Origin: Anthoceros angustus
Taxonomy: Eukaryota; Plantae; Anthocerotophyta
Length of the DNA stretch: 64,000 nt
NCBI GenBank assembly: GCA_010909165.1
Contig: MU008199.1
Location: 266,248-330,247 of the forward strand
Reading direction: 5' to 3'
In this document: one piece after another, positions 1 to 64,000 of the stretch
Numbering within the stretch: position 1 is the stretch's first letter
Layout: each line of letters opens with the position of its first letter
Translations under genes and position numbers: made by a program
The notes under the pieces: model-generated
Databases searched by the model: none
What the model was told of the DNA's origin: nothing
What the model saw: only the letters and a program-made list of their open reading frames with translations

Positions 1-96
1 GGCCAGTGAGCAACCCCCGGTGGTCCCACAGAGGTGGACCCACCGGGGTCAAGAGAGGAAGGAGAGGAGGACTTGGTGGTTACCGCTGATTGTCGC

Positions 97-2263
97 CGTA
101 AACGATCCGTATTTGGAAACTCCCGCTGATTGTGTCTTTGAGTGATTTTTGTTTTTGCTAAGTTCGTGTCAATAAGAGCTGGGTTGTGATGAAGGAATAT
201 TTATAGTAGAAAGTGTCCTTGGCCTATGAGTTTTGGGGTTGTTTTCCGGGTTAAATAATAATCGGTCCTTGACTATGAACTCGATACTCCTTGGCCTTTG
301 CATCGGAATATTTAATAGAGGGCCTATATATGGGGGAGGGGTTCCTCATATTTGGCAGAGGTAATCAAGGCCATAGGCTAGTGGTCAAACCTACCGGGGC
401 GGTAGTTGATTAGTGTGTGGTCATTGACTGGGGTGTACGGTAGCTTTGTTCCGAAGACGGTAGGCGAATTGGAAGGGCGGTTGCGGAAGGAAGAAGCAGT
501 CGCGGAAGGAGGAAGTGGTCGCGGAAGCCGGCCGGTGGTAGGGGAATTTCAGGGGGATATAACCTTAAGAAATCTCGGAAAGGCACCAGGCGCGGCGGCT
601 GTAAAGGGCAGGCCCTTGTGGCGTCGGGAAGCTCGCGAGTCTCGGGAGGTAGGAACCCTGGGGGACTGACCAAGTTGGAAATTCTGAGGCGAGCTATTAG
701 CAGTTCGTGGCGCCATGCGCAATGAGGTTTCTGCAGGAGCATGGCGCCCAAGGCCGCAGTGGAAATTTCGACCGCCCAATGGCCAAATATGGACATTTGG
801 AGGGTCCGAAATGAGAATTGCGCTACTGGGACTTGGGTTCTGAAAAACGTGGAGCTATGTGAACCCAAGTCTGGTGCATGAGTGTGCTCGCCAGCTGAAG
901 GCTAAGTCACAAGGGGGAAGGAATCAAGGAAAGGCCACAGGATTGGGATGTGGACATTTTATTGGAGGATTTACCAGACCAGCGACGAGGAAGGAGGGCC
1001 CATGGATTCTGCAGAGAGACAAGGGCCAAAGCACTATTTCGTAGGAGGGGCGACATAACGAAAGGGGGGTAGTGGCATCATAGGAATAGAGCTTTGGATG
1101 GGATTTGGATAGGATGCCATCCTGGACCTAAGGCTGTCCGAAATTGTAGGGGCGTCTCTTTGCGTTCAGCCATTTTTAGGACCTAGAATTCTGGTGGGCT
1201 ATGAAGCCCCCACATATAAAGGCTTGGTTGTGCCCCTCACACGATAATTCCTCGGTTGAGATCCCCACGCCTATGGCTGGTTGGAAACGTCCTATTGATG
1301 AGGTGGTGCGCGAGACGCCCTAGGGTGGTCGAGAGCTTGCTCCGCAACCAGTGGGAGAGGGAGGGTGATAGAGCGTTCCTCACTGACAAAGGAGGAGGAA
1401 ATCGAGGGATTGGCGCGGGGCGGGTCTGGAGCTTGCTCGTAACGCCTGCTGTGACGCCCGAGAATTCTTCTTTCTCTTACCCTTTTTCCTGTTGGTTGTG
1501 TTCCAAAATTGAGAGAGAGAGAGAGTGTGTGTGGGTGGAAGCCTGAGGGGCGAATCGAGAGAGAGAGAGAGAGAGGATTGGGTGAAGGAGTGACTGAACA
1601 CTGTATGCAATGCGAGGTGTAAGAGGAGTTGAGAAGGAGAACTAATTAAGAAACTAACAGTGGAGATTTGTGTGGATCCAAGAGAATCTAAACCGATGCT
1701 GTTGGTGAAAGTGTGCACAAGAGGAAACAGCATTCCTTGTGGAATTGTGTGAGGGTGGCGCCCTTTGTGTGTGTGAGAGAGCGGTTGAGAGGGATCTGTG
1801 GAACTTTGGTCTCTAGGAATTGGTGTGTGCATGAAGTGCGGAGTGCAAAATAAAGTCTGGTCTGTGAGCAATGATAGCCGCCCATGGCAGGGATCCGCGG
1901 TACCGTGTGCCAGAAATAAGTTGCTAGGGTTTGGTGTGGGACCCACCTCGGTAGTCGTAGCAACTACCCGGTAGTGGTGAGAGCCACTGTGGTAGTAGCT
2001 CGGGAATGGGGGTTGTGGAATAAGATCTGTGGTCGGGGGATAAGATCTGTGGTAGCTGGACAAGTCGGGAGGTAGTAGTAGTTGAGTAGATAGGTAAGAG
2101 GAGTAATAGCAGGTAAGTCCTGACTTAGGTGAAGGTCAGTAGCGATAGAAGTTAGCGTCTCTTGGCACAAACCATTCCCTTGGGAGCGAATGCTAGGCCT
2201 ACAACGACATTGAGGGTGAATATGGACCTCATGGTGTCTCTAGACACAAGTTCACACTCCACA
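97..2263 (+). mobile_element. Probable solo LTR of an Athila-like Ty3/gypsy family (diverged relative of the LTRs at 11448-13189 and 18759-20367)
   Basis: The start (c)gtaaacgatcc..ttggaaac matches the reverse complement of the LTR end at 20341-20367. It shares tatttatag..gtccttggcctatg at about 198-228. Bases 1080-2263 align to the reverse complement of 11448-12560. It ends ...cacactccaCA at 2263. No PBS follows and no adjacent PPT precedes it. The first base is C rather than T and no clean TSD is visible. Confidence 0.7.
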
Positions 2264-2761
2264 GGCCGCCGCCGGTAGTTCAACCTGACAGGGTCTCGGG
2301 AAGGGGAAGGGGCCCCGCATCGCGGATCATCCGATTGGGTGCGCCCGCTGTGACCAGATTGGGCCACCAAATGGGCGGAACCATGGGCACTTACACACGA
2401 GATAGGCGGAATAGAGGGAAATAGTGGGCGGCAGGCTAGGGCATTCTGAGCTGGCCACCAGCTCAGAATAGGAGTGTAATAAAGGTGCTGCCCTTGGGCG
2501 TAGTATAAGAGGGCAAAGGCTGCTCTAGTAAAGCATCTTTCTTTTGGGGTGGATATCGCGTTTCCTTATAGACCCTTGTGCGTCCTTTGCTAACGCGAGT
2601 CCTAAGTCACTAAGCAGGCACGAAAGCCCCGGAGAGATTGATCAAGGTCCTGGTGACGGACCCTAACGTGTGGTGGTGTGCGCAGGGGCGAACGACTAGA
2701 GACCCTTGCTCTTCCGGAGCCGGGAGTCGACGCCAGGCCGAACGCGGAGCCGTGGAACTCC

Positions 2762-5073
2762 GGGAGGCGTGTAGAGGGACGGAGGCTGGAATGACGGAGG
2801 TCCGGACCACGCACCCACCCACTCTTTTCCAACAAACGCTGAGTGTTGTGGGAGTGGTAAGGAAGGCGGACTAGACGAAACGTAGGACGGACTGGTAGAA
2901 TACGGACGCGAACGAGTGTAAGGGTATTAAAGCCCAATGTACTTAGACTAATACACTTAGTCTAAGTTAGGTGTCAGTTAAGTATCATTAGTTTAGCTAA
3001 AGCTAATCACTAGGAAGCTTCTTGTGCTCCTTCCTAGGGGCTTCTGTGAGCTTCCTAGGGAGCCTATTGAGGGTATAAATGCCCTCCAAGCCTCATCTCA
3101 ATGTGAGAGAGTTACTCTTGCCTCCTCCTCTCCTCTCCTCTTTCCACCATCATGGGCTGCCATACGATCCTTCAACGAGTCCTTAAACGTTTGGCCACGC
3201 CGGGCCTATTCGGCGGACGTTAAGAGTAGTTAGTAGTAAAACCGCGAGCGCGCGCGATCTGAGTCAGAAACGGCCACAACGGTGAGGTGAGAATTGGTTG
3301 AGAGGTGCCAAACGGAACCTATCATTCTCTTGGGAACGGACCCCTTACTACAATGACACGGGACCATGCGCGCCCGGCTGGCCGTCAGCAAAAGTCGCGC
3401 CACAGTGCTCGCATTTGCTATGAGCGATGGAAAGGGTTGACAACGCTGCGAGAAGGCGTGGAACATAAATATAACCAGATGATAGGGTGGTATGCCCATA
3501 TCAAAAGCCAATAAGATTGTTGAAGAAGCTCATTGAGCTATACACTATGGAAGGCGAGTGGGTCTTAGACGGGTGTGCAGGCTCTGAGTCAGGAATGGTA
3601 GCAGCTCTCAAGTCTGGGTGTCATTTCAATAGACGTAGATCCCAGAGCAGTTCAGTTCATGGATCTACGACTGAATAATTTGGACGCCTGGCCGAACGAG
3701 GAGGAGGTGGTGGGAGAGATCGAAGGCTATGCAGGACCCAAGACGTTTAGTAAAGAGCCGATGGTGAACTCACTCGCAGGTGGCCGGGGCAGTTTTGTGG
3801 CTCTGAAGCGGCGTGCATTCCGCAAGAGAGCCACATCTGGAGATGTGATAGAGCCACTGATGTTGGGTGTTGTGGGAGATGTGTGCAGTGCATTGGCGGA
3901 TGGTGAGAAAAGCTGCAGAGACGTCATGGGCGGAGGCGTGTAGGCAGGGCGGAGGCCCTGATGGAGCAGCGGAGGTGGGACGCACGCACCACTCCACTCT
4001 TTTCCAACAAGCGAAAGTGTTGTGGGAGTGGTAAGGCGACTAGACTAAACGTGGGGCGGGTGGTAGAATCTGGGACGAGCAGTGTAAGGGTATTAAAGCC
4101 CAATGTACTTAGACTAATACAGTCTAAGTTAGGTGTCGATTAAGTATCATTAGTTTAGCTAAAGCTAATCACTAGGAAGCTTCTTGTGCTCCTTCCTAGG
4201 GGCTTCTGTGAGCTTCCTAGGGAGCCCTATTGAGGGTATAAATGCCCTCCAAGCCTCATCTCAATGTGAGAGTTACTCTTGCCTCCTCCTCTCTCTCCTC
4301 TTTCCACCATCATGGGTCGCCATACGATCCTTCAACGAGTCCCAACGCGTTTGGCCATGCCCTATTCAAGGACGTTAAGAGTAGTTAGTAGTAAACCGAT
4401 GGCCGCGGTCGAAGCAACAACGGTGAGGTGAGAATTGGTTGAGAGGTGCCAAACCAACCTATCATTCTCTTGGGAACGGACCCTTACAATGACACGGGAC
4501 CATGCGCCCGGTGGCCGTCCCGGAAAGTCGCGCCACAGTCCCGCAATTTGTTATGAGCGATGGAAAGGGTTGACAACGCTGCGAGAAGGCGTGGAACATA
4601 AGGCGTATTTATAACCCGAGATGATAGGGTGGTATGCCCATATCAAAAGCCAATAAGATTGTTGAAGAAGCTCATTGAGCTATACACTATGGAAGCGAGT
4701 GGGTCTTAGAGCGGGTGTCTGCGAGCTCAGTGAATGGTAGCAGCTCTCAAGTGGGTGTCATTTCAATAGACGTAGATCCCAGGCGATTCGGTTCATGGAT
4801 CTCTGTTGTGAATAATTTGGACGCCTTTGGCGAGCGAGGAGGAGGTGGTGGGAGAGATCGAAGGCTATGCAGGACCCAAGACGTTTAGTAAAGAGCCGAT
4901 GGTGAACTCACTCGCAGGTGGCCGGGGCAGTTTTGTGGCTCTGAAGCGGCGTGCATTCCGCAAGAGAGCCACATCTGGAGATGTGATAGAGCCACTGATG
5001 TTGGGTGTTGTGGGAGATGTGTGTGCAGGTGCATTGGCAGATGGTGAGAAAACTGCAGGAGACGTCATGGGCG
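2762..5073 (+). repeat. Tandem duplication, unit about 1.17 kb (two copies: about 2762-3932 and 3933-5073)
   Basis: gtaagggtattaaagcccaatgtacttagactaata occurs at 2918 and 4084. The EEEVVGEIEGYAGPKTFSKEPMVNSLAGG coding block is identical at about 3700 and 4840. Confidence 0.9.
3487..3643 (+). pseudogene. C-terminal fragment of an N6-adenine/N4-cytosine DNA methyltransferase (N6_N4_Mtase, beta-class-like), copy 1
   Basis: CPYQKPIRLLKKLIELYTMEGEWVLDGCAGSESGMVAALKSGCHF..IDVDP fits the family signature HPxQKPxxLLxxLIxxxTxxGxxVLDxFxGSGxxxxAAxxxGRxxxGxE/D (SAM-binding motif I region). Confidence 0.7.
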
Positions 5074-5213
5074 AGACGCGTGCAGATGATAACCTGGGTG
5101 TAGCACTCGCATTTGGGCACGATGATGGGGAAGAGCAGGCTCCCATTGAGTCGTTGACCGAGAAGTATGATCCACCAGTGGACTCCCCTGCCAGCGCATG
5201 GGTGGACAGCTAG
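4629..5213 (+). pseudogene. N6/N4 DNA methyltransferase fragment, copy 2, with a C-terminal tail of about 130 aa ending at a TAG (5213)
   Basis: Duplicate of 3487-3643 with more indels. It continues into ORF 4827-5213. Confidence 0.6.
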
Positions 5214-6756
5214 AAACAATTTCTAGCATCTAAATCGTTTGGTGGGGATGTGCGTGGAGGATGCGATTGACAAGCATAGTTGCGTTTTACTTGTTGGACT
5301 CTTGAACAATAGATTTGTGTTTTGACTTGTAGTGAGGCATACATGTCTGGCACACCAGCCTCGACACCGAATAGCCGGTGCTAAGGTGGCTATTCGGTGC
5401 TATCCCGTTGCCTTAAAGTGTCCCGTGGTCCTTCGTTGCTAGCCTTCCAGCATTCATGTTTGAGCATTGTCACTCTTCATGATGCTGAAACATTTGTTCA
5501 TTGACAATCTGAAACAGCTGATTGATAACTCGAAACGGGTGAATGACCACACTGCAGCGCAGTCCTTTTACTCATTCCTTGTTTACCCATATATGCGACA
5601 GCACATTGTCGTGCACGACACGTGATGGTGAACCAAAACCCTGAAGCCGCTGCCATTCCAAATCTCCACGTTGTGGAGCATGGTCTGCCATTGTAGCGAA
5701 ATGGCTTTGCATCCAAACCCCATCTGAACAAGTCCAGTCGTGCGCGGAAGCAGAAGCACTTTGGATGAGCGAGGAGGCGATTGGGTGAACACATTCATGC
5801 TATTCAATGTTACATGGCGAGACGACTGCCATGTCCCACGGCAGAGGGAAAGGCACGTTTTCTCCTATTGTGCGCCAAAGGCATCGTACCGCGTGCAGTG
5901 CGCTGGCACTGTGTGTCCGACGTGTGTGATGTATGTGTGGTGTGTGTGAGGACAACGGACGTCAAGACATGAAATTAGCTGTGGGTCACGGCGGCATCAT
6001 TGCCCAATCACCGGCAACGGGCGGTATGGCGCGATTCTGAATTGGGCATCACGGCGCCCGATGCGGGCGCCCGGGATTCAGCAAGAACGCCGCGTGAGTG
6101 GGTAGATAAAAGGGCATAGGCCGCGTAGGAAGGCGGATTGCTGATGTCTGTTCGATTGAGCGGCCATACGGATCCCAAGGGGTTCTTTCGTGGGCGAGCT
6201 TTGGCAAAGGGGGAGTGAGGGGTTTTTGCCAGGAATAGGACAAGAACTCGTTTTCACATCAGCAATCCCTTTCAGAGCTTAGCCTGGCAGTTGTGCGCGT
6301 CAAAGAACGGCGGATGACCCAGGCGGAACGCCGACGGAAGGACCGTGACACAGTCGAGATAAGTCAATGGTGGAAATTGCTAAGAAAGCTATAGATTATT
6401 CTGTGCTGTTCTATGCGGGTCGATCCATCCTTCACCTGGCCGCCTTGGCGGAACTAGAACCCGCGATTCGGCAGACCGTGGGACAAGTGATTGACAAGCC
6501 GCTCTGAAGTGGTGATTGAAGGAGGCACCAACACCGACTTTGATGGAATGCCGTACATAGTCTCTCGCAGGGGACGAGAGTGAGAGGGTGATGGTGTTCT
6601 TGCTCTCTGGCTGGACAAACGAAAGTACACCTATCCAAGAAGCTCGCAGTCCCACTGTCCAGTATCCCTCAGTCTACAGATTAAGAGGACGGTTCGAGTG
6701 GAGTCAAAGTCCCATCCGCTCCATCGCATTTGAAGAAAGTTGTGGCGGAGCAAGAA

Positions 6757-7730
6757 TGGAGTACGAGGCGCCGCCTAGCAAGAACGATGTGTTCACCGGA
6801 CGGCATGGTAGCATGTCACTTGCCGACTTTGAAGAGAAGTTCAGGTGGGCAATCGATGAGATGGTGCTCAAATACAAATTTGAGTTCACACCCGAGATGG
6901 CATTAAGGAAAATGAGCACCTTCCTAGCGTGAGAAGCGACTTGTTGCTGTGGACCTGATCAAATCTTGCAGGATGCACGGACTTTGGCGAGGGCGAGAAG
7001 GGCTAAGAAGACGTCAAAGGGAAGTGAAGAGGAAGAGGCGTCAAGCTCCATGCAAGGTGATGCAATCACGTATTTAGTGGATGAAATGTTTGCCAAGTTT
7101 GGGGAGATGTTTCCGGTATCCTCCATAGAAAAGATACAAGAACTGTCAAAGTTCGTCATCAAGCCCAATGAACCCCTCAGGTCCGCCTATCTGAGGCTAA
7201 GGCAACTGGTGAAGGACACACGAGTGAAGACGATGCAAGAAGCTGCCCAAATATACATAGCTGCGCTTCCGGGCAGGCAAAGGAGAGTGATTGCCAACTT
7301 CCTTCACATGATGCACGGTGCTGATTATGAGTTAGAGCAGGCCTACGAGATGGCTGAAAGGGTCATGAAAGGTGATGCTGTGACCACTGCGTACTGGGAA
7401 GAACATAACCTGGTGAGGACACATCAACCTGCTTCGAACACGCACCGGTTCAAAGGAAGAAACGTGCCTCGGGAGCCAACGCAGGCAAACGCTATGCAGA
7501 GGAGTTCCCCCACTAAGGAGCGTGCAGTCAACAGTGCAGCCACTACCAAGGCAACGGTGAAGTGCCTACGGTGCAGAGGGCCGCACAAAGCCTACGAGTG
7601 CGAATATCGACTCGGTGGAGCCAAGGAAAAGGAGGCGTGCAGAGCCTGTGCCAAGACAGGGCACACGGAGGCAGCATGCTGGCAGGCCCATCCCGAGTTT
7701 AAACCTAGGCGTCGGGAGCGACAAAGCTAA
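6757..7730 (+). mobile_element. Retrotransposon Gag (disrupted), with two zinc knuckles
   Basis: ORFs 6588-6932 and 6966-7730. Gag-like segment KIQELSKFVIKPNEPLRSAYLRLRQLV. Knuckles CLRCRGPHKAYEC and CRACAKTGHTEAAC (CX2CX4HX4C). Confidence 0.75.
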
Positions 7731-8239
7731 GTCGATTGGGTTATACCCGAAAGCGTTGTTTAGCGGCGCATAGGCTGCAAGAACATGCAAAGCATGAGCG
7801 ATGTGAGAGTCCGCGCGCCCGTCAAGAATATGACTTTGACACGAGGTATACGCGTTGATGGCCCCAAGGGCAACGGCTGGCACGAGCTTAGGGAATTCTA
7901 TTCAAAGAAAGAAGTCTGAGGAAAGAAACCAGCTCAAGATGCCCAAGTCCTTCAGGCAGAGTGAGGAGGATGAAGGAGTGTCGTCTCAGGCTAAGAAGGC
8001 ACCAATTGTCGAAGTCATGCTTGAAAGGGCAATGGATGCACCCGTGGTGAGCTTGCGAGATCTGGGAGTAAGAACGCAACCTTTCAAGCAAGTCATGCAA
8101 GCCTGGATGAGAAAGGAGTCTCTGGAAGGAGGCGTGGTGCCTGGACGGTTAGTTTACAGGTGATCATTTGAAACCAGCGAGGTAAAGGAGGCATCGCCAT
8201 GGTGAACAATCAGAACCTGGAAGTCACCGTTGATGGCTT

Positions 8240-8691
8240 TGCATCAAAATGCGTGTTGGTCGACACTGTGATCCGGTTGCTTGAGCAAGGGAGCTAACCC
8301 AGATGGAAGTAAGTGGCGAGGTGCAGTGCGCATCACCACCTCCGCAGGGACTAAAGAGCAGGTGATGGGCATAACCCGCGATCCAGTGCGAATTGAGCTC
8401 AAACCAGGCACCGAAGACTCCACTGTTATCGAAGTACGGTGCTTGGTGTCTGATGCTAGAAATTACGACGTGTTGCTCGGTGCTGATGCCACTCACGGTC
8501 CGGCGATGGGGGTGGATCCATTGCACTCAGTAGCGTTTTACAGACCGCGATGGCAAGAAGGAGATTTCACACATGTGGCAAGAATACCGTTGGACATGCG
8601 TCGACGTGATGAACGGTCGGGGGCCATGACGACGTTCACAGTCAGTACGCAGAAGGATAGACCGCCACACTTCCCAGTCAACATGGTGGGT
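8240..8691 (+). mobile_element. Retroviral-type aspartic protease remnant downstream of the Gag; no RT follows
   Basis: CVLVDT at about 8250-8270 (frameshifted DTG site), followed by ...VRCLVSDARNYDVLLGAD...AFYRPRWQEGD. Confidence 0.6.
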
Positions 8692-10011
8692 TGTGGAACG
8701 CCAAATTTTGGGTCCACGGTTAGAAGAGGGGCGGATGCCTCTTAGTTTTGTTCATATTAGTTAGGTTTTCTTTTTCTTTTTTTTCTTTTTCTCACCAACA
8801 GATCATTGACGGAAGACAAAGAACGAAGTGGCAAGTGGAGAAGCGGGACAGGATTGCGCCCGATCGACGGATGTAAAGGAGGAAAACGGATTCAAAATGG
8901 GTCCAACTTAGAAAGGATGAGGTCCTGACGGGAGGTCCCACAGAGGTCCGGAAAGTTTCTGTGAGAGGAGGTTCGCAGGAGGCCGAACCCGCAAGGAGGA
9001 GGGTTGGTGCCGCCCAGTGGCGCGGCGCGCCAGTCACGCCCCGCCCACCGACATGCAATGAGTAAGGTTCTTACTCCACCGAAGACGCCATGAGAGGCTC
9101 TACAGCGCCAAAGCGCAAATTCCAGATAGAGCGGGTTGAGCAGCAGTGCCAGAGGAAGGAGAAGAAGAAGGAGGGAGCGCATGCATATATAGAGAAAGTC
9201 CTTGGCCGGAGGAGGAAATCAGGCCCTTGGCCTTCTGAGGGTTTCATGGAAGATGAAGCGGGCGGGTTAGGGTCACACGTGGGACCGACCTTTTGCATGT
9301 CTCGATGATTTTCTTCGACTTTGGGAATTGGTGTACGAGGAATTTCTTCCTTGGCCTTCGTGGTTGAGGAATTTCTAACGTCCATTGAAGAGAAAGGTCC
9401 TTGGCCTTGGACAGGGAAATTTTTGTCCTTGGCCTTTGGGTGTGAAAATCCTCCTCACCCTATATATGTAAGTGGCAAGGGAGTGTTTAGCTCATTCGAG
9501 GACAGAGGACGGAGGACGGAGAGGAGCCGTCTGAGACACTGGAGAACACTTAGAAGAATTTGAGGAGAAAAGATCGACAAGCAGGGATTTTTGGAGAAGA
9601 TCGACCGCCCGGCAGTGGAAGTGAGATGAAGACGCGCAATCGGAGGTGTGCGCAAGGCGCCCAAAGAAGGAGGGAGCGAGTCACAAGAAGGAGAAGAAGA
9701 AGAAAAGCGAAGGAGAAGCCCGAGAAGGATCGCCGAGAAGGAGGGGCCGGGATTTTTGTAGCCAGTGCAAGTCTCCAGAGACTTATGGGATTTTCGACAA
9801 AGGCTGTCAATAAAAATGTGCAGCCCAAAGGGTTTACGATAGGCATTGGGCCTATTCTAATGTGGAATTGGTTGAGTCTTGCTACAGCACCGAATCGACG
9901 AGGAGAAACAGAGGACGGAGGAACGCGGATGATCCAAGGGATGGACGCCCAAAGACATTCGTAAGGTGTATGGGAGGCCGAAGCAAAGAGTGATGGTGGG
10001 CTCAAGGAGGA

Positions 10012-11447
10012 ATGAAGATGGAAAGAGTGCAGGTCGACCTTCCCGAGGAAGCTCTCAAAGATGCTCATCGGAGGGATAGACGCCAAGACGCGAATGGATG
10101 GAGGATGATAAGATTGCCGACCTCAAGTGGAAGCTTTTACAAGGATAGTTTTGGTGACGTCACAACCACCTACTTCAAGAAGGCATTCTTTCATTTCATG
10201 TGGAAGTCAAGCAAGGAGCTCACCGACCGGGGACAACCATGTCGCGCCTATGAGCATCACCGAGACAAGTCCGAGGCCAAACATTGTGGACAATGAGGGG
10301 GCGAGGCACCGCCATTTGAGTACTTACCTTGTGCGATTGTGGGGGCACATGGGTTATCGACGAAGAAGAGCTGGAGGAGTCTTACCAGCTTGAAGTGGTC
10401 CCTCCGAGGGATGACAGGGTCCCTCTCCTAAGAAGGTGAAGAAGGCAGAGGAGGAACCCAAGGTGGAGCAAGGAGTGCTTCACCTGTGGTGATCTTGGAT
10501 GATGAGACCACCCCTGGCCCCGACGCCAAGGAAGAAGAGGTGCCTGCCCGTGGGGAGACAAAGCAAGAGGAAGAGGTGGCGTGCCACCATGTGTACAGTG
10601 AGGCAACCCCATGGAGGTGGTGGAACTAACCCACCCTGTGAGATGACCGGTGGAGTTCCACCCAACATCGGCAGAGTGGAGAGACCGTCACCAAGAGAAA
10701 GGCGCTGAGTAACCCTGTGAGGGGAATGAGAAGACAAAGGCTTTGAAGGATCTCACGACCATCTCCGCCTAATTGATACTCCATTAGTGAAGCAAGCCTT
10801 ACAGGAAGTAGAGGAGTTGGAGGTGAGAGCTGTCGTCAGGACAGCCGAAGCGATTGCCCTACAGTCAGGTGGGGAGCAGGATAGCAAGGCTATCCAGGAG
10901 ATGGCGCTAGCAAAGGGGCGCCTAGTTGACCTGGAGAGGAGGTTGGGGCTCAACAAGATTGAAGAACAAAGGCTGAGACAAGAAAGTAGGGAACGTATGA
11001 AGGAAGTGGCTACCCTCAACCAGAAGATTGAGGAGACTGTCCGATGTGGGAAGGAGCGGCAAGAATACTCTTCAGCCGAGAAGAAGGAGAATAGGGACGA
11101 AGACTGCCCTGGGAGGCCGAGGCCGCCAAGCCAAGAATGAAGAATCGAGGCCAAGCTCAAGGAGCTGGAGGAGGAGGTGCCACATGGAGCAAGGAGCGTG
11201 AGGAGCTCATGAAGCAAGCAACGGAGGCGACCAACTGGAAGGAAGAGGTAGCTCACCGGAGGAAAATGATGCATCGCATGCTGGTCGTCAGGAAGCAACG
11301 CTTCCAGGCTGATTATGCATGGCAGCAAGGGATACTGGAGGCATGGAAGAGAGATGCCACTGAGAATGTCACTTTACAGCTTCGTTTCAGTGAGGTGACG
11401 CTAGAGAGGGATGCTTTGCGAAGTAAGTTAGCCTCAGGAGAGTGGCC
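10012..11447 (+). pseudogene. 5' part of a charged, coiled-coil ORF of a host repeat, interrupted by the Athila-like insertion (continues at 20368-20541)
   Basis: E/K/R-rich heptad-like ORF pieces at 10787-11140 and 11137-11447. The frame ...ASGEWP resumes after the TSD as WPEEFDEICLKGQEMQVHLNARVNTFAKEMR...DS*. Confidence 0.55.
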
Positions 11448-13189
11448 TGTGGGGTGTAAACCCGTGTCGTGGGACACGGTGAGGTCCACATTTACCCTCA
11501 ATGTCGTTGTAGTCCTGGGATTTGCTCCCAAGGGAATGGTTTGTGCCAAAAGACGCTATCTTCTATCACTACCAACCTTTGCCTAAGCTCGATCGGACCG
11601 CTACCACTCGCACCTATCTACTCAACTACGACTACCTCCTGTCTTATCCAACTACCACGGATCTAACTTCCCGACCCCTGCTCCTTTCGCTACCGCGGAA
11701 GTCCGCATTACTACCCGGTAGTGGTACGACCACCGAGGTGGGTCCCACGCCAAACCCTAACGGCTGATTCGACTTACCAGACCGCGGCCCTGCACGGAGT
11801 TGTCCGCCTGCGGGCCTCGGATAATTCTACCCCGGATACTATACCCAGCCCGATTCCTGACACTAGGGTTTTCTAGCCCATCCCACACTCAATCCACACA
11901 CATGCACATTCACACCCAAGGGTACCGGACCATCTTAATTCCTCCGGAAACACCGCTTCCCATGCGCACTTTCTCCAAAAGACGACTCCGCGATTCCTTC
12001 ACACCAATTCCAACCACATTCTCCACGGTTCTTCTCCTCTTTTTCCTCTCAGACCTCGTGATCACAGCAAGACTTAGTCTCCTTTCCCGATCCGCTCTCA
12101 CTCTCCTTCTCTCGATTCACCCTCCAGGCATCCACTCACTCACAGACTCTCAATTTCGGAACACGGCTGGCGAGAAAAGAAGCGAAGGGGAGGGGAGTCC
12201 AGAGCGACACAGCAGGCGTTACGAGCAAGCTCCAGACCCGCCCCGCGCCGGCCTCTTGGTTCCCTCCCCTTGGTCAGCAAGACACTTGATCGCCCCCTCC
12301 TCCGTCGCGGAGCAAGCTCTCGACCATTCCTAGGAGCGTCTCGCACACCCCGCCTCCGTTAATTGGACGTCTCCAACCAGCCACAGGCAGCGTGGGGATC
12401 TCAACCAGAAATTATCTGCTGTGAGGGACATAAGTTGCCCCTCTTATACATCCATCAGCGCCATGCCCCGGATTTTCAGGTCTTAAGATGGCTATCATGA
12501 AGGGACGCGCCCACGATTCGGAGCGATCCTAGGTCCAGTGCAGCACCCTAACCAAATTATCTTTAGGATGCTATCACCTCTGCCTACGCTATCTGCGCGC
12601 CCTACCTCGACTTGGCCGCCTGGCCCTACGTCCTCCATTGCCGCCGCCACGAGCTCTCCTGCCACGCCGCTGGTCGGACAGGTTTTCCCACACTACTTCC
12701 ACCTCACTGTCACTGCTGGACGTCCGAATTTGAGGTGTATCGCCTGAGCTTCCGTGATCTTCCGCCGCCTATTGCCGAGGATTATTACCGGGTTCCTCAT
12801 CCACCCAAGCTGGACCTCCTCCTCACTCAACTTCTCCAAAGTCGCCTCCGCATAATGGGCCAACCCCACACTGCGCAGCAGAAGTATGCACTGGTCCTCA
12901 CTTGCGAGGTAGGCCCCGATCCCTCCTATTTCCACACGCACATGGACGGTGAAGTTAAGCACGCTGTTCTCCATTCACATATGTAGACTTTTATGGACAT
13001 CCCAAGTCCATGGGCCAAGGAACACCAAATTTTGACCATTTATTTTCTAACCTAAAAAACAAAAAGAACTCCATAGGCCAAGGACATTTCTTCTATAAAT
13101 ACCTCCTACTCAACCCGACTTATTTTCACACCACCACCAAAAAAAAAAAAACACTTGGGCACGTGGGTTTCCAAGTCCTAGATCTTACA
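11448..13189 (-). repeat. 3' LTR (about 1.74 kb)
   Basis: Plus strand reads tgtggggtgt...gatcttaca and aligns along its length with 18759-20367. Confidence 0.9.
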
Positions 13190-13203
13190 TACTCCCCTTC
13201 TCA
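13190..13203 (-). promoter_or_regulatory. Polypurine tract
   Basis: Minus strand reads GAGAAGGGGAGTA immediately before the TG of the 3' LTR. Confidence 0.85.
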
Positions 13204-13224
13204 TTTGTTGGCGTCCTCGCCAAC

Positions 13225-16200
13225 TTAGGTATAATACTTCTTGACCCTCCACCCATTGACTCGGGTTGGTAGTGGAGGGCCACCTATTTCTTGCAGTTGT
13301 ATGGATCCATTGGTAAAGACTTCGAGAACCCTATATGGCCCCATCCATCGAAGGTGGAGCTTGCCGGGAAAGTGCATGTACCTATTGTCGTACAGCAGGG
13401 CCAAGTCACCGGGAACTACCCACTCTTGCTTCCGCAACCGATTGTCATGCCATATTTTCCGTTTCGCCTGAATATCCTGCATGACGCTCAACGCCTGTTC
13501 CCTATCCTCTGTATGTTTAGCGAAGCGACGGCGTTCGACTTTCCTCCATCGCCATGCGGTTAGTTTCCGGATAGGGGTGGAATTTCAAACTCAATTACCG
13601 GGAGAATGGCCGAGGTGAGGTAGCGGTGTTTGTTGCGTTGTTATTTTCTGCGATCTCAGATGCCAGAGCGGAGTGAAGCTTAAGATCCCATACGCATATT
13701 CCACCGTTAGCTTGTTGAGGATCCCGCAAGAGCCCATTCGCCTTTTCCGTTAAGCCATTTGCCTTGGGATTATAAGGAGTCGTTTTTGTGGCGACGTTGA
13801 AGTAGATCGTCATATGAGATATAACTTCTGAAAATGTGACCCTCACCGACAAGCTCCAAGGGACAACCATATCGAGTGATAATATGTTCATAGAGGAACT
13901 GGCCACTACATGATGTGTTCACTGAGTGCTTGGGCTTCCACCATACGCGTGCAATAGTGGGCCACGAGGATGTATTGGTTTTGTCGCCCTCGTTTTTGGT
14001 GTATGGGACCAACAAATCTATTCCCCATTTCTCGAATGGCGCCAGGCCAATATCGGAACCATTGGCCATTGAGTGGTTGTGACGGTTTCCCAACCCTCCG
14101 ACAGCATCAACGCTTTAACAAACTCCTAGCATCCGATGCATGGTTTGCCACCAATACCCGTTTCAAGCACCTTCTTGCACGTGATATGTGCAAAAAATGT
14201 CCTCCGCTTCCCTCGTGCATCTCCAAGACTGGATAACTGCTCCTTGTTACCCATAACTGTCCGCCCATCCATCCGAGGTACAGATTGTCTTTGCGTATAA
14301 ACGGAGAATAGTGCACAAACGCCTGGGTTTGAAAGATCCGGTGGTATTTTCCTGCTTGTGAATTCCATCATCTCCTCGTGGTGGGCCTTGTGTATCCGTT
14401 CTCCTTCTCATTTCTGCCGAGCCACCATTTACCCTCGCCTTATGGTTGCCGCCCCCTCTAACTCGTCATGAACAAAGCTTCATCGGAAAATGCTTTGGTC
14501 TGTGTAACCTCCTCGTTTCCTCGAAATGTAATCTGCATTCACATGTTTACTCCTCCTCTGGTCTCCACCGTGAACGTGAATTCTGCAGAGTAGGATCCAT
14601 CTTGCTATGCCCGCACAAGTTTTGTTTACTGTGTGTTTGAGGCGAAGTGGTCCACATGGAAGACGAACTCGTAGGATAGCAATAGTGATAGCGAACCGAG
14701 TACACCATCCCGCGCCTCCTCTGGTGGTGGTATACTTTTCTGCTGAGTCCCCATAATAGATTGATAATCGTGCTTCTTGTCATCCTTTGGCTTAGAATGG
14801 TACCGATTGCATAGGCCAAACGTCTACAAACACGTGGAATTTCTTGCTCCGGTCCCAGCAGGTGCCGTGATCGTGGTGGTGCGAAGATCATTGAAGGCCT
14901 CCTCGCTTTTCGGCGTCCATTCCCACTCCCGGTCCTTGCGCTGTGTGAGCCGCCTTCCGAGAAATTCTTCACAAACCTTCGATAATAGCCTACCATTCCG
15001 AGGAATCCCTAAGCTCCTTGGTGGTAGGTGGCTTGAGGCGGTAATGATTTTGACCTTATCCGGTCGACCTCTATCCCCTGCAAAATGCGGTGCCCCAACA
15101 AAATACCCTCCGCATGCCGAAATAACATTTCTCGGGATGTAGACACAATTGTCTCTGACACTGCTCCAAACATTTGCGAAGGTGGTTGAGGTGATCTTCG
15201 CCCAAACACGCAGAAGTCATCGGAAGACCTCCATGAAGTCCCTAAGGTATTCCTTGAAAATCTTGACAATGTCGCATGAAGGATCCGGTGCCCTGTTAAT
15301 CCGAACGCACCGCTTTTGTAGGCATAGGTTCCCCGTAGTGAAGGTGGCCAATCACTCTCCACGAGATGTGGTGATTATACCCGAATACCCATCCAGAACG
15401 AGTAGACCATTCTCCCGCAACTAAGTCCGATGTTGTCTATGAATGGAAGCGGGTAGTGGTCTTTTTGGTCACCTTGTTTAACTTCCTCCAATCTGACTGT
15501 ATCTTCCCTTCCGCTTTTGGGAACCACCACAATTGGGGCTACCCACTCCGATGTCACAATAGGATATATGACGTCGCAAGTAGAGCTCCAATTGTTCCTT
15601 TACCTTCAATACTTTGGATTTAGCTTGTATTGATCCGATGCACGGCCCCGGCTCGAGATCAATCTTGTGCTCCCCCCACTCCCTCGGTATACCCTTCATG
15701 TCTGTAACGTCAAAAGCAAAAACATGGATAAATTCCGCCAACAGCTGTTTCATCCCCCTTTCCAAGTCTGCATTCATCCTGTTCGAAAACTTAAGGACTT
15801 TCCCAGGCAACACCTCCACGTCCTTGACCTCATCCGTCTGTACCCACTCTCTTTCCACCGGCGCGGATGTGATTCCGAACCCTTCCTCCGGCTGTCTTGG
15901 TTCTCCTTCCCGCATTCCCCATTCCCGGAATAGGTCGGAGGTAAACGTGAGACACCCTCCTCGCACCCTCCGAAGTTTGTCCAGACAAGGCTCCGGCTCA
16001 CCACCTCTACTTCTGTTCCTCGACCTCGTCCCGCCTTCTCGATCTCCCCACCACCGGGTTGTCAATTGTGACTCCATAGCACCCTAATAGGTTGATGGAA
16101 TGGGAATATCTCTCCAGTCGTCCTCTTCATCGACCACGAAATATGTGCGAATGGAAATTTCTCCTTCTCATCCTCTCCCCCAGAGGTATCTTCAGCAGAG

Positions 16201-18370
16201 GTGTATCCCTCCGTTTCCGTGGGTGTTTCCCCTACGTACGTATCTCTGCTCCAAGTCAAACATATCCTACCCTCCTTAATTTTGGAATCCCAGTCCAGAG
16301 GTTTGCCTTTCTTGCCCATTTGAAGGTGCAACGTGCCCCATACATCCATGTTCGTCCAATGAGAACCTCATATCCTGGCGCTTTTTGTTTAATGACCACG
16401 TAGTCCATGAGGTACGGAATGGTACCAATATGGGTTAGGACTCTCCTCACGGCGCCATTTTGGACATGTCCGCCACCGCAACACCTTTGATGTATGTTCT
16501 ATCGCAACCCAAGCTTCCGAGGGTCTCCTCTCATGATGTTGACTCGACCGAATCTAGCGGCACCTTCTTGATTACACATCCCGCAATTTCTATCTCAGAG
16601 CTCAGACCCCGTCCATCATGGCCACCATATTCACAGCAAGGGTTTCGGCCTTGGGGTGGAAAGGTTCCTCTTCGCCGCCTTCAATGCTTGGTGCATGATG
16701 TGTTGTCCTCGATGAAGTAAAACTTTTGGTCCATGATCGCCAAATTGAAGAAAGTGTTTCTGTTCTTGCCCCCCCCCACTGTAGTCAAGTCGATGGCTGG
16801 TCGTGAGGTCGGGCCGGTGAGGGCCAGGTTGTGACATCATAACTCCTCGCCATTCGCTCGACTACCAAAACTCCTTTGCGGGGGTTCCCATGTCGTCCGG
16901 GGGGGCCTTCTCGTCCATCCCCCAACGTTGTGCCTGGCTTCCTCTTGATGCCGCGCCCACCCCCGACTCTTTTTGTGGTTGGACTCTCTTCCTTTCTGAC
17001 GCCCCTTCCTCTCACGGACGTTATCTCTTCTTCCTCTCGCTCCCTTCTTAGGGGTGTCCGCCTTCCCCGCCTCGTCTCGCAGGAGTTCCGTAATACCAAT
17101 CCACATCCCCAACCCTCCATCTCAAATCCTCCCCTCATGCCATCCGCTTCAGATTGCATCTGGGCACCGCGGGTGTCGAGGTTGAGCTCCTGTTTTTCTT
17201 TCGGAGACGGCCAGCACTGTAATTCTCACATCCTCACAATCGACACCTTTGCTCCTCGGCCAATGAACCGAATGCCCATGCCTGATTGCGTTGCCCATGC
17301 TGGGTTTCGAAACTCGAGGGGTACAAAGTCTGGTACCCAGATCGTGTTGCCTTGAATTTGGTATGTATCTTCCAAGCACATCTCTTCCTCTCCTCCTCGT
17401 AGCTTGGTTGCACTTTTGTTTGTGGACGTTCGACCTCGAGTGCCCTGTCCACAAGTTGAGCGAAGAGATTCGCCCGCTCCAAGAGCAACCCTTCTTCTAT
17501 CATGGTCCTTGATGGCATTAAGATGGAGTTTCTCGCTTGACCATCATTTCCTCCATCTTGTTCCCTTGTTGCTCCACTTTTTTTTGCTTTCCACCTCTCT
17601 TCTCACCGCGTCCCTTCGTGCATATAGCAGCTCCTTCCCTTTGCACGCGTCTTGTTTCCTACCATTTTTCCCTTCTTCCTTCTATCCCTTGATTGCGCTC
17701 ACCTTCCGAATTCTCCTCCGAATCCTCATGGTCTCCTTCCGTGGAGCTACCCGAGGAGTCATTGAAGAGCTATCCTCCGCTGAACTCCATCGGAGGACGA
17801 ATAGTACTTCTTCTTCTTTTGTATTTCTTTTTGTCCTTCCGCGCCCTTGTTCGAGTTCTTCTTCTCTTCGCGTTGGACTCCTCATAGTTCGTGAGCACTT
17901 GATCGCCCGATCCAAATCTTTCTCACTGAGACGACGTGTCTTCCCATCTCCGCCCAATCCTCTTGCAAACCAAATAATGGCCATTAGCTCCGAGTGCGGA
18001 CCGATCCGTGGTAGGTGGAACCTTTCCACATAAGCTGCGGTCTCCTTCTTCCCTCTCCGCAATCCCTCGAGTTTGGACAAGACATATCCTTCCACATCGA
18101 CCCTCCGAATCTTTCACAAAAGCTCTCTCAAGGCCCCAAAGGTAGGGGTGTGGAAGAAGCTATGTACTCCGCTTGTACCACTTGGCGCTCCGAAGACTCC
18201 ATAAAGCCTGGGCACGCGCATCCTCCCGTTGGCAAGCGCCACCGCTCAAAACGCCGACAAACTCGTCAGATCCTCATGGCCCTTCTTTTCTCCATACAAC
18301 GGTAAGATTGCTTAGTAGTAACAAGCACCGAGATCGCCATAACTACCGGGTAGTACTTTCAACGATCATG
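13225..18370 (-). pseudogene. gag-pol polyprotein (heavily frameshifted): Gag, protease, RT, RNase H, integrase
   Basis: Gag: LEGLRRGKKETAAYVERF. Protease: LDS..VNIM and YEVLIGRTWM. RT: FAFDVTDMKGIP, EWVAPIVVVPK, KDHYPLPFID, DDFCVFG. RNase H: YAIGTILSQ. Integrase: MHEGSGGHF, PFEKWGID, TTPYNPKANGLTEKAN, GKLHLRWMGPY and RVNGWRVKKYY (Athila-type C-terminus). The 5' boundary is approximate. Confidence 0.9.
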
Positions 18371-18740
18371 TAGTTGACGCGCCACTACGCCCTGACCTCT
18401 ACATTCACGAAGTTTGACTGACCGCGATCTAGGCAACTGGAGCGTAGATCAAAAGACAAGGTGGGATCGGGTACCGCCCTTGTACCGCTCGTAGTCGAGA
18501 GTTGGGAATCAACTGATAAGATCCGATCCCTAGTTCCGAGTCGACCCCCCCTTCCTCGTCCAAGTGTGATCTCCGTGCCTCTCCTCGTAACTCTCTGCAA
18601 TCTTTCCGCTGCTGCCGCTTGCCGCGTTTCCCCATCCGTAATCGCTTGTCTCCACCCGAGGCATCCATCTATCATCTAGTAATGCTAGACTCTACTTAAG
18701 CTATGGTTAGTTCCTTCCTACGCCCTGATGCGATTCCATT

Positions 18741-18755
18741 CCCGCAACGGCGCCA
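18741..18755 (-). promoter_or_regulatory. Primer binding site TGGCGCCGTTGCGGG (Athila-type, tRNA-Asp-like)
   Basis: Lies 3 nt after the CA end of the 5' LTR on the minus strand. Confidence 0.85.
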
Positions 18756-18758
18756 AAA

Positions 18759-20367
18759 TGTGGAGTGTGGAGTGGGGACACCGTGAGGTCCACATTCACC
18801 CTCAATGTCGTAGGCTTAGGATTCGCTCCCAAGGGAATGGTTTGTGCCAAGAGACGCTAACTTCTATCACTACCAACTTCTTGCCTAAGTCACCGCTACC
18901 ACTCTTACCTATCTACTCAACTACTACTACCTCCCGACTCTCCAACTACCACATCTTATTCACGACCGCCCTTTCTCCACGCTCACTCGGTAGTTGCCGA
19001 CACCGAGGTGGGTCCCACCCAAACCCTAGCGATTATTTTCACGGGCCCGCCAGGCCCGCCTGCGGGCCTGTATTCTCACCCACACACACACACACACACA
19101 CACACCGATTCCTACTAAATTCCACATCCCACACTCAATCCACACACACACACACAACACACGCACACTTACAAGAACGCTTGCGCACTTCCACAAAGAC
19201 CGACCGGTTTGGATTCTTCACACAATTCAACCTCCACGCTTCTCCTCAATTAGTTCCTCTCAACTCTCACACCTCGCATCGCAGACAAGGTTTAGTCTCC
19301 TTCACCCCTCTCTCTCTCTCTCTCTCTCTCACCCTCCTGCTTCCAACCATCCACTCACTCACCTCACACCCAGAAAGAAGTGAAGGAAGAAGAAGGCCAC
19401 AAAGGGCGCACGAGCAAGCTCCACCCGCCCCGCGCCAATCCCTTGGTTTCCTCCTTGTCGAAAGATTGATCACCCTCCTCCCCGGCGGAGCAAGCTCTCG
19501 ACCACCCCTAGGAGCGCCTCGCACACCGCCTCAATCGGACGCTCCAACCAGCCACGTGCTGGGGATCTCAACCAGAATTATCTCACGTGAGGGACCTAAT
19601 TGCCCCTCTTATACATCGGGGGCCATGCCCCGGATTTTAGGTCCTAAGATGGCTATCATGAAGGGACGCGCCCACAACGGAGCGATCCTAGGTCCGCAAG
19701 ATCCTAACCAAATTATCTTTAGGTTACCACCTCGCACGCTTATCTCTACCTCGACTTGGCCCCCGCCCCACGCCCTCCATTGCCGCCGCCACGAGCTCTC
19801 CGCCACGCTGGCCTGGACAGTTCTCCCACACTTCCACCTCACCGCCACCTGGACGTCCGAATTTGAGGTGTACCGCCTGGGCTTCCGTGATCTTCCGCCG
19901 CCTATTGCCGAGGATTATTACGGTTCCTCGTCCACCCAAGCTCGGACCTCCTCCTCGCTCAACTCCTCCAAAGTCGCCTCCGCATAATAGGGGGCCAACC
20001 CCCACACTCGGGCGTAGTGGTAGAAGTATGCACTTCGGGTCCTCACTTGCAGTAGGTAGGCCCTGATCCCTCCTATTTCCACACGCACATGGACAGTGAA
20101 GTTAAGCACGCGTTCTCCATTCACATATATAGACTTTTTGGTGGACATCCCAAGTCCATGGGCCAAGGAACACCAAGTTCCCGGACCATTTAATTTCTAA
20201 CCTAAAAATCAAGACAAGAAAAAAGAACCAGAGGCCAAGGACATTTCTTCTATAAATACCTTTGCCTACTGTCAACCTAACTTATTTTCACACCATACTC
20301 GACCAAAAAAAAAAAAAACACTTCCAGGCACATCCCAACAGGGGTTTCCAAGTCCAGATCGTTTACA
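18759..20367 (-). repeat. 5' LTR (about 1.61 kb)
   Basis: Plus strand reads tgtggagtgt...gatcgtttaca. It contains (CA)n and (CT)n tracts and is homologous to 11448-13189. Confidence 0.9.
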
Positions 20368-21424
20368 TGGCCTGAGGAATTTGATGAGATTTGTTTGAAG
20401 GGCCAGGAGATGCAGGTCCACTTAAATGCTAGGGTCAACACGTTTGCCAAGGAGATGCGTTCCTTGTTGACAAGGAAGTTGTTGGGTCCCCACGATGGAG
20501 GAGATTTTGAAGAATTGCACCCTCAACTCGGAGATTCGTGACTTGAGAGTGAAATGGATGCGAAGGCTAAGTGTGGGAGGAGCCAATGGAAGAGGAAGAG
20601 ATTTCCAGCAGCCGTAGAGTTGGTGGGGTGTCTCAAGGCAGATGAGCCGCACCAACACCCAACCGCCTGGAGGTAATTGCGCCGGGCTGTCAGATGATTA
20701 CGAGAGGCGGCTTACAAGAGCGCCTGCAAGAGGGTATGCCCACCGCCTCAACAAGATCGCCGAGACAGTGTGGAGGTTCCCGCCATGACGACGAGTGAAG
20801 AGATCCTGACAGGGACCCCCAAGCCAAGAGGAGGAAGACGGTGGTTGGGCACAGCCATGCCAACACCAAGAAGAAGTAGGCGATAGTTGGTAGGGGAGTG
20901 AATGGGTCATTAAGACCCCTAGGGGTTAGTGGGATTGTTAGGAGGTAGGTTAAGAACCTTTTAAGAGGCCACCTACTTAAAAACCGTAAGCAACCCCACC
21001 TACCCCACCAGACTTAATTAATGCTAGGGTTTGGGGGAGCTCCTATAAGAGGGGGAGGAGCTCCCATAATAAAATGTCATGCCTTGCTCTCCTGACCTGT
21101 GTGTGCTTGTCTTGCTACACAAGCGTGCGTGCCGACCGTGTGAGGGTGCATGGTGTCTGGTAGGGTCTTGAGGTGCGGTGACCAGGGTGAGGGCGGGGCC
21201 CAAACCTTTCTTTCTGGAGGTAGCAGCTGGGTAGCGTTCGAGCGGTGAGGGAGCGGCATTGTGGTTGCAAAGTGCGACAGACTGGTAAAGGGAAGACCCC
21301 TAGCAAAATCCAGCACGCGGGACGTCACTTGCAGCCAAATGTCTGGCCTAGGTCCGTGAGGGCAATGCCCTATGATCTGAGGCAGTTGCTGGGAGGCCAG
21401 GAGGGCGCCCAGGGCTGATAGTTA

Positions 21425-21652
21425 GCTAGGAAGAGTGGAAGAGGTAGATTAGAGAAGAGAGGAGAAGAGAGGAGAAAAGAGAGAAAAGAGAAAAGAAAAG
21501 AGAGAGCGAGAGAGAGAGAGAGCGAGAGAGAGGACGAGAGAGGAGCTAGAGAGGATAGGGAGCAAGAGAGGAGAAGGAAGGAGCACGAGAGAAAAGACAA
21601 AAAGACAAAAAGAGAAGAGAGGAGGAAGAAACCTAGACAAGAGAGGGGAAGG
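21425..21652. repeat. GA-rich low-complexity/microsatellite tract
   Basis: Near-pure purine run (gagaagagaggagaagaga...). Confidence 0.85.
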
Positions 21653-22059
21653 CGAAATTTCAAGGGCTGTGACAAGAGCTTGAGGGGGCGGCCCCAAATT
21701 TGTCATGAGAAGGGTCTTAGGGAGTGTAGGAACTGCCCTGGTGGGAGGATTGCCCACTGTACGGTGATTTGGGGGGTCCCCAAGGTCGCACGCAGATTGG
21801 GCTGCCTCTCGCGACGAGGTCCGCCACGAGTCATCGCGCGAGGGTAGTGTGACTTACCTAGGGTGGGTCACCGGCGCCGGTAGGAGGGGGCGCAAGGCCG
21901 GGCGCCTGCTCGGAGTCGAGAGTCGAGAGGTCCGTGAGGGCGCACCTTCCATCCGTGCGGGGAAGGGCTCCCCCACTCCTTCGTGGGAACGAAACCTACT
22001 GTACGAACCGACAATGGGATAAGTGTGGCCGCTACAGGGCTGAGGGTTCCGGGGGTCCC

Positions 22060-22270
22060 AGGAACCTCCCACCACATGGGTACCGCAAGAAAGGCTTGGC
22101 CCACATTGGTAAGGACTGCACAATCGTATGCGTTCCAGAGAGGAGGAGATGGCATGGTACTGGATACGAACGGAAATGAAATCGGGGAGCCTACAATAAG
22201 GGAACGAGAACGAGCCATGGGATTCGATGCAGAATGTACCTTCACGCACGGTGTCTCCGAATATAAATCG
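22060..22270 (+). pseudogene. C-terminal fragment of a C5-cytosine DNA methyltransferase (TRD plus motif IX), retrotransposon-borne type
   Basis: GTARKAWPTLVRTAQSYAFQRGGDGMVLD...EPTIRERERAMGFDAECTFTHGVSE resembles the EPxxxERExxMGFxxxxT motif IX of DNMT3/DRM-like and retroelement DNMTs. Motif X and the catalytic PC motif are absent. Confidence 0.62.
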
Positions 22271-23794
22271 GAACCCTTTTGACTCAAGCTGAATGGTGCG
22301 CGCTCGCACCGTATGTCCGAGGTCGAGTCGTTTCCTTTGGTGAATCGTTCCCCACCACTTTCCTATTTATTATGTGAACGCTTAAACCCACGATTTTGAT
22401 ATCTTGGCTGGTGTAAAAATGTGCAAACACACCCCACATCGGGTATTCATCTTCCAATCTTACGTGTTTTTTAAGGGTAGGTGATATAGTCTAGAGGGAA
22501 AAAATGAAAAATTAGTAAACAAAGCTTGAAATGCACGGTTTCATTTGAAAACTCTTCATTCTTTATACATCATTTTTTAGTAAAATTTTAAAAAGAGCCT
22601 AATGCACGGTTTTCCGAAAACAAACCCCTGTTTTCACACCCTCAAAATTAGAGACGAGGAGCCGTCTCTACTTCTTAGGAGACCTTTACAGTAATGTATG
22701 TGTGCAGGGAACATCAATACAGACCGACATGTTGCAAATGCAGGAAGAGCGTCTGGGGGAGTGTGGGATGAGAACATTTATGCCTAATGCAGGAAAAGAA
22801 ACGCGGCCATCATTGGGGGCTGGAAGACAAGAGAGGCAAGGTATAGAGATAAGGCATCTGTTCAAGCTTAAGGGGCTTAAGGGGATTCGACAAGCACGCA
22901 CTTGGTGGGCTGACGGCATCACAGCATAGTGATGAGGAGGAGGAGGAGAACAGGGAGGTCGAGGAAGAGGACCTAGAGGAAAACCAGCCACTGCCAAATT
23001 TTGTACCGGACACATACCTAGCGAAGTCTAAGGCTAAGAGCATGGACCTACACAGCGGTGCTTTGGCAGAGGTGATGCAGGTTGTAGAGAAGGGAGGAAG
23101 CCGGAAGAGGCTAGGAAACCAAGAGCAAGGCCTGGAGAGCCAGATGGGGGACCATGAATAACACGGTCAAGGGCTGTGCCGGCGAGGAGGACGTTGACAA
23201 GCACGGAACCGGTGGTAGGGAATGGGCGGAAACGAATCAGGGACAAGGCGGCCAAGGTGAGCCTGCAAATTGCAATTGTTCAACTAGTGATTTCTCTGTG
23301 CTTACAAGCCAAGGGCCATCTGTATACCATGTGCATGGTTGTGATTGCAGAATTCCAACATCACAATGGGAGAAACGCACGCACATGACAGCAAGAAAAT
23401 GGCTATAGAATGGAAGAGGAAGGGGAACGCCAAGAATTTCCAAGTTCACAAGTCGTGTGGAAGGCCGAGAGTTTCCAGCAGCTACCTACGATGTAAAGTA
23501 GGCATGGCATGTACCGTGCACGGGCCAAGGATGAGGATAATTTGCGCCACAACCCCCACTTCACTCTGGCAGCGACAAAAAGGAGCACACTAGAACCAAC
23601 TGTGGATGGTCGGATAAACCGGCTTGTGTATTGTGCATTAAAATATGGATATGTCATATAATTTGACTGTATGGGTTTGTACATATACGAACATTATACG
23701 GGTGACACATACAAACGCACGATACACGGGATGGCATATAAAATACTCTACATAATACAGGGGACAAAGCTACATGTAAAATACATAAATAGCC

Positions 23795-23930
23795 GGGTGA
23801 ACGTATTGCTAATATCAGTACAAAAAAATACGGCACAAAAGGTATACAGTTGATATACGTTGAAGAGACGGGTGAACGTATTGCTAATATCAGTACGGAA
23901 AAATATGGCACAAAAAGTATACAATTGATT
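23795..23930. repeat. Two-copy direct repeat (about 75-nt period)
   Basis: gggtgaacgtattgctaatatcagtac..aaaaata.ggcacaaaa.gtataca.ttgat occurs twice. Confidence 0.75.
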
Positions 23931-24129
23931 ATAGGTATTGGAATAATCAATCTCAAGAAATTACCTAGTTTACAAAAGCATATACGTAAAATACGTGGAC
24001 AGCCTCGTACACGTATAACGATAATGATGCCAGAAAAACACAAGAGTAAAAGCAACAAGGGTTAACGTAGATGGGGAGGAGGTTCGGTACCAAGCCTACA
24101 AAACTGTAAGAAGAGACGATGTAACACTT

Positions 24130-24473
24130 TCATTGTTATAATTATGTTGAAATTTTGAGAGGGGACACATACCACCTTACAATAGATTGCAACGTAATTG
24201 GAACAAGATTATAACATGAGTGTAACAAAGTGGAGTTTGGTTGTTGCAATTATGTTGAAATTTTGAGAGGGGACACATACCACCTTATAATAGATTGCAA
24301 CATAATTGCAACAAGATTGTAACATGTGTAACGAGGTGGAGGGTTAGTTTCCAAACCTGAATGTAACAAGGGGCCCAAAGAGTGTAACAAAACCCCAAGG
24401 TTTCAACATAATTGCAACAAAAGGGTTCAAATCTTAACATAAAGTGTAACATGGCTGCTCTTTTCTAGTAGGG
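24130..24473. repeat. Repeat of about 110 nt (two copies) plus an inverted partial copy, ending in a CACTA-like terminus
   Basis: attatgttgaaattttgagaggggacacataccacctta.aatagattgcaac.taattg occurs twice. The inverted tttcaacataattgcaacaa is at 24401. ttttctagtaggg (24461-24473) is one mismatch from the reverse complement of CACTACTAGAAAA. Confidence 0.5.
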
Positions 24474-25769
24474 GCAATAGCTTGAAGAAATGAAAATCTA
24501 TGTGGCCACTATATTAATTGTGTTGTCTTAAAAAGCAGCTCTCTTTTCACGGGCGATATAATTGAGAACGTAAACTTGTCGACCCAATGAACTTTGACAT
24601 ACACATTGTAAATCAGGCAACCCCATAGGACCTTACAAGAGCTATTCTTTTTTTGCGGGAAACGTGATAGAGATCGTAAGTCAAGCGATCCCAAAGGGCT
24701 TTGAAAACTTAAATTATCAACTAGGCGACTTGAAGGACTTCAACAACTTAGATTATCAACTAGGTGACTCGAAGGGCTTCGACAACACATATTGTAAACT
24801 AAGTGATCCCGAAGAGCTTAGACAAAATAAATTGCTCAGGCTTGGCGAGATTTCTTAAGTATTTATTACTTTAGAAACAAGCTGAAGAAGAAAATGCCGT
24901 AGGAAAAAAAATCTTTACGCGCATCGCCGAGTGGCTCTACGGGAGTTCACACAAAGACGAGCAAACTTCCAATTCCATTTATGTCAATTCAGGTGTGTGA
25001 AGGCACGTGGACGAAGGAGAGAGCCAGATGACACAAAGCACGAATTTCGAACATCAAACTCGATTGAATAAAGGAATGTTTCTCGAAAGGTGTCTTTTAA
25101 GTATGTCTGAACCTCATAATGAAGATTTACGTAAATAATCATAAATTGTGCAACCCTAATACAATGAATAATAGGTGAAGTACATAGTTATAGTGCACTA
25201 GCTTGACAAAAAAGGACCGTCACATGCTTCAAACATTATCTCCCACCAAACATACTCGATTGCCATTGGCCATAGCTGATAACTAAGAAGAAACAACTTG
25301 AGAAATGTCAGGATGAATTTCGGTTGGATAAGAAGATTTTGGAACCTGTTCGTAGTAAAGTTATCACTTTGAGTTCGTCTACGCATGGACTAATTGTTTT
25401 TCAACTTTTTGCTGGAACTTCAGCTATCATGGCTGTTGGTTATGCAGTGAAGAAATATATTTATTGGGATTCTCATAAAGTTTATTAAGCTATTGCAAAA
25501 GTCAAGGCGGCAAAGTTGTGTATGAAGTATCCCACCCAGATGAGATTTGAAGCGGTGAAACAATCTTTTGTATGTGCCCTCAAGATATAAGACTTGTTGA
25601 GTCAAAACAATTTCATGTGGTCGAAGAGATTGACCTTGTGATGGCTGGAGTGAAAAGACAATTGCATCTTGTTTGTGGATAAACACGAAAGGAACCAAAG
25701 GAGAACCGAATTTAAGCCGAGTATTAAGTTTTTAGATTATAGCAAGTGTGAGTTTATGAAAGAGGATTT

Positions 25770-26110
25770 TGCATCGAGGAAGATGCTAGTTGATTTTGGA
25801 GCGCAACCCACTCTCATCCACTTCAGTATAGCATATGCTTTGGGGCTGGGAAACGAGGATGTACAAGAGAGAAAGTGAAAGATTAAAATGACTAATAGAA
25901 GCTTAAAGGTAATTATGGGAGAAACTAAAAGAAAATTATGCTTGTGTTTCAAGTTTGGGCCGGAAGAGGAGACAACACGATGCGTGAGGTGTTTAGGAAT
26001 GAAATCAGGGAACTTTGATGTCATCTTAGCGATAGAAGCTATATACATACCTAAAGGAGGTGTAGATCTATGGATTGAGAATTTTACTATCAACCTGGTT
26101 GGCAAGAAAG
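25770..26110 (+). mobile_element. Degenerate retrotransposon aspartic protease, same family as 8240-8691
   Basis: MLVDFGAQPTLIHFSIAYALGLG ... GNFDVILAIEAIYIPKGGVDLW. Confidence 0.5.
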
Positions 26111-26479
26111 TGATAGTACAACTTTAGCAAAAATCGCACTTGATCTACGGTGGAAAGATGAAGAGCCTGAGATATGTGTGGTTAACATAGTGAGCCTGTT
26201 TGATGGAGAAGAGGACGATGAAGAAGAAGATTTGCTGTCCATTATGCAAGACTTGCATAAGCTGGAAGATTACAAGGAGTGTTGTAGTATTGAAACAAAC
26301 TCCACACTCCACAATATTACAAATGTAATGGTATCGTATTTCTTTTTACTATACTTTTTACTTTTATTGGGGGTAACCTCGCATTGAAAACCACACACAA
26401 GGAAGGCAAATGCGCTCAATAAATATGCTTCATTTGTGCATAAAATCTAGGATTTGCCACCTATGCTCTAGCACATATA

Positions 26480-26730
26480 TTATTACACAAAAGTGTAGTT
26501 GGATCAGGCTACTGCTGCCCCAATTCTATAAGGAAGGTTTGCTCCCATTCAGCTTCTTTTGAGGCATATGTGAGGCTTTTGTACTTAGCCTCTATGTACG
26601 ACAAGGCAATAGAAGCTTGCTTCTTACAACCCCAGTTGATGGCTACAGATGCTGACAAGAAACAATAGATAAATAAGCTTCTTCTAGAATCACTACCATA
26701 CTCCCAATCTGCATCGGTGAATCCAAAAAT
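26480..26730 (-). mobile_element. Ty1/copia RNase H fragment
   Basis: GFTDADW..SDSRRS..YCFLSASVAINWGCKKQASIALSYIEAKY matches the copia DADW / SKKQxxVALSxxEAEY motifs. Confidence 0.85.
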
Positions 26731-27964
26731 AGGAAGGCAGGAGAAGATTAGCCCGGAAGCCACCTGCATCCCGGATTTCCAACGCCTTTCCATTGTTAGG
26801 TTGTGCTCGAGATTTTCGAGAGAAGCTTAGCTGTTGATGTGTTTGAGTCGACGTGGGTGGCCTTAGCCGGGCTAGCTGACCAGGCTGGCAAGCCATCGCG
26901 ATGCATAAGTAGGAGGAGTACGGAATTTGTTACCAAGCCTGTGGACACAATGTGTACATTTGCTTCCTCCTAAACGACATTGAGCAGGACTAGGCTAGCC
27001 CATTCGGGCCATTTCCTATCCCTGTGTGTTCAGGAGTTTGTTGGAGTTGTTGTTGTATTGGAATTTTTGACGTATGAGAATGTGTTTTTAATTGCCTAGA
27101 TCATTGCCATTAGGCTCGTTTTGTGTGGAATCTTGTGTGCTGAGAAGCTCGATAGCTAGTGGCTAAAGCATCAGAGCATAGCCTTGATTTCCTTGGCCTG
27201 CATATAGCTAGCAAGCATTCAATTTGGCTGCATCATTGGAATCAAGAAATGCGTTTCCGTACTCTGTATAAAAGCTAGTAACTCTATATATGAGCTCTAT
27301 ATAAATATGTGAAGTGAGACGCTCAGCATCATCAAAGAATGTTATGGATATTCATATGGTTTGGAAGTCAGCACACGAAACAATTTGGCCCCAAGAGTCA
27401 TGGAGTCATCCCACATCGATCAGTACATAAAGTGTTTAACCCCAAGCTATTTTTGGACCTTTTTGACGAATTTTATTATTATTTTATAACTAAAAATAGA
27501 AAACTTCGATGGCCCTGTTCTCCTCACGAAGATTGCCGAGGCATTCACTTCACCCCTACCCATAGAAGAAGAATTTTATTTGAGTCCACTAAGGACGAAT
27601 TTCCGTCATGGGACTTGATACTTAACAACTTGCGTGTCTAAGCTACTTGCACGAAGGGCATCCACTACCGTTAAGCACCCTATCTAAGTACCGATCTAAG
27701 CGCAGAATGCTTAATAACGACGTTCTTATGAATGTGTGTCCCTTTGGCATGAGCTATTTGGACACACATTTGGAGAAAAAGTTTAGGCCGCCTGAAGCGC
27801 CCACCTCTAATTGAAGAGAACAGGAGACTTTCCGAAGCTGAACAAGCCGCCATACCGAGAAGCACGGGAGCAGGCAGCTTCGCCAGTGAGACCCACAGGG
27901 GGATCTCACTAACGTGCCGTAGATTGTTGTTAGACTCTCATGTTCCGACAGCGGTCCCTAAACG

Positions 27965-30900
27965 ATGGTCACAGTGTGGGAACCGGACTCATTGTGGACC
28001 CAACAAATTGGTGTGTGTACAGGTATTCGACGAGGAGCTCCCGCCCACCTCATCCCCGGGAGTCAACCCCTGGCAAACAACCAAGCCTCTGTGTTCAGCA
28101 GTGTAAGCAGCCTAGCACTCCCACTTCCGCTGAAATCTGTGGGTGGGGACGGATTTTCCAACGATGTTGGTCGCCAGGGGCAGGAGTTTTCTCTGGACCC
28201 TACCGTGTGGTGGGAGAACAGACGAGATAAGAAGAGCTCCCGTTCGCCCGACTTCCGGCGTAAGGAGTCCGGCTAGGTCCTGTGGTTTGACGGCATGCTC
28301 AAGCCAGCTTGGGTTGATGAGCATCTCGTTTCTTTGGATATGCAGATGGGTCATGTGCCTCTCCTGCCAAGTCGAGCTCTCCGAATAAGCTTGCACCTGG
28401 CAGGCGTGGAAGATTGGGATTGGGACTGTGAGCATGTTATGTCAGCAGGGGAAGCTTTCTGAGGCCGTTGGAGCCCTGGAATCTCTGGCGCAGACAGATC
28501 ACTGCTGTTTCTCAGTCTCTGTTGTACACTGTGCTAAACCTGTGTGCATGAAAGAAGGATTTGGTTGCGGGGCGACGAGTCCATGATCTCACTGGCAAAC
28601 TTGGGTACGAGTCGAATGCATACTTGGGGAACCATATCTTGCGCATGTATGCATGTGGAGGTAGGCCAGAGGAGGCCATGGATGCGCTCAGCAGGGTGGG
28701 CAAACCAGATGCCTTCATGTGGTCTTCCATAATCTTCACATGCGCAAAGCATGGGACACTTATTGAGGCCATACAGCTGTACCATAAATTGCGTAGATCA
28801 GGAGTGAAGGCGGATGCTCACGTCCTTGTTTCTGCCCTCCAAGCTTGTGCATCTGCCGCTGACTTGGAATCTGGTAGAAAAGTGAACCTGTGATGTGATG
28901 CAGAGTGGCATTTCTACTAACTTGTTTGTTGGCAACTGCCTGGAGGACATGTATGCTAAATGTGGCGAACTCAAAGATGCAGGCCAGGGTTTTGACAGCA
29001 TGACCACCAAGGATGTGGTGACATGGAATGCCCTGATATCTGGGTGTGCAAAATGTGGTGAACTGAAAGATGCACGCCACGTTTTTGACAGCATCGCCGC
29101 AAAGGATGTGGTGACGTGGAATGCCCTGATTGCTTGGTATGTGGAGCAAGGGCTTGGACCTGAGGCGCTTGTTGTGTATGAACAAATGGGGCAGATTTTG
29201 GCTGACCATGTTACTTTTGGTTGCGTTCTGAAGGCCTGTACAAGCACTGGTGCCTTACAGAAGAGCAGGCAGCTGCACTCACTGATTGTCGAAAGAGACT
29301 GCTGGATAACGTAAAGGTGGGCTACTACCTTGTGGACTTGTATGCAAAATGTTGCGAACTGAAATATGCACGCCAGGTTTTTGACAGCATGGCCACCAAG
29401 GATGTGGTGACATGGAATGCTCTGATATCTGGGTCTGCAAAATGTGGTGAACTGAACCTTGACAGCATAAACACAAAGAATGTGGTGACATGGAATGCCC
29501 TCATAGCTGGGTATGTCGAGCAAGGGCTCGAACATGAGGCACTTGTTCTGTATGTACAAATGGAGCAAGAGGGGCTGATTTTGGCTGACGCTGTTACTTT
29601 TGCTTGCCTTCTGATGGCCTGTGCAAGCACTGGTGCCTTGCAGAAGGGCAGGCAGCTGCACTCACTGATTGTTGACAGAGGACTGCTGGATAACGGAGTG
29701 TTGGGCAACTCCCTGGTGGACAGGTTTGCAAAATGTGGTGAACTGGAAGATGCACGCCAGATTTTTGACAGCTAACCCTCAAAGGATGTGGTGACCTGGA
29801 ATGCCCTGATAGCTGGGTATGCACAGCAAGGACTCAGCCAAGAGGTGCTTGTTCTGTATGGACAAATGGAGCAAGAAGGCCTCATTTTAGCTGACCATCT
29901 TACTTTTGCTTGCCTTCTGAAGGCCGGTGGAAGCAAGGGTTCCTCTCAGAAGGGCAGGCAGCCATACGTGCAGATTGTTGAAAGAGGATTGCTACATGAT
30001 GTACTGGTGGGCACCTGCCCGGTGGACATGTAAGCTAAACGTGGTGAACTGGAAGATGCTCGCTGGGTTTTTGAAAGCTTGGCCACAAAGGATGTGGTGA
30101 CGTGGATGGCGTTGATTGCTGGGTATGCACAGCAAGAACTCGGCCAGGAGGTGCTTGTTCTGTACGGACTAATGGAGCAAGAAGGCGTCGTTTTGCAAAT
30201 CATGTTACTTTTTCTTGCCTTCTAATGGCCTGTGGAGGCACTGGTGCCTTACGGAAGGGCAGGCAGCTGCACTCACAGATTGTGGAAAGAGGACTGCTGG
30301 GCAGCGTGGTGTTGGGCACCTGCCTGGTGGACATATATGCAAAATGTGGTGAGCTGAAAGATGCACGCCAGGTTTTTGACAGCATGAACACAAAGAATGT
30401 GGTAACATGGATGGCGTTGATTGCTGGGTATGCACAGCAAGAACTCGCCAGGAGGTGCTTGTTCTGTACGGACTAATGGAGCAAGAAGGCGTCGTTTTGC
30501 AAATCATGTTACTTTTTCTTGCCTTCTAATGGCCTGTGGAGGCACTGGTGCCTTACGGAAGGGCAGGCAGCTGCACTCACAGATTGTGGAAAGAGGACTG
30601 CTGGGCAGCGTGGTGTTGGGCACCTGCCTGGTGGACATATATGCAAAATGTGGTGAGCTGAAAGATGCACGCCAGGTTTTTGACAGCATGAACACAAAGA
30701 ATGTGGTAACATGGAATGCCCTGATATCTGTGTATGGTAGTCGTGATTATGGTCAGAGAGCACTAGCTTGTTTTGAGGAGATGTTAGTTGCCGGCAATCG
30801 ACCTGATGGTGCTATTTTTGCTGGCCTTCTAGTTGCATGCAGTCATGAGAGACTGGTGGATGAGGGTCACAAGCACTTTGATTCCATGGCTGAACACCAT

Positions 30901-31506
30901 GGCATCAAACCTACAACGGAGCATTACAATTGCATGATTGATCTTGTTGGGCGTGCAGGCCATTTAGAGGAGGCTGCGAACATACTCTTTTCATGTGAGG
31001 GCCAGAGTGATGTTGTGGGACGTCTTTGTTGAATGCCTGCAAAAGTGACGGGGATATAGACAGGATATAGAGAGGGCGATGCGATGTTTTGAAAGCATCG
31101 TTAGGCTCAACCATCTTAGCGGGCGTCTGTATGTGCGCATGGCCAATGCTTGGGCGGATGCAGGTAGGTGGACCGATGTAGACTGGATCGAAACACAGAG
31201 CATGGTAGCAGGAGCTTACAAGAAACCTGCAGTAGTGAGCATTGTGGCGAAGAACGAGGGACATATGTTTGCAGTAAGAGAGACGAGATGACATTGCGCT
31301 AATGGTAGAGAGAACGAATGCACGTTTGATGAAGCAGGAAGGAGGGCATGTACCCCACACAAAGCTGGGATTGAAGCCATTGTCTGAGAAGGAAAAGGAA
31401 GATGTGCTTTGTGGGCATGCTGAGAAACCAACAGAGACATTGTTGGGATGGGTACCGCGTGCTTCGATTCGCAAATGGCGGTTGCAGTTGTAAGGGTCGA
31501 CCGTGA
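27965..31506 (+). pseudogene. PDF-motif / PLS-PPR / DYW:KP (GRP) pseudogene (copy psi)
   Basis: Same architecture as its neighbours, but with substitution stops (TAG 28274, TGA about 28891, TAA 29773, TAA 30031). It has an internal tandem duplication of about 305 nt (about 30103/30408) and a deletion removing LALAY...CxxCH between HAEK and RDIV. It ends ggtcgaccgTGA (GRP*). Confidence 0.85.
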
Positions 31507-31947
31507 GAAAGGAGGACAATCGAGTGCCCACGTGTGTAGGCCAGAGAATACATAGTGCTTTTTTTCTTGGGGGGTGAAAGTGCTTTCTTGATGCCATCCC
31601 TGCCCAAACAGAAACACGGACATGGATGGCTATTAACACTGATCCACCTCTCGTCATAACAGAGATGGGCAAAATCCCATGAGTTTCTCTTTCCGGGATG
31701 AAGAATTTCAGACTGATAATAGTGAACAGAGCGTCAACTAAGCATATGGACGTGACAACCAAGCAGCTTCCCGTCCAACAAGTGGACGACACAACTTCAC
31801 GTGGTGTTTGCTGTCGTGGGTGATGCACATTTAGATAGTGCAGTGCAAACTTATATATGTACGTACATTCATGGTCATCCCCACACGGTCTTGTCCAGTG
31901 TCCAGTTTGTTCTGGGTCTCTCATCCTCCGAAAGCGGTATCTGTAAG

Positions 31948-34900
31948 ATGGCCACAGTATGGCAACCAGATCCGGTACGTGCCCAACCAATCGGGGCGTG
32001 TACAGGTGTGCGACGAGGAGCTCCCGCTGTCCTTACTTCAGGGAGTCAGCCGCAGGCAAACAACGAAGCCTCAAGGTACAGCAGTGTAAGGAGCCCAGCA
32101 TCACCCAGAAAATCTTTGGCTGGGGAAGGATTGTCCACCGAAGGTCGTCGTCAGGAGCTGGAGCTCTTGTGGAAACAATTTTTTCTGGACCCTACAATGT
32201 GGTGGGACAACAGACGAGGTAAGAAGACATCCCGTTCGCCGGACTTCCGGCGTAAGGGGTCCGGCGAGGTGCTCTGGTTAAACAACTCTTCGAAGCCAGC
32301 TTGGGTGGATGAGACTCTGTGTGTTTTGGATATGCAGATGGATCACGGTGCCTCTACTCCCAATTTGAGCGTAAGCGGTAGGCCGGAGGCAGACAGGCCT
32401 GCAGGAGCCGAATTGGACGTAACGGCTATAACCGTGAGCACATTATGTCATCAAGGGAAGCTTACGGAGGCCGTCGAAGCCCTGGAATTTCTGGTGCAGA
32501 CAGACGGTGGTATTTCTCAGTCTCTGCTTTACATTGTGCTGAAACTGTGTACAGCTAAGAAGGATGTGGTTGTTGGACGACGAGTTCATGATCTTACTAT
32601 CAAACTTGGGTACGAGTCAACTACGTACTTGGGGAACCATATCTTGCGCATGTATGCATGTGCAGGTAGATTACAAGAGGCCATGGATGTGTTCACTAGG
32701 GTGGGCAAACCAGACGTGTTCATGTGGGTTTCCATAATTTCTGCACACGCTAAACATGGGAAACCTTATGAGGCCATACAACTGTACCATGACTTCCGTG
32801 CCTCAGGTGTGAAGGCTAATTCTCATGTCTTTGTAGCTGCCCTTCAAGCTTGTACATTTGCCTCCGACTTGGAATCTGGCCGAAAAGTGCACTCTGATCT
32901 GTTGCGGAGTGGCATTCCTCCTAACTTGTTTGTTGGCAACTGCTTGGTGGGACTGTATGCAAAATGTGGCGAACTAGAAGATGCACGCCTGGTTTTTGAC
33001 AGCTTGGGCACAAGGGATTCAGTCACCTGGACCGCCCTTATAGCTGGTTATGCAAATCATGGGTTTGGTGAAAAGGCGCTGGTTCTGCATGGACAAATGG
33101 AGGAGGAGGGCCTGATTTTGGGCAACCCTGTTACCTTGGCTTGTCTTTTGAAGGCCTGTGCAAGCACTGGTGACCTGGAGAAGGGCAGGCAGCTGCACTC
33201 ACAGATTATGGAAAGAGGACAGCTGGATAGTCTACTGGTGGGGACGTGCCTGGTGGACATGTATGCAAAATGTGGCGAACTGGAAGATGCACGCCAGGTT
33301 TTCGACAGCTTAAGCACAAAGGATGTGGTGACGTGGACGGCCCTCATAGCTGGCTATGCAAATAATGGGCTCGGTCAAGATGCACTCATCCTGTATGGAG
33401 AAATGGAGCAAGAGGGCCTGATTTTGGGTAATCATGTTACTTATTCTTGCCTTCTGAAGGCCTGTGCAAGTACTGGTGCCCTACAGAAGGGCAGGGAGTT
33501 GCACTCCCAGATTGTTGAAAGAGGACTACTGCACAACGTACGGGTGGGCACCTGCCTTGTGGACATGTATGTAAAATGTAGCGAACTGGAAGAGGCACAC
33601 AGCGTTTTCAACAGATTGTCGACGAAGAATGTGGCAACATGGACGGCCCTGATAGCTGGGTATGCACAGCAAGGGCTCTGTCAAGAGGCACTTGGTCTGT
33701 ATGGACAAATGGAGCAAGAGGGCCTGATTCTGGCTGACTCTGTTACATTTTCTTGCCTTTTGAAGGCCTGTGCCAGTGCTGGTGCCTTACAAGAGGGCAG
33801 GCAGCTGCACTCACAGATTGTGGAAAGAGGGCAGCTGAATAACGTGCGGGTGAGCACCTGCCTGGTCGACATGTATGCAAAATGTGGCGAACTGGAAGAT
33901 GCTTGCGGGGTGTTTAACAGTTTGGCCACAAAAGATGTGGCGACATGGACAGCCCTGATAGCTGGGTATGTACAGCAAGGGTTCTGTCAAGAGGCGCTTG
34001 TTCTGTATGGGCAGATGGAGGAGGAGGGCCTGATTGTTGCTGACAGTGTTACTTTTGCTTGCCTTCTGAAGGCCTGTGCAAGCGCTGGTGCCTTGCAAGA
34101 GGGCAGGCAGCTGCACTCCCAGATAGTTGAAAGAGGTCAGCTGGAGAGGGACATGCAGGTGGGCACCTGCCTCGTAGACATGTACGGGAAATGTGGCGAA
34201 CTAGAAGAAGCACGCAGGGTCTTTGACAATTTGGCTGCAAAAGATGTGGCGACATGGACAGCCCTGATAGCTGGATATGCACAAAAAGGCCTCTTGACAG
34301 AGGCAATGGTTCTATATCGAGAAATGGAGGGGGAGGGCCTGATACTTGCTGACTCTGTAACTTTTGCTTGCCTTCTGAATGCCTGTGCCGGCGCCGGTGC
34401 CTTACAAGAGGGCAGGCAGCTGCACTCACGGATTGTGGGAAGAGTAGAGCTAGAAAGGGACATACTGGTGGGCAACTGTCTGGTGGACATGTATGCAAAG
34501 TGTGGCGAACTGGAAGATGCACGGAGGGTTTTTGACAGTTTGGCCAGAAAAGATGTGGTGACATGGAATGCCCTGATAGCTGGGTATGGTACTTCTGATG
34601 AAGGTCACAATGCAGTAGCCTGTTTTGACGAGATGGTAGTTGCTGGTATTCAGCCTGATGAAGCTACTTTTACTTGCCTTTTAGTAGCATGTGGCCATGA
34701 GGGACTGGTAACGGAGGGTCGGAAGCTCTTCGATGCCATGGTAGAGCAGCATGGCATCAAACCTACTATTCAGCATTACAACTGCATGGTTGATCTTCTT
34801 GCACGTGCAGGCCATTTAGATGAGGCAGAGAACATGTTGTTGTCATGTGAGAGCCAAGACGATGTTGTAGGGTTGATGTCTTTGCTAAATGCCTGCAAAA

Positions 34901-35460
34901 GTCACGGGGACATGGAGAGGGCAACTCGGTGTTTTGAAACCATTGTTAAACTGGACCCTCAAGGGGCATCCGCATATGTGCTCATGGCAAATGTCTATGC
35001 AGATGCAGGTATGTGGGCAGATGTAGAGAGAATTGAAAAAAGGAGAATGGTAGCAGGAGCTAGGAAGAAACCTGCAGTGGCAGGCATTGAGGTAAATGAG
35101 CAGGTACATACGTTTGTGGTGGGAGAAAACAGATGATCTCGCTCAAGGTAGAGACCATGAGCGCACGGCTGAAGGAAGAAGGGGCCACGTACCACCAAGC
35201 TGGTGTTGAAGCAACTGTCTGAGAAGGAAAAGGAAGATGCGCTTTGCGGGCATGCTGAGAAGCTAGCGTTGGCGTATGGTCTCTTGAATACTCCAAGCGG
35301 CACACCTCTGATGGTAACGAAGAATCTACGAATGTGCAGTGACTGCCACACGTCGACTGAGATCATGTCTAGGGTTGAAAAAAGAGACATTGTTGTAAGG
35401 GATGGATACCGTGTGCATCGATTCGCAGCTGGTTGTTGCAGCTGCAAGGGTCGACCGTGA
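31948..35460 (+). CDS. Gene A: PDF-motif / PLS-class PPR / E1-E2 / DYW:KP protein ending GRP; candidate organellar U-to-C RNA editing factor (5 internal PLS triplets)
   Basis: Open from ATG 31948 to 35136. The break at 35130-35200 consists of collapsed GA/TC/G/CA runs relative to the otherwise identical 3' end of gene B, so it is probably sequencing error. Motifs KKPAVAGIEV, CGHAEKLALAYGL, CSDCH, CKGRP*. Confidence 0.88.
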
Positions 35461-36109
35461 GAATGACGACAAACTGGCTTATTGTCTGATACGTCAAATG
35501 TTTCACCTTATTTGACGGTGGGATAGGTTTGAACTTCACAGCTTGTAGACACTACCATATGAATGTGGAGACTTTATAAAAGGAACGACATGGGAAATCT
35601 CATCTACGCACTTATTTACCCTATATCTCCCAACCACTCCAGATGTTGTCGCGCGAGATATGGAAGGGTCTACTTACCACTAGTGTTGCCGATGCCGCGT
35701 CTCCAGCACTCGTGATTGTCCTAAAGATTAGCCAACATCCTTTGCAGGGTGATGGAAACTGTTGCTTGAAATATGCCACGACACTAGAAAGGGGAGGCCA
35801 ACCCCTGTCATTGTGGTAGGCCCTTGTGCGCTCCTTGATAAAACGAGAAAAAATCTTACACAAGGGCCCATGGGTTTCAATGGCAAGGGGATGAAAATGT
35901 GACCTTGCTGCATGGGCCTTTACTTGTAAGTTTTCTTAGTTGCGCCTTCCACGACCAACCCGGAGGGTTGATAATTGACATAATTGACATGGTCGCTAAT
36001 GGAGGGTTGATGATTGACATGGTCGCCAGTAATCTTTGGTTGGGTCGGTGACAACCATGTCCGCAATCAAGGCCTCGCTCCCGCATCATGAAAAGGTCAG
36101 CTATGATAG

Positions 36110-36325
36110 AGACGCCATCGAGCAAAGTATACTGCTCCTTGAACGGAAGAAACTCGAGCAAAGTATTGCCTATTCCTTGAACGGAAGAAACCGCTTTCCT
36201 TGGCGGAAGAAACCGCTTTCCTTGACGGAAGGAACCGCCTTAGCGGAAGAAACCGCTTTCCGGAAGAAACCGCTTTCCTTGGCGGAAGAAACCGCTTTCC
36301 TTGGCGGAAGAAACTGCTTGGCCAT
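36110..36325. repeat. Minisatellite of 22-23-nt units GGCGG(G)AAGAAACCGCTTTCCTT (about 7-8 copies), spacer copy 1
   Basis: Directly visible tandem units, preceded by two copies of cgagcaaagtat...ccttgaacggaagaaa. Confidence 0.85.
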
Positions 36326-36821
36326 CGAGAACATGACATCTTAACGGTGGCGTGTGTAGCAATACATTGTCCACCCATTGGACATCGCACTAAGTGGGTC
36401 CTGTGGGCGTCAATGGAGGCCCCATAGCAGCAGGTCGAACCGAGCAGGTTAGTGGACCAGCCCAGGCAAAACCTCGTAGCTGGCCGGAAGAGACCAGCCC
36501 AGGCTTAACCTCATAGCTGGCCGGAAGGAAGAGAATATGCTAGTGGTTGGACAAGTCTGAGTGAAACCTCGTAATGGTAGAAAAGAAGCTAGTGCCACAC
36601 TACAAAATGTATGTACATGATTGAGTAAAGAATATTTTACTAGCTATGTGCATAAACACCTCCATCGGCTTTCGGATGCCGGAATGTGTGTCCTTGCCAT
36701 GGGAAAACCGTTCACATGCACTGCGATTGTGAACAGCGTGTTGTTGGGCATGCACAGTAGCTAGGCATCCTAGCACGGCCCGCACGGTTGCTTGGTCTCT
36801 GAAAGCGGAGCAGGCTGTAAG

Positions 36822-39800
36822 ATGGGCACAGTATTGCAACCAGATCCGGTATGGTCGCGACCAATTGCTGGGTGTACAGGAATTGTAAAAGGAGATACCG
36901 CTCGCTTCACTTTAGGGACCCAGACGGTAGCGCCTAAGGATGCCTCGAGGTGCAGCAGTGTCAGGAACCCAGGACTGCGGAGGAAATCCATGGCTGGGGA
37001 AGTACCCGCCGACGGTCGTCGGCAGGAGCTGGAGCTCTTGTGTCGACAGTTTTTCTGGACCCTACCATGTGGTGGGACAACAGGCGAGGTGAGAAGAGTT
37101 CCCGTTCGCCTGACTTCCGGCGGAAAGGGTCCGGCGAGATCCTCTGGCTAGACAACTCTTCCAATCCCGCTTGGGTGGATGCTCAGCTCGGTGCTCGATA
37201 TGCATATCGGTCATGCTGCCTCCTTCCAAGTCGTGTATTTCCGACAAGCCTGAGCCTCGGAGGCCTGCTGGATCAGAAATGAGCGTAACAGCTGTAACCG
37301 TGAGCACGTTATGTCAGCAAGGAAGCTTACCGAGGCCGTTGTAGCCCTGGAAGAGTTGGCGGAGACATACTTTCCTATTTCTCAGTCTCTGTTGTATACT
37401 GTTCTGAAACTGTGTGCAGCAAAGAAGGATTTGGTTGTGGGGCGACGAGTTCATGATCTCACTGTCAAACTTGGGTATGAGTCGAATACGTACTTGGGAA
37501 ACCACATTTGCGCATGTATGCCTGTGGAGGTAGGTTACAAGAGGCCATGGATGTGTTCACCAGAGTGGGGAAACCCGATGCCTTCATGTGGGGTTCCATG
37601 ATCTCCGCACATGCTAAACACGGAAAGCCTAATGAGGCCATACAACTATACCATGAAATGTGCAGCTCTGGGTGAAACCGGATGCTCACGTCTTTGTAGC
37701 TGCCTCCAAGCTTGTGCACTTGCCACGGACATGGAATCTGGCACAAAGTGCACTCTGATGTGTTGCAGAGTGGCATTCCTCCTAACTTGTTTGTCGGCAG
37801 CTGCCTGGTGGACATGTATGCAAAATGGCGAACTGGAAGGTGCACGCCAGGTGTTTGACAGCTTGGCCACAAGGATGTGGTGACCTGGACGGCCCTGATA
37901 GCTGGGTATGCAAATCATGGGCTCAGTCAAGAGGCGCTTGTACTGTATGAACAAATGGAGCAACAGGGCCTGATTCTGAGTAACCCTGTTACGTTTGCTT
38001 GCCTCCTGAAGGCTTGTGCAAGCACTGGTGACCTGGAGAAGGGCAGGCAGCTGCACTCACAGATTGTGGAAAGAGGAGAGCTAGAACGTGATATATTGGT
38101 GGGGACGTGCCTGGTGGACATGTATGCAAAATGTGGCGAACTGGAAGATGCACGCCAGGTGTTTGACAGCTTGGCCACAAAGGATGTGGTGACATGGACG
38201 GCCCTGATAGCTGGGTATGCAAATCATGGGCTCGGTGAAGAGGCGCTTGTCCTGTATGGAGAAATGGAGCAAGAGGGCCTGATCTTGGGTAACCATGTTA
38301 CTTATTCTTGCCTTCTGAAGGCCTGTGCTAGCACTCGTGCCTTATGGAAGGGCAGGAGCTGCACTCACAGATTGTGGAAAGAGGAGAGCTACAAAATGAC
38401 ATACTGGTGGGCACCTGCCTGGTGGACATGTATGTAAAATGTGGCGAACTGGAAGGTGCACGCCAGGTGTTTGACAGCTTGGCCACAAAGGATGTGGTGA
38501 CATGGACGGCCCTGATAGCTGGGTATGCACAGCAAGGGCTCTGTCAAGAGGCGCTTGTTCTATATGGACACATGGAGCAAGAGGGCCTGATTCTGAGTAA
38601 CCCTGTTACGTTTGCTTGCCTTCTGAAGGCCTGTGCAGTGCTGGTGCCTTACAGAGGGCAGGCAGCTGCACTCACAGATTGTGGGAAGAGGGCTTCTAGA
38701 TAATTTACTGGTTGGCACCTGCCTTGTGGACATGTATGCAAAATGTGGCGAACTGGAAGATGCGCGCCGGGTGTTTGACAGCTTGGCCACAAAGGATGTG
38801 GTGACATGGACAGCCCTGATATCTGGTTATACACAGCAAGGGCTTGGTGAAGAGGCGCTTGTTCTGTATGGACACATGGAGCAAGAGGGCCTGATTCTGA
38901 GTAACCCTGTTACGTTTGCTTGCCTTCTGAAGGCCTGTGCTAGCACTCGTGCCTTACAGAGGGCAGGCAGCTGCACTCACAGATTGTGGGAAGAGGTCTG
39001 CTAGATAACATAGTGGTGGGCACCTGCCTGGTGGACATGTATGCAAAATGTGGCGAACTAGAAGATGCACGCCAGGTGTTTGACAGCTTGGCCACAAAGG
39101 ATGTGGTGACATGGACAGCCCTGATAGCTGGGTATGCACAGCAAGGGCTCTGTCAGGAGGCGCTTGTTCTATATGGACACATGGAGCAAGAGGGCCTGAT
39201 CTTGGGTAACCATGTTACTTTGCTTGCCTTCTGAAGGCCTGTGCTAGCACTCGTGCCTTATGGAAGGGCAGGAGCTGCACTCACAGATTGTGGGAAGAGG
39301 TCTGCTAGATAACATAGTGGTGGGCAACTGCCTGGTGGACATGTATGTAAAATGTGGTGAACTAGAAGATGCACGTAGGGTTTTTCAGAGCTTGACCAGA
39401 AAGGATGTGGTGACATGGAATGCCCTAATAGCTGGGTATGCACAGCAAGGGCTCTGTCAGGAGGCGCTTGTCCTGTATGCCGAAATGGAGCGGGCGCCTT
39501 ATTTTGGCAAATCATATTACTTTACGTGCCTTCTGAAGGCCTGTGCTAGCACTCGTGCCTTACACGAGGGCAGGCAGCTGCACTCACAGATTGTGGAAAG
39601 AGGAGAGCTAGAAAGGACATACTGGTCTGCAACTGCTTGTTGGACATGTATGCAAAATGTGGCGAACTAGACGATGCACAGGTGTTTGACAGCTTGGCCA
39701 CAAAGGATGTGGTGACATGGACGGCCCTTATAGCTGGGTATGCAAATCATGGGCTCGGTGAAGAGGCGCTTGTTCTATATGGACACATGGAGCAAGAGGG

Positions 39801-41223
39801 CCTGATCTTGGGTAACCATGTTACTTTCGCTTGCCTTCTGAAGGCCTGTGCTAGCACTCGTGCCTTATGGAAGGGCAGGAGCTGCACTCACAGATTGTGG
39901 GAAGAGGTCTGCTAGATAACATAGTGGTGGGCAACTGCCTGGTGGACATGTATGTAAAATGTGGTGAACTAGAAGATGCACGTAGGGTTTTTCAGAGCTT
40001 GACCAGAAAGGATGTGGTGACATGGAATGCCCTAATAGCTGGGTATGCACAGCAAGGGCTCTGTCAGGAGGCGCTTGTCCTGTATGCCGAAATGGAGGCG
40101 GCCTTATTTTGGCAAATCATATTACTTTACGTGCCTTCTGAATGCTTGTGCGTGCCTTACACGAGGGCAGGCAGCTGCACTGCAGATTGTGGAAAGAGGA
40201 GAGCTAGAACGTGATATATTGGTGGGGAACTGCCTGGTGGACATGTATGCCAAGTGTGGCGAACTGGAAGATGCACGTAGGGTTTTTGACAGCTTGGCCA
40301 CAAAAGATGTGGTGACATGGAATGCCCTGATAGCTGGGTATGGTACTTGTGATGAAGGTCACAACGCCTTAGCTTGTTTTGAGGAGATGATAGTTGCTGG
40401 TATGGAGCCTAATGATGCTACTTTTACTTGCCTTTTAGTAGCATGTGGCCATGAGGGACTGGTAACGGAGGGTCGGAAGCTCTTCGATGCCATGGTAGAG
40501 CAGCATGGCATCAAACCTACTATTCAGCATTACAACTGCATGGTTGATCTTCTTGCACGTGCAGGCCATTTAGATGAGGCAGAGAACATGTTGTTGTCAT
40601 GTGAGAGCCAAGACGATGTTGTAGGGTTGATGTCTTTGCTAAATGCCTGCAAAAGTCACGGGGACATGGAGAGGGCAACTCGGTGTTTTGAAACCATTGT
40701 TAAACTGGACCCTCAAGGGGCATCCGCATATGTGCTCATGGCAAATGTCTATGCAGATGCAGGTATGTGGGCAGATGTAGAGAGAATTGAAAAAAGGAGA
40801 ATGGTAGCAGGAGCTAGGAAGAAACCTGCAGTGGCAGGCATTGAGGTAAATGAGCAGGTACATACGTTTGTGGTGGGAGAAAACAGAGATGATCTCTCGC
40901 TCAAGGTAGAGACCATGAGCGCACGGCTGAAGGAAGAAGGGGGCCACGTACCACACACCAAGCTGGTGTTGAAGCAACTGTCTGAGAAGGAAAAGGAAGA
41001 TGCGCTTTGCGGGCATGCTGAGAAGCTAGCGTTGGCGTATGGTCTCTTGAATACTCCAAGCGGCACACCTCTGATGGTAACGAAGAATCTACGAATGTGC
41101 AGTGACTGCCACACGTCGACTGAGATCATGTCTAGGGTTGAAAAAAGAGACATTGTTGTAAGGGATGGATACCGTGTGCATCGATTCGCAGCTGGTTGTT
41201 GCAGCTGCAAGGGTCGACCGTGA
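36822..41223 (+). CDS. Gene B: PDF-motif / PLS-PPR / DYW:KP (GRP); about 8 internal triplets; 5' half matches gene C, 3' end matches gene A; many apparent frameshifts
   Basis: ATG 36822 (MGTVLQPDP) as in gene C. The frameshifts are 1-2 nt losses in homopolymers and no substitution stops were seen. ORF 40045-41223 carries a complete E1-E2-DYW:KP. May be functional, a pseudogene or partly misassembled. Confidence 0.65.
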
Positions 41224-41869
41224 GAATGACGACAAACTGGCCATTGTCTGATACGTCAAATGTTTCACCTTATTTGACGGTGGGATAGGTTTGAACTTCA
41301 CAGCTTGTAGACACTACCATATGAATGTGGAGACTTTATAAAAGGAACGACATGGGAAATCTCATCTACGCACTTATTTACCCTATATCTCCCAACCACT
41401 CCAGATGTTGTCGCGAGATATGGAAGGGTCTACTTACCACTAGTGTTGCCGATGCGCGTCTCCAGCACTCGTGATTGTCCTAAAGATTAGCCAACATCCT
41501 TTGCGGTGATGGAAACTGTTGAAATATGCCACGACACTAGAAAGGGGAGGCCAACCCCTGTCATTGTGGTAGGCCCTTGTGCGCTCCTTGATAAAACGAG
41601 AAAAAATCTTACACAAGGGCCCATGGGTTTCAATGGCAAGGGGATGAAAATGTGACCTTGCTGCATGGGCCTTTACTTGTAAGTTTTCTTAGTTGCGCCC
41701 CCTTCCGTCGACCAACCTGGAGGGTTGATAATTGACATAATTGACATGGTCGCTAATGGAGGGTTGATGATTGACATGGTCGCTAACAGAATCTTTGGTT
41801 GGGTCAGTGACAACCATGTCCGCAATCAAGGCCTCGTCTCCCCGCATCATGAAAAGGTCAGCTATGATA

Positions 41870-42112
41870 GAGACGCCATCGAGCAAAGTATACTTCTGTT
41901 CCTTGAACGGGAAGAAACTCGAGCAAAGTATACTTCTGTTCCTTGAACGGGAAGAAACCGCTTTCCTTGGCGGGAAGAAACCGCTTTCCTTGACGGGAAG
42001 GAACTGCTTTCCTTAGCGGGAAGAAACCGCTTTCCTTGGCAGGAAGAAACCGCTTTCCTTGGCGGGAAGAAACCGCTTTCCTTGGCGGGAAGAAACCGGT
42101 TTCCTTGGCCAT
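41870..42112. repeat. Minisatellite of 23-nt units, spacer copy 2
   Basis: ggcgggaagaaaccgctttcctt repeated about 8 times. It lies within spacer 41224-42619, which duplicates 35461-36821. Confidence 0.85.
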
Positions 42113-42619
42113 CGAGAACATGACATCTCGAACGGTGGCGTGTGTAGCAATACATTGTCCACCCATTGGACATCGCACTAAGTGGGTCCCAGGGGCGTCA
42201 ATGGAGGCCCCATAGCAGCAGGTCGAACCAGAGCAGGTTAGTGGACCAGCCCAGGCAAAACCTCGTAGCTGGCCGGAAGAGACCAGCCCAGGCTTAACCT
42301 CATAGCTGGCCGGAAGGGAAGAGAATATGCTAGTGGTTGGACAAGTCTGAGTGAAACCTCGTAATGGTAGAAAAAGAAGCTAGTGCCACACTACATACAA
42401 AATGTATGTACATGATTGAGTAAAGAATATTTTACCCCTAGCTATGTGCATAAACACCTCCATCGGCTTTCGGATGCCGGAATGTGTGTCCTTGCCATGG
42501 GAAAACCGTTCACATGCACTGCGATTGTGAACAGCGTGTTGTTGGGCATGCACAGTAGCTAGGCATCCTAGCACGGCCCGCACGGTTGCTTGGTCTCTGA
42601 AAGCGGAGCAGGCTGTAAG

Positions 42620-45600
42620 ATGGGCACAGTATTGCAACCAGATCCGGTATGGTCGCGACCAATTGCTGGGTGTACAGGAATTGTAAAAGGAGATACCGCT
42701 CGCTTCACTTTAGGGACCCAGACGGTAGCGCCTAAGGATGCCTCGAGGTGCAGCAGTGTCAGGAACCCAGGACTGCGGAGGAAATCCATGGCTGGGGAAG
42801 TATTACCCGCCGACGGTCGTCGGCAGGAGCTGGAGCTCTTGTGTCGACAGTTTTTTCTGGACCCTACCATGTGGTGGGACAACAGGCGAGGTGAGAAGAG
42901 TTCCCGTTCGCCTGACTTCCGGCGGAAAGGGTCCGGCGAGATCCTCTGGCTAGACAACTCTTCCAATCCCGCTTGGGTGGATGCTCAGCTCGGTGCTCGA
43001 TATGCATATCGGTCATGCTGCCTCTCCTTCAAGTCGTGTATTTCCGACAAGCCTGAGCCTCGGAGGCCTGCTGGATCAGAAATGAGCGTAACAGCTGTAA
43101 CCGTGAGCACGTTATGTCAGCAAGGGAAGCTTACCGAGGCCGTTGTAGCCCTGGAAGAGTTGGCGGAGACATACTTTCCTATTTCTCAGTCTCTGTTGTA
43201 TACTGTTCTGAAACTGTGTGCAGCAAAGAAGGATTTGGTTGTGGGGCGACGAGTTCATGATCTCACTGTCAAACTTGGGTATGAGTCGAATACGTACTTG
43301 GGAAACCACATTTTGCGCATGTATGCCTGTGGAGGTAGGTTACAAGAGGCCATGGATGTGTTCACCAGAGTGGGGAAACCCGATGCCTTCATGTGGGGTT
43401 CCATGATCTCCGCACATGCTAAACACGGAAAGCCTAATGAGGCCATACAACTATACCATGAAATGTGCAGCTCTGGGGTGAAACCGGATGCTCACGTCTT
43501 TGTAGCTGCCCTCCAAGCTTGTGCACTTGCCACGGACATGGAATCTGGCACAAAAGTGCACTCTGATGTGTTGCAGAGTGGCATTCCTCCTAACTTGTTT
43601 GTCGGCAGCTGCCTGGTGGACATGTATGCAAAATGTGGCGAACTGGAAGGTGCACGCCAGGTGTTTGACAGCTTGGCCACAAAGGATGTGGTGACCTGGA
43701 CGGCCCTGATAGCTGGGTATGCAAATCATGGGCTCGGTCAAGAGGCGCTTGTACTGTATGAACAAATGGAGCAACAGGGCCTGATTCTGAGTAACCCTGT
43801 TACGTTTGCTTGCCTCCTGAAGGCTTGTGCAAGCGCCGGTGACCTACAGACTGGCAGACAGCTGCACTCACAGATTCTGGGAAGAGGAGAGCTACAAAAT
43901 GACATACTGGTCTGCAACTGCTTGTTGGACATGTATGCAAAATGTGGCGAACTAGACGATGCACGACAGGTGTTTGACAGCTTGGCCACAAAGGATGTGG
44001 TGACATGGACGGCCCTTATAGCTGGGTATGCAAATCATGGGCTCGGTGAAGAGGCGCTTGTTCTATATGGACACATGGAGCAAGAGGGCCTGATCTTGGG
44101 TAACCATGTTACTTTCGCTTGCCTTCTGAAGGCCTGTGCTAGCACTCGTGCCTTATGGAAGGGCAGGGAGCTGCACTCACAGATTGTGGGAAGAGGTCTG
44201 CTAGATAACATAGTGGTGGGCAACTGCCTGGTGGACATGTATGCAAAATGTGGCGAACTAGACGATGCACAGGTGTTTGACAGCTTGACCAGAAAGGATG
44301 TGGTGACATGGAATGCCCTAATAGCTGGGTATGCACAGCAAGGGCTCGGTGAAGAGGCGCTTGTTCTATATGGACACATGGAGCAAGAGGGCCTGATCTT
44401 GGGTAACCATGTTACTTTCGCTTGCCTTCTGAAGGCCTGTGCTAGCACTCGTGCCTTATGGAAGGGCAGGGAGCTGCACTCACAGATTGTGGGAAGAGGT
44501 CTGCTAGATAACATAGTGGTGGGCAACTGCCTGGTGGACATGTATGTAAAATGTGGTGAACTAGAAGATGCACGTAGGGTTTTTCAGAGCTTGACCAGAA
44601 AGGATGTGGTGACATGGAATGCCCTAATAGCTGGGTATGCACAGCAAGGGCTCTGTCAGGAGGCGCTTGTCCTGTATGCCGAAATGGAGCGGGGCGGCCT
44701 TATTTTGGCAAATCATATTACTTTTACGTGCCTTCTGAATGCTTGTACAATTGCCGGTGCCTTACACGAGGGCAGGCAGCTGCACTTGCAGATTGTGGAA
44801 AGAGGAGAGCTAGAACGTGATATATTGGTGGGGAACTGCCTGGTGGACATGTATGCCAAGTGTGGCGAACTGGAAGAAGCACGCAGGGTTTTCGACAGTT
44901 TATCCGCCAAGGATGTGGTGACATGGAATGCCCTGATAGATGGGTATGGTACTTGTGATCAAGGTCACAACGCCTTAGCTTGTTTTGAGGAGATGATAGT
45001 TGCTGGTATGGAGCCTAATGATGCTACTTTTACGTGCCTTTTAGTAGCATGCGGTCACAAGGGACTGGTGAATGAGGGTCGAAAGCACTTCGATGCCATG
45101 GTTGAACACCATGGCATCAAACCCACTGTTCAGCATCACAATTGCATGATTGATCTTCTAGGGCGTGCAGGCCATTTAGATGAGGCAGAGAACATGCTAT
45201 TATCATGTGACAGCCAGAACAACGTTGTGGGATTGACTTCTTTACTGAATGCCTGCAAAAGTCATGGGGATATAGAGAGGGCGACTAGGTGTTTCGAAAG
45301 TCTTATAACACTGGACCCTCAGCGGGCATCCTCATACGTGCTTATGGCCAATGTCTATGCAGATGCAGGGAGGTGGACAGATGTAGACAGGATTGAAAGA
45401 CAGAGGATGGTAGCAGGAGCTAGGAAGAAACCTGCTGTGGCGGGCATTGAGGTAAAGGAGCAGGTACATACGTTTGTGGTGGGAGAACACAGAGATGATA
45501 TCTCGCTCAAGGTAGACAGCATGAATGTACGTCTGAAGGAGGAGGGCGGCCATGTACCTCACACAAAGTTGGTGTTGAAGCCACTGTCTGAGAAGGGAAA

Positions 45601-45829
45601 GGAAGATGCGCTTTGCGGGCATGCTGAGAAGCTAGCTCTGGCGTATGGTCTCTTGAACACTCCGAGTGGCACTCCTCTGCTGGTAACGAAGAATCTACGC
45701 ATGTGCAGTGACTGCCACAGTTCGACCGAAATCATGTCAAGGGTTGAAAAGAGAGACATTGTGGTGAGGGATGCGTACCGTGTGCATCGCTTTACAGCTG
45801 GTTCTTGCAGTTGTAATGGTCAACCATGA
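42620..45829 (+). CDS. Gene C: PDF-motif / PLS-PPR / E1-E2 / DYW:KP protein ending GQP (4 internal triplets); only copy with an uninterrupted ORF
   Basis: Single ORF 42590-45829 with first ATG at 42620. PDF motif 42824-42991. KP box at 45428, HAEK at 45620-45631, CSDCH, CNGQP*. Confidence 0.93.
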   Translation: MGTVLQPDPVWSRPIAGCTGIVKGDTARFTLGTQTVAPKDASRCSSVRNPGLRRKSMAGEVLPADGRRQELELLCRQFFLDPTMWWDNRRGEKSSRSPDFRRKGSGEILWLDNSSNPAWVDAQLGARYAYRSCCLSFKSCISDKPEPRRPAGSEMSVTAVTVSTLCQQGKLTEAVVALEELAETYFPISQSLLYTVLKLCAAKKDLVVGRRVHDLTVKLGYESNTYLGNHILRMYACGGRLQEAMDVFTRVGKPDAFMWGSMISAHAKHGKPNEAIQLYHEMCSSGVKPDAHVFVAALQACALATDMESGTKVHSDVLQSGIPPNLFVGSCLVDMYAKCGELEGARQVFDSLATKDVVTWTALIAGYANHGLGQEALVLYEQMEQQGLILSNPVTFACLLKACASAGDLQTGRQLHSQILGRGELQNDILVCNCLLDMYAKCGELDDARQVFDSLATKDVVTWTALIAGYANHGLGEEALVLYGHMEQEGLILGNHVTFACLLKACASTRALWKGRELHSQIVGRGLLDNIVVGNCLVDMYAKCGELDDAQVFDSLTRKDVVTWNALIAGYAQQGLGEEALVLYGHMEQEGLILGNHVTFACLLKACASTRALWKGRELHSQIVGRGLLDNIVVGNCLVDMYVKCGELEDARRVFQSLTRKDVVTWNALIAGYAQQGLCQEALVLYAEMERGGLILANHITFTCLLNACTIAGALHEGRQLHLQIVERGELERDILVGNCLVDMYAKCGELEEARRVFDSLSAKDVVTWNALIDGYGTCDQGHNALACFEEMIVAGMEPNDATFTCLLVACGHKGLVNEGRKHFDAMVEHHGIKPTVQHHNCMIDLLGRAGHLDEAENMLLSCDSQNNVVGLTSLLNACKSHGDIERATRCFESLITLDPQRASSYVLMANVYADAGRWTDVDRIERQRMVAGARKKPAVAGIEVKEQVHTFVVGEHRDDISLKVDSMNVRLKEEGGHVPHTKLVLKPLSEKGKEDALCGHAEKLALAYGLLNTPSGTPLLVTKNLRMCSDCHSSTEIMSRVEKRDIVVRDAYRVHRFTAGSCSCNGQP

Positions 45830-45834
45830 GAATG

Positions 45835-46260
45835 AACGCTTAATGCAAGCGAAGTCACAGGATATAGAGAGGGTGACGCGGTGTTTTGAAAGTCTTGTCA
45901 GACTGGACCCTGAGCTAGGGGGCATCCTCATATGTGCTCATGGCCCCTCTCTATGCAGGATGAGGGGCGTGGACGAGTGAGAATAGGATTGAAAGACAGT
46001 CAATGGTAGCAGGAGCTTTGAAGAGTCTGCACTTGCAAGCATTGTGGTAAAGCAGCGGGCACATATATTTGTTCCGGGAGAAAACAGGCATGATTTTTCG
46101 ACACTAAGTCGAGAGCATGCATGTTGCCTGAAGGAGGAAAGGGCCCACGTAACGCAACCGAAATTGGTGGTGAAGCCATTAAAGGAAGGTGGGCTTTGAG
46201 GGTATGTTGAGAAGGTAGCCCTTGCCGGGGGCTTCGACGTCTTAGTCGACGTGTTTCAAG
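45835..46260 (+). pseudogene. Degenerate orphan E1-E2-DYW:KP fragment directly after gene C
   Basis: KSQDIERVTRCFESLVRLDP..ASSYVLMA..RIERQSMVAGA..HIFV.GENR..LKEE.GHV..KLVVKPL, all decayed. Confidence 0.75.
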
Positions 46261-46934
46261 AAAAAGGATCAAATTGTCTGGTCAAGATATGTGCCAAGGC
46301 AGCCTAGCTGATCACAGTGGGAAAAACGCCGGGGAGACATGCTTCAGTAGCAGTGATAGAACAGCGATATCGATCATGCTGTCCGCGACACCAGATCAGG
46401 GCAGGGGGCGTAAGCATAACGCTGCCGAACTTGGCAGCTGCAGTGATCGAAAGTGTTATCCACTCACAGATCCTGTTACGGCCTCTAGCTATCCCCTTTC
46501 CCTTCACATCTTGACGCTTGTGAATGTTCCTCCGCCGTCAGGTGCCACTTGGTCCGACTCCCTCGAGGGGAATAAATGCTTGGAGCAATGTAAGAACGGG
46601 ACGTTTGTGCACGGATCTGAAATGTCTTGTACGTGTAATATCAAGTCCACCAGGGACTGGTCCGTTCTCACGGGACTAAATCAACTTGGTTAATGACATT
46701 GGTATTCCAGGTCAAAATTGCTCAAGAAAAACACCTTCCAAAAGTTTGGATGGCCCACGAAGGCATGATGAATATTTATGATGCGAAATGATACACATGT
46801 TCGACCCCAAAAGGGCCAGCCGACCAGCCATCTTTGGGCACTGTAAAGTAATCATATCTTATGATAATTTTACAATTTTATTTAATTATTAAATAAAATT
46901 AAAATATAATGTGATGACGAAAACTTTCTCACAA

Positions 46935-47490
46935 GTGGAGGAGGATACAAGAGGGAGGATGCAGGAAGGAGGGAGGGATGGCGGGTGGAAATGATTGGGG
47001 GAGGATGCCGGAGCAATGCCGGGTGGAAATGATTGGGGGAGGATGTAGGAGGATGCGGGAGGGAGTGATGGCAGGTTGGAGTGATTGTGGGAGGATATAG
47101 GAGGTGCAGGAGGGAGCGGTGATGCGGAGAAGGGAAGAGTATTGTGGGTGCCAAAAATATGACTAATCAATCATCAGATATGGGGGTTGTTGATGTGGGT
47201 GTAGGCAAAGAGTATTGTGAATTCTAAAATATGAATGATCAATCATCCAATATGGGTTTTGAAGAGTATTATGAGTGCTAAAATTTGAATGATCAATCAT
47301 CGGATATGGGTTCTTGAAGAGTATTGTGAGTGCTAAAATTTGAATCGATCGTTTCATATTTCTTCCGAAGTGTTGGAATTCTTGGAGACATGTGGCCAGG
47401 AGCTCTTTGCACCTTCCTTTCTTCCGAAGTTTGAAGTGTTGGAATTCTTGGAGACATGTGACCAGGCTCTTTGCACCTTCCTTCTGTCCT
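46935..47490. repeat. G-rich ggaaatgattgggggaggatg repeats followed by 60-nt gaagagtattgtgagtgctaaaatttgaat units (4-5 copies) and a 2-copy gttggaattcttggagacatgtg unit
   Basis: Directly visible; the same block recurs at 63195-63770. Confidence 0.75.
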
Positions 47491-48186
47491 CATGAGCGGT
47501 CATATTTGATATGCATATTTGATATGCCCACCACTGACTTCCAAAATTAGTTGCTTTTTGTTTTTTAATTTTAGCATCATACGATATATTTTCCAATCCT
47601 TTACAATCCCTTTGTATCTTAATTTACATCTGATTTTAGAATTATTAAAATAATAGTTCTCGAATCCACGAGGTAGCGATTGTTTGAGCAAATTACCGTC
47701 TTCAATAGCCCAATATTTCGTGGCTTTATTCTTCAGTGGCCCTATACCACCGCTCGCTACTCGCAGCTCTGGGCTAGGTCCCGCAGCCTGCCTCCCTTCC
47801 GCATCGTCGATGCTTGAGTTTCAACTTCAAGATCGTCTGTGTGATACACTAACTGTTGATATAGATACACTCACTGAACTATTTGCTAGTTTATCTTACA
47901 AAAACCCGAACTAGCTTAGTCCCCGTGACAAATATCGGTTGTGACAACTAGCAATTTTCCGCCAGGTACTCCGGATTCTTGCAGTCGGGAATGTTTGGTT
48001 TTGCATGCCATTCAACAGGAGCTGCAGAATATGTAATGTTTTTTCAGGAGCTGCTGTGGACTGATAATTCGTATCATCAGCTTAGCAGAGTCCGATGTCA
48101 TCCAGCCAGCTCCAACTGGGCGCCTGCTGATCCTTCTCCCAACACCCAGATGTAACAATCCACCTGCTGGACACATTCCATCTTTC

Positions 48187-50781
48187 TCACGGTCTACCCT
48201 CGCAACTGCAAGAACCAGCTGTGAATCGATGCACGCGGTACGCATCCCTCACCACGATGTCCCTCTTTTCAACCCTTGACATGATTGCAGTGGAAGTGTG
48301 GCAGTCACTACACATGCGGAGATTCTTCGTTACCAGCAGAGGTGTGCCGCTCGGAGTTTTCAAGAGGCCGTACGCCAGAGCTAGCTTCTCAGCATGCCCA
48401 CAAAGTGCATCCTCCTTTTCCTTCTCAGACAATGGCTTCAACACCAATTTTGTGTGTGGTACATGGCCCCCTTCCTGCTTCAGACGTCCATTCACACTCT
48501 CTACCTTGAGAGAAATATCGTCCCTGTTTTCTCCTACCACAAATGTATGTATTTCCTCCTCTACCTCAATGCCTGCCACTGCAGGTTTCTTCTTAGCTCC
48601 TGCTGTCATTCTCTGTCTCTCAATCCTCTCTACATCTGTCCACCTCCCAGCATCTGCATACCCATTGGCCATGAGCACATATGCAGATGCACCCTGAGGG
48701 TCAAGTCTAACAAGACTTTCAAAACACCGTGTCGCCCTCTCCATATCCCCGTGACTTTTGCAGGCATTCAGCAACGACGTCAACCCCACAACATTGTTTT
48801 GACTCTCACAAGATAATAGCATGCTCTCTGCCTCATCTAAGTGGCCTGCACGCCCCAGAAGATCAATCATACAGTTGTAATGCTGAAGAGTAGGTTTCAT
48901 GCCATGCTGTTCAACCATAACATCGAAGTGCTTGCGCCCCTCGTACACCAGTCCCTCATGCCCACATGCTACAAAAAGACAAGTAAAAGTAGCATCATCG
49001 GGCTGAATACCAGCCACCAACATCTCCTCAACAAGCTAGTGCTTTCCTACCTCCATCACAACTACCATAACCAGCTATCAGGGCATTCCATGTCACAACG
49101 TCCTTAGTGGCCAAGCTGTCAAAAACCCGGCGTGCATCCTCCAATTCGCCACATTTTGCATACATGTCCACCAGGCCAGTGCCCACCAGTGCGTTATCTA
49201 GCTGTCCTCTTTCCACAATCTGTGAGTGGAGCTGCCTGCCCTTCTGCAAGGCACCAGCGCCAGCACAGGCCTTCAAAAGGCAAGCATAAGTAACATGGTT
49301 ACCCAAAATCAGGCCCTCTTGCTCCATTTGTCTATAGAGAACCAGCGCCTCTTGATCGAGGCCTTGGTTTGCATACCCTGCTATCAGGGCAGTCCATATC
49401 ACAACATCCTTTGTGGCCAAGCTGTCAAAAACTGTACGCGCGTCTTCCATTTCACCACATTTTGCGTACATGTCCACCAGGCAGGTGCGCACCAGTGTGT
49501 TATCTAGTTCTCTTCTTTCCACAATCTCTGAGTGCAGCTGCCTACCTTTCTGCAAATCACCAGCGCTCGCACAGGCCTTCAGAAGGCAAGACACAGTAAC
49601 AGGGTTAGCCAAAATCCGATCCTCTTGCCCCATTCGTTCATACAGTCCAAAAACCTCATCACTGAGCCCATGATTTACATAACCAGCTATGAGAGCATTC
49701 CACGTCACCACATTTTTTGTGGTCAAGCTGTCAAATACACGCCGTGCATCTTTCAGTTGTCCACATTTTGCATACATGTCCACCAGGCAGCTGCCAACAA
49801 ACAAGTTAGGAGAAAGGCCACTGTGCAAGACATCATAGTGCACTTTCCTGCCAGATTCCAGGTCGGCGGCAAATGCGCAAGCTTGAAGCGCAGCTACAAA
49901 GACATGAGCATCCGGCTTCACCACTGAGCTACGCATCTCGTGGTACAGTCGTATGGCCTCATTAGGTTTCCCATGCTTAGCATGGGCAGAGATTATGGAA
50001 AACCACATGAAGGCATCTGGTTTGCCCACCCTGGTGAACACATCCATGGCCAATTGTAACTCACCTACACCTGCATACATCCGCAATATATGGTTCCCCA
50101 AGTACGTATTCGACTCGTATCCCAGATTGATAATGAGATCATGAACCCGTCGCCCCACAACCAGATTCTTCTTAGCCGCGCACAGTTTCAGTATAGCATA
50201 AAACAGAGACTGAGAAACAGGACAGTCCCCCTGCGCCAGAAATTCCAGGGCGGCGACGGCCTCACTGAGCTTCCCTTGCTCACATAACGTGCTCACGGTT
50301 TCAGGAGTTATGCCCATGTCGGATCCTGCAGGCCTGCCAGGCTCAGGCTTACCTGAAACGCTCGACTTCGACGTAGAGGCACCATGCCCCATCCGCATGT
50401 CCAAAGCAACGAGCTGCTCATCCACCCAAGCTGGATTGGAGGAGTTGTCTAACCAGAGGACCTCACCAGACCCTCACGGCGGAAGTCAGGCGAACGGGAG
50501 CTCTTCTTATCTCGCCTGTTATCCCACCACATGGTAGGGTGAAGAAAAAACTCTCGCCACAAGCGCTCCAGCTCCTGGCGACGATCGTCGCTGGATAATG
50601 CCTCCCCAGCCATGTATTTCCTCCGCAGTGCTGAGTTCATCACCCTCCTCCACCTCGAGGCTTCGTTGCTTGCCAGCGGCTGCCTGCTGAAAGTGCGGCG
50701 TGCGGGAGCTCCTGATAGACTCCCCGCACACCCACCAATTGGTTGAGTCCATAACGGATCCGGTTGCCATATGGTGGTCAT
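48187..50781 (-). CDS. Gene D: PDF-motif / PLS-PPR / DYW:KP protein ending GRP; shortest copy (2 internal triplets)
   Basis: ATG 50781 (MTTIWQPDP). Three ORF pieces are joined by a missing G (about 50472) and missing TT (about 49030), both in homopolymers. Motifs KKPAVAGIEV, HAEK, CSDCH, CEGRP*. Confidence 0.87.
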
Positions 50782-51324
50782 GTCACAGGCACCGCTGTTG
50801 GGAGACGAGACGCAGCACAAACTTTGCAGTACCAGGCTTCCTAGCTATGTGCTGTGCACCACCAATAAAAATGCAGCGGCCACACATGCTTAGCAAAGGC
50901 AGCGTGCACCACACCGTCCGACGTACAACAAGCACGTGCACGTCCTCAGATCTATGCAAACCAGCCAAATTGTGATCGTCTCCACCTCGTGCCCGCACCC
51001 GCGCTCATAGTATGGGCCCATTACCTATTGCCAAACAAAGGTCGTGGATCGCTTACGATTCCGCCTTCTGGGAACCCCTTCGGACTCCTAGTTCATGTCT
51101 ACTGCAGCGTGCACTCCTCTCTCGGACACACCAAAGCAAGTCGGTTGAAAGTTGGACAAATTCGGTAACGTTTTAAAAGTGATGGACCGAATTTCCGCTC
51201 ATGATCCATGGCTCCGTTCAAGAAATCCGTTCATACGATCGGCATACCGTAGGCTTATTACAGACCACAAAAATAATTATTATTTTAATATTATAATTAA
51301 ATAATATTTAAACTATTTAAATTC

Positions 51325-51410
51325 CTGATTAATTTCCATCAGATTGCTGATTAATGTCCATCAGATTGCTGATTAATTTCCATCAGATTGCTAATTAATT
51401 TCCATCAAAT
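51325..51410. repeat. 22-nt tandem repeat CTGATTAATTTCCATCAGATTG x4
   Basis: Directly visible in the D-E intergenic region. Confidence 0.85.
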
Positions 51411-52902
51411 CGTGGTTCACTCTGTACTCCGGCTCCAAATTTGCATATACATATAAGCTAGGTACATGTTTAGGACTTTGAGGCATGCACTTCGGACCAA
51501 GGAGACTGGGTAATGCTTGCTCACCCAACAACTAGAGGTAGCGGAAAATGGAATCAAGGCGTGTTGGGGAGCCGCCAGTGTGTGTTGACTTTGCAGGGAG
51601 GTTACTTTGCAGAAATGATCGACTGACATGGCATCACTCTAACAAAATGGAGAATTGATTTCATAAAGGTGATTTTACCATCTTTCCTCATGTTCCATCT
51701 GCTTAATTGATGGGAGTAATAGGCTTGTGACCAAGACTCTGAAATCTTTCGTCAACCGATGGTAAGAGATGGTAGAGGAAGTTCGAGAGCATGTTGTGCA
51801 CATGGTGTCGACTTTTACTTCCGTTAGGATTTTGCTATTTAGTTAGCTTTTCCCGTATACAACGTTAATTATGCTCAGGGTTTATTGTGAGCTTGTTTTT
51901 TTTTTTGAAATATAAATTTTGAGTATTTTCGCTAAAATATATGAAACTATGTCTCCTCTAAACACTTCCTTTCTTTTCTTTCAGCGTAATGCATTCATTC
52001 GACAATATACTAATGCCACCGCCCATCCACAAACAAATGGTCAAAGATGGTACGGACATCAAAGGATAAATAATAGAAAATCAGCTCCACAAGACCTCCC
52101 ACTTTCACGCTTTATGGCGGCCAATTCATCCGGAATGAAGACGGGCATAAATGCAACTCCACAAATGAACGACAAACATGAGGGTTAATATCCTAAATAG
52201 TTTCTTTATGGAGTAAAGTAATAGTTATGATCTTCTAACTAATTTACTATGTTCCATAAATATTATAAGTCCTTTCAAAGAAGCCATTTACAACCGTCCA
52301 TATGAAGATCTTCTTAGACATGCTAGATGTTCTTAAAACCATTTGCAAAGTAAGCAAAGGCCACAAGTAAAGATTACATTGTCCAAAAATATGATATATT
52401 ATTATGACACATTTTAAATACAAATGTAGTGCAAACAAGTACAACCAATAAACAAGGCGGATTTGGTGGCAAGTCCACCAATGGAGACGGGCCCAAAAGC
52501 CTAGATGATGCAAGTGCAAAAATTCAAGATGAGTAAATGATACGTGGAGGCCAAGTGGACTAGTGACATCATTCATGAGGAGTCCGTAGATGTAGACGCG
52601 GGCATTAACGAGGACTGGGCAAGGAATATATATGGTAGAAGACACATACACGGAAGGAAGATTTTATTGAGGTGAAAAAACAATGGGAAAAGCCCATCTA
52701 GGAGGGGACAACCAAAGGGACAAGGGGGTCGAGGTGAAGAGGAGCATCTGAGCTCCCTACCTACAGTCACCTACTGCACCCACAATGTCATATGCAGGAA
52801 GAATAAACGGCCTGCAGTCGGAAGTATGCTGTGAGGGTACACGGCATGGTAGTTAACCTAGGACCTCCCAACCACATAACTGAGCCTAAAATTTCAACAG
52901 TG

Positions 52903-53004
52903 ATGTAATACTATAGGTATAACATTTTTCAACATGGTTCATGTAATACTATAGATATAATATTTTTCAAAATGGGTTCATGTAATACTATAGATATAAC
53001 ATTT
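52903..53004. repeat. 38-39-nt tandem repeat ATGTAATACTATAGATATAACATTTTTCAA.. x about 3
   Basis: Units start at 52903, 52941 and 52980. Confidence 0.85.
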
Positions 53005-53747
53005 GATGTTACGTTTAAGAAGGCCCAGTCCCACTTCCAGGAGTGTGTCGGACAAAAAATGCAATATAGGATAACAAAATTAAACTTCTTCTTCTAGGCA
53101 GCAAGCAATAGATGTGGTCCTTGTTATCTTTCCATGCCGATCAGTCAAAGCCGGGCCCTCCGGCTCCATTTGTCCATACAGTCGAGAAAAAGCTGTAAAA
53201 ACCTCTGCATTTTCCAGTTCCCCATATTCCGCATTCTCCGGAGCCGTCCTCTCGTCCTGGTTTGGATCAGAATGTCACAGACGCGCGCGCCTTGGATCCC
53301 TCAACCAGTTGCTGGAGATTCTCACACCCAGTAGCCACGGTTTCTCCGAGCTCTTCGGTTGCAGCCAGTCGATTCCCAGATCTTCACTAGCCACAGATCA
53401 CAACAAAACGGTCGGATCATTCAGAGCAGGTTGCGGGAGGGACGGATGGCCGGGACGGGCGGGCGGAACAGGCTACATATTTTGAAACACCGTACGCACA
53501 CGACGCACTTTCCTAACGGATTTGCCAACCGAATGTTCTTAACCTCACCATTCTTCACCGCCCCGTTCGACGGGACGAGCTTGATTCTATGGTGGCCATG
53601 GCCCATGTGCATGGGAACGTGGGGGGGCGATGGCCTGCCACGGCCGTGCAATACGGCGAGTGGCAGGCCTAAATGGTCTTCGGGGATTGATAGGAATGCT
53701 TCCGAGAGCGGTGCCTGCGACATGACCACAGGATGGCATTTTGTGAC

Positions 53748-56700
53748 ATGGCCACAGTATGGCAACCGGATCCGTCATGGACCCAACCAATTGGTGGGTG
53801 TGCAGGAGTCCACCAGAGCTCGCGCACGCCTCACTTTCAGCAGACAGCCGCTGGCAAACAACGAAGCCTCGAGGTGGAGCAGGGTAATGAGCTCAGCACT
53901 GCGGAGGAAATACATGGCTGGGGAGGCATTCTCCAGCGACGATCGTCGCCAGGAGCTGGAGCGCTTGTGGCGAGAGTTTTTTCTTCACCCTACCATGTGG
54001 TGGGATAACAGGCGAGATAAGAAGAGCTCGCGTTCGCCTGACTTCCGCCGCGAGGGGTCTGGTGAGGTCCTCTGGTTAGACAACTCCTCCAATCCAGCTT
54101 GGGTGGGTGAGCAGCTCGTTGCTTTGGACAGGCGGATGGGCCATGGTGCTTCTACGTCGAAGTCGAGCTTTTTGGGTAGGCCCGAGCCTGGCAGGCCTGC
54201 AGGATACGACATGGGCATAACTCCTGAAACCGTGAGCACGTTATGTGAGCAAGGGAAGCTCAGTGAGGCCGTCGCCGCCCTGGAATTTCTGGCGCAGGGG
54301 GCCTGTCCTGTCTCTCAGTCTCTGTTTTATGCTGTACTGAAACTGTGCGCCAGAAAAAAGAATCTGGTTCTGGGGCGACGAGTTCATGATCTAACTATCA
54401 ATCTGGGATACGAGTTAAATACGTACTTGGGGAACCATATATTGCGGATGTATGCAGGTGCAGGTGAGTTACAATTGGCCATGGATGTGTTCACCAGGGT
54501 GGGCAAACCAGATGCCTTCATGTGGTTTTCCATAATCTCTGCATATGCTAAGCATGGGAATCCTAATGAGGCAATACAACTGTACCACGAGATGCATAGG
54601 TCAGGGGTGAAGCCAGATGGTCACGTCTTTGTAGCTGCCCTTCAAGCTTGTGCATTTGCCAATGACTTGGAATCTGGCAGAACTGTGCACTCTGATTTCT
54701 TGCGCAGTGGAATTCCTCTGAACTTGTTTCTAGGCAGCTGCCTGGTTGACATGTATGCAAAATGTGGCGAACTGGAATATGCACGGCAGGTATTTGACAG
54801 CTTGCCCACAAAAAATGTTGTTACATGGAATGCTCTCATAGCTGGGTATGCAAATCATAGGCTCTTTCAAGAGGCGTTTATTCTGTATAGAGAAATGGAG
54901 CAAGAGGGCCTGGTTCTGGCTGATAATGTTACTTTTGCTTGCCTTCTGAAGGCCTGTGCAAGCTCTTGTGCTTTAGTAGAGGGCAGGCAGCTGCACTCAC
55001 AGATTTTGGAAAGAGGGCACCTAGAAAGTGACATATTGTTGGGCAACTGCCTAGTGGACATGTATGCGAAATGTGGCGAACTGGAAGTTGCACACATGGT
55101 TTTTGAGAGCTTGGCCACTAAGGATGTCGTCACATGGACCTCCCTTATAGCTGGGTATGCAAATCATGGGCTTTTTCAAGAAGCACTTCTTCTATATGGA
55201 CAAATGGAGCAAGAGGGCCTGGTTCTGGCTGATAATGTTACTTTTGCTTGCCTTCTGAAGGCCTGTGCAAGCTCTTGTGCTTTAGTAGAGGGCAGGCAGC
55301 TGCACTCACAGATTTTGGAAAGAGGGCACCTAGAAAGTGACATATTGTTGGGCAACTGCCTGGTGGACATGTATGCAAAATGTGGCGAACTGGAATATGC
55401 ACGCAGGTATTTGACAGCTTGCCCACAAAAATGTTGTTACATGGAATGCTCTCATAGCTGGGTATGCAAATCATAGGCTCTTTCAAGAGGCGTTTATTCT
55501 GTATGGACAAATGGAGCAAGAGGGCCTGGTTCTGGCTGATAATGTTACTTTTGCTTGCCTTCTGAAGGCCTGTGCAAGCTCTTGTGCTTTAGTAGAGGGC
55601 AGGCAGCTGCACTCACAGATTTTGGAAAGAGGGCACCTAGAAAGTGACATATTGTTGGGCAACTGCCTAGTGGACATGTATGCGAAATGTGGCGAACTGG
55701 AAGTTGCACACATGGTTTTTGAGAGCTTGGCCACTAAGGATGTCGTCACATGGACCTCCCTTATAGCTGGGTATGCAAATCATGGGCTTTTTCAAGAAGC
55801 ACTTCTTCTATATGGACAAATGGAGCAAGAGGGCTTGAGTTTGGGAAATCATATTACGTTTGCTTGCCTTCTTAAGGCCTGTGCAAGCGATGGTGCCTTA
55901 GAGAAGGGCAGGGAGTTGCACTCACAGATTGTGGAAAGGGGACTGCTAGATAACATACTGGTGGGCAACTGCCTGGTGGACATGTATGCTAAATGTGGCA
56001 AACTGGAAGATGCATGCAGGGTTTTTGACAGTTTGCCCAGAAAAAATGTGGCGACATGGACGGCTCTAATAGCTGGCTATGCACAGCAGGGTCTCCCCAG
56101 AGGCTATTGGCCTGTATGGACAAATGGAGCAAGAGGGCCAGATCCTAGCTGACAGCGTTGCTTTTTCTTGCCTTTTGAGGGCATGTGCAAGTGCCGGTGC
56201 CTTGCAAGAGGGCAGGCACCTGCACTCTCAGATTCTGGAAAGAGGTCAGCTGCAAAGTGACATGCTGGTAGGGAACTGCTTGGTAGACATGTATGCAAAA
56301 TGTGGCGAACTCGAAGATGCTCGCCAGGTCTTTGATAGCTTGGCCTTGAAAGATGTGGTGACATGGACGACCCTTATAGCAGGGTATGCTCAGCAAGGGC
56401 CCTGTCAGGAGGCGTTGGTTCTGTATCGTCAAATGGAGCAGGAGGGGCTGATTCTGGCTGACGCTGTTACTTTTTCTTGCCTTTTGAGGGTATGTGCAAG
56501 TGCTGGTGCCTTACAAGAGGGAAGAGAACTGCACTCACAGATTGTGGAAAGAGGTCAGTTAGACAGTGACATACAATTGGGCACGTGCCTGGTGGACATG
56601 TATGCGAAATGTGGTGAATTAGAAGATGCACGTCGGGTGTTTGACAGTTTAGCATCAAGAGATGTGGCGACATGGACGGCCCTGATATCTGGCTATGGTA

Positions 56701-57575
56701 CTTGTGATGAAGGTCACAATGCCCTTGCCTGTTTTGAGGAGATGTTAGTTGCTGGTGTTCAGCCGGATGATTCTACTTTGACCTGCGTTTTGGTAGCATG
56801 TGGTCATGAGGGGTTGGTGACTGAGGGTCGCAAGCACTTCAATGCCATGGAACAGCAGGGCATCAAACCTAATATTCAGCATTACAATTGCATGATTGAT
56901 CTTCTTGCACGAGCAGGCCATCTAGATGAGGCGGAGAACATGCTATCATCATGTGAGAGCGAAGGCAATGTCGTGGGGTTGACGTCTTTGCTATATGCCT
57001 GCAAAAGTCATGGGGATATAGAGAGGGCAACCCGGTGCTTTGAAAGTCTTGTAAGACTGGACCCTCAGGGTGCATCCGCGTATATGCTTATGGCCAATGT
57101 GTATGCCGATGGTGGTAGGTGGACAGATGCAGAGAGGATTGAAAGACAGAGAATTATAGCTGGAGCCAAGAAGAAACCTGCAGTAGCAGGCATTGAGGTC
57201 AAGAAGGAGGTACATACGTTTGTGGTGGGAGAATACAGAGATGATATCTCGCTCAAGTTAGAGAGCATGAGAGTATGTCTGAAGGAGGCAGGGGGCCACG
57301 TACCGCAGACAAAGTTGGTTCTGAAGCCACTGTCTGAGAAGGAAAAGGAAGATGCGCTTTGTGGGCATGCTGAGAAGCTAGCTCTGGCATATGGTCTCTT
57401 GAATACTCCAAGTGGCACACGTCTGCTGGTAACGAAGGATCTACGAATGTGCAGTGACTGCCACAGTTCCACCGAAATCATGTCGAGGGTTGAAAAGCGA
57501 GATATTGTTGTAAGGGATGGTTACCGTGTGCATCGATTCGCAGCTGGTTGTTGCAGTTGTAAGGGTCGACCGTAA
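53748..57575 (+). CDS. Gene E: PDF-motif / PLS-PPR / DYW:KP protein ending GRP (6 internal triplets)
   Basis: Homologous start MATVWQPDP at 53748 (alternative ATG at 53722). PDF motif 53950-54117. Frameshifts at about 53805, 55405-55430 and 56090 are short-run deletions. ORF 56079-57575 has a full E1-E2-DYW:KP. Confidence 0.85.
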
Positions 57576-57589
57576 AGTGAAGATCTAGA

Positions 57590-58015
57590 CTGTGGACTTG
57601 AATCATGCATTTGGTACGAAGGTGACCAACAACCGAGAGGAAGCGGAAAATGGAATCCAAGGCGTGTTGGCGGCCGCTTCCAAGTGGCCTGACCCGTCCA
57701 AGAAGGTCCACGATTTCCAGTGCTCGAGTGTGGGAGTGATGCCATGTCTGTCCGCCGTTGCGGTTAACTGCTTTCTGCCCTCTTGTGCCAGACCCACATG
57801 ACTGCAGGCCACCAGTTGGGCTCAACGTATGGTGCCGCACCATTGTTTTGTTGGCCATAGCCAGCACAGTTTGCCCTATTCCTTTCACCTTTATCCGAGA
57901 AGAAAGGTCTGAAATCTAAGGTGTCTTCGGTATGTCTTGGGTCTTCACTCCGCACTTGATGCTCAAAGGAATGCCAAATGCCTCGCCAACGCAACTCAAG
58001 ACTTCGAGCTGAGTG
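57590..58015 (-). mobile_element. Possible decayed LINE 3' fragment (zf-RVT-like); a related short piece lies at about 51480-51580
   Basis: RWRGIWHS...NCAGYG...WWPAVMWVW pattern. gcggaaaatggaatc(c)aaggcgtgttgg is shared between 51541 and 57643. Confidence 0.3.
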
Positions 58016-58635
58016 TATGACAATGGACCCGGATCACTTTTAATCGTCCTTCCTTATCTGCCATCAAATACTGTGAATTGTAGCAAGCGTGAAACGTTCG
58101 TCAAGTGTTGTGCATATTTCCAATCCTCTGTGCTTGATCCTTCCCTTCCCAACCCACCTTATCCCTGATGGATTTCAAACCTGCACCCTCAAATGGAAGA
58201 TTATCTTGTAGCCGTCTCACTCTTTTAGCGATGAGAACTCTACTGGGTTAGTGGAATGCTTTTGACAAGAAAATTCTTTGTAGCTGCCCTCAAGCTTGTG
58301 CACTTGCCACGGACATGGAATGCCCTGATAGCTGGGTATGCAAAATGTGGTGACATGGAATCTGGCACAAAGTGCACTCTGATGTGTTGCAGAGTGGCAT
58401 TCCTCCTAACTTGTTTGTCGGCAGCTGCCTGGTGGACATGTATGCCTGTGGAGGTAGGTTACAAGAGGGCAGGCAGCTGCACTCACAGATTCTGGGAAGA
58501 GGTCTGCTAGATAACATAGTGGTGGGCAACTGCCTGGTGGACATGTATGCCTGTGGAGGTAGGTTACAAGAGGGCAGGCAGCTGCACTCACAGATTGTGG
58601 AAAGAGGAGCTCTCGGCTACTTCAGTTTAGGAGTC

Positions 58636-61600
58636 AACCGCTGGTAAACAACGAAGCCTCGACGTGCAGCAGTGTCAGGAACCCAGGACTGCGGAGGAAA
58701 TCCATGGCTGGGGAAGTATTACCCGCCGACGGTCGTCGGCAGGAGCTAGAGCTCTCGGACCGGCAGTTCTTTCTGGACCCTACCATGTGGTGGGACAACA
58801 GGCGAGGTGAGAAGAGTTCCCGTTCGCCTGACTTCCGGCGGAAAGGGTCCGGCGAGATCCTCTGGCTAGACAACTCTTCCAATCCCGCTTGGGTGGATGC
58901 TCAGCTCGGTGCTCGGGATATGCATATCGGTCATGCTGCCTCTCCTTCCAAGTCGTGTATTTCCGACAAGCCTGAGCCTCGGAGGCCTGCTGGATCAGAA
59001 ATGAGCGTAACAGCTGTAACCGTGAGCACGTTATGTCAGCAAGGGAAGCTTACCGAGGCCGTTGTAGCCCTGGAAGAGTTGGCGGAGACATACTTTCCTA
59101 TTTCTCAGTCTCTGTTGTATACTGTTCTGAAACTGTGTGCAGCAAAGAAGGATTTGGTTGTGGGGCGACGAGTTCATGATCTCACTGTCAAACTTGGGTA
59201 TGAGTCGAATACGTACTTGGGAAACCACATTTGCGCATGTATGCCTGTGGAGGTAGGTTACAAGAGGCCATGGATGTGTTCACCAGAGTGGGGAAACCTG
59301 ATGCCTTCATGTGGTTCTCCATAATCTCCGCATATACTAAACACGGAAAGCCTAATGAGGCCATACAACTATACCATGAAATGTGCAGCTCTGGGGTGAA
59401 ACCGGATGCTCACGTCTTTGTAGCTGCCCTTCAAGCTTGTGCACTTGCCACGGACATGGAATCTGGCACAAAGTGCACTCTGATATCTTCAACAGTGGCA
59501 TTCCTCCTAACTTGTTTGTCGGCAGCTGCCTGGTGGACATGTATGCAAAATGTGGCGAACTGGAAGATGCACGCCAGGTGTTTGACAGCTTGGCCACAAA
59601 GGATGTGGTGACATGGACGGCCCTGATAGCTGGGTATGCACAGCAAGGGCTCTGTCAAGAGGCGCTTGTTCTATATGGACACATGGAGCAAGAGGGCCTG
59701 ATTCTGAGTAACCCTGTTACGTTTGCTTGCCTTCTGAAGGCCTGTGCAAGTGCTGGTGCCTTGCAGAAGGGCAGACAGCTGCACTCACAGATTGTGGAAA
59801 GAGGAGAGCTACAAAATGACATACTGGTGGGCAACTGCCTGGTGGACATGTATGCAAAATGTGGTGAACTAGAAGATGCACGCCAGGTTTTGACAGTTTG
59901 GCCACAAAAATGTGGTGACATGGACCACCCTTATAGCTGGGTATGCAAATCATGGGCTCGGTGAAGAGGCGCTTGTTCTATATGGACACATGGAGCAACA
60001 GGGCCTGATCTTGGGTAACCATGTTACTTTTACTTGCCTTCTGAAGGCCTGTGCAAGCTGGCGCTTTACAGGAGGGCAGGCAGCTGCACTCACAGATTGT
60101 GGAAAGAGGAGAGCTAGACAGTGACATACTGGTCTGCAACTGCTTGTTGGACATGTATGCAAAATGTGGCGAACTAGATGCACGACAGGTGTTTGACAGC
60201 TTGGCCACAAAGGATGTGGTGACATGGACGGCCCTTATAGCTGGGTATGCAAATCATGGGCTCGGTGAAGAGGCGCTTGTTCTATATGGACACATGGAGC
60301 AAGAGGGCCTGATCTTGGGTAACCATGTTACTTGCCTTCTGAAGGCCTGTGCTAGCACTCGTGCCTTATGGAAGGGCAGGGCACACTCACAGATTGTGGA
60401 AGAGGTCTGCTAGATAACATAGTGGTGGGCAACTGCCTTGTGGACATGTATGCAAAATGTGGCGAACTAGAAGATGCACGTAGGGTTTTCAGAGCTTGAC
60501 CAGAAAGGATGTGGTGACATGGAATGCCCTAATAGCTGGGTATGCACAGCAAGGGCTCTGTCAAGAGGCGCTTGTCCCATGCCGAAATGGAGGCGGGCCT
60601 TATTTTGGCAAATCATGTACTTTTACGTGCCTTCTGAATGCTTGTACAATTGCGGTGCCTTACAAGAGGGCAGGCAGCTGCACTGCAGATTGTGGAAAGA
60701 GGGAGATATATTGGTGGGGAACTGCCTGGTGGACATGTATGCAAAATGTGGCGAACTGGAAGATGCAGGTTTTTGAGCTTTATCCGCCAAGGATGTGGTG
60801 ACATGGAATGCCCTGATAGATGGGTATGGTACTTGTGATCAAGGTCACAAAGCACTTTCCTGTTTCGAGGAGATGATAGTTGCTGGTATGGAGCCTAATG
60901 ATGCTACTTTTTGCCTTTTAGTAGCATGCGGTCACAAGGACTGGTGAATGAGGGTTGGAAGTACTTCGATGCCATGGTTGAACACCATGGCATCAAACCT
61001 ACTGTTCAGCATCACAATTGCATGATTGATCTTCTTGGGCGTGCAGGCCATTTAGATGAGGCAGAGAACATGCTATTATCATGTGACAGCCAGAACAACG
61101 TTGTGGGATTGACTTCTTTACTGAATGCCTGCAAAAGTCATGGGGATATAGAGAGGGCGACCCGGTGTTTTGAAAGTCTTGTTGCATTGCACCCTCAGGG
61201 GCATCCGCATATGTGCTCATGGCCAATGTCTATGCAGATGCAGGAGGTGGACAGATGTAGACAGGATTGAAAGACAGAGGATGGTAGCAGGAGCTAGGAA
61301 GAAACCTGCAGTGGCAGGCATTGAGGTAAAGGAGCAGGTACATACGTTTGTGGTGGGAGAACACAGAGATGATATCTCGCTCAAGGTAGACAGCATGAAT
61401 GTACGTCTGAAGGAGGAAAGGGCCACGTACCTCACACAAAGTTGGTGTTGAAGCCACTGTCTGAGAAGGAAAGGAAGATGCGCTTTGCGGGCATGCTGAG
61501 AAGCTAGCTCTGGCGTATGGTCTCTTGAACACTGAGTGGCACTCCTCTGCTGGTAACGAAGAATCTACGCATGTGCAGTGACTGCCACAGTTCGACCGAA

Positions 61601-61695
61601 ATCATGTCAAGGGTTGAAAAGAGACATTGTGGTGAGGGATGCGTACCGTGCATCGCTTTACAGCTGGTTCTTGCAGTTGTAATGGTCAACCATGA
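58636..61695 (+). pseudogene. Copy F: near-duplicate of gene C (PDF / PLS-PPR / DYW:KP, GQP end); 5' end replaced by scrambled PPR pieces; many indels
   Basis: PDF motif 58740-58907. Ends aatggtcaaccaTGA at 61695. No start codon is visible and the indels are homopolymer-type, so its true status is uncertain. Confidence 0.65.
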
Positions 61696-64000
61696 GAATG
61701 AACGCTGCAAGCGAAGTCACAGGATATAGAGAGGGTGACGCGGTGTTTTGAAAGTCTTGTCAGACTGGACCCTGAGCTAGGGGCATCCTCATATGCTCAT
61801 GGCCCTCTCTATGCAGGATGAGGCGTGGACGAGTGAGAATAGGATTGAAAGACAGTCAATGGTAGCAGGAGCTTTGAAGAGTCTGCACTTGCAAGCATTG
61901 TGGTAAAGCAGCAGGCACATATATTTGTTCCGGAGAAAACAGGCATGATTTTTCGACACTAAGTCGAGAGCATGCATGTTGCCTGAAGGAGGAAAGGCCC
62001 ACGTAACGCAACTGAAATTGGTGGTGAAGCCATTAAAGGAAGGTGGGCTTTGAGGGTATGTTGAGGTAGCTTGCCGGGGCTTGACGTCTTAGTCGACGTG
62101 TTTCAAGAAAAAGGATCAAATTGTCTGGTCAAGATATGTGCCAAGGCAGCCTAGCTGATCACAGTGGGAAAACGCCGGGAGACATGCTTCAGTAGCAGTG
62201 ATAGAACAGCGATATCGATCATGCTGTCCGCGACACCAGATCAGGGCAGGGGCGTAAGCATAACGCTGCCGAACTTGGCAGCTGCAGTGATCGAAAGTGT
62301 TATCCACTCACAGATCCTGTTACGGCCTCTAGCTATCCCCTTTCCCTTCACATCTTGACGCTTGTGAATGTTCCTCCGCCGTCAGGTGCCACTTGGTCCG
62401 ACTCCTCGAGGGGAATAAATGCTTGGAGCAATGTAAGAACGGACGTTTGTGCACGGATCTGAAATGTCTTGTACGTGTAATATCAAGTCCACCAGGGACT
62501 GGTCCGTTCTCACGGGACTAAATCAACTTGGTTAATGACATTGGTATTCCAGGTCAAAATTGCTCAAGAAAACACCTTCCAAAGTTTGGATGGCCCACGA
62601 AGGCATGATGAATATTTATGATGCGAAATGATACACATGTTCGACCCCAAAAGGGCCAGCCGACCAGCCATCTTTGGGCACTGTAAAGTAATCATATCTT
62701 ATGATAATTTTACAATTTTATTTAATTATTAAAATAAAATTAAAATATAATGTGATGACGAAAACTTTCTCACAAGTGGAGGAGGATACAAGAGGGAGGA
62801 TGCAGGAAGGAGGGAGGGATGGCGGGTGGAAATGATTGGGGAGGATGCCTTGGAGCAATGTAAGAACGGACGTTTGTGCACGGATCTGAAATGTCTTGTA
62901 CGTGTAATATCAAGTCCACCAGGGACTGGTCCGTTCTCACGGGACTAAATCAACTTGGTTAATGACATTGGTATTCCAGGTCAAAATTGCTCAAGAAAAC
63001 ACCTTCCAAAGTTTGGATGGCCCACGAAGGCATGATGAATATTTATGATGCGAAATGATACACATGTTCGACCCCAAAAGGCCAGCCGACCAGCCATCTT
63101 TGGGCACTGTAAAGTAATCATATCTTATGATAATTTTACAATTTTTAATTATTAAAATAAAATTAAAATATAATGTGATGACGAAAACTTTCTCACAAGT
63201 GGAGGAGGATACAAGAGGGAGGATGCAGGAAGGAGGGAGGGATGGCGGGTGGAAATGATTGGGGGAGGATGCCGGAGCAATGCCGGGTGGAAATGATTGG
63301 GGGAGGATGTAGGAGGATGCGGGAGGGAGTGATGGCAGGTTGGAGTGATTGTGGGAGGATATAGGAGGTGCAGGAGGGAGCGGTGACAGATGCGGGAGAA
63401 GGGGAAGAGTATTGTGGGTGCCAAAATATGACTAATCAATCATCAGATATGGGGGTTGTTGATGTGGGTGTAGGCAAAGAGTATTGTGAATTCTAAAATA
63501 TGAATGATCAATCATCCAATATGGGTTTTTGAAGAGTATTGCGAGTGCTAAAATTTGAATGATCAAATCATCGGATATGGGTTCTTGAAGAGTATTGTGA
63601 GTGCTAAAATTTGAATCGATCGTTTCATATTTCTTCCCGAAGTTTGGAAGTGTTGGAATTCTTGGAGACATGTGGCCAGGCTCTTTGCACCTTCCTTTTC
63701 TTCCCGAAGTTTGGAAGTGTTGGAATTCTTGGAGACATGTGACCAGGCTCTTTGCACCTTCCTTCTGTCCTCATGAGCGGTCATATTTGATATGCATATT
63801 TGATATGCCCACCACTGACTTCCAAAATTAGTTGCTTTTTGTTTTTTAATTTTAGCATCATACGATATATTTTCCAATCCTTTACAATCCCTTTGTATCT
63901 TAATTTACATCTGATTTTAGAATTATTAAAATAATAGTTCTCGAATCCACGAGGTAGCGATTGTTTGAGCAAATTACCGTCTTCAATAGCCCAATATTTC
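58650..64000 (+). repeat. Segmental direct duplicate of about 42735-47718 (gene C plus orphan E/DYW remnant plus downstream repeats)
   Basis: 61696-64000 is almost identical to 45830-47718, apart from a 427-nt tandem duplication at 62422-63275. Confidence 0.9.

Follow-up and report, generated by a model that had tools for sequence, protein, structure and literature searches.

An OSB-type PDF motif ahead of the PPR array in putative DYW:KP editing factors of a hornwort, with relatives in other seed-free plants and likely relatives in phages and bacteria

PPR editing factors are usually described as a targeting peptide followed by the repeats and the E/DYW domains, with no N-terminal domain. 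The DYW:KP proteins of the GRP type, a subgroup found in hornworts, are marked by a KP box, an HAE motif, Lys88, a domain length of 133 aa and a GRP end (PMC9478123, PMC11845758). The activity of natural DYW:KP proteins is yet to be demonstrated (PMC11845758). Designer GRP proteins (KP2 and KP3) act on RNA and edit U to C without the PDF motif described here (PMC9478123), so the motif is dispensable for catalysis. The PDF motif is known from the OSB proteins, and that of OSB1 suffices by itself for the binding of ssDNA (PMC6963530, PMC6451138). In the heterologous construct of PPR56, no more than 14 residues were left ahead of the repeats (PMC10482289), so that a folded N-terminal domain would be lost unseen.

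We analysed a 64,000-nt stretch of DNA (the window) from the hornwort Anthoceros angustus that encodes a family of apparent PDF-PPR-DYW:KP proteins. The preliminary description of this DNA knew of no characterisation of the fusion, and a full-text literature search indeed turned up no paper on it (a mention may exist in Zaegel 2006, Gerke 2020 or Gutmann 2020). OSB occurs nowhere in a survey from 2026 of the domains that are fused to editing factors (PMC13386178).

A tandem array of PPR-DYW:KP genes

Seven PLS-PPR genes lie in tandem at 27965-61695 of the window, six on the forward strand and one (D) inverted. They appear to be intronless from the ATG onward. The genes and their N-terminal modules are listed below; bit scores are those of an HMM that was trained solely on PDF repeats (167 in all) from OSB-like proteins with an OB fold and run on the six-frame translation of the window.

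27965..31500 (end approximate), + strand: psi, decayed PDF-PLS-E-DYW:KP copy; module with a stop and a 15-nt deletion; DYW truncated
28181..28327, + strand: PDF module of psi, degenerate; 44.6 bits
31948..35460, + strand: gene A; 68-aa N-terminus, PDF, PLS array, E1-E2; open up to 35133, where an AG run short by 2 nt just before the DYW:KP domain (GRP) breaks the frame; the domain continues in other frames
32152..32319, + strand: PDF module of A; 60.1 bits; near-invariant residues all retained
36822..41223, + strand: gene B; PLS array longer than in the other copies; frame interrupted by many 1-nt deletions; DYW:KP intact, with GRP end
37023..37189, + strand: PDF module of B; 51.6 bits; 1-nt deletion in a T run close to the module start
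42620..45829, + strand: gene C; single open frame of 1069 aa, in the order putative targeting peptide (about 68 aa), PDF, linker, PLS array, E1-E2, DYW:KP with GQP end
42824..42991, + strand: PDF module of C; 53.6 bits; pLDDT 86.5; TM 0.84 to an OSB1 cluster
45428..45826, + strand: DYW:KP domain of C; 133 aa, KP box, HAE at 65, Lys88, CxxC
48187..50781, - strand: gene D, inverted; 1-nt deletion within the module; frame interrupted ahead of the E domain; DYW:KP with GRP end
50411..50577, - strand: PDF module of D; a frameshift near 50473 divides it into HMM pieces of 30.9 and 8.2 bits
53748..57575, + strand: gene E; N-terminus and PPR array frameshifted; DYW:KP with GRP end
53950..54117, + strand: PDF module of E; 59.6 bits; near-invariant residues all retained
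58581..61695, + strand: gene F; very similar to C, at 94.6% over 4.3 kb with 92 gap positions; disrupted by many 1-nt indels
58740..58907, + strand: PDF module of F; 52.5 bits

Pfam recognised PPR, E_motif and DYW_deaminase in the window proteins, and the P, L and S anchors recur about every 103 aa. In B, C, D and E the DYW domain opens with the KP box, spans 133 aa and has HAE at 65 and Lys88; the C-terminal tripeptide is GRP in B, D and E and GQP in C. Together these marks assign the domains to DYW:KP, as had been proposed, and to its GRP subgroup, and the array genes would thus encode GRP-type PPR-DYW:KP proteins, putative organellar RNA-editing factors of the hornwort.

An uninterrupted frame from the ATG through the whole DYW domain exists only in C; in the present assembly, the frames of the other six copies are all broken. 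That of A holds as far as E2. Several frameshifts disrupt each of B, D, E, F and psi, mostly losses of one base and many of them within short runs. The breaks reach into the modules of B and D, which are frameshifted, and of psi, with its stop. Compared with the linkers of A, D, E, F and psi, that of C carries a compensating pair of indels (-2/-1). Short-read contigs of the best-matching sample differed from the window by 0 substitutions and by 4 (45781-46100), 6 (42389-42875) and 9 (41178-41707) gap positions. Since the differences are gaps only, the assembly is indel-prone, and many of the frame breaks are probably assembly errors; the three stretches compared are mostly non-coding, and the conclusion is a general one that applies to no particular break. 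Psi looks truly decayed, given its stop, its longer deletions and the relaxed dN/dS of its module (0.51).

The stretch 42491-42876, which covers the leader, the ATG and the start of the module of C, was matched without gaps or differences by a contig of a run that we guessed to be RNA. Two runs guessed to be RNA were thin or empty across much of the intergenic stretch. This coverage is consistent with transcription, which contigs cannot prove. In a DNA run, the summed depth was ≈ 735 at 42941, compared with 9 to 12 for unique contigs. The figure is not a copy number, but it suggests that there are tens of similar copies in the genome. Large parts of the array family are young duplicates.

The N-terminal module and its conservation

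The preliminary description had placed a PDF motif of the OSB type at seven positions, and a module was found at each of them. With the OSB-only HMM, six copies scored 45 to 60 bits and D was matched in two pieces, whereas the next-best match anywhere in the 64-kb window scored -0.9 bits. The W-x-D-x-R ... P-D-F signature of the ≈ 50-aa OSB repeat is present in the window modules. When 1.84 billion representatives were searched by phmmer for the module, 497 matches reached E<=0.001. An OB-like domain was present in 70 of the best 150 of these, and one named entry among the best matches is an OSB3-like protein. The AlphaFold2 model of the C module consists of a helix, a small beta sheet and a second helix (pLDDT 86.5). 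It superimposed on an OSB1 cluster of the Atlas with a TM of 0.84 and an rmsd of 1.2 over 61 residues, both partners being predicted models, and on three PPR/DYW clusters of 57 to 127 members each with TM values of 0.85 to 0.92. By sequence and predicted fold, the N-terminal module of all seven copies is thus assigned to the OSB PDF motif; a chance match or artefact is ruled out by the phmmer matches, the HMM scores and the fold match to OSB1.

Other searches returned less. No OB/SSB domain was matched in the window proteins, and none of the best 150 of the 497 phmmer matches combined OB with PPR in one protein. Searches of Pfam, PHROGs and PDB sequences with 142 PDF sequences assigned no family, and searches of solved or viral structures (Foldseek, VIA) with models of the plant form and of a phage zinc form (see below) gave no significant match. 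Mycobacteriophage gp49 (PF25690) reached an Atlas feature score of 0.84, under the bar of 0.9, and Pfam was silent for the 142 sequences. Used as a word-based protein query, the module of C itself gave zero matches, which does not imply absence because the hornwort variant offers too few exact words.

Conservation is higher in the module than in the sequence on either side, as the preliminary description had noted. Amino-acid identity among the copies is 0.85 in the module and 0.59 in both the N-terminus and the linker. A comparison of A, C, D and E put dN/dS at 0.19 for the module (95% CI 0.10-0.36), lower than for the leader (0.77), the linker (0.50) and the first PPRs (0.34). Hence, the module is under purifying selection. 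The 68-aa leader is rich in Ser, Thr and Arg and evolves fast. The linker between PDF and the first repeat ranges from ≈ 12 to > 40 aa, which suggests that PDF is a tethered domain. Invariant Arg and Lys residues and several conserved aromatic residues characterise the PDF motif. Substitutions at conserved sites occur in the modules of C, B and F; in C, two near-invariant residues are changed (W11C and K28E).

Could the module be a relic? An OSB-derived 5' cassette of targeting peptide and PDF may have been captured once and copied along with the duplications, with little function or with removal on import. The six broken copies of seven, the recent duplication of large parts of the family and the changes at conserved sites in C, B and F are all compatible with such hitch-hiking. 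We consider it improbable: a dN/dS of 0.19 stands against 0.5 to 0.8 in both flanks, the gap-only short-read differences point to assembly error, and the motif is kept in proteins of moss, lycophyte, fern and hornwort, to which we now turn.

Relatives in seed-free plants, phages and bacteria

Among the best 150 of the 497 phmmer matches, 10 are PDF-PPR proteins from elsewhere, including Diphasiastrum, Sphagnum, Adiantum and Pteridium. A search with a moss module against long proteins gave 32 clusters, 3 from Ceratodon and 29 from Diphasiastrum, and all of them are PPR proteins. Most fusion proteins end in a DYW domain with a PG-type box, with HSE where readable, and the rest are E-class or truncated; the same module also sits on PPRs without a catalytic domain. 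Most fusions hold one PDF, and some from moss, lycophyte and fern hold two or three. The moss, lycophyte and fern proteins are deposited as hypothetical proteins. No seed-plant fusion was among the matches of these searches, which depend on exact words.

A special coupling of the module to U-to-C catalysis, suggested by the preliminary description, did not hold up, since the fusion recurs often, both on the DYW:PG (HSE...DYW) proteins that mosses and a lycophyte encode and on PPRs that are E-class or truncated. A KP-specific fusion is ruled out by the presence of the module on canonical C-to-U DYW:PG, E-class and other PPRs. On this comparison of sequences, the PDF-PPR fusion appears to be old and not tied to U-to-C editing, and the module is best read as a mobile accessory domain carried by editors in mosses, a lycophyte, ferns and a hornwort. 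A tree of the module (76 rows, 62 columns) neither supported nor contradicted a single origin of the PPR-fused modules. MORF cofactors are restricted to seed plants (PMC13386178), and the apparent restriction of the fusions to seed-free plants would mirror this; we regard the parallel as a lead only.

The same distribution bears on the idea that PDF brings PPR-DYW:KP to organellar ssDNA in order to modify it. We know of no programmed DNA editing of plant organelle genomes. According to a passage in PMC9508816, designer PPR arrays are able to bind ssDNA, and bacterial DYW-like deaminases act on ssDNA (e.g. PMC12494967). However, the module is also carried by DYW:PG proteins of the ordinary kind and by PPRs that lack a catalytic domain, and designer GRP proteins act on RNA (PMC9478123); a DNA-directed editor is thus very improbable.

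An Atlas structure search with the C module also retrieved phage proteins (TM 0.66-0.71) and, weakly, a Rad52 cluster of Gemmatimonadota (TM 0.43). A moss PDF used as a tblastn query drew no match from GenBank phages or IMG/VR, and the prokaryotic form was reached solely by a degenerate DNA pattern (WDNR, 3 to 8 free codons, PDFK). This pattern identified 49 phage loci, all in frame and all with a spacer of exactly 8 residues, as in 114 of 150 OSB repeats. The eight spacer residues, which lie outside the pattern, fitted an OSB-derived matrix with p<5e-5 in nearly all distinct phage cases. Four cysteines frame the core in 42 of the 49 loci, 36 are on ERF-like proteins (ERF, PF04404) and 40 have an SSB-like acidic PF end. 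Among the zinc-free forms are three phage proteins (L026, L029 and L032) whose N-terminal helix resembles that of plants and which scored 42-43 bits; L006 is zinc-free as well. L026 is flanked by genes for an exonuclease and a DnaB-like helicase. In bacterial genomes we found at least 120 pattern loci, mostly in Gemmatimonadota; 61 of the 120 cluster with a Pfam Rad52 protein (Rad52/Rad22, PF04098), and others are stand-alone double-motif proteins.

Comparison of the plant and phage profiles by hhalign gave a probability of 98.6%, part of which is built in by the search pattern, and the models of the plant form and the phage zinc form share the strand order and the final helix. Among solved structures, the phage zinc form was matched best by a topoisomerase I chain, in its zinc-ribbon region (Z 3.3, within noise), and profile searches with the prokaryotic form gave only weak, generic zinc-ribbon matches (zf-GRF and topoisomerase C4 ribbons were considered). 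Judged from these alignments, the PDF core WDNR-x8-PDFK recurs in the C4 zinc-ribbon tail of phage ERF and bacterial Rad52 annealases, with zinc-free, plant-like forms in phages. Transfer from prokaryote to plant is the simpler reading, and the 'plant-specific' PDF motif thereby gains a likely prokaryotic origin. No paper on a link between PDF and ERF or Rad52 annealases was found in the full-text literature search.

The position of the prokaryotic module raises another explanation, namely, that this Trp-rich mini-domain docks on OSB, SSB, RNA polymerase or another PPR. A C-terminal tail with an SSB-like acidic PF end often recruits partners, and in the annealases the module sits in just such a tail. 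Alternatively, it would cap or stabilise the first repeats, nucleic-acid binding being incidental; the N-terminal make-up is known to govern heterologous expression of PPR editors (PMC9508816). We find a protein-interaction or folding module unlikely, in that the invariant Arg/Lys and conserved aromatic residues fit nucleic-acid binding and binding by the PDF of OSB1 was demonstrated directly.

Possible function and comparison with known systems

Our preferred explanation, which we put forward tentatively, is that the module is a sequence-independent single-strand-binding accessory that helps the editor to hold its target RNA. PDF would be retained on the mature protein after import and would bind single-stranded nucleic acid, with no sequence preference, via Trp/Phe and Arg/Lys. 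It could grip the transcript 5' of the PPR footprint and thereby increase avidity or keep the target unfolded, while PPR and DYW would set the editing site and the chemistry. The module may thus be a built-in helper where the MORF cofactors of seed plants are lacking. Published PDF activity concerns ssDNA; that the PPR-fused PDF binds RNA is what we infer. The explanation draws on the other identified partners of PDF, all of which handle single strands (OB-fold OSBs, ERF-like proteins and Rad52 annealases), on the ssDNA binding by the isolated PDF of OSB1, on the low dN/dS of 0.19, on the matches to the OSB-only HMM and to the folds of OSB1 and of the three PPR/DYW clusters, on the variable linker length, on the gap-free coverage from the ATG into the module by contigs guessed to be RNA and on the apparent restriction of the fusions to seed-free plants versus MORFs in seed plants. 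It is weakened by the open-frame copy C, in which two conserved residues are changed, by the U-to-C editing of designer GRP proteins that lack the module and by the word-based nature of the searches behind the absence from seed plants.

The main rival to RNA holding is a tether to the nucleoid, in which the module, like that of OSBs, binds organellar ssDNA (transcription bubbles, R-loops or replication intermediates) and nascent transcripts are edited co-transcriptionally. We judge this to be rather unlikely, even though ssDNA is the sole ligand shown for PDF and every named prokaryotic partner is an ssDNA annealase. Most fusions carry one PDF. By contrast, OSB2 is tetrameric, and the number of PDF copies in an OSB goes from one to several. 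The weak resemblance of the phage zinc form to the topoisomerase I zinc ribbon would also suit a tether, but its Z score falls within noise.

A broader scenario joins these observations. A zinc-ribbon-derived annealase module would have entered plants, become the OSB PDF and been fused to a large share of the PPR editors of seed-free plants; there it would tie editors, including the U-to-C editors of hornworts, to nucleoid ssDNA or nascent RNA and take over part of the MORF/ORRM role in cis. As a whole, this scenario is speculative and somewhat doubtful. If it is true, natural DYW:KP proteins need the module for full activity and designer editors could gain from the addition of PDF. If many editors of seed-free plants carry PDF, this bears on how editing proceeds without MORFs, on the link to the nucleoid and on why the activity of natural DYW:KP proteins has yet to be demonstrated. 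The window contributes one open-frame copy, evidence of an indel-prone assembly and the prokaryotic relatives.

How does the array compare with known systems? RRM-PPR and MORF-PPR fusions (PMC13386178) likewise join an accessory domain to a PPR editing factor, but they are rare, involve known editosome cofactors and come from a survey that names no OSB. Phage ERF and bacterial Rad52/Rad22 proteins share the WDNR-x8-PDFK core with the same spacing and a similar spacer. They differ in their CxxC-WDNR-x8-PDFKC-C tail, in which four Cys replace the plant N-terminal helix, and in having an annealase as partner. Ceratodon KAG0592855.1, Sphagnum CAM6033764.1 and Diphasiastrum KAJ7558666.1, the last with ≈ 30 further clusters, have the order PDF-PLS-E-DYW:PG, and Adiantum KAI5061374.1 is a PDF-PPR protein; all have the N-terminal design of the window proteins, but end in a canonical DYW (HSE...DYW) or in E-class or truncated ends instead of DYW:KP. 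OSB proteins resemble the window proteins in the sequence of the PDF motif (45-60 bits) and in predicted fold (TM 0.84); however, they combine an OB-like fold with one to four C-terminal PDFs, whereas the window proteins have a single N-terminal PDF, without OB, joined to PPR-DYW. Finally, the GRP subgroup of hornwort PPR-DYW:KP proteins, including KP2 and KP3 (PMC9478123), matches the window proteins in the PLS array, E1-E2 and the 133-aa DYW:KP domain with KP box, HAE, Lys88, CxxC and a GRP or GQP end. The published and designer proteins begin at the first PPR, whereas the window proteins place a conserved PDF before it.

PPR and DYW fragments beside the array genes

Genes C and F, two PDF-PLS-PPR-DYW:KP copies of the tandem array, are each followed directly by a degenerate second E-E+/DYW-start fragment, and these fragments were duplicated together with the genes. 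Array genes E and F are separated by a stretch with two small PPR fragments, of which the one at 58360-58596 looks like a short internal repeat and is possibly a mis-assembly.

45861-46232, degenerate E-E+/DYW-start fragment behind C
57666-57815 (-), small PPR fragment
58360-58596 (+), small PPR fragment (short internal repeat)
61723-62047, degenerate E-E+/DYW-start fragment behind F

Other open reading frames in the window

Two further ORFs were noted, the second of them in the repeat-rich first 22 kb. The WVLDGCAGS stretch of the first resembles the SAM-binding motif of amino-methyltransferases. A Pfam search of the gag-like ORF returned no match.

3487-3678, short ORF with WVLDGCAGS, within the tandem duplication 2763-3943 / 3932-5085
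6933-7727, gag-like ORF with two CxxC-x4-H-x4-C knuckles

PDF motifs in other proteins

Two proteins, P0050 (1526 aa) and P0042 (1063 aa), have an OSB-like N-terminal half followed by a kinesin or long coiled-coil region, and are probably merged gene models. The dinoflagellate proteins P0002 (Effrenium voratum), P0013 (Cladocopium), P0014, P0016 and P0017 carry 7-10 tandem PDF repeats after a leader; neither an OB fold nor PPRs were detected in these five. In the plastids of dinoflagellates the genome is made up of minicircles and RNA is heavily edited, so these proteins may bind minicircles or transcripts.

Among the prokaryotic loci matched by the degenerate WDNR...PDFK pattern, phage proteins of L026 (1798-2520), L029, L032 and L006 end in a zinc-free, plant-like PDF, preceded by an N-terminal domain of no assigned class. 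The L026 gene is flanked by exonuclease/WhiB genes and a DnaB-like helicase gene. Stand-alone proteins of ~180-200 aa from Gemmatimonadota (L051, L085, L087, L106, L121, L159, L160 and others) contain two zinc-PDF motifs and have an acidic DDDLPF tail. These double zinc-PDF proteins look like an OB-less SSB.
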